Origin: Cetorhinus maximus | Lineage: Eukaryota | Assembly (NCBI RefSeq): GCF_964194155.1 | Contig: NC_135888.1 | Coordinates: 102,982,001 to 103,046,000, forward strand | Direction of reading: 5' to 3' | Length of the DNA stretch: 64,000 bases | In this document: positions 1-64,000 of the stretch, in pieces | Position numbering within the stretch: position 1 is the first letter of the stretch | How the letters are laid out: the number at the start of each line of letters is the position of its first letter | Notes under the pieces: model-generated | Databases searched by the model: none | Told to the model about the DNA's origin: nothing | The model's input: the letters and a program-made list of their open reading frames with translations, nothing else | Made by a program: the position numbers and the translations under genes

Positions 1-590
1 TGTCAAAGAGGTAGGTATTGAGGAGTTTCTTAAGGGAGGAAAGAGTGAGGTGGAGAAGCTGAAGGGAGGGAGTTGCAGCGACTAGGGGTTTGGAAGCTGT
101 CAATCGTGGAGCGATTAAAATTAGCATGCAGAAGAGGCCTGAATTAGAGGAGCATAGATGTCTTGGAGTATTGTAAGGCTGGAGGAGGTTGCAGAGATAT
201 GAAGGGACGAGACCATGGAGGGATTTAATATTGTGAATTTTAAAATCAAGGTATTGCTTAACCGGGAGGCACTGTAGGTAATGAGTGAATGGGATTTGGT
301 GCAGCAGTTTTTTAAAAATTCATTCATGTGATGTAGGGCAATCCCTAATTGCTCCTGAAAAGGTGATGGTGAGCTGCCTTCTTGAACTGCTGCAGTCTGT
401 GTGATGGAGGTACTCCCACAGTGCTGTTAGGGAGTGGGTTCCAGGATTTTGATCCAGCAACAATGAAGAAATGATGATTTGCATCCTATTTAGGATACTG
501 TGAGCTTAAATTTATGAAGGATGGAAAATGAGAGGCTGGTCAGGGGCACATTGAAATAGCCAAGCCTAATGGTAACAAAAGCATGGAGTG
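1..590 (-). mobile_element. Degenerate L2-like LINE fragment interrupted by the 3' end of another LINE/SINE (~310-510)
   Basis: Purine-rich sequence resembling antisense L2. 325-460 matches the tail seen at 11385-11560 and 21445-21620 (CCCTAATTG..GAGAAGGTG(A/G)TGGTGAGCTGCCTTCTTGAAC). Confidence 0.45.
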
Positions 591-1679
591 GAAACTGAGA
601 ACTCTAGGCCTGGACTCTGCTTCCAGGCTTGGACGTGAGTGTTCTTAACACCTGTCAATATGAAACTGCTGCTGATCCACCTCAATTTTGCTCCGAGAAT
701 CCTAATTAGCTGTGCAGGCTGGTTTGGGAGCCAGAAAATCTGCTCTGGATGAGAGGTTGAGGAGAGGTATCTTAGGACAGGTATCTAGACAGATCATCAA
801 CGGTATCAGGTAGACTCTCAGAATACCACATGTATGTTGACAACACCTTTTTAAGGTCTTAAATGAAATTGTGAGATCTTATTTTCTGCATCTTTCAATG
901 CGCGTTTCCCTTCTTTGGATACTCTGTCAGGTCCACCACTGACATAACTGAGATAGTGCCATAAAATCTCTGAGCCTTTCTATGACATTTACCTTACAGT
1001 TAGCTCCATTACAATATGTCCACTCCATAACTGTGACGAACTTTATAAAATATGCTAAATTCCACACCCACTTTCCCTAATTTTTACAACAGAGTTCACT
1101 ATTGGCTTGTGAATGAGTATTGAATATTGATCCCACATTCTCTGGTGGAGTTCGTGCAGCAGGGGATTGATGGACAGATGTTTCACCACTTGGACACGGC
1201 ATAAACAACATATGAATTTTTGGAACTCCTCCATATAACCGTATTGGTGTTGTGATTGCGTCATACCGCATTTGTTTTAGTAGAAAGTACTGTAGTTGGT
1301 TATTTTTTTTGTGACTATAATATTAAAACTTATATAGGCACAAACAGTCGAACCACTGAATCGATTAGAAAGCTCCAACATGATTCTTTGGATAGGTAGA
1401 GAGAATAATCATGAAAGCTTTCATTTTACCGAATGAATGTAATTGGGATGTCTCAATCGGAATGTTAGTAGGCGAAGGCCATAGCAGTAACTGGAAGCTA
1501 CTTGATAACAATGGTCAGATGTTTGGCAGTTAAATTCAGATGCCTCCATGGATAGGCCATTTAGCAAATAGAAATGTCAGTGCTAGAATAATACAAAATG
1601 CAAAAATAAAGCTACCAGAAAATAAACATTCCAAATCAAATTTATAAATGAAATCATGCCATGTTGCTTACAAAAGCCA

Positions 1680-3125
1680 AATATATACCCTTGTGCATTC
1701 CCTTAGTGTTTGTCTTCGTGTGTCTTTGCCTGTCCTAGTGCTCCTGCACAGTGCTATCTCAGTGGCTGCAACATGGCTGGTGAAAGGCTGACAACTTTCA
1801 GTTGAGGAGATTGCAGATGGCTATCATGGTCTAGAAGGTCCTGGCAGTGCCTCAGCATTGGAAGCAGCAGTTTGGGCTGGCTGGTTGACAGGCAACAGCA
1901 AGGACGCTGGTGGAGAGGCAGAGATGGGAGGATGAATACAGTCTAATGGAAAACGGACTGCAGGTTCATGCTGTACAGAGTCACTTCCTTGGGGCAATGT
2001 ATCAACCATCCTAGTAATCTGATAGAGAACACATTAGCTGCTGGACTGCTGTGACACCCTGCACATTCCTTTGCACAGTGTAATCCACAGCCACGACAGC
2101 AGTCTGAGCTTTCACTGTAGCATTCAGACTGTGGTTGGCTGCTGCTTGTGCTGCAATGGAAGCTACAACACCTGCCATTGAATCATGGTTAGGTACACAA
2201 ATGTGTAAACAGAGTTGGCCACCATTCGTCACTGGAAAGAATGGGCTCCAAGCTGTGTGTAAAGCCCTGTGCAAAGTTGCTGCTGAGCTCCTCCATGCTC
2301 CATTACTATTGTCTGTAGGTTTACTGGCAGTATTCCCACTACATCAAGCATTTTGTTGTGCAGACCTTTTAGGCTTTCTTCTGTGGCATGGCCCACCAAA
2401 GTCCTCATCTGAGTCCTCTGGAGAACTCACGTGTGACCTTGCCCTTTGGGGAGCTGGCACCTGCATTATTCTTACCCTCTTGTCTTGGCTGCAGATCACT
2501 TGTGCTCAGTCTCACCAAGTGCATTTTCCACTTCAATGCTATTCTCTAAATTATCTTCAGTGTCAGTAACTGAGCTGGTGGCTATGAGTGTGAAATTGAG
2601 TAACGGTACTGTGCCTTCATTATCATTGTCATCTTGCTGTTCCTCCACTGCACGGACAGGTTGCACTTCTTGGATATCTGAAAGAAGAAAGGTACAAGGG
2701 TAAGGTTGTGGCGCTGGGATGGGGGGGAAGTTAGAAGTGCATTCTAACATCATCTGAAGCTTGTAAATCAGAAGAGTGTGTGGGCTGAAGTGGAAGTAGG
2801 ATATGAGAAGGAGGATTAGATATGAGCAAATCATAACTTTCCATGATTTTTGCCCCACCTCTGGCCACGGCCTCAGCCATGGTCGCTCCAATGATGGCTG
2901 GCACTTTCTCCTCCAGAGGGGTTAGGGCACATAGACTTACCTTTTTCCCTCTGGTTAGCTCCTGCTGCCTCCACTTGTGCACCCTCTTGGCCTGCAAGAG
3001 AGAAGGAATTGTGTAGGTGAGTGCCGTGCTATCTGCTTGTGATTGTCTTGGTTGAATAGCTGGCAGTGTGTGTAAGGTATGTGATGTAGCTCCATTACAT
3101 CTTCCAAATTGCTCTCTCAAGTCTG
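1680..3125 (-). mobile_element. Decayed Harbinger (PIF) Myb/SANT accessory-gene region
   Basis: Broken minus-strand ORFs of S/T/P/Q-rich character, similar to 63464-63970 and 57900-58700. No intact frame. Confidence 0.4.
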
Positions 3126-3315
3126 AAAATATTACCAGCAGTTCTTTTATCACCAATAACACCAGCTGTTAGCTCAGATTTATAAAATTTTCATTTTTGG
3201 CTTTTAAAAGGAAAATAATTGCCGGATTACTGAATGTATGTCCCCACTGGAACAGGAGCACAAATAGCCAGCTGGTTGAGTATTTTGTCATGTTATAGAA
3301 GATAAATTGTGTAGC

Positions 3316-4210
3316 TGTTATGACATGGCAGATAATGTGTGCCAGGCGGATCAAATCCATGAGGGAAACTTGATCATGCTATCACAATGGTTTTGCAATT
3401 TGTATTTATTTCAAGATGCATGTCCTGAATTCAGAAGTACGAAGTCCACCAAAATTTCAGAGATTTTTTTAAAAACTAAATTAACCATTTATGAACAAAA
3501 GAAAATATTTCAAGCACATACATAGGTCTGCAAATTACTACTATAATAACTCCTAAAACCCCTAATTAATCTGGCTTCCAGGTATACCCCCATTAAGGCA
3601 ACAGTAAAAAAAAAGTAGATTTTAAACAGACCCAGGCAAATCAACACAACACCCTGGACAGTAGCATTCAAAGTAACTTTTCCCAGCATCGGTTTTTGTA
3701 GACAGCAGGCTTAATGCACAAATACTGGAGGCTTCTCACACTTGTGGTAGATCTTACAATGCCTTCCCTGACAGAGCCTTATACTCCTTTATACACGTTT
3801 CTCCCTTTTAATGTAAATTCCATTGTTCCCATATGTCTTTGGAACTTTGCCTTTCTCATAATATAAATCTTTTCATGGTGCTAATATTGTCAGTAACCTT
3901 TTGGAAAAATAAACACAGAGCTTGGCCTAGCTTCTCTGGCTAGGTGTAAACACCCTACCATCTCTTTGAAATTCAAACTGCCCTGATTCATCTAAAAATG
4001 CAAATTCTCCTCACCCTACATTCTAAGGCTTCAGCCATGTTTATGTATTTAGCATTTCAAACCTAGCTTCTTTTGATGAGTCAAAGCCTCCAGACCAGCT
4101 GTCTCCAATTCAATTAAATCCCCCCCACACACACACACACACAGAAACTATCCAAACCCCATTATTAACCTACTTTTACAATAAATCACAATATTACAAG
4201 AATTATTATA
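3316..4210. mobile_element. Putative solo LTR, homologous to 59231-60230
   Basis: Both start TGTTATGA and share blocks (GGAAACTTG, TTTGCAATTTGTATTTATT, AATTAAAT..CACAC, AATATTACA). Contains (CA)n at ~4126-4143. Confidence 0.5.
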
Positions 4211-4379
4211 CTTTTGTGATTTTAACTGCATTTGTGTTACAAAATATAACAATATTTCTATACTTACTCGAAGCCATTGCAAAAGACCAAAGCCTCCTAC
4301 TTTCTGCAGGAATTGATTTAAAGTTGGGATTAAAACAAAAGTTGATTGCTCTGCAGGCACATATTTCCATTTTATTCGC

Positions 4380-4600
4380 TATGGATTCTATGTGTGCCAT
4401 TTCAGGTGGGCATCTTGCATCTGCAGCATGCTGTAAACAGCATAACTGGCTGATATTATACCGAATGAGTGCTTGAAAAGATTGTGGGTGGGGAAAAAGT
4501 TGCTAATTTGTCACCTTAAGTTAGTAGAGAACCTCCCAGCAGCCAATTGGGAGCCAACATTTTCTACATTACAAAGTGACTATACTTCAAATGTACTTCA
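4380..4600 (+). mobile_element. SINE with L2-type tail (Deu-SINE/SacSINE1-like), 5' part; split by the Penelope insertion and resuming at 10827-10895
   Basis: Removing 4601-10826 restores ...TTCAAATGTACTTCATTGGCTGTAAAGTGCTTTG...GAAAGGCGCTATGTAAATGCAAGTCTTTCTTT, a typical L2-derived SINE tail. Confidence 0.6.
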
Positions 4601-4663
4601 CAAAATAAAAACAGAATTACCTGGAAAAACTCAGCAAGCCTGGCAGCATCGGCGGAGAAGAAA

Positions 4664-4706
4664 TCAGTCAACGTTTCGAGCCCTCATGGCCCTTCGGCAG
4701 AACTGA
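4664..4706 (-). ncRNA. Minimal type I hammerhead ribozyme (pLTR of the inverted arm)
   Basis: Exact reverse complement of 7369-7411. Confidence 0.75.
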
Positions 4707-5053
4707 AGCATAGTTTCAACAAGGGAGAAATATAAATTGGTTTAAGGTGGGTGGGGGGGAAGAGACACATTGAGGGTGTGGTGTGAGCAGATAATCAAAA
4801 GATGTCAGAGACAAAAGGGTCAAAGAGGTGTTGAAGGTGGTGGTCTTTGTCTGAGAAAAGTGCTAATTAAGAATGGAAGACAGGATATTCAAAGTACAGC
4901 TCTAGTGGGGGTGGGGTGGAAAGACTAAAGGTTTTAGTTTTAGATTTAAAAATAATGGAAATAGGTGGGGAAAGAAGAATCTATATAAATTATTGAAAAA
5001 AAAGGCGGGTGGGGGGGGAAAAGAAACGGGGTGGGGATGGGGGGAGGGGGAGT

Positions 5054-7318
5054 TTAAGATCTAAAGTTGTTGAATTCAATATTCAGCCCAGAAGGCTGTA
5101 AAGTGCCTAGTCGGAAGATGAGGTGCTGTTCCTCCAGTTTGCGTTGGGCTTCACTGGAACAATGCAGCAAGCCAAGGACAGACATGTGGACAAGAGAACA
5201 GGGTGGAGTGTTAAAATGGCAAGCGACAGGGAGGTTTGAGTCTTTCTTGCGGACAGACCGCAGGTGTTCCGCAAAACGGTCGCCCAGTTTGCGTTTGGTC
5301 TCTCCAATGTAGAGGAGACCGCATTGGGAGCAACGAATGCAGTAGACTAAGTTAGGGGAAATGCAAGTGAAATGCTGCTTCACTTGAAAGGAGTGTTTGG
5401 GCCCTTGGACGGTGAGGAGAGAGGAAGTGAAGGGGCAGGTGTTGCATCTTCTGCGTGGGCATGGGGAGGTGCCATAAGTGGGGGTTGAGGAGTAGGGTGT
5501 AATGGAGGAGTGGACCAGGGTGTCCCGGAGGGAACGATCCCTACGGAATGCCGTCAAGGGGGGTGAAGGGAAGATGTGTTTGGTGGTGGCATCATGCTGG
5601 AGTTGGCGGAAATGGCGGAGGATGATCCTTTGAATGCGGAGGCTGGTGGGGTGATAAGTGAGGACAAGGGGGACCCTATCATGTTTCTGGGAAGGAGGAG
5701 AAGGCGTGAGGGAGGATGCGCGGGATATGGGCCGGACACGGTTGAGGGCCCTGTCAACGACCGTGGATGGAAAACCTCGGTTAAGGAAGAAGGAGGACAT
5801 GTCAGAGGAGCTGTTTTTGAAGGTAGCGTCATCAGAACAGATGCGACGGAGGCGAAGGAACTGAGAGAATGGGATGGAGTCTTTACAGGAAGCGGGGTGT
5901 GAGGAGCTGTAGTCGAGGTAGCTGTGGGAGTCGGAGGGCTTGTAATGGATATTGGTGGACAGTCTATCATCAGAAATTGAGACAGCGAGGTCAAGGAAGG
6001 GAAGAGAAGTGTCAGAGATGGACCATGTGAAGATGATGGAGGGGTGGAGATTGGAAGCAAAATTAATAAATTTTTCCAGGTCCCGACGAGAGCATGAAGC
6101 AGCACCGAAGTAATCATCGATGTACCGGAGAAAGAGTTGTGGGAGGGGGCCGGAGTAGGACTGGAATAAGGAATGTTCCACATACCCCATAAAGAGACAG
6201 GCATAGCTGGGGCCCATGCGGGTACCCATAGCCACACCTTTTATTTGGAGGAAGTGAGAGGAGCTAAAGGAGAAATTGTTCAGTGTGAGAACAAGTTCAG
6301 CCAGACGGAGGAGAGTCGTGGTGGATGGGGATTGTTGGGGCCTCTGTTCAAGGAAGAAGCTAAGGGCCCTCAGACCATCCTGGTGGGGGATGGAGGTGTA
6401 GAGGGATTGGACATCCATGGTGAAGAGGAAGCGGTTGGGGCCAGGGAACTGGAAATTGTTGATGTGACGTAAGGTGTCAGAGGAATCACGGATGTAGGTG
6501 GGAAGGGACTGGACAAGGGGAGAGAGAAGGGAGTCAAGATAACGAGAAATGAGTTCCGTGGGGCAGGAACAGGCTGACACGATCGGTCTGCCAGGACAGT
6601 TCTGTTTGTGGATTTTGGGTAGGAGGTAGAAGCGGGCCGTCCGAGGTTGGGCGACTATCAAGTTGGAAGCTGTGGGAGGAAGATCTCCAGAGGAGATGAG
6701 GTCAGTGACAGTCCTGGAAACAATGGCTTGATGTTCTGTGGTGGGGTCATGGTCCAGGGAGAGGTAGGAGGAAATGTCTGCGAGTTGACGCTCAGCCTCC
6801 GCGAGGTAGAGGTCAATGCGCCAGACAACAACAGTACCACCCTTGTCAGCGGGTTTGATGACAATGTTGGGGTTGGACCTGAGAGAACGGAGTGCAGTAA
6901 GTTCAGAGAGAGACAGATTAGAATGGGTGAGAGGAGCAGAGAAATTGAGACGGCTAATGTCACGCCGACTGTTCTCAATGAAAAGATCAAGAGAAGGTAA
7001 GAATCCAGAGGGAGGGGTCCAAGTGGAGGGAGAATATTGGAGGTGGGTAAAAGGATCCGTTGAACGGGGAGAGGACTCCTGCCCAAAGAAGTGAGCACGG
7101 AGACGAAGACGGCGGAAGAAGAGTTCAGCATCATGCCGAGCCCGAAATTCATTGAGATGAGGGCGTAAGGGTATGAAACTAAGTCCTTTGCTGAGCACTG
7201 AACGTTCAGCATCGGAGAGGGGAAGGTCAGGGGGTATAGTGAATACGCGGCTGGGGCTGGGATTGGAAGATGGGGTGAGGACGGAGGGACAAGCAGGGGT
7301 GGAGGGTCCCCGATGGGT
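5054..7318 (-). CDS. 5'-truncated Penelope-like RT/GIY-YIG ORF (inverted copy, uninterrupted frame)
   Basis: Matches residues ~164-917 of the 7559 ORF except for 5 substitutions. Lacks the native start. Confidence 0.85.
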   Translation of the reverse strand, partial: THRGPSTPACPSVLTPSSNPSPSRVFTIPPDLPLSDAERSVLSKGLSFIPLRPHLNEFRARHDAELFFRRLRLRAHFFGQESSPRSTDPFTHLQYSPSTWTPPSGFLPSLDLFIENSRRDISRLNFSAPLTHSNLSLSELTALRSLRSNPNIVIKPADKGGTVVVWRIDLYLAEAERQLADISSYLSLDHDPTTEHQAIVSRTVTDLISSGDLPPTASNLIVAQPRTARFYLLPKIHKQNCPGRPIVSACSCPTELISRYLDSLLSPLVQSLPTYIRDSSDTLRHINNFQFPGPNRFLFTMDVQSLYTSIPHQDGLRALSFFLEQRPQQSPSTTTLLRLAELVLTLNNFSFSSSHFLQIKGVAMGTRMGPSYACLFMGYVEHSLFQSYSGPLPQLFLRYIDDYFGAASCSRRDLEKFINFASNLHPSIIFTWSISDTSLPFLDLAVSISDDRLSTNIHYKPSDSHSYLDYSSSHPASCKDSIPFSQFLRLRRICSDDATFKNSSSDMSSFFLNRGFPSTVVDRALNRVRPISRASSLTPSPPSQKHDRVPLVLTYHPTSLRIQRIILRHFRQLQHDATTKHIFPSPPLTAFRRDRSLRDTLVHSSITPYSSTPTYGTSPCPRRRCNTCPFTSSLLTVQGPKHSFQVKQHFTCISPNLVYCIRCSQCGLLYIGETKRKLGDRFAEHLRSVRKKDSNLPVACHFNTPPCSLVHMSVLGLLHCSSEAQRKLEEQHLIFRLGTLQPSGLNIEFNNFRS

Positions 7319-7521
7319 CCCCACCCACCTTAAACCAATTTATATTTCTGCCTTGTTGAAACTATGCTTCAGTTCTGCCGAAGGGCCATGAGGGCTCGAA
7401 ACGTTGACTGATTTCTTCTCCGCCGATGCTGCCAGACTTGCTGAGTTTTTCCAGGTAATTCTGTTTTTATTTTGTTTTGGATTTCCAGCATCCGCAGTAG
7501 CTTTTAGCTTTTTGTTTTTAT
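7319..7521 (+). repeat. 5' pseudo-LTR (203-bp direct repeat of 10610-10812)
   Basis: Offset 3291 bp; 2 mismatches seen. Confidence 0.9.
7369..7411 (+). ncRNA. Minimal type I hammerhead ribozyme
   Basis: Stem I UCAGUU/GACUGA; core CUGCCGA(A); stem II GGGCC-AUGAG-GGCUC; GAAA; palindromic stem III AACGUU; predicted GUU cleavage after 7405. Confidence 0.8.
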
Positions 7522-7558
7522 CTTTGTGTTTGATTGACTGCCACCCCTCTTCAAAAAA

Positions 7559-10312
7559 ATGCCCTCTTGGAAGAAGTATGGTTCTGTCCTCCGACAGGAT
7601 TTCCGACTGTCTCTTCTGCCCTGCTCACCTTCATTGCTTTCCATTTCTCTCCTGGTGTTTGACAAGGTGTTTACTAAAACCCGCTTTCACAGCCATATCT
7701 CCTTTCTCAGTGACTGTCTCCGTCTCCGACTCACCCCACGTGGATTTCAACTGAAATTCCATCCCTCTTGTTTCGAACCCACCCAGGATTACAGGTATCT
7801 CCGGGACATAAAACGTTTCTCGGACTGCTGTTCCCGTCGCATTCTGAGATCCACACTCAGTGCCATGCGCCGCCATATGAACACACTCGACCTCTCCCTC
7901 CAGCAGCACCGCCGCACCCTTTTTCAAAGCTGCGCGTGCCCCCAGTTTCATTTTATTCTTCGCCTCATCCGTCGCCTCAACAAGAAACTTTTTCTCTTTC
8001 TCTCAAGTGCTAAGGAACGCAAGCTCCAACAACTCATCGACTCCAACACCCATCGGGGACCCTCCACCCCTGCTTGTCCCTCCGTCCTCACCCCATCTTC
8101 CAATCCCAGCCCCAGCCGCGTATTCACTATACCCCCTGACCTTCCCCTCTCCGATGCTGAACGTTCAGTGCTCAGCAAAGGACTTAGTTTCATACCCTTA
8201 CGCCCTCATCTCAATGAATTTCGGGCTCGGCATGATGCTGAACTCTTCTTCCGCCGTCTTCGTCTCCGTGCTCACTTCTTTGGGCAGGAGTCCTCTCCCC
8301 GTTCAACGGATCCTTTTACCCACCTCCAATATTCTCCCTCCACTTGGACCCCTCCCTCTGGATTCTTACCTTCTCTTGATCTTTTCATTGAGAACTGTCG
8401 GCGTGACATTAGCCGTCTCAATTTCTCTGCTCCTCTCACCCATTCTAATCTGTCTCTCTCTGAACTCACTGCACTCCGTTCTCTCAGGTCCAACCCCAAC
8501 ATTGTCATCAAACCCGCTGACAAGGGTGGTACTGTTGTTGTCTGGCGCATTGACCTCTACCTCGCGGAGGCTGAGCGTCAACTCGCAGACATTTCCTCCT
8601 ACCTCTCCCTGGACCATGACCCCACCACAGAACATCAAGCCATTGTTTCCAGGACTGTCACTGACCTCATCTCCTCTGGAGATCTTCCTCCCACAGCTTC
8701 CAACTTGATAGTCGCCCAACCTCGGACGGCCCGCTTCTACCTCCTACCCAAAATCCACAAACAGAACTGTCCTGGCAGACCGATCGTGTCAGCCTGTTCC
8801 TGCCCCACGGAACTCATTTCTCGTTATCTTGACTCCCTTCTCTCTCCCCTTGTCCAGTCCCTTCCCACCTACATCCGTGATTCCTCTGACACCTTACGTC
8901 ACATCAACAATTTCCAGTTCCCTGGCCCCAACCGCTTCCTCTTCACCATGGATGTCCAATCCCTCTACACCTCCATCCCCCACCAGGATGGTCTGAGGGC
9001 CCTTAGCTTCTTCCTTGAACAGAGGCCCCAACAATCCCCATCCACCACGACTCTCCTCCGTCTGGCTGAACTTGTTCTCACACTGAACAATTTCTCCTTT
9101 AGCTCCTCTCACTTCCTCCAAATAAAAGGTGTGGCTATGGGTACCCGCATGGGCCCCAGCTATGCCTGTCTCTTTATGGGGTATGTGGAACATTCCTTGT
9201 TCCAGTCCTACTCCGGCCCCCTCCCACAACTCTTTCTCCGGTACATCGATGATTACTTCGGTGCTGCTTCATGCTCTCGTCGGGACCTGGAAAAATTTAT
9301 TAATTTTGCTTCCAATCTCCACCCCTCCATCATCTTCACATGGTCCATCTCTGACACTTCTCTTCCCTTCCTTGACCTCTCTGTCTCAATTTCTGATGAT
9401 AGACTGTCCACAAATATCCATTACAAGCCTACCGACTCCCACAGCTACCTCGACTACAGCTCCTCACACCCCGCTTCCTGTAAAGACTCCATCCCATTCT
9501 CTCAGTTCCTTCGCCTCCGTCGCATCTGTTCTGATGACGCTACCTTCAAAAACAGCTCCTCTGACATGTCCTCCTTCTTCCTTAACCGAGGTTTTCCATC
9601 CACGGTCGTTGACAGGGCCCTCAACCGTGTCCGGCCCATATCCCGCGCATCCTCCCTCACGCCTTCTCCTCCTTCCCAGAAACATGATAGGGTCCCCCTT
9701 GTCCTCACTTATCACCCCACCAGCCTCCGCATTCAAAGGATCATCCTCCGCCATTTCCGCCAACTCCAGCATGATGCCACCACCAAACACATCTTCCCTT
9801 CACCCCCCTTGACGGCATTCCGTAGGGATCGTTCCCTCCGGGACACCCTGGTCCACTCCTCCATCACCCCCTACTCCTCAACCCCCACTTATGGCACCTC
9901 CCCATGCCCACGCAGAAGATGCAACACCTGCCCCTTCACTTCCTCTCTCCTCACCGTCCAAGGGCCCAAACACTCCTTTCAAGTGAAGCAGCATTTCACT
10001 TGCATTTCCCCTAACTTAGTCTACTGCATTCGTTGCTCCCAATGCGGTCTCCTCTACATTGGAGAGACCAAACGCAAACTGGGTGACCGTTTTGCGGAAC
10101 ACCTGCGGTCTGTCCGCAAGAAAGACCCAAACCTCCCTGTCGCTTGCCATTTTAACACTCCACCCTGTTCTCTTGCCCACATGTCTGTCCTTGGCTTGCT
10201 GCATTGTTCCAGTGAAGCCCAACGCAAACTGGAGGAACAGCACCTCATCTTCCGACTAGGCACTTTACAGCCTTCTGGGCTGAATATTGAATTCAACAAC
10301 TTTAGATCTTAA
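7559..10312 (+). CDS. Penelope-like element polyprotein: reverse transcriptase + Zn-finger + GIY-YIG endonuclease (917 aa, intact)
   Basis: IKPADKG, LLPKIHK..PGRPIVS, MDVQSLYT, GVAMGTRMGPSYA, RYIDD, LPFLD, CPRRRCNTC, VYCIRCSQCGLLYIGET..RFAEH. The CxxxxCxxC linker is typical of the Neptune clade. Confidence 0.95.
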   Translation: MPSWKKYGSVLRQDFRLSLLPCSPSLLSISLLVFDKVFTKTRFHSHISFLSDCLRLRLTPRGFQLKFHPSCFEPTQDYRYLRDIKRFSDCCSRRILRSTLSAMRRHMNTLDLSLQQHRRTLFQSCACPQFHFILRLIRRLNKKLFLFLSSAKERKLQQLIDSNTHRGPSTPACPSVLTPSSNPSPSRVFTIPPDLPLSDAERSVLSKGLSFIPLRPHLNEFRARHDAELFFRRLRLRAHFFGQESSPRSTDPFTHLQYSPSTWTPPSGFLPSLDLFIENCRRDISRLNFSAPLTHSNLSLSELTALRSLRSNPNIVIKPADKGGTVVVWRIDLYLAEAERQLADISSYLSLDHDPTTEHQAIVSRTVTDLISSGDLPPTASNLIVAQPRTARFYLLPKIHKQNCPGRPIVSACSCPTELISRYLDSLLSPLVQSLPTYIRDSSDTLRHINNFQFPGPNRFLFTMDVQSLYTSIPHQDGLRALSFFLEQRPQQSPSTTTLLRLAELVLTLNNFSFSSSHFLQIKGVAMGTRMGPSYACLFMGYVEHSLFQSYSGPLPQLFLRYIDDYFGAASCSRRDLEKFINFASNLHPSIIFTWSISDTSLPFLDLSVSISDDRLSTNIHYKPTDSHSYLDYSSSHPASCKDSIPFSQFLRLRRICSDDATFKNSSSDMSSFFLNRGFPSTVVDRALNRVRPISRASSLTPSPPSQKHDRVPLVLTYHPTSLRIQRIILRHFRQLQHDATTKHIFPSPPLTAFRRDRSLRDTLVHSSITPYSSTPTYGTSPCPRRRCNTCPFTSSLLTVQGPKHSFQVKQHFTCISPNLVYCIRCSQCGLLYIGETKRKLGDRFAEHLRSVRKKDPNLPVACHFNTPPCSLAHMSVLGLLHCSSEAQRKLEEQHLIFRLGTLQPSGLNIEFNNFRS

Positions 10313-10609
10313 ACTCCCCCTCCCCCCATCCCCACCCCGTTTCTTTTCCCCCCCCACCCGCCTTTTTTTTCAATAATTTATATAGATTCTTCTTTCCCCA
10401 CCTATTTCCATTATTTTTAAATCTAAAACTAAAACCTTTAGTCTTTCCACCCCACCCCCACTAGAGCTGTACTTTGAATATCCTGTCTTCCATTCTTAAT
10501 TAGCACTTTTCTCAGACAAAGACCACCACCTTCAACACCTCTTTGACCCTTTTGTCTCTGACATCTTTTGATTATCTGCTCACACCACACCCTCAATGTG
10601 TCTCTTCCC

Positions 10610-10812
10610 CCCCACCCACCTTAAACCAATTTATATTTCTCCCTTGTTGAAACTATGCTTCAGTTCTGCCGAAGGGCCATGAGGGCTCGAAACGTTGACT
10701 GATTTCTTCTCCGCCGATGCTGCCAGACTTGCTGAGTTTTTCCAGGTAATTCTGTTTTTATTTTGTTTTGGATTTCTAGCATCCGCAGTAGCTTTTAGCT
10801 TTTTGTTTTTAT
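10610..10812 (+). repeat. 3' pseudo-LTR
   Basis: Direct repeat of 7319-7521, ending in a T-rich tract next to the TSD. Confidence 0.9.
10660..10702 (+). ncRNA. Minimal type I hammerhead ribozyme (3' pLTR copy)
   Basis: Identical to 7369-7411. Confidence 0.8.
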
Positions 10813-11375
10813 TCAAATGTACTTCATTGGCTGTAAAGTGCTTTGAAAGGTTGTGCGGTCATGAAAGGCGCTATGTAAATGCAAGTCTTTCTTTCTCTCT
10901 AATAGGCTAACGTATCCGCTTCAAAACCAAAAGAGAAGGCATTTCTGACCTTTGTCTGTTAGTACAATCCACTTATGGGTGTCTACCTGCCTTACAGCTT
11001 TAGCTAAACTCCCAGTATGTGCTTTGCTTCCTCCTCTTGTAGTTAGTGTGTCTCAGAAATTGTGCACAATCTTTTCTCGCAAATCAACTTTTCATCTTGT
11101 CAGTCACAGCCGTTAAATTTGACAATGATTCAAACGTTCTCATCACTTTTATTTCGATGGGAATTCCAAAGGAGGGGAGACTCCAATAGATCTCTTGCCT
11201 TAATACTGAGGCCATAGCATCTGGAAGATTCTAATGCTGAATAGGTATGTGGAATAAAAGCTATAACAACAATATTTCTTCCTAACACACATTAAATATG
11301 TAAAGAAATTGCATCTCATTGTTTATATTCCTGCTGTAATATACTATTTATATATTATTAAATATTATTACAACA

Positions 11376-12313
11376 TGTTTTTTATTCATTCCCGGGATGT
11401 GGGCTTCGCTGGCTGGGCCAGCATTTATTGCCCATCCCTAATTGCCCTTGAGAAGGTGGTAGTGTGCTGCCTTCTTGAACCTCTGCAGTCCATGTGGTGT
11501 AGGTACACCCACAGTGCTGTTAGGAAGAGAGTTCCAGGATTTTGACCCAGCGACAGTGAAGGAACGGCGATATGATGTATTTCCAAATCAGGATGGTGAG
11601 TAACTTGGTGGGGGGAGCTTGCAGGTGGTGGTGTTCCCATGTGTCTGCTGCCCTTGTCCTTCTAGATGGTAGTGGTCGAGGGTTTGGAACGTACTCTCAA
11701 AGGAGCCTTGATGAATTTCTGCAGTGCACCTTGTAGATGGTACACATTGCTGCTACTGTGCGACAGTGGTGGAAGAAGTGAACGTTTGTGGATGTGGTAC
11801 CAATCAAGCGGGCTGCTTTGTCCTGGATGGTGTCAAGTTTCTTGAATGTTGATGGAGCTGCACTCATCCAGACAAGTGGGGAGTATTCCATCACACTCCT
11901 GACTTGTGCCTTGTAGATGGTGGACAGGATTGGGGGGGATCAGGAGCTGAGTTACTCGTCATAGAATTCCTAGCCTCTGAAATGCTCTTGTAGCCACAGT
12001 ATTTATATGGCTAGCCCAGTTCAGTTTCTGGTCAATGATAACTCCAAGATGTTGATAGTGCGGGGTTCAGTGATGGCAATGCCATTGAACATCAAGGGGT
12101 GATGGTTAGATTCTCTCTTGTTGGAGATGGTCATTGCCCGACACTTGTGTGGCGCAAATGTTACTCATCACTTGTCAGCCCAAGCCTGGATATATTCCAG
12201 GTCTTGCTGCATTTGGACATGGACTGCTTTGGTATCTGAGGAATCGCGAATGGTGCTGAACATTGTGCAAACATCAGCGAACATCCCCACTTCTGACTTC
12301 ATGATGGAAGGAA
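11376..12313 (-). mobile_element. 5'-truncated LINE (CR1/L2/Jockey-group; here 'family A'), RT C-terminus + 3'UTR + poly(A)
   Basis: Minus ORF MEYSPLVWMSAAPSTFKKLDTIQDKAARLIG. Homologous to 55980-56465 and 21425-22760. Confidence 0.8.
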
Positions 12314-12419
12314 GCCTTAGAAGGCTAACTTGAATTTAGTTGGCTTTTTAAGCATTCACTTAATTCTTCAGTCTCTGAAAAAAGTTTTTCATTAAATTTT
12401 ATTTATGAAAATGATATTT

Positions 12420-13320
12420 TTAAATATCACAGAAGTTGTGTAATAGGGAGATTGAGTTTGGGATATATTTATGAATTTGGCAGTTAGCAGCAGCAGCATT
12501 TGGGCCTTGAAATTGTAGTGTATCAACAAAACTGAGACTGAGGGCTGGATAATATGGGCTTTGGGGGTGGGGGGGATGGGGGTGGTGGGGATGGGGGGCG
12601 CGGACCACTCCATGCCGGCTCACCCCGTGACATGCTGTGGGCAGGCTTAACGAGGGCCACTTGGGACTTCCACCCCTCACTGGGGAGGATGACCCACCAT
12701 GGGAGCTGCTGACCAATTGGATTGGCTGGCAGCTCCATCAGTCCCGACAGTGCCATGAGTGTGTTAGCAGCTGCTGCCAGGGCTGCAAGAGGAAGACGAA
12801 GAAGGCCCAGGGATCCCTGAAGCGGGTTAATCTGGGATCTTGGGCAGGGAGAGTTTTGGCAGGTCAGCGAAGGGGATGTGGGTGCGGTGGGGGGTGGTTG
12901 GGGGGGGTGGGGGGGTTGTGCGTGGATGGTGGTGGATTTAAGGCTGTAGGGATTAGGAAGAAATGGGGAAGATTCCATCTTAGGCGGGTTGGATCCTGAT
13001 CTGCAAAGGGCAGTCCCTGAAGATCGAAACCGCCCCAATTCCTTCCCGCCCTTTAATGTATGCAGTTAAGAAAACTGGGCTGTCCACTCCTGCTCAACAG
13101 CCCATGCCAAACATTTTATGGCGTAGGCAGTGTATTATCAGGGTCAATTGGCTTGGTAAAAAGTCTAATTGACCCTTGATTACCTACTTAAATATGGTGG
13201 GCCGGCAGCTGATTTCAGCGCTCCCCCAAGCATGTTATGGGGATCAGCTCTGGGGTGGGTGGGAAGATGGTGGGGTGGGAAGATGCCCGGCAGGGTCACG
13301 TAAAATGCATCCCTGAGTAA
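12420..13320. mobile_element. GC-rich non-autonomous DNA-transposon-like (MITE) remnant
   Basis: GC-rich block with CCAATTGG/TTAATTG/G-run motifs resembling 35305-35880 and 61449-61720. Ends not resolved. Confidence 0.35.
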
Positions 13321-14356
13321 AATTGTTTGCTCAATGAAGTAGATTCTCTATTATCTCAGAGACATGAAGTAACTACCTGCTGTCCTAGTTTAAAAGAAGC
13401 ACAACCTTCAGCTAATGAGCACAATTTAAAAACATTCTGTGAACAGGTCATTTAGAGGTTCCTTTGTTCATTTATTCCTTCCATCATATATAGCAATGGG
13501 AAAATATAAGAGTAATGTGAAATCAGCAGCTTGTGCGTTCTTCCATGATTCACTTGATCTTTCTCACTCACACCCTGCATAATTCTTGTTGCCTTCTGCC
13601 AAGGGAAGTGCTGAAATATTTTCTTTCAATGGAACTTATGTCAGTTTGGCTTCCAGCTGCCATTCTTGTTGTGTATTCAGCCTTGTTTCCTCATCATGTC
13701 ACGCTTTAAGTTTGGCAACAAGTTTACTCCAAAATGGATACCCCTTATTTTAAAATTGGAGCGTAGATACAGTGTGCAGGTCAGAAGTGCCCATGACTGT
13801 GGCAGCAGATGGCCCGGATTTTATTACCACCTACATTAGCACATAGAAGGCAGGAATCCTGCTCAAACCCAGTGAAAATTACATGGCTGCTGGTGGGTGG
13901 GAGTGGGACTTGGGCCTCCTTCAGCATCTTCTTGCAGTCCGGCAGTGGCCACTAATATGCTCTTGGTGCTGCCAGGACTTCCTGAGGCAGGAATCCACTT
14001 CTGGGGACTCGAGGCAGTGTCGGTGGTGGGCATCCAGAATCAATCACAATCTGGGAAGGGGAAATGAAGCTTGGGACAAAAAGGACTCCTCCTGACTCAG
14101 AAGGAAACTATCAAAAAATAAAAAAAATGAAACCTGCCTCATCCTCTTCTGTCCACCATATTTCACTGGCAGTGTGTCAGCACTGCGACTGATAGTTTAA
14201 ACACCATAGAGGTTCGAATAACAGCATTGCTGAATGCAACCATATTCTGCGCTCTGGGAGATGTGGGCAAAATCTCTTGTAGCAGAATGAAAGAAGCTAG
14301 TAGAAAAGAAGTTAAGGGTCTCCTAGGTGCACTCCCTCACCAGTTATCTTCTCATT

Positions 14357-14772
14357 TTTTGGGGGAAAAATATACTTTATTCATAAAATATCTGAAAGAA
14401 TGTTACAAAACATTTCAAAATGGCCATCACAAAATCATATTCAAGTTTTCCATATAGATCATGAGGTGCTTCAATACAATCAATGAACATTACAGACATT
14501 TCAACATGGTCGTTACAGACAGTCCAGTCAGTGCAATGGTATTCAAGTTATCGTCATAGATTATGTTGCACTCTGTGGTGCTTCAATACAATTGTGATAC
14601 ATGTTGTACTCACTGCATACTTTCAACATAAGTCATACAGCCCAAGGGGTCTAAACAACTCCCAGCCCCTCAGTGCACTATGGCAGAAAGGTCTCAGACA
14701 GCAAACTTTCCCCATTGCACCTTTGCAGCAGCTGCCCCAAACTTTAGTGCATTCCTCAGCACATAGTCCTAA
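14357..14772 (-). mobile_element. L1/Tx1-type LINE 3' end
   Basis: Minus strand reads DYVLRNALKFGAAAAKVQWGK, then a 3'UTR with AATAAA and an A-rich tail. Confidence 0.55.
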
Positions 14773-15425
14773 ACCTCAGAAAAAAACAGTCTGCAACACT
14801 CAGTCAGGGACAACTCTTTGCACTGGAAGACCACAGCTAATGTTAATAACACTTCCCATACCCTCCCTCCAAGCTCCTTTATCCAAATGAAAGTGGCAAT
14901 AAGAGCATCCCCTTTTAATAATGCTAACTAACCTCTTAAACCTTCAATATGGTGGTCATTATGCTCATTATGACCTGGAAGTGTGCAACATGTAATATAG
15001 ATATAGGCAAAAAGATTAGGATCCCAGGGCCCCACAGCTGAAAAAAGTGTTACAGATTCTATTTGCATATGCAGTAGGAATTTATCATAGGCATTGGAAG
15101 TAAATATGGGGAGAGATGTAAAACAGGTTACCAATTTGCTATAACTCAATTTACACAATCGCAAAATTAGACCCAGCATGTATTTCACTAGCATCATGGC
15201 GTTGTGCAATCACTAATTTATTTTTTATAGCATAGTATTGATTTCAAGTCTACTACCTGTATAATTCAACACTTCAGACACTTATGATCAATTATCTTAA
15301 ACTGGTCATTCCATTTCCAAGGAGATGCTTAACCAATTGGTGCTAGAGAAGGCAGGGGAAGAAATGCGTAAATCTTTTGAGCATATTCAGGATGGTGTAG
15401 ATTGTACATAGCTGACAGGCTTAAT

Positions 15426-15986
15426 TGCCTATTCATCACTCAGCAATGTCTGTAAATTTATTGACCCAAATGAACATTAAGGCTGCATTCATCAATGAAT
15501 GATTTTAATTCCTGCACTCCTCACTCTGTCTTGTTCATTTTCTGTCCCACTCCTTCTCACAATTTATTTTACTTTTTCACGTTTTGCTATTACCATTTAT
15601 TTTTATCTGCATTCAAATAAAATTACAAGATGCTTTATTTCTTGAACAATGCAAAGGTATTAAGGTTAATGATACTGTGACTATGTGTTTAGAAAATTAT
15701 CTCTCTTTATTGATAGAATGATTAATTTAAATATAATGTTTTTGTGGTACAAATATGATGGGTAATCTTATTCAGAAAGCATTGTTGGTGATAAATTTAA
15801 TATATTACCAAGGAACAGCAAGTTCTTAAGAAAAGCCTTGCAGATTAAATCTGCCTATTCATCACTCAGCAATGTCTGTAAATTTATTGACCCAAATAAA
15901 CATTAAGGCTGCATTCATCAATTGAATGATTTTAATTCCTGCACTTCTCACTCTGTCTTGTTCATTTTCTGTCTCACTTCTCACAA
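15426..15986 (+). repeat. ~135-bp direct repeat pair (15426-15562 and 15852-15986)
   Basis: TGCCTATTCATCACTCAGCAATGTCTG...TTCTCACAA occurs twice, with only a few substitutions/indels. Confidence 0.9.
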
Positions 15987-16242
15987 GGTCCATAATATAT
16001 AAAAAAGCTTTACTTGCCATTCATTTGTAAAAAAAATGCATCATTGCAATAAATTGTTATAGAACTTTACTTGATTATATTACTTTCATGCTATGGAGCT
16101 TTAATATCTCACATGATACTTTGCAATGAGACATTGGCTCGAATTTTCCGGTATCTATATTATCGGAGATTGGATGTAAATTGGGAGATACGCATCAGAG
16201 TTCAGTGGAATCCTGCATGTTAACTAGTGGAAACTGCATGCG

Positions 16243-16783
16243 ATAGACAGAGCTGTAAAATCCAACAGCCAATGGATGAGATCAAAGCTCTCAGTCCTGC
16301 CACAACCAGTTGTGAATGGTGGTGGGCAATTAAACAGCTAATCAGAGGAGGCAGCTTCACAAACAACCCCAGTGTCAGTAGTGGGGGAGCCCAACAGGGC
16401 AGAGCAAAAGACAAGGCTGAAACATTTCCCAGTATCTTCAGCCAGAAGAGCCAGGCATATTATCTATCTTGGCCTTGTAAGGTCCCCAGCATCACAGATG
16501 CCAGTCTCTAGCCAATTTGATTCATTCCATGTGATATCAAGGAACAGTCGAAGACACTGGATTCAGCGAAGGCTAAGGGTCCCATCAACATCCCAACTGC
16601 AGTGCTGAAGACTTGCCCTCCAGAACTAGTCGCACCCTTAGCCAAGCTCTTTCTGTACAGTTACAACGCTGGTATCTAATTGACAAAGTGGAAAATTGCC
16701 CAGCAATATTCTGTGCACCATCAGCAGGACAAAAACTAACTGGCCAATTACCTCCTCTTCAGTCTACTCTCAATCATCAGCAA
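16243..16783 (+). mobile_element. Internal ORF2 fragment of family-A LINE
   Basis: LSPATTSCEWWWAIKQL..KDKAETFPSIFSQK; its 3' part is homologous to 55340-55620. Confidence 0.7.
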
Positions 16784-18404
16784 ATGAGAGATGCAAAGAA
16801 TGTTGCTAAACCTGAGGAAGAACAACCTATAATGAACTGGTCCCAGTGTCCCAAAAATATGAACATGTGATGTCTACAAAATCTCTCTGACCACATATTT
16901 CATTGTCTACTATTTCATACTATTTCTGGGATGAATAATTTGGGACTAATGTGGAGCAGCAGTAGATATCTTGAGATTACATCTGCAACAAAGTATATGA
17001 ATATAACATGATTAATATAGAAAATGTTCCAAAGAGCTTCAGAGAGGTGTGAGCTATGGGAGGAGAAATAGATGGGGGCAAGAGGGAGGGTGACCAACAA
17101 TTTGGTTAAAGAGATGTGCTTTGACGAGGAGAAAGAAGTGGCGTGACAGAGGAATTCAATAAAGAAATACCAGAGGGTAGTATTTTGTTCATTTAAGATA
17201 TGGCTGCAAATGGCTGGTGATAGAATGGTCTTCTAGAGTCAGGGGAACAGAGAGCTCAGAAGTATAGGGAGGCCTGGAAGAAATTCATGGGACAGAGAAG
17301 GATCAGGCCATGAATGAATTTAAATCCTTTTTTTATGTCTATGTGATATGGACCCTTCAGAACACACCAGGAGAGGGTTAATCTTTTCCAACAAGCACCA
17401 GTACTTGCTCCATCCCTCACAAGCAGCAGAACTGACATTAGTAGCCCAGGTGGCATAGACAGTGAATTAGAGAGGTCTGCATCTGGTGAATTTAAAAACA
17501 CAGATGAGCAGGAGCTATTGGAACTTATGTCCTAGTGTGAAGCTGTGGTGTTGAACTTGTCTGCCACCATCCTCCAGGCCCATTGCAGGGTCTGTTCAGG
17601 CAGCCGCTACCATCTAAAGGGAACAGGACTGGCTTGTGTCAACTTGTCCTGCACCTGAGAATCAAGGTGGGTTTGCCTGCAACATTTTGTTCTCCAGACA
17701 CCTCCCATAGGTTTGCACAGAGATAAATAGAAAATCCGCTTTAAGAGGTTCATTCGTCCTTCAAATGTGTGGTGAGCTTATCAAAAATTTTCCTCCTTTT
17801 CAAATTGGGTGGGCCACTTGAAGTGCTTGTGCAGTTTAACAATGAAATATAGCTGAAACCTGACTATCAAATGGTGCAGGCCTCCAAATAGTATTAAATT
17901 AGAATTTATTTTTGTTGATCTTATTCCAAAGTATCCAAAGTCATTTCCAGACGGTAACTGTGCTAACTTAATTTCATCATCCAGTTTGGGTCAACCCTTG
18001 CAACTTCATTTTGATGGCTAGATATAAAATTGATAATTTTACATTAGGGATACAAAACTGCTCAACTCTCTGGCTATAATTTGCACGGCAATTACCGTCA
18101 AGTGAATTGTATTATTTTTATTAACAATTTAATGGGTTCGCAATTAGCATGAGATATTACTTCATAAGTAGGTGGTGTTGGCTATCAAATGTATCAGCAG
18201 GTTGCAGCAAATGAATGCCGCTTTTTAATGTGCTGGGGAATATGCTCTACCTGTTAATGGAAGTGTAGAGATAGTAGGCAGAGAATTAGTGAGCTGATTA
18301 GTGTTGGCTGTGGCATATGAAGTGATGCCATTTCACTTTAGTATAGTCTATATTGTAGGCTCTTGATTGAAATGTGGACTTTGCCTTGTGAAATATCTTT
18401 TGGG

Positions 18405-18825
18405 GGAACAATAATGGATTTACATAGCATCTTTCATACCTGTAGGGCATCCCAAAGCAATTCACAGCAAACAAATTATTTTTGAAGTAGTTTTGTAAGC
18501 AAACACAGCAGCTAATTTGCACATAGCAATGTCCCATAAAAAACAAGTGAGATAAATAATCAGCTAATTTGTTTTGGTTGAGAGGGGGACTTTAGCTAGG
18601 ATATCAGGTCTACTCCCACTCTTCATGAAGTCATGCTATGGGATCTTTTATCCATACAGACAAGGATTCACTTTAATGTCTCATCCAAATGACAGATGCT
18701 CCGATAATGCAGATTAATACTCCATCAAAGTACCAGCCTAGACTATGTGCTGAAACTTAGTGGGGTGGAACCCACAACTGTTTGTATCAGCTGCGAGTGT
18801 AATACCACAAAGCTAAACTGACATG
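18405..18825 (-). mobile_element. Old SINE with L2-type tail
   Basis: ATTTACATAGCATCTTTCA..CCCAAAGCAATTCACAGC is the reverse complement of the tail at 10827-10885. B-box-like GGGTTCCACCCC on the minus strand near 18762-18773. Confidence 0.5.
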
Positions 18826-19917
18826 TTGGCCCCAATATTTTCAGCAAGGTTGGTGAGATAAGGTTGGGGGGGTACCTAGAAACCTCAGGAATGCAGAGGT
18901 ACTGCCAAATTTAATGGTAGGACCTCATTATCATTTGTCAATTCTGTTTCCTGCCAAGCAGCTGGCCAGGTTGACAATGTAGCCAGCTGTCAGGCAGGCA
19001 CCAGCAGCAGAATTTTGCAAGTGAGCTGGTTCCTGGAAATTGGAAAACATTGGGACATGATGCACGTTTTGCAGCACCTAAGTGGGGTGAGGGTGGCAAG
19101 AAGAGATCACGATGCAGAAGCGGGTTCGGGAGAGACTGCAGGATCGACGGTGGGCCAGAACATGCCAAATGAAGGAGGGAGGGAAGGAGAGATTGCGGGG
19201 CAGAAAGGGGGTGTTGCTACCCCAGCAATTGGTGGTGTAAAGACAGGGAAGTAGAGGTTAGGGGGGGGCAGAGACCAGAAATTGGGAGCGGAGCAAAAAC
19301 TGGGGCATGGGCAAAGGCTTCAGGCTGATATCACCTGCGAGGAGAGCCTGTGAGTGGCAGAAGGTTTGTTCAAGGCACTGGGAGGTGCACTCCGACTCCT
19401 CCTGGCTCAAACTGTGCTATTAAAGCACCACAGCTTGATCTGGCTGTTCCTGTCTCTAGTAAGTTGTTGGCTTTCCCACGCCTTGTTGACCAATGTTATA
19501 TTTAAATCAGGATCACGGATGCACTGTGGGAACCTCTTTAAATATTACAATGAAGTGTTTTGTGTCTCAAGAATGGAACACAGGTACCACGCAACCTGCC
19601 ACCTTAGAAATGTGGCAGGAAAGATTTTTAAAATGTTAACACCCTCTGACACTTCCTCAGTTGTCGTGGGGGTGTTGCTGTTGACCCCATTATATTCCAT
19701 ACCTTGCAAAGCACTGATGATATGTAGCTGTAACCCATCAGGATATGTGTTGTACCCTATAAACAGTAAATTAGCTAATAAAAGCCACATGTTTCTGAAT
19801 GCTGTACTTTGTATTATAGTCAATTAACTATTTTAAAGCGAATATTTTACGTGATAAAATGATAGATTCTGTTGGGACTTTGTGCTAGAGGAGTGGGAAA
19901 AGTGTGGGAGTCATATT

Positions 19918-21327
19918 TGTTAATTCATTCTGAAGCCAGATGGTAAACCACCACACCCCATGACCTTACGTTGATCCATTTAACCGATCTGTTCCCCACA
20001 CTTTTGAGGTGCAACCACGATCTAACATGGCACAATTAAATGAATCCTCAACAAATACAGTCATTACCAGAGTAAAGATTCTTGTGACTAGTACAATTCC
20101 CTCCAAGTAATTACTATCATTATCTTCAACTTCTAAATTCTCGGTGTCATGCGTTGCTTCGAAAACACAGTTGTTTTGCTTTGGGCGGTTCTTCGCATAA
20201 TGATATTTTGAGTCACACCTAAAGCATCTGTTAACTGCCTCTGGGCATTCCGAGGGTTTATTCATCTATTATTGCTACTCCAATCCTGTCACTTGCTAGA
20301 TTTGCTAAAATTGCCTTCATCCTAATTCCTTATGTCTGTAATTCTTCTCTTGTTCAGATGCCCACGCCCCATATCTGAACAATCTCAAAATGCTGCAATC
20401 ATTGAGTCCTCCATCCATTGTGACATCACAGAATGTCCCATTTGTGTCATCAAGGCTGTAGAAATGACTGCTTCCCCAGGATTTTTTTAAAGCAGCAGGC
20501 ATTTAACACAAAAGGATGCCTCTTTCTGGAAATCGAACACCAGTTAAGACCAGGAGCCTATCCTGATGCAACGCCTCAGCACAATGCATCCATTTAAATG
20601 CAAAGACTGATTAAGGAACCTCCGAATTGAACTCCTGCAATTTTTTATACAGTTTGTTAAAGTCCACGATATATTCATCTATAGAATAACCAGCCATCTT
20701 TCGAATCTATCATAAATCTGACCATGACTCGTAGGCATCTAATAAACCACCTCTCTTAAATTTCATCCATGAGCTGAATAGAAGATCTGAACCTTCAGTA
20801 TCCAACTGACAGGCATTTAGCTCACAAAATACTTTGCTTCTGATTTTACTTTTGTTAGGAAGTGACAATGCCAAGGCCATACCTTGTTTTCTCTTTGGTA
20901 AAGACGTAACCCACGTCCACATATCCACTTAATTTTCCACTTGTCATAACCTTTCAGATTCAGAGAACATTGGTGGGTAATCATACCCTGACAATTTACA
21001 CTTCAGCCATTCTTCACAAAAGTAACTCAGGTTTCAAGCTTCTGTGTGATTTTTTTTCTTAGTTTCCAACCTGCCCCTTTAGGCAACCACTCTCTGCTAC
21101 TGTGTTAACTCATTCTGAAGCCAGATGGTGAAGGAGGAAACCAGACGCTAATCTTTCACTGAATACTAGATTTATGTACAGAATGCAGCATTACAAATAT
21201 TTGCCTCCCCCCTAATCAACACCAAGCGCCTCAGAAGTCTCTTTTTGTTTATGTTCAAGGTACTTAAACAGCCAATGCCTCTTACCTGTATTATTAACTT
21301 TAATAATACATGAACATGCCATTAACA
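19918..21327 (-). mobile_element. Internally deleted Copia (GalEa-like) LTR retrotransposon
   Basis: 5' LTR 21103-21327 (TGTTAA..TTAACA); 3' LTR stub 19918-19945; ATATT TSD (19913-17 / 21328-32); degenerate PBS CAGTAGCAGAG; gag remnants (DMWTWVTSLPKRKQGMALALSLP; CFRCDSKYHY knuckle); protease AMLDRGCT. Confidence 0.75.
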
Positions 21328-21424
21328 ATATTCTGTCCTATAGGTTGTACCATTTTCATCTCTTTCTAAATGGAACTCCTGGAAAAGTTGGTAAAGTGAT
21401 GGGTAAGAAAATCCCAACATATAA

Positions 21425-22790
21425 TTTTTTTTTCTTATTTATTATTCATTCATGGGACGTGGACATCGCTGGCAAGCCCGGCATTTATTGGCCATCCCTA
21501 ATTTCCCTTGAGAAAGATGGTAGTGAGCTGCCTTCCTGAACTGCTGCTGTCCATATGGTGTGGGTACACCCAGAGTGCTGTTAGGGAGGAAATTCCATCA
21601 TATTGTCCCAGCGGCAATGAAGAAACAGCTGATACATCCAAGTCAGTATGGTTTGTGACTTGGAGGGGAACTTGGAGGTGATAGTGTTCCCATTTGTCCA
21701 CTGTTCTTGTTGTTCTAGGCGGTAGAAGTCATGGATTTGGAAGGTACGCATTGTAGACACAGTGTGATGGTGGTGGAGCGAGTGGATGTATAAGGTGGTC
21801 GATGGGTGCCAATCAAAGCAGGTTGCTTTATCCCGGATGATGTTGAGTTTCTTAAGTATTGTTGGTGCTGCACTCATTCAGTCAAATGGGGCGTATTCCA
21901 TCTCACTCATGACTTGTGTCATGATGTTTGAAAGGCTTGGGGGAAATCGAGAGGCGAGTTATTCACAGTAGCATAGATAGCCTGTGAACTGCTCTTATAG
22001 CCACAATGTTTATGTGGCTGTTCCAGTTAAGTGAATGGTAACATTGATGCTGTGAATTCAGCATGGTAATCCCGGTACATTCAAAGAGTTGTGGCATAGA
22101 CTCTCTTTTGTTGGAGATGGTCATTACCTGGCACTTGTACGATGTGAATCTTACTTACCACTTATCAGCCCAAACACGAATGTTGTCCAGGTCTGCTGTA
22201 TGCAGAGGGACTGCTTCATTATCTGAGATGTTGTCAATGGAACTGTACACTTTGTGATTATCAGTAAACAGTCCTACTTCTCATCATATGATGGAGGGAA
22301 GATCATCGATGCAGAAGTTCCTTAGGAAAGTTGCTTCAATTATGTCCTGGGGCTGAGCTTTTTGACCTCCACCAACTACAACCATCTTTCGTTGTGTTAT
22401 GCACGGCTCCAACATTCCCATTGACTTCAAATTTACTAGGGTTCCTTGATGCTGCATTCAGTCAAATGCTGGCTTAATGTCTCTCTGCCTGATCCTATAT
22501 CTGTTTATCTCTCTCGTGTTGTTATTTATCTGAGTTTGCTGTACGCAAATTGGCTGCCTCCCTTCCTACACCTACCTTTGAAATTCAGCTTATTTGTTCA
22601 TGCCTTGACCAAGGCTGTAATGAGGTCTGGAATGAGTGGTCCTGGTGGACTCCAAATTAAGCATCAGTGAGCAAGTTATTGGTGTGTGCCACTTGATAGC
22701 ACTGTCGACAACACTCTCCATAATTTTGCTGATGATTGAGAGTTGTCTGATGTGGCGGTAATTGGCCAGAATGGATTTGTCCTACTTTTC
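21425..22790 (-). mobile_element. Decayed family-A LINE
   Basis: Same 3' tail and MSAAPTILKKLNIIRDKA motif as 11376-12313. Confidence 0.75.
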
Positions 22791-23024
22791 TGTCCTGACA
22801 GTAAAATTGATCTGTATGTGAACAGTACACCATCAATTGCAAACATGGGATAAAACACATCAACTGGGAGTTTTATCAATCACAATGGATTTTATTCCAT
22901 CAATGCACAGCTTGTTTGCAACCAGAAGCAAAGTCTCACATGATCCTCAGGTGCGTCATTGAGAAAGACATTGGTGTGTTGAAGATGTGCTTCAGGTGGA
23001 TAACTGGGTGCGGAGACGCTTTTC

Positions 23025-23570
23025 AGTAACATTGAAAGATTTATGGCTTGGAAAGAGGCCATTTGGCCCATCCTATCCATGCTGGCCAAAAAGAGCTCTC
23101 CAGCCTAATCCCACCTTGCAGCTCTTGGTCTGTAACCCTGTAGGTTACAGCACCTCAACTGTATATCCAAGTGTTTTTAAATGGGAATGAGGATTTCTGC
23201 CTCTAGCACCCTTTCAGGTATGAGTTCCAGACCCTCGGCACCTTCTGTGTGAAAACAATTCCTTCTCAACTAAATACAGAGATAAAAACAAAAAACTACT
23301 GCGGATGCTGGAAATCCAAAACAAAAACAGAATTACCTGGAAAAACTCAGCAGGTCTGGCAGCATCGGCGGAGGACTCAGCATGAGGACTCGAAACATCG
23401 ACTCTTTTCTTCTCCGCCGATGCTGCCAGACTTGCTGAGTTTTTCCAGGTAATTCTGTTTTTGTGTTCCTTCTCAACTACCTGCTAATCCTTCTACCAAG
23501 TATTTTAAATTCATTCTCCTGGTTATTGACTTCTCTGATAAGGGAAATAGGTCCTTCCTATTCACTGTAT
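23025..23570 (-). mobile_element. CR1 3' fragment
   Basis: GAGGCCATTTGGCCCATC..CCAATCCCA-like..GAGTTCCAGACCC pattern shared with the other CR1 tails in the window. Confidence 0.6.
23273..23465. mobile_element. Palindromic Penelope pLTR mini-element with 14-bp TSD
   Basis: TTCCTTCTCAACTA at 23259-23272 and 23466-23479. Arms 23321-23373 / 23412-23464 (1 mismatch). Near-identical to pLTR 7415-7530. Half-hammerhead CATGAGGACTCGAAACATCGAC in the loop. Confidence 0.9.
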
Positions 23571-26500
23571 CACCAGTGAGGTGTTCAGAATCATAGTGCT
23601 TTGTTACATCCTACACAACAATGCACAGCAAAGAAGACATTAGGCAGAGGATGATGAATACATTCATCAGGTATCTTCTGATGAGGAAAACATTGAAGAG
23701 GGGGAGGAGGATTATGAAGATGGGGCCTCGTAGGTTCAATTAATTATTCTGACTTGAACAAATAACAAATAAAAACCACCACCTGCAACCAAGCACTTAT
23801 CCCACCCCCCTTGCACAAAACAGTCCTTCAAACATGCAGACACCCATTGCATATCAGTCCAATGGATCCTGTCATGTATTGACATTCATCATGAAGCAAG
23901 TGGAAGGACAAGCTGACATTCCTGTTGCAATAATTGGTAAGAAGTGGACACGTTGCTAAGAATTACATTAAATATAGTGTCAAATAAAAAAGGAAACTTA
24001 ACAACATAAAATTTTGATGAGCACCCATGTGCATACCCTTGGTGAATTACAATTGATTTAACTGAGGCTCCTGACTGCTTCTTGTGATGTATGCTGTGCA
24101 GAGGTATGCTGCTCAGATCCAAGTCCTGATCACTAAGATGCTATTGGTAGACACCCTCTGGGTTTCAGGGCCCCTGAGTACCCTGCCAAAGTCTGGTCCA
24201 CCTGCCCCTGTGCAGACGCAAACCACTCATTTGGAGAGGAGCAGGATGTCAGGTATTGGCTGAGGTGGAAAGGAGCGATGGGTGAGAAGTAAAAGCGCTT
24301 TGAGTGGAGTTCCCATGATCCTTTTCACCATCATGCCTCTCCTGGGATAGCACCCACCATTCCAGATCAGCTTGCTGAAAATCAGTGATGTCTTGTAACG
24401 AGGGTGAATGAGTTATCTGTAATCCTGTTTAAGGTGGCAGACATGGTGGCATCTAAACTTTGCATGGCTCTGCAAATGACTTGCAAGGAATTATTTGAGA
24501 ACTGCTTGAAACCTCATGGAGGCAGCCACTTGCAATTATCAGCAACACCAATTCACCAATGTGTTGAGTTGGACTCAACCCCCCCTTCCCACCCCAACGT
24601 TTTTGCTATTGTGGAGAGTGTGCGTGGCACATCTGATAGGACCTTGAAAATTGCTAATGCACCTATAGCATTTTCCTTTTTAATGCTAGTCCCTGGGATT
24701 CAGCAACTGTGTTAAGCCGAGCAGAGTTTGGAGAGGATTGCTCTGACCCCTGCAACCCTGCATGAACCCTCCATAGCTATTCCTGCCACCAGTATCTGCT
24801 CAAACTCATTAGTGAGGTGTGGATCACCAGATGAAAACCAAATCAGCTCTCTGACTGGACCCAATTGAAGTGTGAACGTTTGTGCTGGTGCATGGCTCCA
24901 TGTCCTGTGCTGGTGCACTCTGAGAAGGAGGTCCTCTGAGGATTCAACCCCATGCATCTCTAGTGTTTCTTGCTTTAGGCATTAAGATCCTTCAAGACTA
25001 TGAATTAGTTGTGGTTAAGTAATATTCTCAGCAATCACCATACTCAATCCTCTCATAGTTCAAATTTTGATGAAATAAAGTCAACATGTATTTGTGATTC
25101 TGTCATCACTCCTACACTACATAAACTGCAGCGGTTCAAGAACGCAGCTCACCATCACCTTCTCAAGGGCTATTAGGGATGGGCAATAAATGCTGGCCCA
25201 GCCAGCGACACCACATCCCATGAACAAATTTTTAAAAATCAGCTAACTGTGAGTTCTCAGTCTCCATCTCTGATGGAGAAGAATGCAGAGGTGCCATTTA
25301 TTCCTAGGGCTTCCTGCTCTGCATCTGTAAGTTGCACAATTTGTGAAGGACCACCTCTAGTCCTTTCCTTTCTCTCTCCCTTGTGTTTTGCACTTCCTTC
25401 TGCTCAAATGGTGAAATATCAGACCAGCGAGTGATTGAAGGTTCACCCGATGGCTGCAGTGCCTACAGTGAGGATGACAGGCAGACAGAGGCACTGCACT
25501 ACAGGAGAGTTGGGGTTAGTGGCAGTTGTGGATAGATGCACTGGGAGGTGAGAAAGTGCATTGAATATGAAGGATGGGTGGCCGTGAGGAGTGATGTGAT
25601 GGAGCATGCTTGGCAAAACAAAAAGGACGTGGGGGTGGGGGGTTGGTTTACCCCACCCTGACACCCTTTCCCTGCTCAGAATGCAGGTGAATCTGCAAAT
25701 GGCCTCATTTTCCCTGACCCAGTTAGATCTGTGAACTGCTTCCTCCACTGCATCGAAGGCAGAAACGCAATGCTCCCATTGCTCACGTCCTCAGCACCTC
25801 CAACTTTACTGCCATGTAGCAGGTTTCTTTCTCCCAGTGCTGGGAATGTGCTGGGGAAAAGTATGTGCTTCCTGTTGCTGACTGCACCCAGGAGGATTTC
25901 AAGGGAAGTGTCAATGAACTTGGATGCTGCCCTCACTCTTTGTGAATCCATCATAAGCACCTCCTTACATAATGGACTTCAGATGCAGGGCACATCAACC
26001 ACTGAGCATTTTAGAGATTCAAAATCTGGAAAGAAAAATGTAATCGTGTAATTTAGCCAAAATTGAACTATCTGTCCCAATGATTTTAATTTTGTGGTTT
26101 GTGCACACAATTCCTCCCTCCCCCACTTCAAACCCACCTTTTTATTAACTGCCTGTAGTGTAGGAAGAGACATGGCGATGGACTGAAGGGTAATAAGCAA
26201 TATCAATGCAAAGCATTGCTCCAAGTTGAATTATGTATTGTACCATTTCCAAATAGAATTAGCATAAATTGATTTGTTGTGCAAACATAGCGGTTCTCAT
26301 ATCGGCAAAATATAAAGGCAAACGATACTTTAATTTAGGAAATATCCTTTTTTTAAACAGCAGTTGCTTGTGCTCCATCTGAGCCTGTAGGATGTGTAGA
26401 CTTTCAACAGCAACACTAATCAGAATATAACCCAATTGAGACCCTGGATTAGAGCGACAGGTGTTGGAACAGATAAGGACAGAAGCTGCACATAAGCCTG

Positions 26501-26737
26501 ATTGAAGTATTAAAACATTCCAAATTCCACTTTGCTTAGCCTCATATTATTTCTCCAAATGTCAACTATGTTGGTGAGGCACTCAACTTTTATCACTATT
26601 AGATAGGTGGTGAGAAATTCAGATCAATTGTGCCCATGTTTTAGGTGTTACAAGTGCCCTTAGAGCTTTAAAATCACAACAGTGGCAGCCCACTTTGGGG
26701 GTGAATTGCTATAATGCCAGATTTGTACAGATGTTGT

Positions 26738-28360
26738 TATAGAATCATGGAGCCATTAGAACACAAAACAAGGCCATTTGGCCCATTGAGTCTATGCCAG
26801 CTCTCTGTAGAGCAATCAAGTCAGCCCCATTCCCCAGTTCTATCCCCAAAGTCCTGCAAGTTTATCTCCTTAAAGTGGCCATCTAATTTCCTTTTGAAAT
26901 CATTGATTGTCTCTGCTTCTACCAAACCCCATGGGCTGCAAGTCCAGGTCATTACAACTTGCTGCATAAAAAAGCTCTCCCTCACATTCCACCTGCTTCT
27001 CTTTCCTTGAGCCTTAAACCTGCCTACCCTAGTCCTTTTACCATCAGCTACTGAGAAGTTTTTCCTTGTCTACCTTATCTAAAGCTCTATTAACTTTGTA
27101 CAGCTCTATCAAATCTCCTCTCCATCTCTTTTGCTCCAGGGATAACAACCTCAGCTTCTTCAACCTGACCTTGTGGCTAAAATCCCACATCCTTGGAAGC
27201 ATTCTGGTGAATCTCTTCTTTACTCTCTCAAGGGCTCTCATGTATTTCCTAAAGTATGACAGCCAGAACTGGGTGTAATGCTCTAGTTGCAGCCTAACTA
27301 GAACTTAATAAAGGTTCGGCATAAGTTCTCAACTTTTGTACTCAATACCTCTATTTATGAGGCCCACGATCCCATATGTTTTGCTAACTACTTTCTCAAT
27401 AAGTCCTGCCACATTCAAAGATCTATGCGCATAAACCCCCAGGTCCCTCTGATATGGCCCCCATGGAGACCAATAACACGAAAGATCCACACTTCTCAAA
27501 CCACCCCAATAGAGAAAGTTGATGGGCAAGATGTCACTTTTTAAAACCTTTACTGTAGCAATCAAATCAAAATCAACAAAATTAAACATGAGTTAACAGG
27601 AAAGTTGTATTTAATAGAAACCATAAATTATGCTTTAAATAGTTGCTACAACAAGGGTTAATATCACAGATTTCTCAGTTAGCACTCTTAGCACATATGT
27701 GGCACCATGTGCAGTCCCAAAGTCCTTCCCAGCTTTATCTTCCTACGGTAGAGTCCAACTACCCTTTGTCACCCAGGATTTGATCATCAGGTAGCCTCTG
27801 GCAACTGTTTTACTCCATCTCAGTTCCACAGATATGATCACTAACAAGGAACCTCCTTCACTCAGGTTATGACGGTCATGATGGCTGTCCCAGAGCTTTC
27901 CCAGAGTCACCTTAATCTGATCACTCAGTAACACATGGTACATGGTATCATTAGCTCTGGTAAAAAATACCCAGTTCCTTAGCGTGCCTCGACTGTTCAC
28001 TCAGTTTTTCAGAGCCTCTATCCTGTTCTGACCACAGGCTGATCTTCCAACCTGGTATATTCTTCCCAATTAGCTTCCATTTCCCTTGCAACCTACCACA
28101 GACTCCTTTCTCAGAAGTCACATGCAAGAAAACCAATTAACAAATCCCTCCAACAGAAACCTGGGCCTAGTTTTGGTTTCAGTTAGGGACAGTCTCAAAA
28201 ATATTGGAACCGTTTCAACACACATCTGAGTCTGCACACTCTTTAGAAATGTGCCATTTTGTCCATATTGCCTCTCCTTATCCCTTCTGCCAGAATTCAT
28301 CACCTCACACTTCTTTGTATTAAATTCCATTTGCCACTTGCCTGCCCATTCCGCTAACTT
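26738..28360 (-). mobile_element. CR1 LINE 3' part, interrupted by a ~780-bp LTR-like insert (27450-~28226)
   Basis: ALERVKKRFTRMLP..LLSLEQKRWRGDLIELYK, RDLGVYAHRSL and LAEWAGKWQMEFNTKKCEVM motifs; ATAGAATCAT tail. Confidence 0.75.
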
Positions 28361-30210
28361 GCCTATATTTTGTTGCAGTCGATTTGCAGTGAACATCTGC
28401 TGCATGCATGTAGAACAGACAGGTCATGATGTCAATCAGTACACAATGCTGATTTGGTGGCAGCCTGGTGCTATTTTGCCTTCTCATACAACAGAGCATG
28501 CATTCAGCAGTAGTAGGCAGCCCCAGCATCATTAAAGGGATCATCAATGACTTACAGATTAGTTACTGGTTAATTTGCTTTGTCTGCTGCATCAATTCTG
28601 CAAGTCTTTGATGCCTTCTATAGTTGTTTAAAGTTGTAAAGGCTACAGGGAGTGATGTGGCAGATGCTGAAGGGGTTATTACTGACTTCAGTACTTCTGC
28701 ACAAACCAGTTGCTGCCAATCATGAGTGCACGAGTAGGTATTCACCTTGGGAAAATGAGCAAAGGCCGTGCAATCAGGTCAGGCTGCTGGAAGAGAGAGG
28801 AATGGGAATGGGTAAAGGGCTCTCAGCCAGTGTCTCCTATAAATCTTTTCCCTTGTATGCAGCCTGTTCATTTAAGTGCATGGTACCTTTAAATGTACTT
28901 GTGTGGCTGTGAATGTGTTTATCTTAAAGGGGACAACTTGTGAGTTGCCTATGTGGTACCTTCTGGGTTGCTGCATGACTGCATGTGTGCATGTGCAGCC
29001 TACTGGGAACATTGCTCTCAGCAGGTCAAATTTGCCCATGGTCTTCAGGGAGCAATTGGCCTACCAGAACCTTAGTGAGGAACAATGTATAAGAAGTTTG
29101 CGCTTCAGTAAGAATGTCCTCACTGAAATCTGCCATTTGGTTCAGACACAACTGCAACTTCAATGCAGGACAAGAATCCATTGCCCCAGTGGCTTTGAGG
29201 TGACAATGGTGATGAACTATCATGTGTCAGGCTCCCTTAAGGCTGGAACTAGACATGTTGGCAATGTCTCCTATTTGCTGTCCACTGATGACAGAGGGAC
29301 ATCACTGGTATACTTTGTTCATTGAGATCTGACCACATTTCATTCTTTCTGACCAGAAGCAAGCAGATGAAGCTGGCTTTGCTAGAATTATAGGCTTCCC
29401 TATGCTGCAGGGTTCCATTGATTGTATACACTTCACTTTGTATGTTCTGCAAGTCAACTCTGCCCTATACTGGAATGAATGGGATTCTACATCCTCAGCA
29501 TCCAAATCTTATGTGACCATAGTCAATGAGTTGTGCAACGGCAGGAGACAGATGCCTTCATTTGGTGGCAGTCTGCTGTGCCAGTGTATTTGAGCCACCA
29601 TGGCAAATAGAGCCTTGTTACTGTAGGACAAAGCCTATTTGCTGACCACATGGATTATCACTCTGCTGCACAGCCCACGCTTGCGTGTACAACATGCACG
29701 CAATGAGAGGCATGCTGCCACATGAAATGTGATAGAGCAGACAATTGACATGCTGAAATAATGCTTCAGCTGCCTGGACTGCTCTGGAGGGCCTATGACC
29801 CTGCTAGGTCACCTCAAACAGCTTTGGGCCTAGAGAGCCTGGCATCACGCTGTACCATCTCAACATAGGCCGCAGCAGTTTTAACTTACTGACTGACAGG
29901 CAACAGCAAGGGCACTGGTAGAGTGGCTGGTTAAGAGGATGAATGTGGTCCTCCTGAGAGAGGACAACAGGTTGTGCCCTGTGGAGTATGAAATTGTGTG
30001 ATGGTGTGTCAACCTCGCCATTCTGTTCCTCAGCTGCCTGGCCAGGTTGCACCTCTTCAGTGTCTGAAAGAAGAAAAGCACAAGAGTAATGTTGTGGTAC
30101 GTGGAATAGGGCAGGGAAAATAAGCGGTGCATGTTTATACCATCTGCAGCTAGTAAATCAGAAGAGGGTGTGAGATCGGAGTGGCGGGAGGTTAGGATGT
30201 GAGAAGGAGG
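28360..30210 (+). mobile_element. Decayed Harbinger transposase
   Basis: YQNLSEEQCIRSLRFSK..EICHL; GFPMLQGSIDCIHF; DKAY; multiple frameshifts. Confidence 0.65.
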
Positions 30211-30215
30211 ATTGA

Positions 30216-31484
30216 GGGCGGAATCGTCCCAGATTGGCACTAAGTGCGGTAGTGGGCGGCTAAAACGGTTTTACTCACCGGCCGCAATGGCGGCTTTTCA
30301 CACCGTATCGTCCCAAACCCGCCGCATTCGCTATGCATTCCTGGGAAATACGCCGGTTCCATGGCGGGAAAGCTCTCATTTTCCTGCCATGCCATCACCA
30401 CCGCTTCATCAAGCCGGGTGCCATATTTAAAGTCCAACCGCACCACACATTTCAGTGCTTCCAGCCCATGGTTACTGTCGGGAAGGTGTCCACGAAAAGC
30501 AAAAAGAATGCAGCCCTTAGGTTTAGTGACACGTCACTGGAACACCTTTTGGATGCCATGGAAGCCCCCTGTGATGTCCTTTGTCCCCGCTCTGGCCGCA
30601 GGTTGGGCAACAACATTACCACTCTGGCTTGGGAGGCGGTGGCAGTGGTGATCAATGGCAATGCTGCACAGAAGAGGTTGGCCACCCAATGCAGAAAGAA
30701 GATGAATGATTCATCCGTGCTGCCAGGGTATGGCAACCATCTCATCACTCTAAACTCACACACTCAAGCCCATCACACATTCACTGGCATCTCACTCACT
30801 GCCAGCTCAAGAGACATCACCACCCGTTCTCACACACATACCCTCGCTTGTCCATCTGGCCTCATCTCCTCTGGAGGCTGCCTCCTCAGCCCTCACCATC
30901 TTGAGGCCACTTGCTCAGATCAACATGTGCCCCCACACACACACCCTGGGATACCCTCCGTCCCCAGTACAGCCCTCACCCTGCAGCCTTTTCCTTCTCC
31001 TGAGGCCACTTCTCCCCCTTTGCCAAGCATGACCTTACCCTGCAGCTGTTGAAAAGCCAGCTACATATGGCTGATCTGGTAGTTAGAGACCTCCCCCCCT
31101 AAAATTGATGTGGTGCTGTCTGTGAAACCTGGTGCCAATGACTGCGAGTGCTGACCGAAGCAAGGTAGGCAAACAAACCTTGGTGTCCTGAGTGAAGAGC
31201 AGCTCGCCAGGTGCACGTCGCTTATGTGCTGTTGCGAAACACGTTGGCGTGTTTTCCCGCCGACGTGGGCGGGGGACGATTCCGGCGGGTAGGCCTAATA
31301 ATGATATGCTGATGTATTACAATGACGTTCCCAAAATCCGATGATGGAGAATGCAGTCTAGCATCGGTGGGCTGAGTGGAAGATCGCAAACTGCTTTCAC
31401 GGCGTTGTGAAACGAATCACGCCAGATTGTCTGCTGAAACCACCGAATACGCCCAACGCTGGTGGGCACTGAAAATCCCGGCCC
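30216..31484 (+). mobile_element. Non-autonomous Harbinger derivative carrying a Myb/SANT exon (copy 1)
   Basis: TIR-like GGGCGGAAT..AAAATCCCGGCCC; RFSDTSLEHLLDAM..AWEAVA..KRLATQCRKKMND; colinear with 44865-46288. Confidence 0.75.
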
Positions 31485-34364
31485 GGGTCTGAGGAAACTG
31501 TCATCTTCCATGGTTTTAGCCTTACCACTGACCAAGGTCTCAGCAATGCCCATCCTAAGAATGGCCAGGACCATATTCTCCATGGGAGTTAGGACATGAA
31601 AGTTAGTCCTGCTGCCTCTGGTTGTGCATCACCTTGTCCTGCAGGAGTCAGAGGGTGTCGTGTGTGTCATGGTTGAATAGCTGCCAGTGTATGTAACCTG
31701 TGACCTGTGGACCTGAGGCTTGCAACAGTGCTAAATATGTGAAGGTGTGGTGTAGTGTATGAATGTCAGGTATGAGTCCTGATAGATAGAGATTGTTGGT
31801 AGGTGGGTGATGGAGTATGGTGAATTGAGCAGAGTAGAGAGTGCTTGGTAGATATAGCATTTGAAGATGCATTCATTGATCTTGGTCACTCATGCAAGGT
31901 CATTGGACTTTTTATGGCACTGTATCCAGGTGCTCAGGACTTAACTCCTGGCTTTGACCTCCATGGCTATCTGCCCCTAGTGCCTTCTGAGTGTGTTTCT
32001 GGAGGGTGTCCTGGCTCTCTAGGAATAGGGATCATCTCTCCTCCTGCCTACCTCCTCTACCAGGACTTCCAGTGCAGTGTTGGGAAAACTTGGAGCCTGC
32101 TCTCACCCTTGTAGTGTCATTCTTTAATGTTTTCTAGGTCAGATTCCCTTCCAGAATGATTGCATGCACCTGCTCCAGCCACAAGGTACTTCCCGTTTAT
32201 GAGGTGCAAGCTAGCTTTAAGTAGTGCAGGCTGGTTTTAAGTGGTGTTAGCTGCTCACAATATTGACCCTTTGTTGATACAACCAACCAATCAAAGAAGT
32301 GCAGACTGGACACTGAAATCATTGTAATGAACCCTGGTTAATTGTGCATCGCGATCCTGCACCTGTTTTCGGGTGCTGGTATTTAGCCGCCAGGAAGTCA
32401 ATTTTCTCGACAAACGTTTACAAACAGTAGGAAGGAGCAAACCTGTGTTCTCAGTTTTATTATTGGATTTTTTTTTCTAAGTGAATGAATTGGGTCCCTA
32501 TAAGAGTATACATGGGCTGAGTAATTATGAGCTATAGATTTAAAATGTATTTCCCTCAGTGGCATATGATGGATTAATGCATTCATGACATATAATCTTT
32601 TAAAGGAAATTACCTTGGAGAATTAGGCCTGGATGAGTTACAGCTACATGTTCTTCAAAGCAAATGCTAATTATAACAAATCAAAGTGTTTGAGTTTGTT
32701 CAGCGAATTTGCTATTCCCTACACTTCTTTTAAATTTATTTTAATTACGCAGTAGAAGCCATTCTTCTAACTGTTGCAGCTGAAAATCTTAGAGCACAGT
32801 ACACTTAAGGAAAAGGGAGCCTTAAAACCTCTAGCATCAAGAACCCGCTGGCCCAGGCAGATCCTCTCAACATGTCATGTAAAAAATCTCCTGCTTTGCG
32901 TAGGTAATTGTTTCAAAGTTAGTCTTTCATCCTTAAAAAACAGGACATTTTAGGACTTTATCCCCACTAGGGAGCTGCTCAGATAACCTTAGCTACAGGA
33001 GCACCAGCCTATAGATCCACAGGGAATTTTGGAATCAACATTCAGGCCAGTAAAAATCACTAATTGGGAACTTTAATTACTTGGAGGATTGCTGCTGTAC
33101 TTTTCGATTAATTTTGTTGGACTCAACACAGTCACCTTTAAATGGCCCTGACCCTGAAAAATTTGGCAGAGTCAGGTATCCTCCATTACAGTGCGTGCTA
33201 ATGCTGCTGTGCTCTGTTCTTGTACACTCCATAAACATTAAAGAGAATTCACCTCAACCTGTAGCTAAACTGGTACAATGTTATTCTCTTTAAACCTCAA
33301 ATTTATGCTGTAATGATAAGTCTAATATCTCTATTTCCCTCTAATAGGATTTAAGGTCTCTATGGACATGTGTTCTTAAAGTTATATATTTCAAAGAAAA
33401 TGTAAAAATGGTTCATCTTGATGTTCATATCAGCAGGCAGCTAGTCTTTCTAGCAGGACAGAAGGATTCAAGATATTGTTGTCCAACATAATGTCTAATT
33501 AGCCTGTGGGCCTATTAGATTCAGTAGCATCTAAAGCTGCGTTCATGGGTTCTGCTCTTTGACTTAAGGGGCAGTTGATTTTCTAAAACAGCTGTTATGT
33601 GCTGTCGTCAGCTTAAAATCTTTAAGATAAACCCTCGAGTTAGCAGCATACTTTACATTTTGGACAGCTAACTGGCCCCCTGTTAAAGCCCGGCATCTAA
33701 CGATACAAATGCGGAATCTCAGCTTGCATTTTATTGCTGGAATTATAGTGCTGCCATCCTTTTATGCAAACTGTTTCCATGAGTGATTTCAGGAGCTTAA
33801 CTAATAATACCAAAAGGCTGTTCAGAAAGACTCACTGGAATCAAAGTTGAAAATTCACAACCTTTTCTCATTTGTGATGCGATGGGGTTGGGGTCTAGTG
33901 GTGATGCAGTCACATCCTGGAGAAAATTATAGATTTTTCTAGTTTTTGAAACTGTTATTTTATTAGAAATATTTGTAGATCTCTCATTACATTATTGGTG
34001 GATAGCCTAGGCTTAAGCCAAGGGACAGAACAGTCAGATTGGAAAGGGAGCAATCATTAGTGTATCCACTTTAGCTTGTCTAATGTTTCATCATTTTTAT
34101 TTAACATAGATTGCTATTTTGTCTTCCTTCCACAGAAACATTGGAAACTCTACAGTAATCCTTTAGTACCAATTTATTCACCAATAATCCCTATACTTCC
34201 AAAAACATTGCCATTTCTCCAGAACTGTTGGCTTTTCAACTGTTTGAGAATGATGCATTTCACTAGCCATCATCCAATTTATTTTTCATTGGCAGATGAT
34301 TCCTCCTTATTGATGATTCTTATCCCAGACATGTTTCTCATTTACGGCTCAAGCTTACAAGCAT

Positions 34365-35260
34365 TGAAACATAGAATCATGCAGCACAGGAGGCCATTCA
34401 GCCCAATGTGCTTATGTTAGCTCTTTGATAGAGCTAATTAATCCCATCTCCATGCTCTTTTCCTGTAGCTCTGCAGCTTTTTCATCCTCAAATATTTTTC
34501 TAATTCTCTTTCGAAAGTTACAACTGAATCTGCTTCCACAAACAGTGCATTCCAGGTCACAACTCGCTGTGTAATAAAATGTTTCCTCATATCGCCACTG
34601 TTCTTGCAAATCACCTTAAATTTGACTTAAAACAAAAGCAGAACACATTGGATGCTGGAAATCTGAAATAAAAACAGAAAATGCTGGAAATACTCAGCAG
34701 ATCTGGCAGCATCTGTGGAGAGAAAAACAGAGATAACATTTCAGATCAAGGACCTTTCGTCAGAGCACCTTAAATTTGTGAACTTTACTTGCTGACCTTT
34801 CTGGCGTTAAAAATAGTTTCTCCTTATTGCCTCTATAAAGCCCATTTATAATTTTGAACACCTCTATCAAATCACCTCAATCTTTTCTGCTCTAAGGAGA
34901 ACAACCCCACTTTCTCCAGTCTCTCCACATCCCTGGTATCATTCTATTAAATCTCTTCTGCATTCTGTTCAAGTCCTTGACAGCCTTCCTAAAGTATGGT
35001 GCCAGAATTGAACTCAATACTCCAGCTAAGGCCTAACGAGTGTTGTTTAAAGGTTCAGCATAACCTCTTGGCTTTGTATTCTATTTTAAATAAATAAAGC
35101 CAAGGATCTCATCTTTTTAATAACAGTCTCAACTTGTCCTGTCACCGTCTAAGGTTCGTGTGCATACACCCACAACCCATCCACTCCCAGCTGCCTTTGC
35201 TCCTGCATGCTCTTTAAAATTGTACCATTTAATTCATATTCCTTCTCCTCATTCTCTTTG
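34365..35260 (-). mobile_element. CR1 3' fragment
   Basis: CATAGAATCAT tail, GGAGGCCATTCAGCCC and antisense RT C-terminus. Confidence 0.7.
34625..34765 (-). mobile_element. Solo Penelope pLTR with hammerhead core, 13-bp TSD
   Basis: CACCTTAAATTTG at 34612-34624 and 34766-34778. Minus strand begins CT-CTGACGA-AAGGTC-CTT-GATCT-GAAA-TGTT. Confidence 0.85.
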
Positions 35261-36032
35261 TGTTTCAATGCAGTGATGAACAATCAGATTAGATAATAAA
35301 TAGGACAGAATTTTCACCCCCCTTTTGAGGGCAAGATCAGAGGTGGGCAGTTGCATAATTTCATACTGACAGCTGGTGTGCCAGTTTGCTGCCACCATCC
35401 TGTCCCGGGCCATTTTCCTGGGTGGGATTGGGGCGGAAGGCTACCCTCCCGTAAGCTGCTGGTAGCCAATTAGGGTAGGTTTATGACCAATTCAGGCCTA
35501 TTATTGGAGGTCACTGGAATTTTCCAGTCAGCCTGTGGTCTCCACATGGCTTTGTGATTAGGCCTGTTGCCTGTGCGCGGCCTCCCAGTAGCAGACGGTG
35601 GACCAGCGCGCCAGGCAGATTTTGAGGCCCTCCCTGACTACCTGGCCACAGTTGCAGCCAGAGTCCACGCTGTGAAATGATTCCATCTCCACACTGTGTA
35701 GGCTGCAGCTCCTTCCCTGCTGGAGGGCCTCATGTTGGCCTTCCAGCTTTGAGTGCCTATCTGCTGTTTGTGAGCATGCCCTCTTGACTCTAATTGGCCA
35801 ATTCAGGGAAATTCACTGCAGGCTGATAGTTCCTGATACAGTGCAGGTCAGGACACTGATTTGGCACCCCGCTCCCCAACTGCCTCTCTCCCCAACCTAA
35901 AAGCATGCCGCAGACATTCCTGCAGCTCTTGGCTGTATTTGTATGGAAATGTGGGAAGATTCAGGACTGTGCATATATAGAAGCCAGGAGAATGTTGTTA
36001 CTCTGCATGTATGAAAGTTAGGTGTTACAGGG

Positions 36033-36296
36033 TGTTGGATACAATTCAGTAGGTCTGAAGAAGTCTTTGTAGTCATACATAGTTTAACTGTAAGTCTTTA
36101 TTGACTCTTAGAACTATTTACAAATATACATGAAGGGTACATGCAAGGAGTTGTCTCCATGCTTGCTGGTACACACGGCTCTGTCCAACACTAGACTGAT
36201 TCTGGGTGTGGGTCATGTGCTCTCTTACATCACTGTGTGCCCGGTACTATACTCAGTCCCAAGTTAACCCTATATGTGCCAGACTCTTATACTACA
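36033..36296 (-). mobile_element. Possible solo LTR
   Basis: TG...CA ends, minus-strand AATAAA, composition like the Gypsy LTRs at 44110 and 49874. No convincing TSD. Confidence 0.3.
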
Positions 36297-36609
36297 CTCG
36301 GAAAATAGAGTGAATGCATGTTCAAACCATTGTGAAATAAAAAGGAACAGGAAGGGGCATTGAACTTTGGATCTCACATGTAAGGAGGCGCAGAAAACTT
36401 CAAAATAAATCTCTGGAAAGGCAACACAAAACAATTTCTTGAAAGTGTAGAACAGTTTGAGAGGAAACATATTGGAGGTGGGAAGGTAAATATTTTGTTA
36501 CATAAATTTCCATTTCTTATGTTACTTTATAAGTTCCTATTTGGGAGAAAAACTCTGGAATGTTTGTTCATTGGTTCAGTTTCATTGCGGGGCCAACCGA
36601 CACATATTT

Positions 36610-38290
36610 GCCAGCTTGACAAAGGGACTGGAGTAGCCATTCTAAACAAGTGCGATTATGTTGACTGTTCTTAAAGACAGTTCCAAATTCATGTAGATTG
36701 GATCAGCCGTGAAGCATTACTGCACAGCCTGTCTCAAAATCAAGCTACAAAAACAATTATTAGACTTGTGTAAGAGTAACGAGCTGCCTTGTGATGTATA
36801 TGATAGGATTTTTCCTCATAGCTCACTACATCCAAGCATGTATGGGCTGCTGAAGACACACAAAAATTATATCCTTTTACGCCCTATTTTATCAATGACT
36901 GGTTCTGTGCAGCATGAATTGACCAAATGGTTGAGTTAGTTACTATAGCCAGTGCTTAGTGAGTTTTACATGTACATGGTGGAGGATTCGTTAAAGTTTG
37001 TGAAGACTATATGTGACCTACATATTGATAGCAACTCCTCGTCTGTGTGCTTGTTTGACATTGCGATCTTATTTATGAACGTGCTGATGAAGGAAATCAT
37101 TGACATTTGCACCATATCTCAATATCATGGCAATATAGACGCATCGACATTTTCTGAATCTGTATACATTGAACTTATGAACGTAGCAACTTGTGCAGTC
37201 GAGTTAATGACACTGTGTATGCCCAAATATATGGTGTCGCCATGGGAAACCTTCTAGATCCAGCACTTGCTAGCATTTTTGACAGTTTCCATGAAAAATG
37301 CATTTTTGATGGAATCAGCCCTACCTTAACCTATCCCGTGCTCATTTCTGATATTTATATGACACGTTTGCAACCTTTGAATCTGTGTAAGGATTTCCTT
37401 GCACACCTTAATACATTCCATCTCATGCTCAAATTTGCTTTTGAGATGGAGCTCCCGTTCCTTGATGTGTGAGTTGAGAAATCCACTAATGGGTTCTTCA
37501 CTACTGTCTATCACAAGCCTACCTTCACTGCTCAGTATTCACATTGGGATTCATATAGCTCCACATGCTGTAAGATTGGCTTTGTCAGCAATCTTGTAAA
37601 TAGGGCCCTTGCCATTTGCATACCTTGCAAGCTTTAGGCAAAAATAGAGCGCATCAAAGCTATCCTGTGGGATAATGCCTATCCTGATCAGATTATTGTT
37701 TGTTGTGTATCCTGCAAACTCACAAATGGGCCAAAGGCTGCCACTTTCGGACCTGAAAAATGCCTGGTCAACCTCAAATTACCTTGGAAAGGCAAAGTAT
37801 CTCAAAAATTTGAGCACCAGGTTAAGTAAGCCATTTCACCCTGCTACTTACTATACAATGGCTACATGAGTGGTATTTCCCACTAACAGGATGCTGCCAT
37901 CAGCCCAGAAAGATGTTCTGTCTACCATACAATTGAGCAATGTTGTGCATGAATTTCAGTGCCAGGGCACTGCCAAGTATGTAGGCCGTACATCCCAATG
38001 ATTGGCTGATCAAATCAAGCTGCATGTTCCTTCAGTTGTTTGTAATAGGCAGAGTATAGACTGTACTCAACCAGCCCAAAGGCAAAACCCAGGACAAAAC
38101 CGATACTGTTAGATGTGATTCCGTGCTTGGGCAGCACTTGCTGAACAATTCCGAGTACACTAATAGCTACACTAACAACCAAATGAAGATAATCAGTCAA
38201 ACTCATAATGTGGCTCAATTACTCTTGCTAGAAGCAATATGCATTCATATGCAGGGACCTGTTCTCTGCAAACAAAAGGAATATGTTCAA
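36610..38290 (+). pseudogene. Degenerate Penelope/Poseidon-type element (RT + GIY-YIG remnants)
   Basis: DKGTGVAIL, MYGLLKTHK..LRPILSMTGS, FDIAILF, GVAMGNLL, LPFLDV, NVVHEFQC..YVGRT, LGQHLLNN; many stops and frameshifts. Confidence 0.8.
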
Positions 38291-39967
38291 ATCTGGTTTC
38301 CTGGCTGATATTCCTCCCTCAATCTACACCACCAAGGCTGTATTCTTGGCTGAAAACCCAGACATTCATTAGCCTGTTGAAAGACCAGAACCCAAGAGAA
38401 AACATTGATGGACAGCTCTGGCTCTCTGACCTCTGCTGTCAATTTCACAATGTTTATGTACAAAGGTTAAGAGATTAAAAGTGCTTCCAGTTTCAGCTAC
38501 TGAAAATTTAAAAGGTCTGGATGATTGACACTTTTACTACCCTGTAGTGAAAGGTGTTTTTTTCACATAGTGGAAAGTTATGAATGAATGACTGTTTTTA
38601 AAGCTTTTTTTTTTACACATCCTATTGTCACAATAGAACACCTTGGTTCTATGTAGCATATAGTGGGTCAATGGGCATGGAAGAGCCAATGCTTGGCATA
38701 TGGGCCATGAGGGGTCATGAGGGTGGGTGGAGGGGCATACCCTGGCACAGGTGCCATTAGGGGCCAGAGGGTGTTTCATGGGGCATACCAAGAAATGGGG
38801 GCAGGAGAGGCCATAGGGGGTGGGCGGGGGCTCATACCTTGGCATGGGGTGCATGAGGAGTCGGGGGTTGTTTGGTAGGACATATATTGGCATGAGGGGC
38901 TATGGAGGGTGGCGGGGAGGCATGAGGTGGCATGGATGGTGCATGGGCAGTGTGTGGGGGATGTGAGGGTTCAGGACTGGCAGGCCTTTCTGTTTTTATT
39001 TTAACTGAGACAAAGCCCCACAGCACCGAAGCAGGGCTTTTAAACAGTCCGCTTTGGCACCTGGCAGCCTCTGTGGCTGCCTTCGAACATTTTCCCAGGT
39101 CGGCTGGGCCCAACTCTAGCTCGCACCCACTCCCTCAGCCATAATGAAAATCATGTCCTTGCGGGCACTTTCTCACAAAAGGCCTACATGTGCAATTGCA
39201 TCAATGGATTGTAGTTACTGCGAACATTTTCCATCACCTCAGAAATCAAGGGTGTTGAAGATTTCTTGCTCTATTTTGTATGAATGGACAGAGAACTGAG
39301 ATTTTTGTTTTAATTCAGTGTTTGCACTGGTTTGAAAATGTTTTTTTGTCTGAACAAGATTAAAGACCAGTGAATCAACTCTATTGTCATTTGGGATCGA
39401 CGGAGTTGTACTTTTGCTAAGCATAGGGAAGTGTGGGAAGTGTGATGATTTGACAAACCTGAATTAGATAAGAAGTGTAAGTGTTGTAATTAATGTTGTC
39501 TTTGTGACCCTTTGTCTTGTAGAGACAGTGCCAGCTTACTTTGTACAAATCATCAAATTCTGGGTAGCCAACCTTTGATTGACTGAGAACCATTTGAACC
39601 TCAGATTCTTTTTTTAGTTTACATTTACTTTTGCTGTGAAATGAAAAGTAGCAACAGGAAAAAAATACACATTTAATGAATAACAAACAAATATACCAGC
39701 ATCTGTATGCAGTGGTATAGTGAAGGCATGGATTTCTCTGGCTATTAACACATTAGGCATTAACTCACTCAGCCGTCATTGTGCCAGATTTAACCTGCCT
39801 ACACTTTCTCCTAGTAAAACCAGAGCGTATATATTATACCTATCAAAATGACTAAGTGTTATGGCTATTATTTGATGAAAAAGGAAAATAACTATTCTCA
39901 CGATGAATGGGCGTCCATGGGCTTGTTATGTATCTTCTACAGAATATGTATGTTTTAACTGCAGCAG

Positions 39968-40690
39968 AGGAATTTAGGAAAAGGAGTAGGCCACTCCTCC
40001 CTCAAGTCTGTTCCACTATTCAATGAGATTATGGCTGATCTGTATTTTACCTCCATCCACCAGCATTGGCTCCATGTCCTTTTATGCTGTAGGCTGGCAA
40101 AAGTCTATCAATCTCAGATTCAAAATTGTTGAAATTGCACCTTTTTTGTAAGAGAAAATTTCTCATTTCTATCACTCTTTGCGAGAAGTTTCCTAACTTC
40201 CCTCCTGAACGGCCTGGCTCAGATTTTAAGGTTATGTCCTCTTATCCCCACGAGAGGAAACTTTTTCTCTCATCTACCCTATCAATTCCTTTCAAAGTCT
40301 AAAAACTTCAATCAAATCACCCCAAATTCTTCTCTATTCCAAGGAATACAAACCTAGTTTATGTAATCTCTCTGCATATTCTAGCCCTTGGAGCCTTAGT
40401 AACATTCTGATTAGTCTGCACTGCATTCGTTCCAAGGACAATATATCCCTTCTAAGATGCTGAGGCTAAGCTGTATACAGTACTCCAAACCAGGGCTTGT
40501 ATCACTGTCCCAAAACTCCCTCCTTTCTACATTCCTGCTTTGTAGCTATAAAGACTAACATTCCATCAGTCTTTTTGATTTTTTTTGTACCTGACTACTG
40601 CATTTTAATGATCTGTGGACCTCTAAATCTCTTTGGATTTCCACTGGTCCTAGCTATTCATTATTTAAATAATACCAGTCGAATACATAG
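39968..40690 (-). mobile_element. CR1 3' fragment
   Basis: AGGAGTAGGCCA..TTCAATGAGATTATGGCTGATCT tail similar to 58720-58780. Confidence 0.65.
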
Positions 40691-43600
40691 CCCGATTCAG
40701 ATCTGGATATCTAGCGAGCTGTTGTGGCCAGCATGAGCCAAGGAGTTGTTTTTTACTGCCCATAATACTTTTACAATTGCACATTTGTAAGGATTTTAGA
40801 GCAGATTGGATACTATGTCACCTGTGTGATTTATATAAAATTCATGAGAACCAACAGCATCACTTTTTTTTCATTTGCATCAACAAATTAAATTAACTTT
40901 TTACTTAAAATGAAAAGTTAGCTGAAACCATTCCAGATGTAGAGGTACACAAACAGGTTAACATGGGAAGGTCAGTATTACATGCTTTCAAATCACATTC
41001 AAGGGTGAACCATTGCTGCGTCACTTTTGAAACTTGCATAACAATATAGATGTTTAAAAATGTAGAATGCTTTTCTGATGATATAACTGAAATGCAAGGA
41101 CCAATCAAAATGTTTATATACAGCATCAATCTACTAATATACTTGATTTTCACCATTTGTGCAATCGTCAGCATTTAAGAGCTGTGCAGATTCCGAATGA
41201 AAGTGAAGAATGTATCAAGTCATTAAAACCGTTAATGCAAGACTCAGTAGAAACAGCAATCATTGATAAGCTGACAGCAGTCTAAAGAACTGTTGGTAAA
41301 ATACTGTAAAACTCTGGTGATTACTGTGATGGGAAAAGTGGCAGGAGGAACCCATGGAGATTTCTGTACTGCAGCCCACAGAATCCCAAATGAATGGTAA
41401 TTTTGCAATAAATAGAGTCAGTCAATAGAAACACGTCAATGTAGTACAACAGCTGGTATGGAAATTTGTAACAATCCAAAGCTTCAAGATCTGACATAAG
41501 CTATAAAGAAATAAAAGATGGTCTAAACTGCTCTACAAGGTCTTTCTCATGAGTATATTAAAAGGCCAGATAGATGTGTTACAGGCTAAGTTCATATATC
41601 ACACACTCCCTGTAGTGAAATGTACTCAAAGGAAATGCGGATCAGAGACAGGGTTACAACAACCTATGCTGCCTTTAAGTGCAGCTACCACTAGAAGCAT
41701 GGATTTATTAAATTTACCATCGTACTTTATGAAAGAGATGCTCCGGGGAAGATCAGAAAAATTGTATTTGTGAGCCTTATTCCAATAATCTATTTGGTTT
41801 TTTTTTTAAGGGGAAAGATTACAAGTGAAGAGTGCCTCTTATTAAAACTGCCTCCTCCCATCCCCCAATAGAATTATCATACTCTTCATCATCTTCATCT
41901 CAGGCTAAACCTTTGCTGGCATATATTGATAATACTATTGCAAAAATAGCATTCACTCATTCTGTTTTTACTGTATATTTGTGCTGAAATGTTTCCGACA
42001 TAGGGACATAAGGATGACAACATAATCCCTCCTGAATTGTATTCTCTGATCTAGAACATGACATGAGTTTAGGAGAGCCATAGCATTAACCAGACATCAT
42101 CTGAGGTAGGCTGTGTGCACTATTCTTGGCTCGGCTTGTGACTCTGGGTAGGCGGGTCCCATTTATGTTGATTTAAATTGGAACACTTTCTATGGGAATA
42201 ATTTAATGGGCAAAAGCAATCATGATTTCACCCACTTGAAGATGACTGGACCCATTGAGAGATGAATCACTATATCTGCAGTGACATTCTAAGGTCAAAT
42301 TTAATCAAATTGCAGGTTCAATCCAAGCTGATCGCCAGCAGATTCAGAGCTGAAGTATCTGGCCTCTGTGCACTGATCACCTCATTCTCTCCTGCTGATT
42401 TTCCCATTGTCTGAAATTAACCATCATCCACGTGACACTAAGGACTCATATAAATTCAACGTCAAACATTCCAAAAGTCCAGTTGCAACTAGCAGAACAT
42501 AGTCAAAAATTGTGGAGCCCCACTAAGCTTGACAATAATAAATGATACTACATGCCATGGATTCTATTACTGCAAATTAAAACCATTGTCGGCATAAATA
42601 AGGGGTTGCTCATTTTTGGGGTGATGTGTGCATTCTTTAGATTTTTAGATCTCAAAATTGTGGTTTCATATAGAGGGACCAACCCAGAACAACTGACCAT
42701 TTTCTCTAAAAATGCAGTAAAATACAATAGACTGCTAATTTGCAAAAGGGTAGAGCACAGCAAAGCTTGCGTTGGAATTTCAGTAGAGCAGCATAAAAGG
42801 AATTTGAGCGAGCAGTCCTTCGTGTGCTGATTTATTGATTTCATTCTTGTCATCTTAGCTGGTGAGGAACAGAAGCCAGCAGTTCTCTAAAGGGATAGAA
42901 CAACTTACAAAGTTACAATCACTGTATAGAGCACTCTCATATGCTTGTTGCTAGATGGGTAGATAAAGCTGCAACTTGCAAATTGGAAAAACAGACCTGG
43001 GAAGTGGAGTCTGTTCTTTTTACTTTAAATCCGTTATAGACTTTAACCTGTATACTTATAGAAGTGGCTCCTAGCAACTGGGGAAATAATAGCTGAATGA
43101 GGTACTTAAGTATGGTTGCTTTGATGAGAAATAGTATCAATAAAGAATAGTTTTAATTTGTAAAATCATTCATAGCAGCACAAATCCTATAATGATAGCT
43201 TTCAGACTTATGTCAACAGACAGAATAAAATATCAAGCACTGATTATTCTTTTGAACTCCAGACTTTTTTTTTAAAGCCCATGAGAGTTAAATCCATTGA
43301 CAGCTTTGATAGTTGCAATTAGTTTTGAGGGCATTGACAGCTTTGTCAGTTCTTTGACAGCTTGACAGTTCCAAGGAGTTTATGCACTTTTTATACACAA
43401 TCATATTTACTTTTAATAATCCCAAAGGGTGCTTTAACTCCCCCAAAGGGTGCCTTACCTCTCCCAAGGGTGTCCCAGGACCAGATTTTCTCAGAAGTTT
43501 GTGCCCTTCCACGGGCTAAATCATATAGCTACAAGCTGAAGGGACCTGCTGCTTTGATAGAAAGAGATGGCTAGTATGCTGCAAAATTTTCAAAGAAACT

Positions 43601-44864
43601 TCCTCTGTGCACGGTTGCAGTCTTACCCCACTGGCACAGGTTCCTTACACAGGTCAGGCTCAATGCCCCTCTGGCAGATGTTGGGACCCAGCAGGTGGTC
43701 CCTACATTATTCTTGTTTTTCAGATGGTATGAAACACAATGGAGGCCATAGTTCCCTTATTTAAAATTTGTCAAAATGCACCTATCTATGTGTTGGTGGG
43801 CATAGACTCCCATGTGACAACGGACACACAGAGAGCAGGTTGAGATACAACCTGGTTTGTTTTCCACCCTCTGTGAAGGCACTCAAGTGAACTTCTGTTG
43901 ATGGATTCCTCTCAATGCCGGAACCAGGAATGGCTCTGCCTGATTTCTAGATACAGACTTAGTTTTTGTTTGGTTAGGGGAGACCAAACAAGATAATATT
44001 TATAATATTTAAATATGGGTTAACTGTAATCTTTCACTGTAGAATGGAATTTGGAATTATTTATTTCATCTTTGATCGCAATCTCTGCAAATTTAATGGG
44101 TAAACAAACTGTTCTGATGAAGTTTCATTTACTCTGAGTGACTTGAAGATAGTCAGTTTTTAGGTTTTTATTTGAAAATATTTATTTACACTATTTACCA
44201 GGACCTCATGGGAAGGATGTTGCTCTCTGGACACAGACTGTTTTGTGTCTTGCTCTCTTGGAGCCTTTTGGCCATCTGACCCTGACGTCATGCTTACATC
44301 ATCACACCATCATTGTCTAATTAACATAACCATTAACCCTTTACTTTACATCTCCACCCAAGTTTAATCCCAAAACTGTTAAATTATTTTGTTAAACTAT
44401 TTTTAAAAAACTATTTACAGTCCCACCATCTCGCCCCAAAGTCATAACCTCACAGGTTGGGACTATCCGGTGCTTTTACAACTCCCCCTCATCTCAACTT
44501 GAGTATTCTCGATCGAGGGTGTTGGGCTGCACTCAGTTCCTGGACTCGAGCATCATTTCTGGGAATGTTGCAGTAGAGTTAATCTTGTCACTCTCATTAT
44601 GGTAATACTGGAATGACTGTTTCCTTGTGGCTTCTAAGGGTATCAGAGCCTTTCTGTTTCTTTGGAGAACTCCAAGTGGTGTTTTGACAAGGTATGATCA
44701 TGGCTACTGAATTTTTTCTATGACTGTATCTTTCGCCTGACAGTCTTTTACCAACACCTTTTGCCCAGTTCTAACATGGGTAGTGTTCTCACTCTATGCC
44801 AGTGATTAAATCAGCTAGACTGTTTCTCTTTGTATGTTTGCTCGTGACACCTTACTCAGTCATG

Positions 44865-46288
44865 GAGTGGAATTCCCAGATTTGCACTAAGTGCAGTAGT
44901 GGATGGGAAAAATAACGTTTTACCCGCTGGCTGCAATGGTGGCTTCTCATGCCTTATCATCCCAAACTCCCCGCATTAATTATGTGTTCCCAGGAACACA
45001 CCATTTCCATGGCAGGCAGGCTCTCATTTGCCCGCCACACCATCACCTCACTGCTTCATCACGCTGGGCGCCATTTTTAAAGTGAACCCATGCGCACACC
45101 TCTCAGTGCTAGAGTCATAGAGGTCTTCAGCACAGAAAAAAGGCCCTTCAGCCCATCGAGTGTGCGCCAGTCAAACAAGTACCTACCTATTCTAATCCCG
45201 TTTCCCAGCACTAGGCCCATAGTGCTCCCAGCCCAGAACTGCTGCACAGAAGACAGGATGGCCCCGAAAGGCAAAAAGACTGCAGCCCCTAGGTTTAGTG
45301 ATGCATCCCTCGAGCGCCTTTTGGATGCCATGGAGACCCGCCCTGATGACCCCTACTCCCGCTCTGGCCGCAGGAGGGGCAGCAACATTACCACTCCAGC
45401 TTGGTAGGCAATAGCAGTGGTGATCAGCAACAATGCCCCACTGAAGAGGTTGGCCATCCAGTGCAGATAGAGGATGAATGATCTCATCCATGCTGCCAGG
45501 GTAAGGCAACCATTTCATCACTCTAAACTCACACACTCACAAGGCCATCACACATTCACTGGCATCTCACTCACTGCCAGCTCAGGGGACATCACCACTC
45601 ATTCTTTCACACACCCTCACATGTCCATCTGGCATCATCTCTTCTGGAGGCTGCCTCCTCAGCCCTCACCATCTTGACGCCACTTGCACAGATCAACTTG
45701 TGCCCCCACACACACCCTGGAATACCCCCACTTCCCCAGTACAGCCTCACCCTGCAGTCTCTTCCCTTGCCTGAGGCCACTTCTTCCGCTTCCCCAAGCA
45801 AGCCCCAGCCCTGCAGCCATATAAAGCCACCCCTGCCTTATGGCTAGTCTGGTAGGTAGAGACCTGCCCGTGAACCCCCCTAAAGGTGTTGTGGTGCTGC
45901 CTGTGAAGCCAGCACTGATGACTGGGAGTGCTGCCCGAAGCAAGGTAGTCAAACAAACCTCAAAGTCCCGAGTGAAGTGCAGTTCGCCAGGTGCATGTCG
46001 CTTATGTGCTGTTGCGAAACACGTCGGGGTGCAATCACGATGTGGGTGGACGATCCAGCATGGGGGGGTGGATGAGTCCAGTGGGTTAGTCTTATAATGA
46101 TATGCAGACGTATTACAATGAGGTTCCCGACATCCAATGGCGGGAGACACGACTGCCATCAACGAGCTGAGTGGATGATCACAAACCAGTTTCACGACAT
46201 TATGAAACCAATTTTTGGCCTTCTTGTCATATTGTCCACACACGCTGCCGAACACGCCTGACGCCAGCAGACATGGAAAATTCCACCC
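44865..46288 (+). mobile_element. Non-autonomous Harbinger derivative with Myb/SANT exon (copy 2), nested in the Gypsy integrase
   Basis: TIRs GAGTGGAATT / AATTCCACCC; 3-bp TSD ATG (44862-64 / 46289-91); MAPKGKKTAAPRFSDASLERLLDAM..MNDLIHAAR followed by a GTAAG donor. Confidence 0.8.
45111..45220 (-). mobile_element. Short CR1 tail inserted into the Harbinger derivative
   Basis: AGTGCT TSD (45105-10 / 45221-26). The empty site is present in copy 1 at ~30454. Confidence 0.75.
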
Positions 46289-49200
46289 ATGGTCTTGTAT
46301 GGTGATGGTGGGTCTCAATTGATGTTGCAATGAAGGAAGTTGTGTCTTTAGCCTTCTCCCCATCAGTAGTTCAGCTGGCAAAAAGCCACTCCTTAATGGC
46401 GTTGCCCTGAAATTGAGTAAGGCTCGCTCTAGATCATTGTTCATTTTCATGGTTTTACCCCTCTGTCTGCTTCTCCATTAGCCTGCAGATGGTGTGGAAA
46501 ACTGGTCACATGGTGAAATTCATTCACTGCGAATTGTTGGAAGTGTGCATTCATAAGCTGTGGACTCTTGTCCGAGATAACCTCATCTGGAATGCCATAG
46601 ATCGAGTAAATACGTTTCAAATCTTTTACCACAGCTTCTGTGGTTGTGGTATGGAGTCTGCTGATTTCCGGCCAGTGAGGGTAATAGTTGATGACTAAAG
46701 GGTAGATTTTTTTCTCTGAAGTCTAACAGGTCCATTGCTAGACCCTGCCAAGGCCTGGATGGAACTGTTGATGGTAGCAACATCTGTTGGCTCTTGTCTG
46801 TTGATGGCACAGGTATGGCACGTCAAAATAAATTATTCAATAGATTTAGAAATTCCCGGCCACCATACTAATTGTTGTGCCTATGCTTTGCATTTGTTAA
46901 TGCCCAAATGACCACTGTGGAGTTTTTGGAGAATGTCTGCACATCACTCTCAGGATTACTAGCCTGTCATTGAATACTAGAAGGTCACCAACAATTGTCA
47001 GATGTTTTTGTTGCTCGTGATATTGTCTTAACACCTGACAGCTTGGGACATATTCAGACCAACCTTCTTGGCAGTATGTTCTGACCTGACTGCATTCTGC
47101 ATCCTTCAGCTGGGCTTTCCTAATCTCCCTGAGTTTGTTTGCAGTTGTTGCAGAACTTGTTATTGATGAAGAATATACTTTCACTTCAGAGATGGGTGTC
47201 AAGTGATGTTCTGTAGCCTGGTCGACTGTAACTCTCGATAATGTGTCGGCAGTTTTCTGACTTTTCCCTGGCATGTACTTTGTTGTAGAGTCATAGCGCA
47301 TGAGTCTTGGCCAGAAACGTTGTATCCTTGGCAACATCTTAGCAATTTCCTTGGAGTTCAGTAGAGTGAGGTTTATGGTCTGTCTCAATCCTGAATTGTA
47401 AGCCCATTGAGTAATCTGAAATGTTTTCGCAAGCCCATGTCGCCATTAGTGCTTCCCTTTCAATTGTTGCATAACATTTTTCAGTCTCTGTCAATGATTT
47501 AGAGGCATAGCAAACCAATATTTTCCTGCCATCATCCTGGATCTGTAGAATAATGACTACGAGCCCCATTGCTAATGCATCAGCTGCCACTATTGTCTGC
47601 AGTTTGGGGTCATAATGTGCAAGCACGTCTGAAGAGATGATTGGCTTTTCAATCTTGTCAACTCCCCAATACCACTGCTGACTCTTTCTCAGCAGGTCTT
47701 GTAAAGGTTCGTTGATGGCAGACAGATTTGGGATGAAATTTCCCCACCTGATTGACCATGCCTAAAAATCTTTATATGTCAGCAACACTCTTGGTATTTT
47801 GGGGGCCTACTGTTGTCCCTTTTTAGCTGTATAATATAGCCTAAATATTTGATGTTGGATTTCCCAACCTCTCACTTTTCACTCAGAGTGAGGCCTGTTT
47901 GTTCAAGCACTTTCAAAAGCTCCCAGATACTATGATCGTGCTCTTTTTTGGTAGCACTATGGATGAGCAGATTTTCCATGTGGCAAATAATGTCTTTTCT
48001 GCCTCTGAGCATGTTGGACATAGTGCTTTGAAAGATTTCTGGTGCAAAGTATATGCCAAAGGGAAGTTGATTGAAGCAAAAGTGACCGAGGGGTGATAAA
48101 TGTTGTCAGCAATCTTCATTCTTAGTTAAGGGGGATCTGCCAGAAACCACTGTTGGAATCCAGCTTCGTAAAAAGAACACTTTTGGACAATCTCGCCGGA
48201 CTGTCATCAACAGAAGACATTGGGCGTATCTCTCCTTGAATAGCTTTATTTAGCTGTGTCAGATCAACACAGAACCTGATTTCACCATTAGGTTTATGGA
48301 CTGTCACTAGACCTGAGCACCATTTTGTAGGCACTGTAACAGGAGAGATAACTCATTGACGCAGCATCCTGTCACCGTGCTCTTTGGCTTTCTCGATCAG
48401 TAGATAATGTACCCTCCCAGGGGTAAATAAGCAGACGAGTTTGGCATCCAGGAGTAGAGCAATGTGATATTCAATTTTGAGCTTTCCCAATCCCCGGAAT
48501 AACCTAGGAAATTCATTCCTAGTACAGCCTTGCTGTCATTCTGTGTTATCTCTTTGACTCTTTGTAGAAGACTGAGTTACGAACATGCTGTTCTGCTGAG
48601 CAGAGAAAGTTTTTGATTCCCTAGGATAGAGAGTTTCATTAATTTCTTTATCGTTTTGCCTAAGGATTGTAGTGATCCAGCCCTTCACTTTGAGGTCTGT
48701 GCCTCCTGGCCTCTGCAGCTTTATTTTTGATGGCTGGATCTCAACATTATTAAGCCAGTCCAATTTATCTGACAAGACTGTGAACCCAGCCCAGTGTGTA
48801 GTTTAAATTCTGTCCTGTATCCTTTGACTTCCAGCTCTACAGATCAGAACTACTTGTTGGGGTCTTTTATTTACCCCAGGAAATCTTTATTGTGAATGTC
48901 TTGTTCTTGCTTTCTTCCTTTCAATTGTACTTTAGACCTGCAGAATTGTTTAAAATGTCCAGTTTTTGTCCACAGGTAAAGCATTCGGCCCCTACTGCTG
49001 GGCAGTATTTGTGACGATTGCTGCCTTTTGGCGCTGTAACTAGAACATTTTAACATAGGTGGAAGAGTTTTTCCCACCCCATGGTGGTTTTTGCAGGCTT
49101 TTTCAGTGCCTTTTGGTGGGTGGAGCTCCCAACTTTGGGCCTACATACTACGCCTATCCCCCCTGAACCTCGATGTCTCCCTGAAGTGTAACCCAATTCT

Positions 49201-50118
49201 GTTGTCACAGCTCTACTTGCTTTGCAAACTCTTCAGCCTTCTCTAATGTTAAATCCTCTTTGGTTTGCAAAATGTCTGACAGCACATCCTCAAGCCCGTC
49301 GAATACGATGTGGTCACGAATTAACTCATGCTTTAAAGCACTGACTACAACTGCTGGCCAGTCAATACAGATCATTAACAAATGAATCAGTGGATTCACC
49401 AGCCTTTCGCTCCTTTCATTGAATCTCACCCGTTCAATGATCAGATTCTTCTTGGGGCTGAAGTAATTATTGAAGGCCCTCAGAATCTCCTTGTAGGATT
49501 CCAATGTCTTCTTGACTCCTTGTCTTGCCAGGTCATCATCAGCTAAGCCCCCAGCTGCATTTTGAAGCATACTGACCTTGTGTTTTTGTGCCTTTTCTTG
49601 TAAGCCCGATGCTGTTCGGTACCTTTCAAACTGTCTCCTCCAGAGCTCTGACCATTGTCTTTGTTGTGGACCCTCATTGCTTTGGAAGGGCTGTGGAAGA
49701 GATTGTGGCTGTTCATTGGCTGTTGACATCCTGAGTGGTTCACTGTCCCCTACCAAGATAGGTTCTATTTTGTCCTTCTTTGTTGCGAAGTTGAGCTGTT
49801 CCAAGGTCTTCACCAGTGGGTTACCAATCAGTGGTCTTAGTTTCTTAAACCGCCACCTCCAGTGCTGCCACCATGTTTTGATGAGGTTTTACTTACTCTG
49901 TGACTGACTTGGAGATAGTCAGTTTATAGTTTTTCTTGAAACTACTTATTTACACAATTTACTAAGACCTCATGGTAAGTACATTGTTCTCTGGGCTTAA
50001 ACTGTTCTGTGTCTTGCTCTCTTGGAGCCCCTTAATCACCTGACTCTGATGTTATGCTTACATCATTACCTAATTAACATAACCATTAACCCTTTACACA
50101 AAGAACATGTTATTCTGA

Positions 50119-50302
50119 TACAAAAAAAATACTGCAGATGCTGGAAATCTGAAATAAAAACAGAAAATGCTGGAAACGTTCAACAGGTCGGGTAGCATCC
50201 ACAATTTTGATGTAGGGTCATCGACTTAAAACATTAACTCTGTTTCTCTCCACAGATGCTGCCTTACCTTCTGAGTATTTCCAGCATTTTCTGTTTTTAT
50301 TT
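50119..50302. mobile_element. Palindromic Penelope pLTR mini-element with 12-bp TSD (older subfamily)
   Basis: ATGTTATTCTGA at 50107-50118 and 50303-50314; arms ~50152-50199 / 50255-50302; decayed hammerhead TTGATGTAGGGTCATCGACTTAAAACATT between them. Confidence 0.85.
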
Positions 50303-50857
50303 ATGTTATTCTGAAATGGGTTATAGAATGCACACAATTTAAAATTTCTCAGGCGCAGTGTAATGAAAGTGTCTCTGATGCCTTTTGGTACATTGTCTAG
50401 AGAAAGGAAAGAATGAACAAAGGAGAAAAAGCCAAGAATGAATCGATAGAGATAAAGTAATACAATATAGTATTGGACCATATTATTGGCTTAATTTTCT
50501 ATAAGTATTTAAATAAGTAAACACCAAGAACAGTTTAGATGCAATCTGTACAGAAAAGTCTGATCAGTATTTGGAAACATTTCTGTAATTAGAAGCTCCC
50601 TCTTTACAGGCGTAGTATCTTCATGGAAACTGACAATTCATTGCTTGTTGACACAAAACATAATATGGCGATGTAAATCATGTTGAGACACATCATCATA
50701 TCACTTGTATGTGATATTACTGCAATGAAAGTGCCTCACCCTTCTAGCTGTTGTCCCTTTCAGGGTGAAGGGGCTTGTGGAAAAAAAACACTCAGAAAGA
50801 CAATATCCCTTTAAATCAGTGGCATTCTGTCATAAAGTTTTGCAGTAATCAAACTAA

Positions 50858-51343
<486 letters not shown>

Positions 51344-53740
51344 AGAATAAGCAAGGTCCTTGCAAGGACTGCCCCCAAGCTTAGGCTCCCCTCCCACCTA
51401 CGCTTCTGGGCTCTCCTGGCCTCAGACTGTTCCTGCTCCCAGGTTATGACAATTCTTTGCTCCGCAGTGCTCCTGAGCTCTCATTGCTCTCTGTTTCCTG
51501 CTTTGGGCTTTGACAGTTCCTGGATACTTTTGGGTTTTGACTGCTCCCTGCACTCATCTTCAACTGTTTCTGAGCAGGGTCGGTCCCATTTACTGAATCC
51601 TGAACCAAATAAGGGCAAGGTAGTGGATGGGAAAATGACTTGAGTTCTAATGAGTTTTTTGCTGCTGATCAAAATTCAATGGAAACTTTAATGTCTCCAG
51701 ATCATAAGACAGGCTAAGAAAGTGAGAAACTAGGACTTGTGGTGTCAGGGTCACATTTTATAAATTTTCAGACCCCCGCTCAAAAGAAGAAAAGCAGATT
51801 GTCTGGCCAAAAAAATGGACAGACATGTAGCAATCCTGCTCCTGGTCACTCTGGGCTCTGACCACTCCTAGGTCTGATTACCCATTACTCCCTGCTCTGG
51901 CTCCTGCATGTATTACGTGTGCAGATTGTCAATCAGACTTCAGTTTCTGTGCTGTTCAGTGTAAAGACTTTGGTGTTTGTGACAAAAAGAAATTTATCTT
52001 CTCTCACATGGAAATTCTCTCAAAAAGCTTTCATATACTAAACATTTCCTGACTGAAATATCTTGCAGCTGCACCACAATCAGACACCATTAGCTTGCTT
52101 GATTTAACAAAAATATAGGCACTTATTGGGTTTATGCCATTTTAAAAGATAAAGCACATTTAAAAGTTTGGATATGTTGTGTGTCAGTAATGCAGGTTTA
52201 GGCAGAGATTTCATGCACTAAATGTACAAGTGCCCCTGACTCTGAAGTGATGGATACATTTCTATTCTTGAATCCAGTGGCTGTTGAAGTTGATGATTAC
52301 TTTTTGTTTTAGAAATATACAGGATAAGTTCGATGTAAAGTAGACTTGCACTGATTTACCTAACAAAGTGTGACTCTGAGATTCAGTATTCACTGTGTGA
52401 TGTTTTAATTGGATCATTACTAACGGTCTACTGATGACTCGTGTTCTTTCCTTGGAGCTTTGTGTAACTCTCTTGCAGTGTGTGACTTTTTTTTCCAGTA
52501 AGTTTGTGATACATGTTTCCCTCCTGGGATGTTGAAGCACAAGTTTGTCTCTTCCATGAAATACTGCCAAAATGGTGGTCTCTACTTTGATGATCAATTG
52601 CTAATTTCAGGTTAAATTCATTAAATAAAACCCTTTGAGGTCTACAGTAGTATCTCTGCAATGTGTCTGAACTTGATAGGATATTTATATTTCAATTGTT
52701 TGAATGTTTGGTACAGAAAACTGTATTTTATGTGTTATACATTGGTCTCTTTGTGGTCTGTGCCCCTTGCTATTATGTTAGTGCAGAATTTAAAAATTAA
52801 TTTATCAGTCCTCAGAGGGTTAATTAAATAAGAATCAGAGTACCTTTGATTTTTTTTTCAGTGTTTCAGTTACATAAAAAGAAAAGGGACATTAAGTCTT
52901 ACAAATTTCTCAACAAAGTGAACAAATGACCAGCTGAACAATGGCACCTGTAAAGGTGTCTCATTGAACTGAGCAGTTTTATGGTCACTTTTCACTCATT
53001 ATCTTTTAAATGTGCAATAAGATAGTATAATTTTGTGTTGGTTGAAAATATCAGTCATTTTTATGTGATGCCATTGTGATAACTACAATTTATGGGTTTT
53101 TTGGGTTCTTCCCCCACCTACCCCAAACTGTGAGACTCCTCTATGAAGGACGTGCCTCACCTTGTTTCTATTTTTTTTGCTTAATCTCCAGAAGAGCAAT
53201 TGTTCCTCACTGTGATCTAATTTTGCTGAGGATTGACATCCAAAATATTACCTTTTAACAAGCAAGCCCAGCCTGGTTTGAGCCACTGGCTTTGCATATT
53301 TCTTGTCAGTGCCAAGTTAATGATAGAAAGACATTGCTAGCTAGGCATTATCAGCCTCTTTTCCCTGTGGACCATCAAGATCGTCTATGTCCTTTAAAAT
53401 AACTCTAAGTGATAAAGATAATGACCACTTCTGAACTTCATCAGACTGTTAGCTGAATGCAAAGGCTGCCGGGACACCATCTTTGGCTACTGGGCTTACT
53501 TGGATTCAGTAGTAAGTTAGTTTTTTGTGAATTAAGGTGATATGTTGCACCGTGTTCTTGCAAATCTCCATATAACTGGTTGATATTCCTGTGGTACCGC
53601 ACTGTTTTGTTTTATAAATTACAGACACAAAAGAAATGTGTGACTGACAGCTTGTAATGGTTGGAAATGTATAGTTTAAATATACAGTATAAGGAAATGC
53701 ACAATATTTATAAATAAAAATATACACAAATCATTCAGAT
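51344..53740 (+). other. KCTD16: Probable KCTD16 3'UTR
   Basis: Repeat-free AT-rich stretch after the stop codon. Candidate AATAAA at 52624-52629 and 53713-53718. True end unknown. Confidence 0.5.
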
Positions 53741-54915
53741 TGCTGATGTACTACAATATGAAGCAAAATATTAGTCAAATGTTATTAATAAATTTGATGA
53801 CATTATCTTGATGGCTAAGATTAGCTAATTTAGCACAGACCAAGAGTTAAACCTGAGATTTTTCATACTCTGCACATTTATCCATTGAACCACCAGAGGT
53901 GCTTGTAGCAGAAATGCTTTGGAAGAGTTTTACAACAGTTTTTTTTGGCTTTCGTCTAGCATTTAGTAATTTGAGAGTACTTTGTTTATTTCCTATTGGC
54001 TTCAAATTTGATATTTTGGACAAAAGCAACTGATATTCTAGAGTTAAAGGTATGAGATGAAGGCATGGTTCATCTTGAAATGACCACAATGCAAGGGAAC
54101 AAAGGAAAATGAGATGGAGAAAACTGCATGATCATAATGGAGCCCTCCTGATTTTCTATCCACTAATTTAAAAGACCAATAAGTTGATTGAGCTCTGTCT
54201 GCAAATACAATCTTTCCATTCTAATTTCATCTATGCACTATGCCAAGATGATCTTTTGTGCTCAAGTGCAATGTAAGAAAAATGTGTCCTTATAACTCTG
54301 CCACTACTGTATGTGTGCAATATCAAACATGGTAATACAGCTATGAAATTGTAGCATAAAAATATAGCAACAAGAAACAGAATTTAGAACTCTTCGTAGT
54401 GATTCAGTATGCAATTTAAGGAAAAGCAGCAGACAATGGGATTTTGTCCTTGTCCTTATGGAAATGCATCTATTCCAAACGTTTGTCATTTCTAGGATAC
54501 TACACTGATACGACATTCTTTTGATTTCATAAAAGAACAAAATTGGTGAATGCAGCTATGGTAAGATTTTATTCCAAACTAAACCTAGATTTATTGCTGT
54601 AGCAAACCAGCTAGTAATTGAGCACCATTTAATGCTGAGTTACATCACTGACTGCATATTACAGAATCATGGAAGCATAAAATGGTTACAACACAGAAAG
54701 AGGCAATTCATTTTGTTGTGTGTATATTGGCTTTCTGTGAGAGTGACACAGCTAGTCCCTATAGCCCTGCATTTTTTATCTCTTCACATCCAATTCCCTT
54801 TTGAAAACCATGATTGAACCTGCCACAGCCAAAGTTTGTCAGTGCAATCCAGATCCTAACCATTCATGATGTCCACATGTTGTCTATTCTTTTGCCATTC
54901 ATTTCAGTAGGTGAA

Positions 54916-56468
54916 GGGGAGGCAGTGGCAGTGGCGGTGGCCTAGTGGTATTGTCGCCCGACTAGTAATCCAGAGACCTGGGTTTGAATCCCACCATGGC
55001 AGATGGTGGAATTTGAATCCAATAAAAAAAATCTGGAATTAAATGTCCAATGATGATCATGAAACCATTATAGGAAAAACCCATCTGGTTCAATAATCTG
55101 CTGTCCTTACCTGGCCTGGCCTGCATGTAACTCCAGACCCACAGCAATGTGGTTGACTCTTAAATGGCCTAGCAAGCCATTCAGTTGTATCAAATCACTA
55201 AAAACAAGTCAACAAGGAATGAAACCAGATGGACCACCTGACATTGACCCAGAAATGACAATGACAAAGTCAACCCTGCAAAGTCCTCCTTACTCTGGGG
55301 GCTTGTGGCAAAATTGGGAGTGTTGTCTCACAGATCACAAGTCTTCAGCCAAATTGTTTCACTCCATGTGACATCAAGAAATGGCTGAAGGTACTGGATA
55401 CTGCAAAGGCTATGGGCCCTGATGATATTCTGGCAATAGTACTGAAGACTTGTGCTCCAGAACTTGCTGTGCCTGTAACCAAGCTGTTCCAGTACAGCTA
55501 CAACACTGGCATCTACCCAGCAATGTGGAAAATTGCCCAGGTATGTCCTATACTCAAAAAGCAGGACAAATCCAACCTGGCCAATTACTGCCCCATCAGC
55601 CTACTCTTAATCACCAATAAAGTGATGGAAGGGGTCATTAACAATGCCATCAAGCAGCACTTGCTTAGCCCAGCTTGGGTTTCACCATGGCCACTCAGCT
55701 TTTGACATCATTACAGCCTTGGTTCAAACATGGACAAAAAAGCTGACCTCCAGATGCAAGGTGAGAGTGACTGCCCTTCACATCAAGACAGCATTTGACT
55801 AAGTGTGGCATCAAGGAGCCCTAGCAAAACTGCCGTCACTGGGAATTGGGGGGGAAACTCTCCGCTGGTTGGAGTCATACCTGGCACACAGGAAGATGGT
55901 TGTGGTTGTTGGAGGTCAGTCATCTCAGTTCCAGGGCATCATTGCAGGAGATCCTCAGGGTGTCCTAGGCCCAACCATCTTCAAATGCTTCATCAATGAC
56001 CTTCCTTCCATCATAAGATCAAAAGTGGGGATGTTCACTGATGATTGCACAATGTTCAGCACCATTTGATACTCCTCAGATACTGGAGCAGTCCATGTCC
56101 AAATGCAGCAAGACCTGGACAATATCCAAGCTTGGGCTGTAAAGTAACATTCGTGCCACACAAGTGCCAGGCAATGACCATCTCCAACAAGAGAGAACTT
56201 AACCATTGCCCCTTGACATTCAATGGCATTACCATTGCTGAATCCCCCACTATCAACAACCTGGGGGCTACCACTGATGAGAAACTGAACTGGACTAGCC
56301 ATAAAAATACTGTGGCTACAAGAGCAGGCCAGAGGTGAGGAATCCTGCAGCAAGTAACTCACCTCACGACTCCCCAAAGCCTGTCCACCATCTACAAGGC
56401 ACAAATCAGGAGTGTAATGGAATACTCTCCACTTGCCTGGATGAGTGCAGCTCCAACAGCACTCATGA
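54916..56468 (+). mobile_element. Family-A LINE with tRNA-like 5' head, internally deleted
   Basis: A box TGGCCTAGTGG 54938-54948, B box GGTTTGAATCC 54981-54991; start of an APE-like frame (WGLVAKLG) ~55293; RT motifs GPDDI..KTCAPELA, WHQGALAKL, QG-VLGPTIF, FTDD. Confidence 0.75.
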
Positions 56469-56639
56469 AGCTTGGGAGAGTATTTTTATGATAGTGATCA
56501 TAATTTAGATTTAACGTAGCTATGAAAAAGGACAAGCCAAGAGTAAAATTAGGGAAAGTTAGGGAAATTTTAAATTGGGGAAAAGCCAATTTTACTAAGC
56601 TGAGATGTAATTTGACAAAAAAAGACTGCAAATAGCTAC

Positions 56640-56900
56640 TCAGAGGAATCGGGAATGTAGGTGGAAAGAGACTGGACAAGGGGAGAGAGAATGGAGTCAA
56701 GATAGGAAGAAATGAGTTCCGTGGGGCAGGAACAGGCTGACACAATGGGTCTACCGGGACAGTCCTGTTTGTGGATTTTGGGAAGGAGGTAGATGGAGAC
56801 TATGAGGTTGGAAGCTGTGGAAGGAAGATCTCCAGAGGCGATGAAGTCAGTGACAGTCCTGGAAACAATGGCTTGATGTTCGGTGGTGGGGTTGTGGTCC
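56640..56900 (-). mobile_element. Diverged internal fragment of the Neptune element
   Basis: Colinear with 6477-6755, with scattered substitutions and a small deletion. Confidence 0.8.
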
Positions 56901-59170
56901 GGGGGCGGGTGTGGGGGGGGGGAGGTAGGAGTGTGGAGAGGGGTAGGACTAAGGGTGGAGGAAGAAATAAAGGTGGAGGAAGGAGTCAGGAAGGGGGGAA
57001 GGAGTAAGGGTGTCTGAAGGAGTCAGGAAGGGGGAAGAAGTAAGGCTGGAGGAAGGAGTTGGGAGGGGGTAAGGACTAAGGGTGATGGAAGAAATAAGAA
57101 TGTCTGAAGAAGTCAGGAAGGGTGAAGAACTAAGCGTGGGGTTGGTGGGGGGGTGGGGGGAGGGGGGGGAGGACTAAGGTGAGGGGGGAGTCTGCAGGGG
57201 GGAAGGGATTCCTGGGGGAAGGGGTTCAAGGGGTTCCAAGGGGGGAGGGGTCAATGGGGGGGATGTCCAGGTGAATGTGCAAGGGAGGGCTCTGATGAGT
57301 CCTGAACTGCCTCCTGGGGAGCGAACTGAGGGTGTGCGTGTTATGAGGGAAGGGTGAGACTGACTGAGGGCAGAGTGAGGCAGTAAGGTTGGAGGGTGAT
57401 GGTTCGATGGTAGAAGAGACGGCAATGGTCGTTGGTAGGGACTTGGAGTCAGACACGGACCCTGGGGGTGGGAAGGAGGAGGTCAGGGAGGTTAATGTGG
57501 ATGGGGGTGGGATTTTCAGGAAGGAAGGGAATGTGCACATTCACCTGGACATCCCCGAAAGAAAAGGGTTGTGGCCGGTATTGGGAGGTGGAAGGTGATG
57601 CCGGGGGGGGGGGCCAACAGTGATGGTGGAAAGAAAATAGGTGAGTGGGGGGGAGGGGAAAGGATGGGGGAGTGAATGAAACCACCACTATGCTGGCTAA
57701 GTCAAAAGTAAAGTGAGAGTCGTGGTGGGCGAGATCAGATACTGCATGGGAGTGTGATCAATGGGTGTGTGGAGATGCAGGTCAGCACAGATGGACAACT
57801 GAAAATGTACCCGGCAGGCAGTGTTGAAAATGCTCAGGACATTGAGGTGAATGTGATACGGGAAGGATCCATATGCATGGGAGAATGCTTACAAGAGGCT
57901 CTGAAAGGCTCTACCACTCACATACACTTCTCCCTCCAGAATCACTCGTTGGCCAGCTGCTCCCTCTGCGGTGATAGGGGATGAGGTTGAGCGAGTCACA
58001 GGCAAAGGGGACTCGGAGGGAGACAACATCCTCAGATTCCTGAGTGGATGACCCAGGGGTGTCCAGCTGCCGCTCCTCTTCCCTTTGAGTGCCCAGGGGC
58101 CCCAGCCTGACTCCTTGAGGGGAAGGAGCTCCTGGAAGGACATTGACGTGCCCTTTTTCCCTCCCATGTCGTCACTGCAGGAACTCACCCATGGCTCCCG
58201 CAATGGGGTGCAGGTTTGCACACATCTCCGTGTTCTGCCGGACCAGGGTCTTCGTGGCGTCTGCCATCCTTCCCATGGAGGCCTCTATATGCGTACATGT
58301 GGGCACCACTTCATCAGGGAACAGACAGACTCACTCCTCCAACTTGTGAGCCACTCTGTTGAGGGTTTCCAACAGCTCTGCATAATGTTTCCATGCCTTC
58401 TTCTGACTGTCCAGGATGAGTTGGAAGGCCAAATCCAGAGGCATGCCATCTGACTTGGACCCCACAGATGCCTCTTCCCCAGCAGTCCTTTAAGTGCTGG
58501 AGAACTCAACTGAACCTGCCTCTTCCTGCTATGGATACATGTCTGTGTACCAGCAGGTTGTAAACCTGAGCCTGCTCTAGATCTCAGTCCCACTGAGGTG
58601 TGTGTTTCTGTGCTGGTGGAGGGTGTGGGTAAGCACTGTGAAGGGTCTTCCAAGCTGCTTATTTCCAGCTCTTCCATGGAGGAGGTGAGGACCATAAGAC
58701 ATAAGACCATAAGACATAGGAGCAGAAATCAGGACAATCGGCCCATCAAGTCTGCTCCGCCATTCAATCATGGCTGATAAGTTTCTCAACCCCATTCTCC
58801 CGCCTTCTCCCCATAACCTTTGTTCCCCTAACCAATCAAGAACCTATCTATCTCGGTCTTAAATACACTCAATGACCTGGCCTCCACAGCCTTCTGTGGC
58901 AATGAATTCCATAGATTCACCACTCTCTGGCTAAAGAAGTGAGGACATGGACTGGGGCAGAGGGATTGGCTGGTCACTTGGCAGAGCTCCCTGTGAATCA
59001 AAGTAGAGATAGTTAGTGCATGGCAGCAGAGCCAAAAGCAGGAGAGGGAGCCTTCACAGTTGCATTGAGAGAGGGATGGTGCAGTGCGGGATCCACAGGT
59101 GGGTGTTTGTCACCAGAACAGATCCAGCGTCACTCCCAGCTCTCCAGTGAATGTTCATTCTCCCCAACAT
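56900..59170 (-). mobile_element. G-rich low-complexity tract plus decayed Harbinger Myb/SANT gene region
   Basis: Repeated GGAGT(A/C)AGG..GAAGG units at 56930-57130. Broken ORFs SSMEELEISSLEDPSQCLPTPSTSTETHTSVG. Confidence 0.45.
58693..58938 (-). mobile_element. Young 5'-truncated CR1 tail with (CATAAGA)3 terminal repeat and 8-bp TSD
   Basis: GTGAGGAC at 58685-58692 and 58939-58946. Confidence 0.8.
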
Positions 59171-59230
59171 ACCAGGCTCAAAACTTCCAGTGTCTTTCAA
59201 CAATCATTCCATGTGCTTGAGTTTTCCTAG

Positions 59231-60230
59231 TGTTATGATATGGAGGTGGTAATTGCCAGTCTGACCAAATTCCAAAGGGAAACTTGGTCAAGCTATCAAA
59301 ATGATTTGCAATTTGTATTTATTACAAGAAGGTATGTGTACTGACATCAGAAGTAAAGATTCCACTACCATTTTTGGAGATTTTAAATATTAAATTAAAA
59401 CATTTATTAACTAAAGAAAATAAGACACACAAGATTGCAGTTACACTGTTAAGTTTAGTCTTACATTTCCCAAAAGATTTCTACTTAACTAGACTCACAA
59501 ATAAACACCCTTCTCCAGGCAACAGTTCCTAAAGATTCTTAATCTATAAAAAAAAATCCTGTAATATTACCGAAAGGCACCCACTGTTGCTATAGGGATG
59601 ATATTTCACAGGGGCTTCTCCCTCAACAATGGAAATCTAAGGCTTGTAACAAAACTTTGCTTTCTGGAACAAAGAAATACTTTTCTGGGGTGGCTACAGG
59701 CTGCTTACTTCACTGGTCTGTCTTTGTACAGCCTACTCTTCAAGATCACATGGCCACATATCATATAGCTTTCAACCTTTCCTTAAATATGTTTTTTCTC
59801 TTTCATCTTTAAACCCATATTTCTTGACTTTCTTTGGCGGTTACTTTTTCCAGAATATAAAAATCTTTAATGTTGTCTTTATGACCACAACTTTCAGGAA
59901 AAATAAATTTAATAATTTTGCTTTATTCATTTATGATCTTTGCCAGTTGAACAACTTCCTTTTATTTCTCTTTGAAATTCAACAGCTAAAAATTCAACTC
60001 CTCACTTATCTCCTAATGCAAATTCCTATTCATGTTGTATCTACTAGTATCCCAACTTAGCTTGTTCATCTCCATTTCAAAAATGCCTGCTTTTACACTA
60101 ACCCTTTGATGATTTAAACCTTGCAGTTGACTGTCTTCAGTTTAATTAAATTACTCACACGCACACAAACAGCCCCCATAAGCCTACTTCACATTAATAT
60201 TGGAAAATATTACACTGGACTTGATTATCA
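59231..60230. mobile_element. Solo LTR (~1 kb)
   Basis: TGTTATGA...TTATCA ends; near-TSD CTAG/CCAG; homologous to 3316-4210. Confidence 0.55.
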
Positions 60231-60899
60231 CCAGCAAGGCATACTTTCAAGGCTCCCCATTTATTAACTGAATACTGGTTGGGGAGAGGTTAGGGGACAG
60301 CTGTACTACCTGTCTGGTTCTCTTTTTCTATTTGGTAGTCATTTGTTCCTTCTCTGCCTACACACTGTTATGCTGTGTGGTGAACACCCCTTGAAACATG
60401 CTATCCACATTGATCTCAGCAGATGGATGCACTACAGTAGCGCCAGCTGCTGCTCAAACTCTAAAACCCAGAGCTCAGCTCCCCTAGCTGACGACACTTC
60501 CTGCACAAATGGCTGTCTGGTACACACGAGTCATGAAGTTTCCACATGGCACAGGATGTGCATTCAATGGGACTGCAGTGCCCTGCCATGCCTCTATTTG
60601 TTATATACTATCTAAACTTAGCAGAAATAAAACTTAAGAATGAAAATCTTAAGATTTAAAGCTTAACATGACATCTACATTTTTAAACATACATCTGTAG
60701 AGCCCCAGGAGAGCAATTACAAAAAACAGTTTATGGGAAATTTCTCACCCAGTGCTGTTAATCAAGCACAGCCAAGTTTCCCTTCAGAACACATAGTTAC
60801 CAGTGGGACAAGAACTAAGAAATTATGCAAAACAATGGGAGTCTGTTACAGCAGCTTCTTGGGCCTAGAGGCTATCTCAATAACTTAGATGTTAGTTAT

Positions 60900-61230
60900 A
60901 CTTCATAGGGCTTCTCATAAAGTTCAGACATGTTGGTGGGTGAGTCTATATTGAGGGGCTCTGCTCCTGGTCCTGACCAGGGTGGCCATCAACAGGTCCA
61001 GGCAGCGGTCGGTTGAGGGGACTGTTTGGCCTGACTGTCTACCTCTCTTCCGTGGCTACGGGTGTCCCTGGTGAGGGAGCATGCAGTGTCCACCAGTATG
61101 CCTGATGGAGAGGGTTGGAGAGGGTTGGGTGGTGGGGTGGGGGAGTGCCCTGGAGTGCATAACCGACACCAGGATTGTTATTTGAATTTAGGTTGTTAAG
61201 TTTCCTTTAATTTTTTTTGTTTTTGTTACA
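60900..61230 (+). mobile_element. Possible L1/Tx1-type LINE 3' remnant
   Basis: CTCTTCCGTGGCTACG..GTGTCCCTGG..GAGCATGCAGTGTCC followed by a T-rich 3'UTR. Confidence 0.35.
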
Positions 61231-61448
61231 GTGGGATGATAATGGCGCACTTAACTGGTGACAGGTTCCCAAAATAGAGGTATATTGAGGGGTTCATTCC
61301 AAATCAGCACTTGGTGATCCAGAGTTTCTCCAAATAATTATCACTAAGCACAAACTCACAGATTTGGCGATTTTGAGTGCACTTATGTTATTTTTGTTGC
61401 CTACATCTTGTAGTTACTAATATGAACTTAAATGTTTCTAAATACTTA

Positions 61449-64000
61449 GGGCAGAATTTTCTGGCTGACGTGAGGGTGGCGGAGCCCGCAGGTCAGATCT
61501 TAAAATGTCGTGCGAGCGTCCCGACGTCAGCGCGCAGCATCGCGATATTTCAGTCGGCAGGCGCGCACAGCAGTGGGATACGCGCCCGCCATTAATTAAA
61601 GGCCTCGTTAAGGCCCTCAACTTGCCAATTGTCCAGGATTTTGAGGGGCCCGTGCGAACTTCAGGTCGGAGCACGGGCCCAACAGGCAGGCGGGTAGGAG
61701 ATTTTTTAATAAAACTCATGCACTGGCGGGATATGTGGACTCAGAGGGGTTGTTCATGTTTTACACAAAGTTTTAATTGCAGAAAGTGTTATAAAGTTGC
61801 CTGTTTGATTGTTAGCAGTTCACATCAATTTCCAAGAACTTTTTGTGTACTTTGAAACCAGTCTGCAGACAGTAATCTTTCTCGGGCCTGCAGCTTTCCG
61901 GAGGCCTCCATTTAGCCTGGGAGTACGGGTTCTGACATCTCCACTGGAGGCAGCTCCTCTGAGGAGGAAGGGAGGGATAGAATAAGGAGGAGGCCAGGAC
62001 TGGACAATCAGCCTCTAGGGGAACCACCTTTTGGAGGCCAGGCGCAGGCACAAGGGGCGCAGGGCCAAGATGTTGTGCAAGGGGCCGCAGAAGACACCAC
62101 TATCCTGCTGCCAGGGTATACAGGTGGCAAAGCAGCTACCTCAGTATGACTGAGGTGCAGAGCCGAAGGAGGCTCCGACTCTCAAGGGAGACAGTCACCT
62201 ATATCTGTCAGATGATTGGCTCTGATATCTCCCCTAACTGTGTGGATGGACACGCTGTGCCAGTGGCTCTGAAGCTCACAGTTGCCCTCCAGTTCTATGC
62301 CTCTGGCTCCTTCCAGGGCTCGGTGGATGATCTTTGCAATGTCTCCCAATCAGCTGTCCACATTTGTGTCAAGCAGGTTACAGACACTCTGTTCAGATGG
62401 GTATTGACCTTCATCCACTTCCACTGCGACCAGGCAAGTCAGGCACAGTGAGCCTGAGGCTTCGCAGCCATTGCTGGCTTCCCCCGCGTCCAGGGTGCTA
62501 TAGACTGCACACATGTGGCCATCAAGGCGCCAGCAGGTGAGCCCGGTGCCTTCGCCAACAGGAAGGGCTTCCACTCCATGAATGTGCAGATAGTGTGTGA
62601 TCACAGGATGCAGATTTTACAAGTCTGTGCAAGGTACCCAGGCAGCTCCCACGACGCCTACATCCTCAGATACTCCCAGGTGCCGGGGCTCTTCAGTGCT
62701 CCGGCTCGGCTGGATGGATGGCTGCTGGGTGACAAGGGCTATCCCCTGCGAAGGTGGCTCATGACGCCTCTCCGCCATCCAAGAACAGAGGCTGAGCAGC
62801 GGTACAATAGGAGCCACGGCACCACAAGGGCTGTGGTGGAGAGAGCCATCAGTCTTCGCAAGATGCGCTTCCTTTGCATGGACCGCTCAGGGAGCGCACT
62901 CCAGTACTCCCCAGATCGTGTCTCTGTGATAGTGGTAGCATGCTGCGCTCTGCACAATCTTGCGCTGTAAAGGGGGGATGCAGTTGACGATGAAGACTTT
63001 GACGCAGTGGATGAGGCTGCACATGATGAATCCAGCAGTGGCTCAGAGGATGAGGAAGCACAGGGCAATGATGAGGGGCAGCACGCCGACCCGCTATTAC
63101 ACCAAGGAGGCAGGGACACCCGGGACAATTTAATCCAACAAACCTTCAGCTAGCTCCACACGCATGGATCAGCAGGAGCAGCATTGCCTGGCACTTCCAC
63201 ACATGGCACTTAGGTGCCACATCTTCCACCTTATCAGCTGCAACTAAGGGCTTAGTACAGAAACATCAATGTCCACTCAAACACTCATGATATGTCTGTG
63301 AAAAAGAAAAATGCAGCACAAAGGAAACACCCTCAGCCATGGTCAGAAAAGTGGACTTTATTATGTCCAAAATATAACAGAGACTTCTCCATTGCAAACA
63401 TAAGAATTTTGTTCCCTATTCTAAGGCCAGTACAAAATCACCAGTGACATATCCATTGAGTGCCTAACGTGCCTTATGCTTACGTTTGCGGGTGCTACGT
63501 CCAGGTGCCGCCCTATCGGTCGGAGTGGCTTGAAAGACAGCCTGCTGACTCTGCTGTCCTGTTGGCATCGATGACCTTGGCGGGCATCCTCTGGCCCATG
63601 GAGCCTGTGATGGCCTCGCCTGGGAGGGAGTGGCTAGTTCCAGAACTGGCACCTCCCCAGTTGTCACAGCCTCAACGGAAGCAACATTGACTGGCAGGGA
63701 GGCGGAGGAGCTGCTGCCCTCATCCGGAGCACCCTGAGAGGAGCTCGCAGCAACGGCAGGCAGCTGCTGCGCCAACGTGAGGTCCAAATCTACCTCCCTG
63801 CTCGCCGCAGATGCATAGGTACCGAGTGCTGATGCTTGGTGCCCACAACATCTCCCACATTGGGAATGATCACTTGTGGCCAGTACCGCTGTGAGGGCTT
63901 GCAGGTCAGAGTGTAACCCAATCAGAAGATTTTCCATCCGATCGAACCCCCTATCCAGGAGAGTAGCCAATCTCTCAGTGGCGGAAGCCTGAAGCTCTGC
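61449..64000 (+). mobile_element. Harbinger/PIF DNA transposon, left part (runs off the window)
   Basis: TTA target then TIR GGGCAGAATTTT; transposase (+) convergent with the 3' end of a second gene (63464-64000, -). Confidence 0.8.
62083..63153 (+). pseudogene. HARBI1-like DDE transposase with three in-frame stops
   Basis: [69 protein letters not shown]; stops at 62449, 62455 and 62968; frame otherwise continuous. Confidence 0.9.

Follow-up and report, generated by a model that had tools for sequence, protein, structure and literature searches.

How does a Penelope-like element (PLE) come to lie head-to-head with part of itself inside one target-site duplication (TSD)? The question is raised by positions 4586-10826 of the window, the 64,000-nucleotide stretch of Cetorhinus maximus NC_135888.1 analysed here, where one 15-bp direct repeat encloses an entire PLE in this layout (Table 1).

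Table 1. Positions and strands of features at the insertion locus
Feature	Position	Strand	Remarks
Host repeat 3'-tail fragment, upstream part	4555..4599	+	continues at 10827-10894
Left TSD copy	4586..4600	+	15 of 15 nt identical; stagger probably 14 nt, with one base shared
Inverted 5'-truncated arm	4600..7318	-	2,719 nt, corresponds to 8048-10766; outer end is the tail-less (proximal) start site
RT and GIY-YIG frame of inverted arm, stop-free	5054..7318	-	lacks ~163 N-terminal codons; frame 5054-7339, 761 aa
Central join 7318/7319, blunt	7304..7322	+	inside GGGTCCCC direct repeat (7304-7311, 7315-7322)
5' pseudo-LTR (pLTR)	7319..7520	+	202 nt including tail 7476-7520; 3' end of upstream partial unit
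ORF, 917 aa	7559..10312	+	DKG, GVAMG, YIDD, C-X4-C-X2-C linker, VY-CxxC-YIG endonuclease
3' pLTR with tail	10610..10811	+	
Candidate minimal type-I hammerhead-like motif	10660..10703	+	core CUG-C-N-GA (A6C) ... GAAA-CG-UU; by eye and fold
Further copies of the candidate motif	7369-7412; 4663-4706	+; -	
45-nt tail separating the two end sites	10767..10811	+	right outer end only
Right TSD copy	10812..10826	+	
Host repeat 3'-tail fragment, downstream part	10827..10894	+	

A single insertion with two unequal outer ends

The insertion is real and young. Its TSD (TTCAAATGTACTTCA) is identical at 15 of 15 positions, cannot be extended and occurs in the 64-kb window only as these two copies. One base at each boundary (A4600 and T10812) is also compatible with element sequence; thus, the cut stagger at this locus was probably 14 nt, the modal TSD length of the family. 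When the insert is taken out in silico, a host repeat tail (SINE or LINE 3' end) is re-formed, and in all four runs searched with the right flank, members of this repeat extend upstream of 10812 as ...CCTACATTACAACAGTGACTACAC, which matches window 4562-4585. Contig X5 (record 26, organism B; 27 differences over 435 nt) tracks the left flank to 4600 and continues with four letters unlike the element, a weak indication of an empty site.

The inverted arm differs from the reverse complement of 8048-10766 by 13 substitutions and no gaps, the two pLTRs differ at 2 sites, and the spacer between the mirrored arms comprises 729 non-mirrored nt. An initial annotation had described an intact element with 2.7 kb duplicated in inverse orientation within a single TSD, whose excision restores the host repeat, and each of these points is borne out. 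It had also taken both outer ends to be element 3' ends. Both do point outward as such, but the left one corresponds to 10766 and lacks the last 45 nt present at the right end, and hence the two are not equivalent. This one-sided tail, missed in the annotation, is the most informative feature of the locus.

The locus itself is ordinary, its architecture being already known for PLEs, and the rarity implied by the annotation does not hold. The available parts of Arkhipova et al. 2013 (PMC3846280) and the Fig. 2 legend of PMC8557442 give this layout as the typical Penelope structure, head-to-head being the most frequent inverted arrangement (PMC3846280).

Coding region and affiliation of the element

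The open frame spans 7538-10312 (924 codons), the length of the predicted protein being counted from the first ATG. The DKG motif lies at aa 328 of the frame, and profile searches matched RVT_1 at aa 413-577 (E 1e-6) and GIY-YIG at aa 827-862 (E 4.5e-4, below the curated cut-off). Two cysteines separate GIY from YIG (VYCIRCSQCGLLYIG, VY-CxxC-YIG, aa 828-842), with putative CCHH histidines downstream. The linker that joins the RT domain to the EN domain reads CPRRRCNTC (aa 790-798). According to the parts of PMC8557442 covered, a CX2-5CxxC motif at this place marks the Neptune/Nematis clade; Penelope and Poseidon are defined by its absence. By this motif, the window element looks Neptune/Nematis-like. 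As in other EN+ PLEs, a single ORF codes for an RT plus a GIY-YIG domain located C-terminally, the pLTRs derive from partial tandems, direct or inverted, and one end carries a tail, 45 nt long here and 30-40 bp in the general description.

Across 110 arms, the core of the candidate hammerhead does not vary, position 6 being C. Rfam returned no family for it at E <= 1, and the pLTR folds no better than shuffled sequences (z 0.71). An assembly search with the 3' UTR (10330-10600), in which common words were skipped, gave no matches.

One tailed and one tail-less end in all sampled head-to-head copies

The annotation had proposed counting TSD-flanked copies with two outward 3' ends genome-wide. 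A first look at the assembly gave 1,863 candidates for the 5' ORF region, and the count was made on 64 loci besides the window, which are the best-scoring young copies and not a random draw. Loci L156-158 (a copy inside a host tandem duplication) and L161-162 (assembly gap) were left out; L103 was kept as head-to-head, since one 14-nt TSD brackets both arms despite 1,468 nt of other sequence between them.

Head-to-head copies are the majority class (43 of 64). All 43 have a TSD of 13-16 bp, most often 14 nt (28 of 43), and all 43 combine exactly one tailed with one tail-less end (P 2e-13 under independent end choice). The 21 single-ended copies use either site, tailed in 10 cases and tail-less in 11, indicating that each site primes on its own. 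Ten of these 21 are devoid of any TSD of at least 9 nt and nine have one of 9-12 nt, which is what the use of a single nick would predict. The family commonly has inverted arms of 0.15-8 kb, and ahead of 37 full units lies a partial upstream unit of 0-4,949 nt; the units of 31 tandem pairs have 40 shared and 23 differing sites.

How the two arms may be made

We consider it probable that cDNA synthesis is primed at both nicks of a ~14-nt staggered cut, each nick using one of the two RT start sites, on RNA of the same source, and that end joining links the two cDNAs. From what is observed, namely the TSD, the arms, the one-sided tail, the open ORF and the family-wide counts, we infer five steps. 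The GIY-YIG domain would nick both strands ~14 nt apart. The right nick would prime at the distal site (10811) and yield 3,493 nt, i.e. one unit plus 202 nt of the next, and the left nick would prime at the proximal site (10766) and yield 2,719 nt, the two start sites lying 45 nt apart near the element 3' end. The cDNA 3' ends would then be joined through microhomology or synthesis-dependent end joining, and gap filling would generate the TSD. By analogy only, a dimeric protein that holds the two start sites would be the likely agent.

The main competitor is fold-back: one nick would prime the tailed cDNA, whose 3' end would anneal back at 8048 and be extended along that cDNA to 10766, where the hairpin would be resolved by the endonuclease and linked to the second nick. 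Both self-priming and resolution by the EN are suggested in the parts of PMC3846280 and PMC8557442 covered. In the window, the whole sequence of the tail-less arm is also present in the tailed arm, and the locus alone therefore fits fold-back and two-nick priming alike. Rare alleles common to both arms and microhomology at joins are equally compatible with fold-back, as are the exact palindromes at the joins of L146 and L148 and the near-perfect ones of L079, L168 and L144; the two exact ones would arise just as well if two RTs ran to the end of a single RNA. The family speaks against it. The tail-less arm has >20 nt missing from the tailed arm, and is thus not a fold-back copy, in 21 of 44 head-to-head loci; the reverse holds in 14 of 44, so that neither arm always copies the other. 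The 11 single-ended copies that stop at the tail-less site likewise mark it as a priming site and not only a trimming site. Fold-back is thus an unlikely explanation. As to which arm reaches further, there is no rule: the tailed arm does so in 15 loci and the tail-less arm in 26, with 2 equal (P 0.12). The annotation's proposal of a single event in which each nick primes its own cDNA accordingly stands at the level of the family, with the pairing of ends, the containment counts and the available in vitro results (PMC11167929) in its favour, and not from the window locus alone.

A stricter version of two-nick priming can be put forward tentatively, and we would not bet on it at even odds: a dimer might obligatorily dock on the two start sites of one RNA, one per nick, both RTs copying the same unit-length, possibly circular, RNA. 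If true, it would explain the invariant tail/no-tail pairing (43/43), the full 14-nt TSD and the variants common to arms and tandem units, as well as arms exceeding two units in length and both exact palindromes; retrotransposition would then proceed without a dedicated second-strand priming step.

Origin of the arms

Sequence variants point mostly to one shared source for the two arms. In 42 of 44 loci, the two arms differ less from each other than from the median other arm, and in 17 of 44 both arms have variants private to that locus among those sampled, which could also reflect later gene conversion or assembly polishing. The window arms both carry the minority alleles 8591A, 9049G, 9102G, 10490C and 10670C. 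A search for the source copy located 9049G at 23 places in the assembly and 9102G at 13 but did not recover it; the copies fetched were mostly older ones (87-96% identical), none with the window's haplotype. The haplotype of the inverted arm was in none of the 20 loci fetched (10 of the 23 and 10 of the 13 matches; four are the window's own arms). The data fit a single RNA as well as two RNAs from one source copy.

Priming by both nicks on two RNAs from different source copies is, on this evidence, very improbable for the window. It would accommodate the excess of arm-only changes in the inverted arm (11 vs 2, P 0.022, post hoc), a point against the favoured reading, and the coding differences between the arms, of which 7 of 12 are synonymous vs 29% expected (P 0.034, post hoc). 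However, two double variants seen in the inverted arm occur at no other locus of the assembly, which, with the five common minority alleles and the absence of the haplotype from the fetched loci, leads us largely to reject different sublineages as the origin of these arms. Elsewhere, sites of discordant lineage were found in L142 (six) and L144 (four), so some events appear to have had two templates or to have recombined.

Two sequential insertions at one spot can be practically dismissed: there is one TSD only, no second duplication at the join, and the same layout recurs at 43 other loci in unrelated targets.

An assembly fold-back artefact is just as implausible. Assemblers struggle with long inverted repeats, and among the pieces listed from eight runs none spans the central or right junction; a targeted-capture run of another individual (X20) has no coverage of the unique flank. 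Against an artefact, the arms differ at 13 sites and enclose a non-mirrored spacer, their ends are unequal as is typical of the family, and both flanks are unique, each with its TSD. Support for the junctions from reads is only partial: at the left one, the same-species contig X15 (record 10) equals 4167-4625 without difference and enters the element by 25 nt, less than the 31-nt bridging standard and possibly from the assembly's own sample.

The central join

The join sequence has one exact match in the whole assembly, which rules out a junction inherited from a source copy. The GGGTCCCC repeat noted in the annotation is real and compatible with synthesis-dependent end joining, although as evidence it is weak, being found at one of the six blunt joins of the family with a chance of 1.2% for each. 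At the window, GGGT would slip back 11 nt, CCCC would be added and would anneal to GGGG in the second cDNA. Loop-out SD-MMEJ (Yu and McVey 2010, PMC2943611, as far as covered) is alike in giving an apparently blunt join within a direct repeat, with GGGT corresponding to the primer repeat and CCCC to the microhomology repeat; it is known from chromosomal breaks, whereas at the window join RT slippage on RNA would leave the same scar. Insert-free joins (n=27) have a mean microhomology of 1.6 nt vs 0.6 nt in random joins (P 2e-6), and several join inserts copy adjacent sequence (L073, L093, L107, L115, L123 and L131).

Relation to known systems

In L1 twin priming, both target strands prime cDNA, resulting in a 5' inversion within one TSD and a microhomology join; its second primer anneals at an internal position, and the inversion entails no duplication. 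In contrast, both arms of the window element begin at the 3' end, so that 2,719 nt are present twice, there is no poly(A) end, and the endonuclease is of the GIY-YIG and not the APE type.

Closer parallels come from PLEs. Pen2a_Av of Adineta vaga (PMC3846280, parts covered) similarly has its ORF flanked by two pLTRs, with an inverted copy next to it, a single TSD around the whole and a tail at one end; its inverted part is a 181-bp pLTR, its TSD 9 bp and its tail 31 bp, vs 2.7 kb, 14-15 bp and 45 nt in the window. Fig. 2 of Craig et al. 2021 (PMC8557442) likewise depicts a partial tandem with an inverted 5'-truncated copy next to the upstream pLTR and a 30-40-bp tail, ascribed to EN-mediated resolution and 'often' one-ended there, whereas it is one-ended in 43 of 43 loci here. 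The formation of the inverted structures and the tail is still called undefined in the covered parts of these PLE papers. Beyond the works cited, we found no paper with an explicit two-nick model; the closed-access Arkhipova 2006, Evgen'ev and Arkhipova 2005 and Pyatkov 2004 may hold one.

The family-wide counts matter modestly: the one-tail rule, the use of both sites and the containment test connect the genomic layout to the two start sites described in vitro in 2024. The family is young and abundant and has open frames, which makes it usable material for experiments on the mechanism. PAc, a Poseidon element from Anolis carolinensis (Frangieh et al. 2024, PMC11167929), nicks the two strands and extends them in vitro, starts RT at two adjacent sites bounding the tail and is predicted to dimerize; head-to-head insertions are not derived from the two-strand results in the parts of that paper covered. 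It resembles the window family in its AT-rich targets (TSD GC 29% here), its two RT start sites and a hammerhead in the pLTR, a candidate only in our case. It differs in that Poseidon lacks the CX4CxxC linker of the window element, and the PAc ORF starts within the hammerhead, whereas the window ORF starts 38 nt past the tail.

Architecture of the insertion

The layout described in the initial annotation, an inverted arm head-to-head with a pLTR-ORF-pLTR copy of a Penelope-like element (PLE) inside a single target site duplication (TSD), is present in the window. Its excision restores, as had been claimed, the tail of the host repeat (loose-end consensus of that repeat in 4/4 runs). Two outward 3' ends do lie inside the one TSD, but they are unequal, a point that had been overlooked: the left outer end is 45 nt short of the right one and is devoid of the tail (10767-10811).

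Features of the window insertion and of related copies and repeats (window positions)
Feature	Position	Description
TSD, 15-nt direct repeat	4586-4600 and 10812-10826	exact, found nowhere else in the window
Inverted arm	4600-7318	2,719 nt matching 8048-10766 in reverse complement apart from 13 substitutions
First pLTR	7319-7520	202 nt
ORF	7559-10312	917 aa
Second pLTR	10610-10811	
Older head-to-head stump, same pLTR family	23259-23479	~200 bp; 14-bp TSD TTCCTTCTCAACTA at 23259 and 23466; tail on left end only
Head-to-head stump, related pLTR	50107-50314	12-bp TSD (50107, 50303); tail on left only
Single-ended pLTR stump, related family	34612-34778	13-bp TSD (34612, 34766)
Older fragment of same ORF family	56640-56904	85% to 8607-8889
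Short tandem repeat after that ORF fragment	56921-57138	
Another dispersed repeat family	11378-12314, 21438-22314, 55991-56474, 341-468, 25111-25224	71-89% alike

The ORF protein matches the Pfam families RVT_1 and GIY-YIG and carries the motifs DKG, YIDD and VYCIRCSQCGLLYIG, together with a CPRRRCNTC linker that marks it as a putative Neptune/Nematis rather than Penelope/Poseidon protein by a criterion stated in PMC8557442. The putative hammerhead core at 10666-10672 reads CUG-C-N-GA instead of CUGANGA. Position 6 is C in 110/110 sampled arms, position 7 is variable (66 T, 44 C) and so is helix I (U-G/U-A). A6C is described in PMC7151607 as a natural hammerhead variant favouring Mn2+; that an active element should have it fixed across the whole family is noteworthy.

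An assembly fold-back is disfavoured by the non-identity of the arms, the unmirrored 729-nt spacer that they enclose, the two different family-specific end sites and the unique TSD-bearing flanks. Checking the junctions against reads, as had been proposed, succeeded for the left one in part: a same-species contig matches 4167-4625 without difference and reaches 25 nt into the element, which falls short of the bridging standard; this contig may derive from the sample used for the assembly. A contig from another species tracks the left flank up to 4600 and then departs from the element, and no listed read or contig crosses the central or right join in the runs searched. The arms are 0.5% apart and the flank differs by ~6% from that other species; hence, the insertion is young. 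It is real and arose in a single event.

Head-to-head copies across the family

This architecture is already known. A section of PMC3846280 gives the typical Penelope structure as an ORF, two pLTRs, an adjacent inverted pLTR, a TSD and a one-sided tail, with head-to-head as the commonest inverted form, attributed to self-priming. The same layout is drawn in a part of PMC8557442, where the tail is attributed to EN-mediated resolution.

It is also the majority form within its own family. We retrieved all 32 other distinct loci listed for a 5' ORF region query (20 kb each) and a second set of 34 loci (10 from one search and 24 from another; 10 kb each, one at 30 kb). Two were left out (an assembly gap and a host tandem duplication), and the 64 loci classed are the best-scoring young copies rather than a random draw. 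The head-to-head layout was found in 43 of them (22/31 in the first set, 21/33 in the second), all with a TSD of 13 (n=3), 14 (n=28), 15 (n=9) or 16 nt (n=3). Every one combines a tailed end (10800-10811) with a tail-less end (10718-10773, mostly 10756-10770), a split with P 2e-13 if the ends were independent. The remaining 21 copies, single-ended or direct-tandem, terminate at the tailed site in 10 cases and at the tail-less site in 11; thus, each site can serve as a primed end. Ten of these 21 lack a TSD of at least 9 nt, for some of which a second arm may lie beyond the fetched stretch, nine have one of 9-12 nt and two one of 14-15 nt with extra bases.

Origin of the two arms

The proposal that each nick of the staggered cut primes its own cDNA from an element 3' end, the two cDNAs then being joined, probably holds, with stronger backing from the family than from the window locus. 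The best reading is that RNA templated both arms, each nick priming one of them. In PMC11167929, a PLE protein is shown to nick both strands and extend them, and to start reverse transcription at two adjacent internal sites bounding the tail; a protein dimer is predicted there and later steps are left open.

A possible alternative for the window's inverted arm is fold-back, in which the second arm is copied from the first cDNA. That arm is indeed contained within the forward arm, and two sampled loci, L146 and L148, have exact palindromic joins (in the former both arms end at 10157; in the latter they end at 9777, with a single base added). However, copying back from a first, tailed cDNA could never give the tail-less arm more sequence than the tailed one has. 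The tail-less arm does hold more at 21 of 44 loci, a total that counts the window in (the reverse holds at 14).

The two arms of a locus usually share a source, to judge from their variants, although later gene conversion could contribute. In 42/44 loci the distance between the two arms is smaller than the between-locus median, and both arms have locus-private variants in common in 17 loci and lineage variants in 33. Fourteen loci have one or more lineage-discordant sites, and only L142 (6) and L144 (4) clearly have several; the six in L142 likely reflect a two-template event or a recombinant. Among the points against the two-nick reading, arm-only changes in the window number 11 in the inverted arm vs 2 (P 0.022, post hoc), and 7/12 coding differences between the arms are synonymous vs 29% expected (P 0.034, post hoc). 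Two double variants of the inverted arm are absent elsewhere in the assembly, where a search by arm variants found no source copy of the insertion among the matches retrieved.

At L109-L110 (contig C2, ~96.60 Mb), both arms carry identical internal rearrangements (9111 to 9255; 9366 to 9461 to 9556), so the template of the two arms was already rearranged. Three loci (L073-L074, L093-L094 and L095-L096) have single arms of 2.0-2.5 units with variants common between units (e.g. 5 shared and 1 differing over 3,196 nt), a pattern expected if a single unit-length template was copied repeatedly. Circular RNA has been proposed, in a passage of PMC4209133, as a template for more-than-unit copies.

Joins between arms

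Microhomology averages 1.6 nt over 27 joins, compared with 0.6 nt when joins are simulated; other joins hold inserts, several copied from sequence beside the join. Such scars are ascribed in part of PMC2943611 to microhomology-mediated or synthesis-dependent end joining. The window join is blunt, lies within GGGTCCCC and is unique in the assembly, and hence was made at the present insertion. The repeat that the initial annotation saw recreated there is present; as a possible trace of end joining it is suggestive only: of the six blunt joins observed, the window's alone has an 8-nt repeat of this kind, against 1.2% of the 2,403 that were simulated. At L103-L104 (contig C3, ~208.32 Mb), 1,468 nt of non-element sequence, either captured DNA or a later insertion, separates head-to-head arms within one 14-bp TSD.

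Neighbouring repeats and target site

One copy of the dispersed repeat family begins ~550 bp to the right of the window insertion. The repeat sequences point to a cartilaginous fish as host. One of the 64 loci, L099-L100 (contig C5, ~139.80 Mb), lies in the same host repeat tail, ~5 nt or less from the window target position; this tail is possibly a favoured target.

Follow-up and report, generated by a model that had tools for sequence, protein, structure and literature searches.

The window analysed here, a stretch of 64,000 nucleotides from Cetorhinus maximus, contains a Penelope-like element which is bounded by a perfect 15-bp target-site duplication (left copy 4586..4600 and right copy 10812..10826, both on the forward strand). 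From left to right the element consists of an inverted, 5′-truncated unit on the reverse strand (4600..7318) and a main unit on the forward strand. The inverted unit differs at 13 of its 2719 bases from positions 8048-10766 of the same element, and within it a reading frame is open over 5054-7339. The main unit carries a 5′ pseudo-LTR of 203 bases (7319..7521), an intact ORF of 917 codons (7559..10312), which codes for a reverse transcriptase and a GIY-YIG endonuclease as judged from domain matches and homologs, and a 3′ pseudo-LTR of 203 bases (10610..10812), which is a direct repeat of 7319..7521 with 2 differences. The insertion site sits in an older repeat, the halves of which are contiguous in other copies (with loose ends at 10812).

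The ORF holds a reverse transcriptase (about 8774-9268), a DKG motif and a GIY-YIG endonuclease (about 10016-10123), and between reverse transcriptase and endonuclease lies a CX2-5CxxC linker (about 9905-9931, residue 790 of the translation from 7538). The Pfam matches to RVT_1 (E 1.1e-6, 29.0 bits) and to GIY-YIG (E 4.5e-4, 20.9 bits) are just below the curated cut-offs of 29.6 and 22.6 bits, respectively. Among 8000 scored sequences 747 are homologs of the ORF at E up to 1e-20, many of them with the same domains, and the best named ones belong to Chiloscyllium punctatum, a bamboo shark (69% over 600 residues). The N-termini of the homologs place the start of the ORF at 7559, 153 bases past the predicted cut of the hammerhead described below. 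[quoted passage not shown] By the linker and domain definitions of PMC8557442 the element is of the Neptune/Nematis type; it shares with these elements the C-terminal GIY-YIG, the CX2-5CxxC linker, DKG and the partial tandem with an inverted 5′-truncated copy, the clade being read from these features, and it is unlike them in its non-canonical hammerhead core (PMC8557442). A further Penelope ORF, related to this one, has left a piece at 56640-56904 (84% identity to 8607-8889).

Both pseudo-LTRs and the 3′ end of the inverted unit contain an identical motif of 43 bases, a minimal type I hammerhead, which lies on the forward strand at 7369..7411 and, 3291 bases downstream, at 10660..10702 and on the reverse strand at 4664..4706 (C3 at 4700). 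In the 5′ pseudo-LTR stem I has six pairs (7369-7374/7406-7411) with a U-G closing pair, and the core reads C3 (7375), U4 (7376), G5 (7377), C6 (7378), then C7, G8 and A9. A single additional A (7382) separates A9 from stem II, which consists of five pairs (7383-7387/7393-7397) closed by G10.1-C11.1, and GAAA (7398-7401) is followed by a loop-less C15.2-G16.2, U16.1 (7404) and U17 (7405), with the predicted cut at 7405/7406. The structural features of the Penelope minimal hammerheads are thus all found (helix I, helix II with G10.1-C11.1, the extra base after A9, GAAA, the palindromic 15.2-16.2 and NUH), but the CUGANGA core box is broken by a C at 7378, at 10669 (position 6 of the 3′ pseudo-LTR) and in the inverted copy. 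Since every structural feature except this box is present, we class the motif as a core variant and not as a canonical member. An earlier note, written from the letters of the window, had described a minimal type I hammerhead with the same CUGCCGA core at three sites and placed in a Penelope pseudo-LTR, and both the motif and its placement were confirmed by the sequence and, for the motif, by a descriptor search. The note had, however, taken AACGUU as stem III; A14 and U17 belong to the core and therefore the stem III of a dimer is limited to the four-base palindrome ACGU (7401-7404). We rejected U17 as a further oddity of the motif, as 24 of 56 published motifs have it (PMC4209133 Fig. S3, counted by eye), and no second canonical core that could serve as a backup was found elsewhere within the element. 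In the pseudo-LTR 3′ of the hammerhead (7440-7500, forward strand) there are polypyrimidine tracts that end in CAG, as well as a donor-like site, possibly an intron of the 5′ UTR.

A relaxed hammerhead descriptor which allows a non-A at position 6 matched exactly three sites in the window, and these are the three C6 copies; canonical A6 hammerheads gave 0 matches in the window. The background in 150 first-order Markov resamples was 0.02 non-A6 and 0.007 A6 matches per window. An Rfam search of the window with E up to 5 returned four matches and no hammerhead among them, and the Rfam covariance models would be expected to miss minimal hammerhead motifs. The four matches are hairpin look-alikes, the false MIR5534 match arising from a pseudo-LTR stub at 23284-23462. 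The folding energy of the motif is not significantly different from background (z -1.19). When the whole pseudo-LTR is folded, the pairs of stems I and II reach probabilities of 0.65-0.96, as against 0.2-0.5 in a shorter context, and the modelled double hammerhead of two copies reaches -23.9 kcal/mol, whereas an alternative fold of the two copies is more stable at -29.8 kcal/mol.

The three C6 motifs are not independent observations, because they belong to one insertion event bounded by the perfect 15-bp duplication. Twelve codons differ between the inverted and the main unit, 7 of them synonymously and 5 non-synonymously, where 25-28% synonymous changes would be expected, and dN/dS is 0.24-0.28 (p 0.014-0.029). 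With these small numbers, templates which had already diverged under selection seem to fit the differences better than decay after insertion would. C6 is present in both units, and there is a hint that a single insertion event copied two different templates.

For comparison the window offers older pseudo-LTR relics. A canonical core had been noted in an old copy near 34765, and CTGACGA is indeed present at 34763 on the reverse strand, but it belongs to a decayed relic of a different subfamily (34650..34770, reverse strand; 78% identity over 86 bases to the young pseudo-LTR), which has A at position 6 and decayed stems and fails the relaxed descriptor because its stem I is broken. An old palindromic pseudo-LTR stub at 50123..50302 has a decayed core and likewise an A at position 6 (about 50210). 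Another palindromic stub, from a close sister subfamily (23284..23462, 94% over 82 bases), ends just 3′ of the core, so that position 6 cannot be read. C6 is probably the derived state, since the two relics at 34763 and about 50210 retain A6. CpG decay was rejected as a source of C6, A to C being a transversion. In both stubs two pseudo-LTR ends stand head-to-head, and the one at 50123-50302 is apparently flanked by a short direct repeat.

Whether C6 is private to this locus was addressed with public sequencing runs, 20 of the 22 listed carrying part of the element. The best runs share 0.93-0.96 of the sampled words for organism A and 0.69-0.73 for organisms B, C and D, and the latter shares would correspond to about 99% identity as an upper bound. 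The 18 runs outside the four compared below include all RNA-labelled ones, and their word shares of 0.32-0.49 are not taken as evidence of expression. Four of the 22 runs were compared over 10440-10900 with at least 82% likeness and a variant threshold of 3%; in the raw-read run X21 only 5 reads were placed, all on the flank, and the allele evidence consists of the contigs of X1, X5 and X9. Position 6 (10669) has no variant row among those listed in these three runs. In each of them the only C>A place and the only C>G place are at flank position 10856, and A6 and G6 hence make up less than 3% of contig depth in all three element-bearing runs. For X5 all 8 C>T places are listed and none is 10669, while for X1 and X9 the listed places are 8 of 10 and 7 of 9, and a minority of U6 is possible in both. 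Seventeen variant rows lie outside the listed set, and changes of A or G in the core may be among them.

In X5 one contig record (record 11, 82 bases, 10631-10712) extends over the entire motif and reaches a depth of 695 with 1 other letter, and because this is 8.7% of the local depth any change at position 6 would have appeared in the list. A second X5 contig with 3 other letters has a depth of 201, and five other listed X5 records have depths of 3-7.5, from which we estimate roughly 100-230 near-identical copies in X5. For X1 the depths at 10670 add up to 1.3 million, which is not a copy number, while its 8 listed records have depths of 52-104. Contigs lose rare variants, A6 families which are too diverged upstream fall below 82% likeness, X1 possibly represents the source sample, and the organisms behind the labels could be closely related. 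With these caveats, the public runs show C6 to be the state of the majority in a Neptune-type family of high copy number and recent activity under three organism labels. As A6 is below 3% in 3/3 runs and the copy number is high, C6 is a family trait and not decay at this locus; the contigs also led us to reject a private reverse transcription error as its source. The earlier note had seen in the three copies a sign that C6 was carried by a transposition-competent lineage: the lineage is supported by the public runs and the high copy number, the argument from three copies fails as they are all one insertion, and the frequency of C6 among other copies tells that it is not private here. Exact-pattern scans for the motif found nothing in metagenome contigs or viral contigs. 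Protein-based locus searches gave 1 distant match (38%) from 80 candidate stretches in prokaryote genomes and none from 13 in viral contigs; this match is a Penelope-like reverse transcriptase (38% identity) at 606-1816 of a 1.8-kb contig which was assigned to a bacterial MAG and is probably a eukaryotic contamination.

The same runs bear on whether the fold is still selected. The listed variants within the motif are 10670 C>T at N7 (7, 9 and 21% in X1, X5 and X9), 10683 G>A in loop II (49, 60 and 0%), 10696 T>C at N17 (15, 29 and 86%), 10697 G>A, which turns the U-G pair at 1.1 into U-A (42, 87 and 91%), and in distal stem I 10701 G>C and 10702 A>T, the state of the sister subfamily which is also found in the relic at 23381. 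All six are at tolerant positions (rough p 0.002-0.006; 4/6 if the distal pairs are taken as constrained), the tolerant and constrained classes being defined post hoc and the events being few and from mixed subfamilies. Of the CpG cytosines in X5 the free N7 varies at 9% but C11.1 and C15.2 at less than 3%. Every C and T change of this run is accounted for, and none is at C3, U4, C11.1, C15.2, U16.1 or in stem II; 6 further A or G places are spread across 461 bases outside the listed set. The position of the variants weakly suggests that the hammerhead fold is still selected.

Comparison with known systems shows both parts of the picture to have precedents. Like the Penelope minimal hammerheads, the motif is of type I, occurs in both pseudo-LTRs and has the extra base 9/10.1, G10.1-C11.1, the loop-less palindromic 15.2-16.2 and U17 (PMC4209133). 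The Neptune motif of Acropora digitifera matches it at every core position but 6 and in the four inner pairs of stem II (PMC4209133 Fig. S3). The difference is C6, which is found in 0 of the 56 rows of that figure, where the core variant is U3-A8; none of the 56 rows comes from a cartilaginous fish (PMC4209133). The same A6C substitution occurs naturally in the phage hammerhead Bcep176, but there it concerns one intergenic RNA of a phage, which was assayed as a single ribozyme (PMC3088659, PMC7151607), whereas here we have a high-copy vertebrate retroelement whose hammerhead needs a partner for stem III. PAc, a Poseidon element of Anolis carolinensis, is likewise an EN+ Penelope-like element of a vertebrate, has a hammerhead in its pseudo-LTR and supplies a working model of protein-assisted cutting with uncut RNA as template; it belongs, however, to the Penelope/Poseidon clade and its ORF begins inside the hammerhead, in contrast to the CX2-5CxxC linker and the ORF start 153 bases past the cut found here (PMC11167929).

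Hammerheads with A6C are slow but active, with low, detectable activity (PMC3088659, PMC7151607). A phage hammerhead of this kind, slow and favouring Mn2+ over Mg2+, had been mentioned in the earlier note, correctly as Bcep176 shows (PMC3088659, PMC7151607). In Mg2+ the engineered A6C form of a mouse-gut hammerhead cuts at 3.6e-6/min at 0.3 mM and at 0.067/min at 1 mM, and in Mn2+ at 0.00093/min at 10 µM and at 0.18/min at 0.3 mM (PMC7151607 Table 1). In pairwise mutagenesis of a type III hammerhead all single and double mutants of the CUGA turn were of low activity and were not rescued, with the exception of the C3-G8 swap (PMC9901934). Penelope minimal hammerheads are inactive as monomers and cleave slowly as dimers (PMC4209133), and the hammerhead of the anole element cuts only with its protein, uncut RNA being the main template (PMC11167929).

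It is reasonable to infer from the published A6C kinetics that the C6 hammerhead is attenuated. We give about an even chance to the reading that it is an attenuated ribozyme which needs dimerisation and probably the protein of the element, and which is tolerated since insertion uses uncut RNA. The low activity of the CUGA-turn mutants in the type III hammerhead (PMC9901934) and the more stable alternative fold of the two copies speak against this reading. A lone motif would be unable to make stem III; on a read-through RNA the ACGU palindromes of two copies could pair to give a double hammerhead, probably aided by the protein, and C6 would further slow the cutting at cellular Mg2+. Most RNA would then remain uncut without cost to the element, because reverse transcription would start internally on uncut RNA. 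Rare cuts at 7405/7406 would trim tandem transcripts, and, speculatively, a weak cutter may be better tolerated within host introns. That A6C was selected rather than tolerated, the gate being closed in free RNA or host pre-mRNA and cutting occurring only upon protein binding or above a steep Mg2+ threshold, appears to us rather unlikely. If it were true, this would be, within the literature searched, the first natural A6C hammerhead of a eukaryote with demonstrated activity, and descriptor-based surveys would have missed whole retroelement families with altered cores.

The main rival to an attenuated but maintained ribozyme is that A6C killed the ribozyme in a source element which amplified anyway, cleavage being dispensable; we regard it as a serious possibility, although on balance an unlikely one. 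Catalytic mutants of the anole hammerhead insert normally in vitro, and no RNA-seq reads of this element start or end at the cut site (PMC11167929). Naiad elements reach very high copy numbers without canonical hammerheads, and the authors suggest that hammerheads may merely parasitise Penelope-like elements (PMC8557442). In addition, A6C falls here on a motif which already cuts poorly (PMC4209133). The fold would in this case persist by the slow evolution typical of sharks or by another role of the stem-loop, e.g., protein binding. On the other hand, the listed variants leave stem II and the rest of the core untouched under all three organism labels, and A6C is slow and not null in two other hammerheads (PMC7151607). 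A milder view, that folding is rate-limiting in a minimal, dimeric and protein-assisted hammerhead, so that C6 has an activity similar to that of A6 and became fixed by drift, is in our opinion improbable. The mouse-gut A6C hammerhead does reach 0.14-0.33/min in 3-10 mM Mg2+ (PMC7151607), but at 0.3 mM Mg2+ A6C costs it about five orders of magnitude (PMC7151607). Position 6 may also vary more than published, since the descriptors of earlier surveys were fixed at CUGANGA (PMC4209133, PMC8557442); against this, A6 is present in 56/56 representatives of Fig. S3, where the descriptor demanded it (PMC4209133), and is kept in the two older relics of the window.

The earlier note had also spoken of a metal-tuned ribozyme, C6 being selected to make cutting Mn2+-dependent. 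This claim is weak and we consider it very improbable; nothing in the window ties the element to manganese. Free Mn2+ in vertebrate cells is far below free Mg2+. A6C indeed prefers Mn2+ over Mg2+ in Bcep176 and in the engineered mouse-gut hammerhead, but useful rates required 0.1-0.3 mM Mn2+, and the rate of the latter in 10 µM Mn2+ is far below that in 1 mM Mg2+ (0.00093/min vs 0.067/min; PMC7151607 Table 1). Given the low free Mn2+ and this slow rate, Mn2+ should not set the rate in vertebrate cells, and the authors of the study profess not to know the biological relevance of the effect (PMC7151607). Finally, an upstream reading frame of 15 codons (7364-7411, forward strand) spans the hammerhead core and has the same phase as the main ORF, and in it position 6 decides between cysteine and stop. 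That C6 is kept for translation control has a parallel in the anole element, whose ORF begins inside its hammerhead (PMC11167929), but the small frame stops at 7411, several stops precede the main ORF, and the N-termini of the homologs match the ATG at 7559 while by eye none matched the small frame. We therefore give this explanation hardly any weight. A coding constraint of the main ORF on C6 was rejected, as by the homologs this ORF starts at 7559.

Hammerheads in pseudo-LTRs have been known since 2014 and the A6C substitution since 2011; the two combined in a Penelope element are new within the literature searched. We found no A6C Penelope hammerhead there, and Lunse et al. 2016/17 or preprint supplements could hold a precedent. 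Bcep176 is the only natural A6C hammerhead in this literature, and the available parts of PMC12192606 and PMC6155905 add no other. The available part of one supplement of PMC8557442 has no match to two short motifs or to shark names, and a 2026 preprint on animal retrozymes covers one chondrichthyan, the word "core" being absent from its available text. Surveys based on CUGANGA are blind to a C6 family because they require the core box. The role of hammerheads in Penelope transposition is itself puzzling, as cutting is dispensable in the one in vitro system and yet the motifs are kept across animals. A multi-species lineage fixed for a core-crippling substitution is a natural experiment on this point, with the A6 families of the same genome as controls.

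As to the genomic context, the region at about 50895-51343 on the forward strand is probably the last coding exon of a KCTD16-like gene (Atlas score 0.96, acceptor-like sequence); a weak Pfam match of the same region to Dynein_C (E 0.001) is likely spurious. No BTB exon was found among the 125 frames scanned in the window. From the last-exon match and the lack of a BTB exon the insertion would lie in the upstream intron of this gene, which we take to have a two-exon layout with a very long intron. The Penelope insertion is therefore probably within an intron, two of its motifs having the sense orientation, and the 2.7-kb inverted repeat in the host transcript could sequester one motif in double-stranded RNA. 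Other mobile elements have left traces in the window as well: RNase H and weak integrase matches at 46450-47761 on the reverse strand are pieces of a decayed LTR retrotransposon, and a fragment of a DDE_Tnp_4 (Harbinger-type) transposase or nuclease is found at 62458-62967 on the forward strand (E 7.7e-38).

Follow-up and report, generated by a model that had tools for sequence, protein, structure and literature searches.

Two-armed insertions of a Penelope-like element (PLE) family in the genome of the shark Cetorhinus maximus, when flanked by target site duplications (TSDs), carry one long (tailed) and one short (untailed) end, and this near-strict pairing is real, regular and near-obligate. 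From a window of 64,000 nucleotides (contig NC_135888.1, positions 102,982,001 to 103,046,000) and from further copies sampled in the genome, we consider it probable that two nicked target strands prime two cDNAs on one sense RNA, at an upstream and a downstream U-tract, with displacement.

The Element and Its Three Insertions in the Window

The insertions are copies of an endonuclease-positive (EN+) PLE family, and the miniatures (minis) are stump copies of it. An intact open reading frame of 917 amino acids (7559-10312, + strand) encodes, by domain search and motifs, a reverse transcriptase (RT), a CX4CxxC linker and, at the C terminus, a GIY-YIG endonuclease. Pfam returned RVT_1 (E = 1e-6) and GIY-YIG (E = 4e-4), both just under the Pfam cut-offs, and the motifs DKG, YIDD and YIGET are found in the protein. 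At E ≤ 1e-30 it has 739 relatives, among which two shark proteins rank highest in identity (65-69%). A CX2-5CxxC motif is present between RT and EN (C783-C791), as in PLEs of the Neptune/Nematis type, for which passages of Craig 2021 (PMC8557442) name this linker as a feature.

The window contains three insertions with head-to-head arms, two pLTR 3′ ends facing outward and exact TSDs of 15, 14 and 12 bp, at the places where a sequence-only reading had put them: a large one (4601-10811), mini1 (23273-23465) and mini2 (50119-50302). Each has one long and one short end, reaching respectively 57 and 11 (large), 55 and 8 (mini1) and 42 and 9 (mini2) bases beyond a TTCTG anchor. It is the long end that bears CAGCATC(C/T)GCAG, as that reading had it; its estimate that the short end stops 35-50 nt earlier is right for the large insertion and mini1 (gaps of 46 and 47 nt), and slightly too high for mini2 (33 nt).

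The large insertion lies between exact 15-bp repeats (4586-4600 and 10812-10826, + strand) and shows the complete canonical PLE layout, namely a partial-tandem pLTR and an adjacent inverted 5′-truncated copy, the whole inside the TSD. Its short, untailed inverted arm (4601-7318, - strand) is 5′-truncated and matches 8048-10765 with 13 differences over 2718 nt. The upstream pLTR with tail (7319-7521, + strand, period 3291 nt), which stems from the partial tandem and forms the inner end of the long arm, is 99% identical to its direct counterpart at about 10610-10812. This 3′ pLTR (10610-10811, + strand) holds the first T-tract, which is the short site, and the last, which is the long site, and a TTTC(C/T)AG box stands ahead of each (10739-45 and 10773-79, + strand), i.e., ahead of each U-tract in the RNA. 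The tail of 46 nt (10766-10811, + strand) is confined to the right end of the insertion. In mini1, exact 14-bp TSDs (23259-23272 and 23466-23479, + strand) enclose a long, tailed arm (23273-23373, - strand), a center of 7 nt assigned to neither arm (23374-23380) and a short arm (23381-23465, + strand). Exact 12-bp TSDs (50107-50118 and 50303-50314, + strand) likewise enclose the long, tailed arm (50119-50199, - strand) and the short arm (50206-50302, + strand) of mini2, which belongs to an older subfamily and whose inner arm borders are approximate. The PLE-type one-end tail is thus 33-47 nt long in the window, and 29 of the 34 young copies have one of 42-57 nt. The family is large: a 25-nt core lacking the tail finds 46,312 exact matches across the 4-Gb genome.

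Each pLTR also contains what we take, by consensus, to be a TATA-like element (TTTATAT, 7339) and, about 30 nt downstream, an Inr-like TCAGTT (A at 7371); this site (7339-7374, + strand, repeated at 10630-10665) is the likely transcription start of the element. A putative minimal hammerhead-like motif (7370-7410 and 10661-10701, + strand) was recognized by eye against a description in passages of PMC4209133, and an Rfam search of the element did not match a hammerhead or return anything else relevant.

One Tailed End per Insertion

The pairing was counted in samples drawn blind to the tail. Set A comprised 100 listed places of the 46,312 core matches and gave 39 pair calls, of which three were dropped (two matches within element sequence, one across two minis); all 36 TSD-flanked two-armed copies left were long+short. 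From the 3,020 matches of a young subfamily, 93 of 100 listed places were taken and assembled into 66 chains. All 32 chains with a TSD and two arms, 30 of them absent from set A, were one-tailed, and the remainder consisted of 32 one-orientation chains, one short+short chain and one long+short chain (C1:120958700) that the filter had excluded. Exactly one tailed end was therefore found in 66/66 TSD-flanked two-armed copies (36 + 30) on contig C1, from which both sets were drawn. The TSD caller was positive for 36/36 true end pairs and for 0/150 mixed end pairs. About 28 further minis were found with mini1 as query and left out of the count, because the query itself is long+short. Other rows omitted were duplicates (L009, L025, L029), one unclassified row (L030) and a junction at which a gap of 572 nt is unresolved.

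Two arms are present in about half of the young copies (34/66 chains). One-armed young copies, 17 short-ended and 15 long-ended, have shorter TSDs (median 11 vs 14; 17 with a TSD call). In the older subfamily, to which mini2 belongs, 30 loci from 2,247 matches contained nine close outward pairs, all long+short (9/9) and three with a clear TSD, along with a single long+long pair, 1.5 kb apart and without TSD. Three random 200-kb blocks, in which arms were called with matrices, contained 61 arms (32 long and 29 short as scored); eight of their 10 outward pairs were long+short (p = 0.055), and the other two were a short+short pair without TSD and a copy with a TSD in which the longer arm ends within the tail. 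Exactly one tailed end was found in 4/5 TSD-flanked two-armed copies of these blocks. Like-ended outward pairs (three short+short, one long+long) all had no TSD; one of the short+short exceptions has inverted flanks as well as an N gap, and the long+long exception joins arms from different subfamilies.

Ends, Primer Microhomology and Target Site

Ends were mapped in a set of 34 two-armed young copies that contains the window's large insertion. All long ends map to 10802-10814, 31 of them within 10809-10814, and 27/34 short ends map to 10758-10768. The remaining 7/34 lie further upstream, 4-118 nt before the earliest T-tract end, and depart from the first T-tract position that had been assigned to the short end. 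The two positions form the bimodal, anti-correlated distribution that the sequence-only reading had set as its own test, and its proposal of two priming sites, one of each per insertion, is supported by the 66/66 pairing and by microhomology at both ends. The exact positions of long and short ends are not correlated within copies (rho 0.16, p 0.40, n = 29).

Flanking target DNA shares on average 1.8 nt with the continuation of the template at long ends (n = 34) and 1.7 nt at short ends (n = 32), against 0.37 nt for random flanks and 0.5-0.7 nt for swapped TSDs, and 0/3000 swaps match the observed values. TSDs are 13-16 bp long at 61/67 sites, with a mode of 14, and both flanks carry a like half-site, roughly R-n-C-n-R-R-C, then 14 nt, then G-Y-Y-n-G-n-Y. 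A half-site matrix built from long-side flanks scores short-side flanks at +1.25 vs -2.1 +/- 0.3 (0/2000). The earlier assignment of one priming site per target strand thus stands within each event and not as a fixed strand, the two half-sites being alike; in the in vitro data of Frangieh 2024 (PMC11167929), start sites likewise showed no difference between top and bottom strand. Folding of the pLTR was no better than that of shuffles (z 0.97), and covariation indicating RNA structure at the priming sites was absent from 26 long arms (term -0.27). One copy has a long end reduced to a 13-nt stub, with a 15-bp TSD.

Arms and Centers

The two arms of one insertion differ at only 71 of 30,396 positions (26 copies) and, in the same copies, have in common 54 private bases that are absent from every other sampled arm; alternatively, a pair of transcripts from the same source locus, or gene conversion between the arms, could account for them. 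Only 19/30 copies of the older set had the partner arm as the nearest one. The inner ends of the arms lie ≤20 nt apart in 14/34 copies, compared with a permutation mean of 1.2 and maximum of 7. Overlaps of at least 2 nt occur at 11/23 center junctions vs 3.6 expected, with the excess at 2-4 nt. Among inner ends within a 200-nt zone, 9/25 lie within a span of 9 nt at the Inr-like TCAGTT, where 1.1 were expected. A second, looser group of inner ends is seen near the hammerhead cut site, whose position we presume from the consensus. In near-symmetric copies the short arm was slightly longer in 10 young cases vs 1, which was not reproduced in the older set (9 vs 8).

Twin Priming and Its Alternatives

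On the probable route by twin priming, nicks would be made at the two alike half-sites about 14 nt apart, which the motif and the TSD length indicate, presumably by a protein dimer. Each target 3′ end would then pair over some 2 nt with a U-tract, as the microhomology at both ends suggests; in vitro priming at the tail borders has been demonstrated only for the anole element (PMC11167929). As each site is present once per RNA, long+long and short+short products would be excluded, and the RT primed downstream would displace the upstream cDNA, an activity assumed here for PLE RT. The cDNA ends would be joined through microhomology, with a new center at every event, which agrees with the unique centers and the overlaps. 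Minis may be the product of early stops by both RTs, or of their run-off at the RNA 5′ end set by the pLTR promoter, a step to which the clustered inner ends point. Where one primer fails, a one-armed copy would result, and both the long and the short type are seen. The counts of young one-armed copies (17:15) and of unpaired exact-match arms in the older set (26:10) do not establish a fixed priming order.

The long+short pairing, the symmetric half-sites, the microhomology at both ends and the private bases would also be covered, without strand displacement, by a protein dimer holding two RNAs, usually of one source locus, in different registers, one per site, and a dimer is predicted for the anole protein (Frangieh 2024; PMC11167929). 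We regard this as rather unlikely: independent RNAs leave unexplained the scattered coincidence of inner ends, found in 10/30 copies outside the recurrent zone against a mean of 0.9 expected, and unlike registers require an additional rule. According to the published reading, a fold-back hairpin would form first and offset endonuclease cuts would leave the one-sided tail; self-priming on an antisense template is proposed in passages of Arkhipova 2013 (PMC3846280), and endonuclease resolution in passages of Craig 2021 (PMC8557442). Near-identical arms and near-perfect palindromic centers in 14/34 copies suit this scheme. However, the further-reaching arm is the short one in 11/34 copies (>50 nt) and the long one in 8/34, by up to 2.6 kb, and since either arm can be the longer, a fixed template arm is impossible. 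In copies with the longer short arm, this arm has no tail and its inner part is missing from the long arm, so that neither copies the other. Furthermore, both ends are spread over U-tracts with primer-type microhomology, extension of a target 3′ end into either arm requires, by geometry, a sense template, and in vitro the RT starts on sense RNA lie at the tail borders (PMC11167929). Fold-back as a general route is rejected for the 11/34 copies in which neither arm contains the other; symmetric copies may still follow it, but overall we judge it improbable.

That the minis are a MITE- or SINE-like family spreading as a unit, with the asymmetry of a founder, might be suspected from their being small, palindromic, TSD-flanked and numerous, but we give this very little credence. 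The centers of 53 minis differ, with 84-396 nt between anchors; only 6/1378 mini pairs match in length and have a similar center, and in 0/6 are the centers identical. Two-armed copies are continuous in size up to 7.6 kb, with unchanged ends. MITE or unit amplification is rejected on this variation of centers and lengths. The sequence-only reading, which had proposed that minis form anew and that shared central junctions be sought, is upheld on that point, while its label of MITE-like describes the shape of an insertion by-product that did not amplify as a unit. Minis do resemble MITEs in being short, palindromic, non-coding, TSD-flanked and abundant, but they differ from them in their unequal ends (a difference of 33-170 nt), variable center and length, and retroelement origin; their terminal inverted repeats are unmatched at the ends, and copies are not homogeneous.

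Relation to Known Systems

The asymmetric layout is already published, and the pattern itself is not new. The earlier impression that it had not been described falls on Craig 2021 (PMC8557442), passages of which, like passages of Arkhipova 2013 (PMC3846280), describe a PLE tail on one end. The canonical EN+ unit in these passages has in common with the shark family an RT and GIY-YIG ORF, a partial-tandem pLTR, a TSD, an adjacent inverted 5′-truncated copy and a tail, there of 30-40 bp and often one-ended. The tail is called 'optional' or 'often' one-ended in those passages, which give no count or miniature class, whereas in TSD-flanked shark copies a single tail of 33-57 nt is near-obligate, and the TSD mode is 14 as against 8-10 bp in the rotifer PLE examples of these passages.

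For PAc, the green anole Poseidon element, Frangieh 2024 (PMC11167929) reported two RT start sites that bound the tail, with both target strands cut and extended. In PAc, these two internal RT starts lie a short way downstream of the hammerhead, and a dimer is predicted; the shark family would be similar in the bracketing of the tail by two starts, in their position relative to its putative hammerhead and in the cutting and extension of both strands. However, PAc sites are AC-rich and within the ORF, and ATT is preferred for cutting, while shark sites are U-rich, lie upstream of the ATG and go with a G-Y-Y-n-G half-site. That paper left later integration steps unvalidated, did not report use of both sites on one target molecule and did not address their pairing in one insertion. 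We did not find in print the near-strict exclusion of like ends, the primer microhomology at both ends, the symmetric half-site with 14-nt stagger, or the private bases common to both arms and their frequent co-termination; nor were PLE twin priming, a pairing count or a G-Y-Y-n-G-type target motif found in the literature searched, which covered few subscription papers.

The shark copies are like L1 twin priming in having an inversion joined at a new center inside the TSD. In L1, the same RNA is primed upstream by the second target strand, and the resulting inversion, with its new center, lies inside the TSD. The two L1 cDNAs come from adjacent RNA segments, and the outcome is a minority one. 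Shark arms overlap fully, unlike the adjacent, non-overlapping segments of L1; both cover the same RNA segment, and the product is therefore an inverted duplication. The two-armed outcome likewise makes up about half of young shark copies as against a minority in L1. Passages of a preprint name L1 twin priming as such (10.1101/2024.12.14.628481).

Significance

The family's tens of thousands of copies in this shark genome, with their clean TSDs, constrain models of PLE integration. One testable mechanism is favored by ends that are unlike, priming at both junctions, symmetric cutting 14 nt apart and the coupling of the arms, and the twin-priming model is directly testable in the published in vitro PLE assay. 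For annotation, such hairpins belong under PLE stumps and not under MITEs. That Penelope elements normally integrate by twin priming with displacement on one RNA, a view that would replace the antisense self-priming model, is a bolder claim that we put forward tentatively, at somewhat less than even confidence. If it is true, a single mechanism would cover the tail, the head-to-head repeats and, through promoter-proximal priming, the hairpin minis; a symmetric endonuclease pair would cut 14 nt apart, and the duplicated UUUCCAG box would set both primer sites.

Other features in the window

An arm of the older subfamily, to which the small two-armed insertion at 50119-50302 belongs, lies singly and with a partly decayed tail at 34650-34730 (minus strand), and no partner arm was seen for it. 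A related Penelope-like element (PLE) has left an ORF fragment at 56640-56904 (minus strand); this fragment shares 84% identity with the large copy and adjoins a tandem repeat with an 18-nt unit (56906-57164). ORFs at 28951-31052 and 62578-63937 resemble Harbinger-type nuclease and Myb-like genes and are candidates for these, and fragments at 45659-49729 (minus strand) may be gag/pol of a decayed LTR retrotransposon, which they resemble.

Variant copies elsewhere in the genome

The loci L008 and L009 (G000:C24), 10.8 Mb apart and in opposite orientation, hold one small two-armed insertion at two places with flanks common to both, and this pair is a segmental duplication. At L047, in the sampled G000:C3 block, two long ends meet in a tail-to-tail junction (offsets 164240/164328), as if one copy had inserted at the end of another. 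The copy with two short ends at G000:C1:14985807-14993817, which contains an N gap and whose inverted flanks agree at 1159 of 1495 positions, is possibly an assembly artefact or a later rearrangement.

Internal deletions occur in PLE units at G000:C1:3022313-3023874, 4872697-4873360 and 1344992-1345368, where the leader is fused to the 3′ region and pLTR; these units, of ~350-600 nt and in some cases arranged in tandem, are candidate non-autonomous, retrozyme-like derivatives. Around G000:C1:19870000 and at 1643605, arms stop at the Inr-like site (TCAGTT) and are followed directly by another part of the element, a switch that suggests template jumps from the 5′ end of an RNA.
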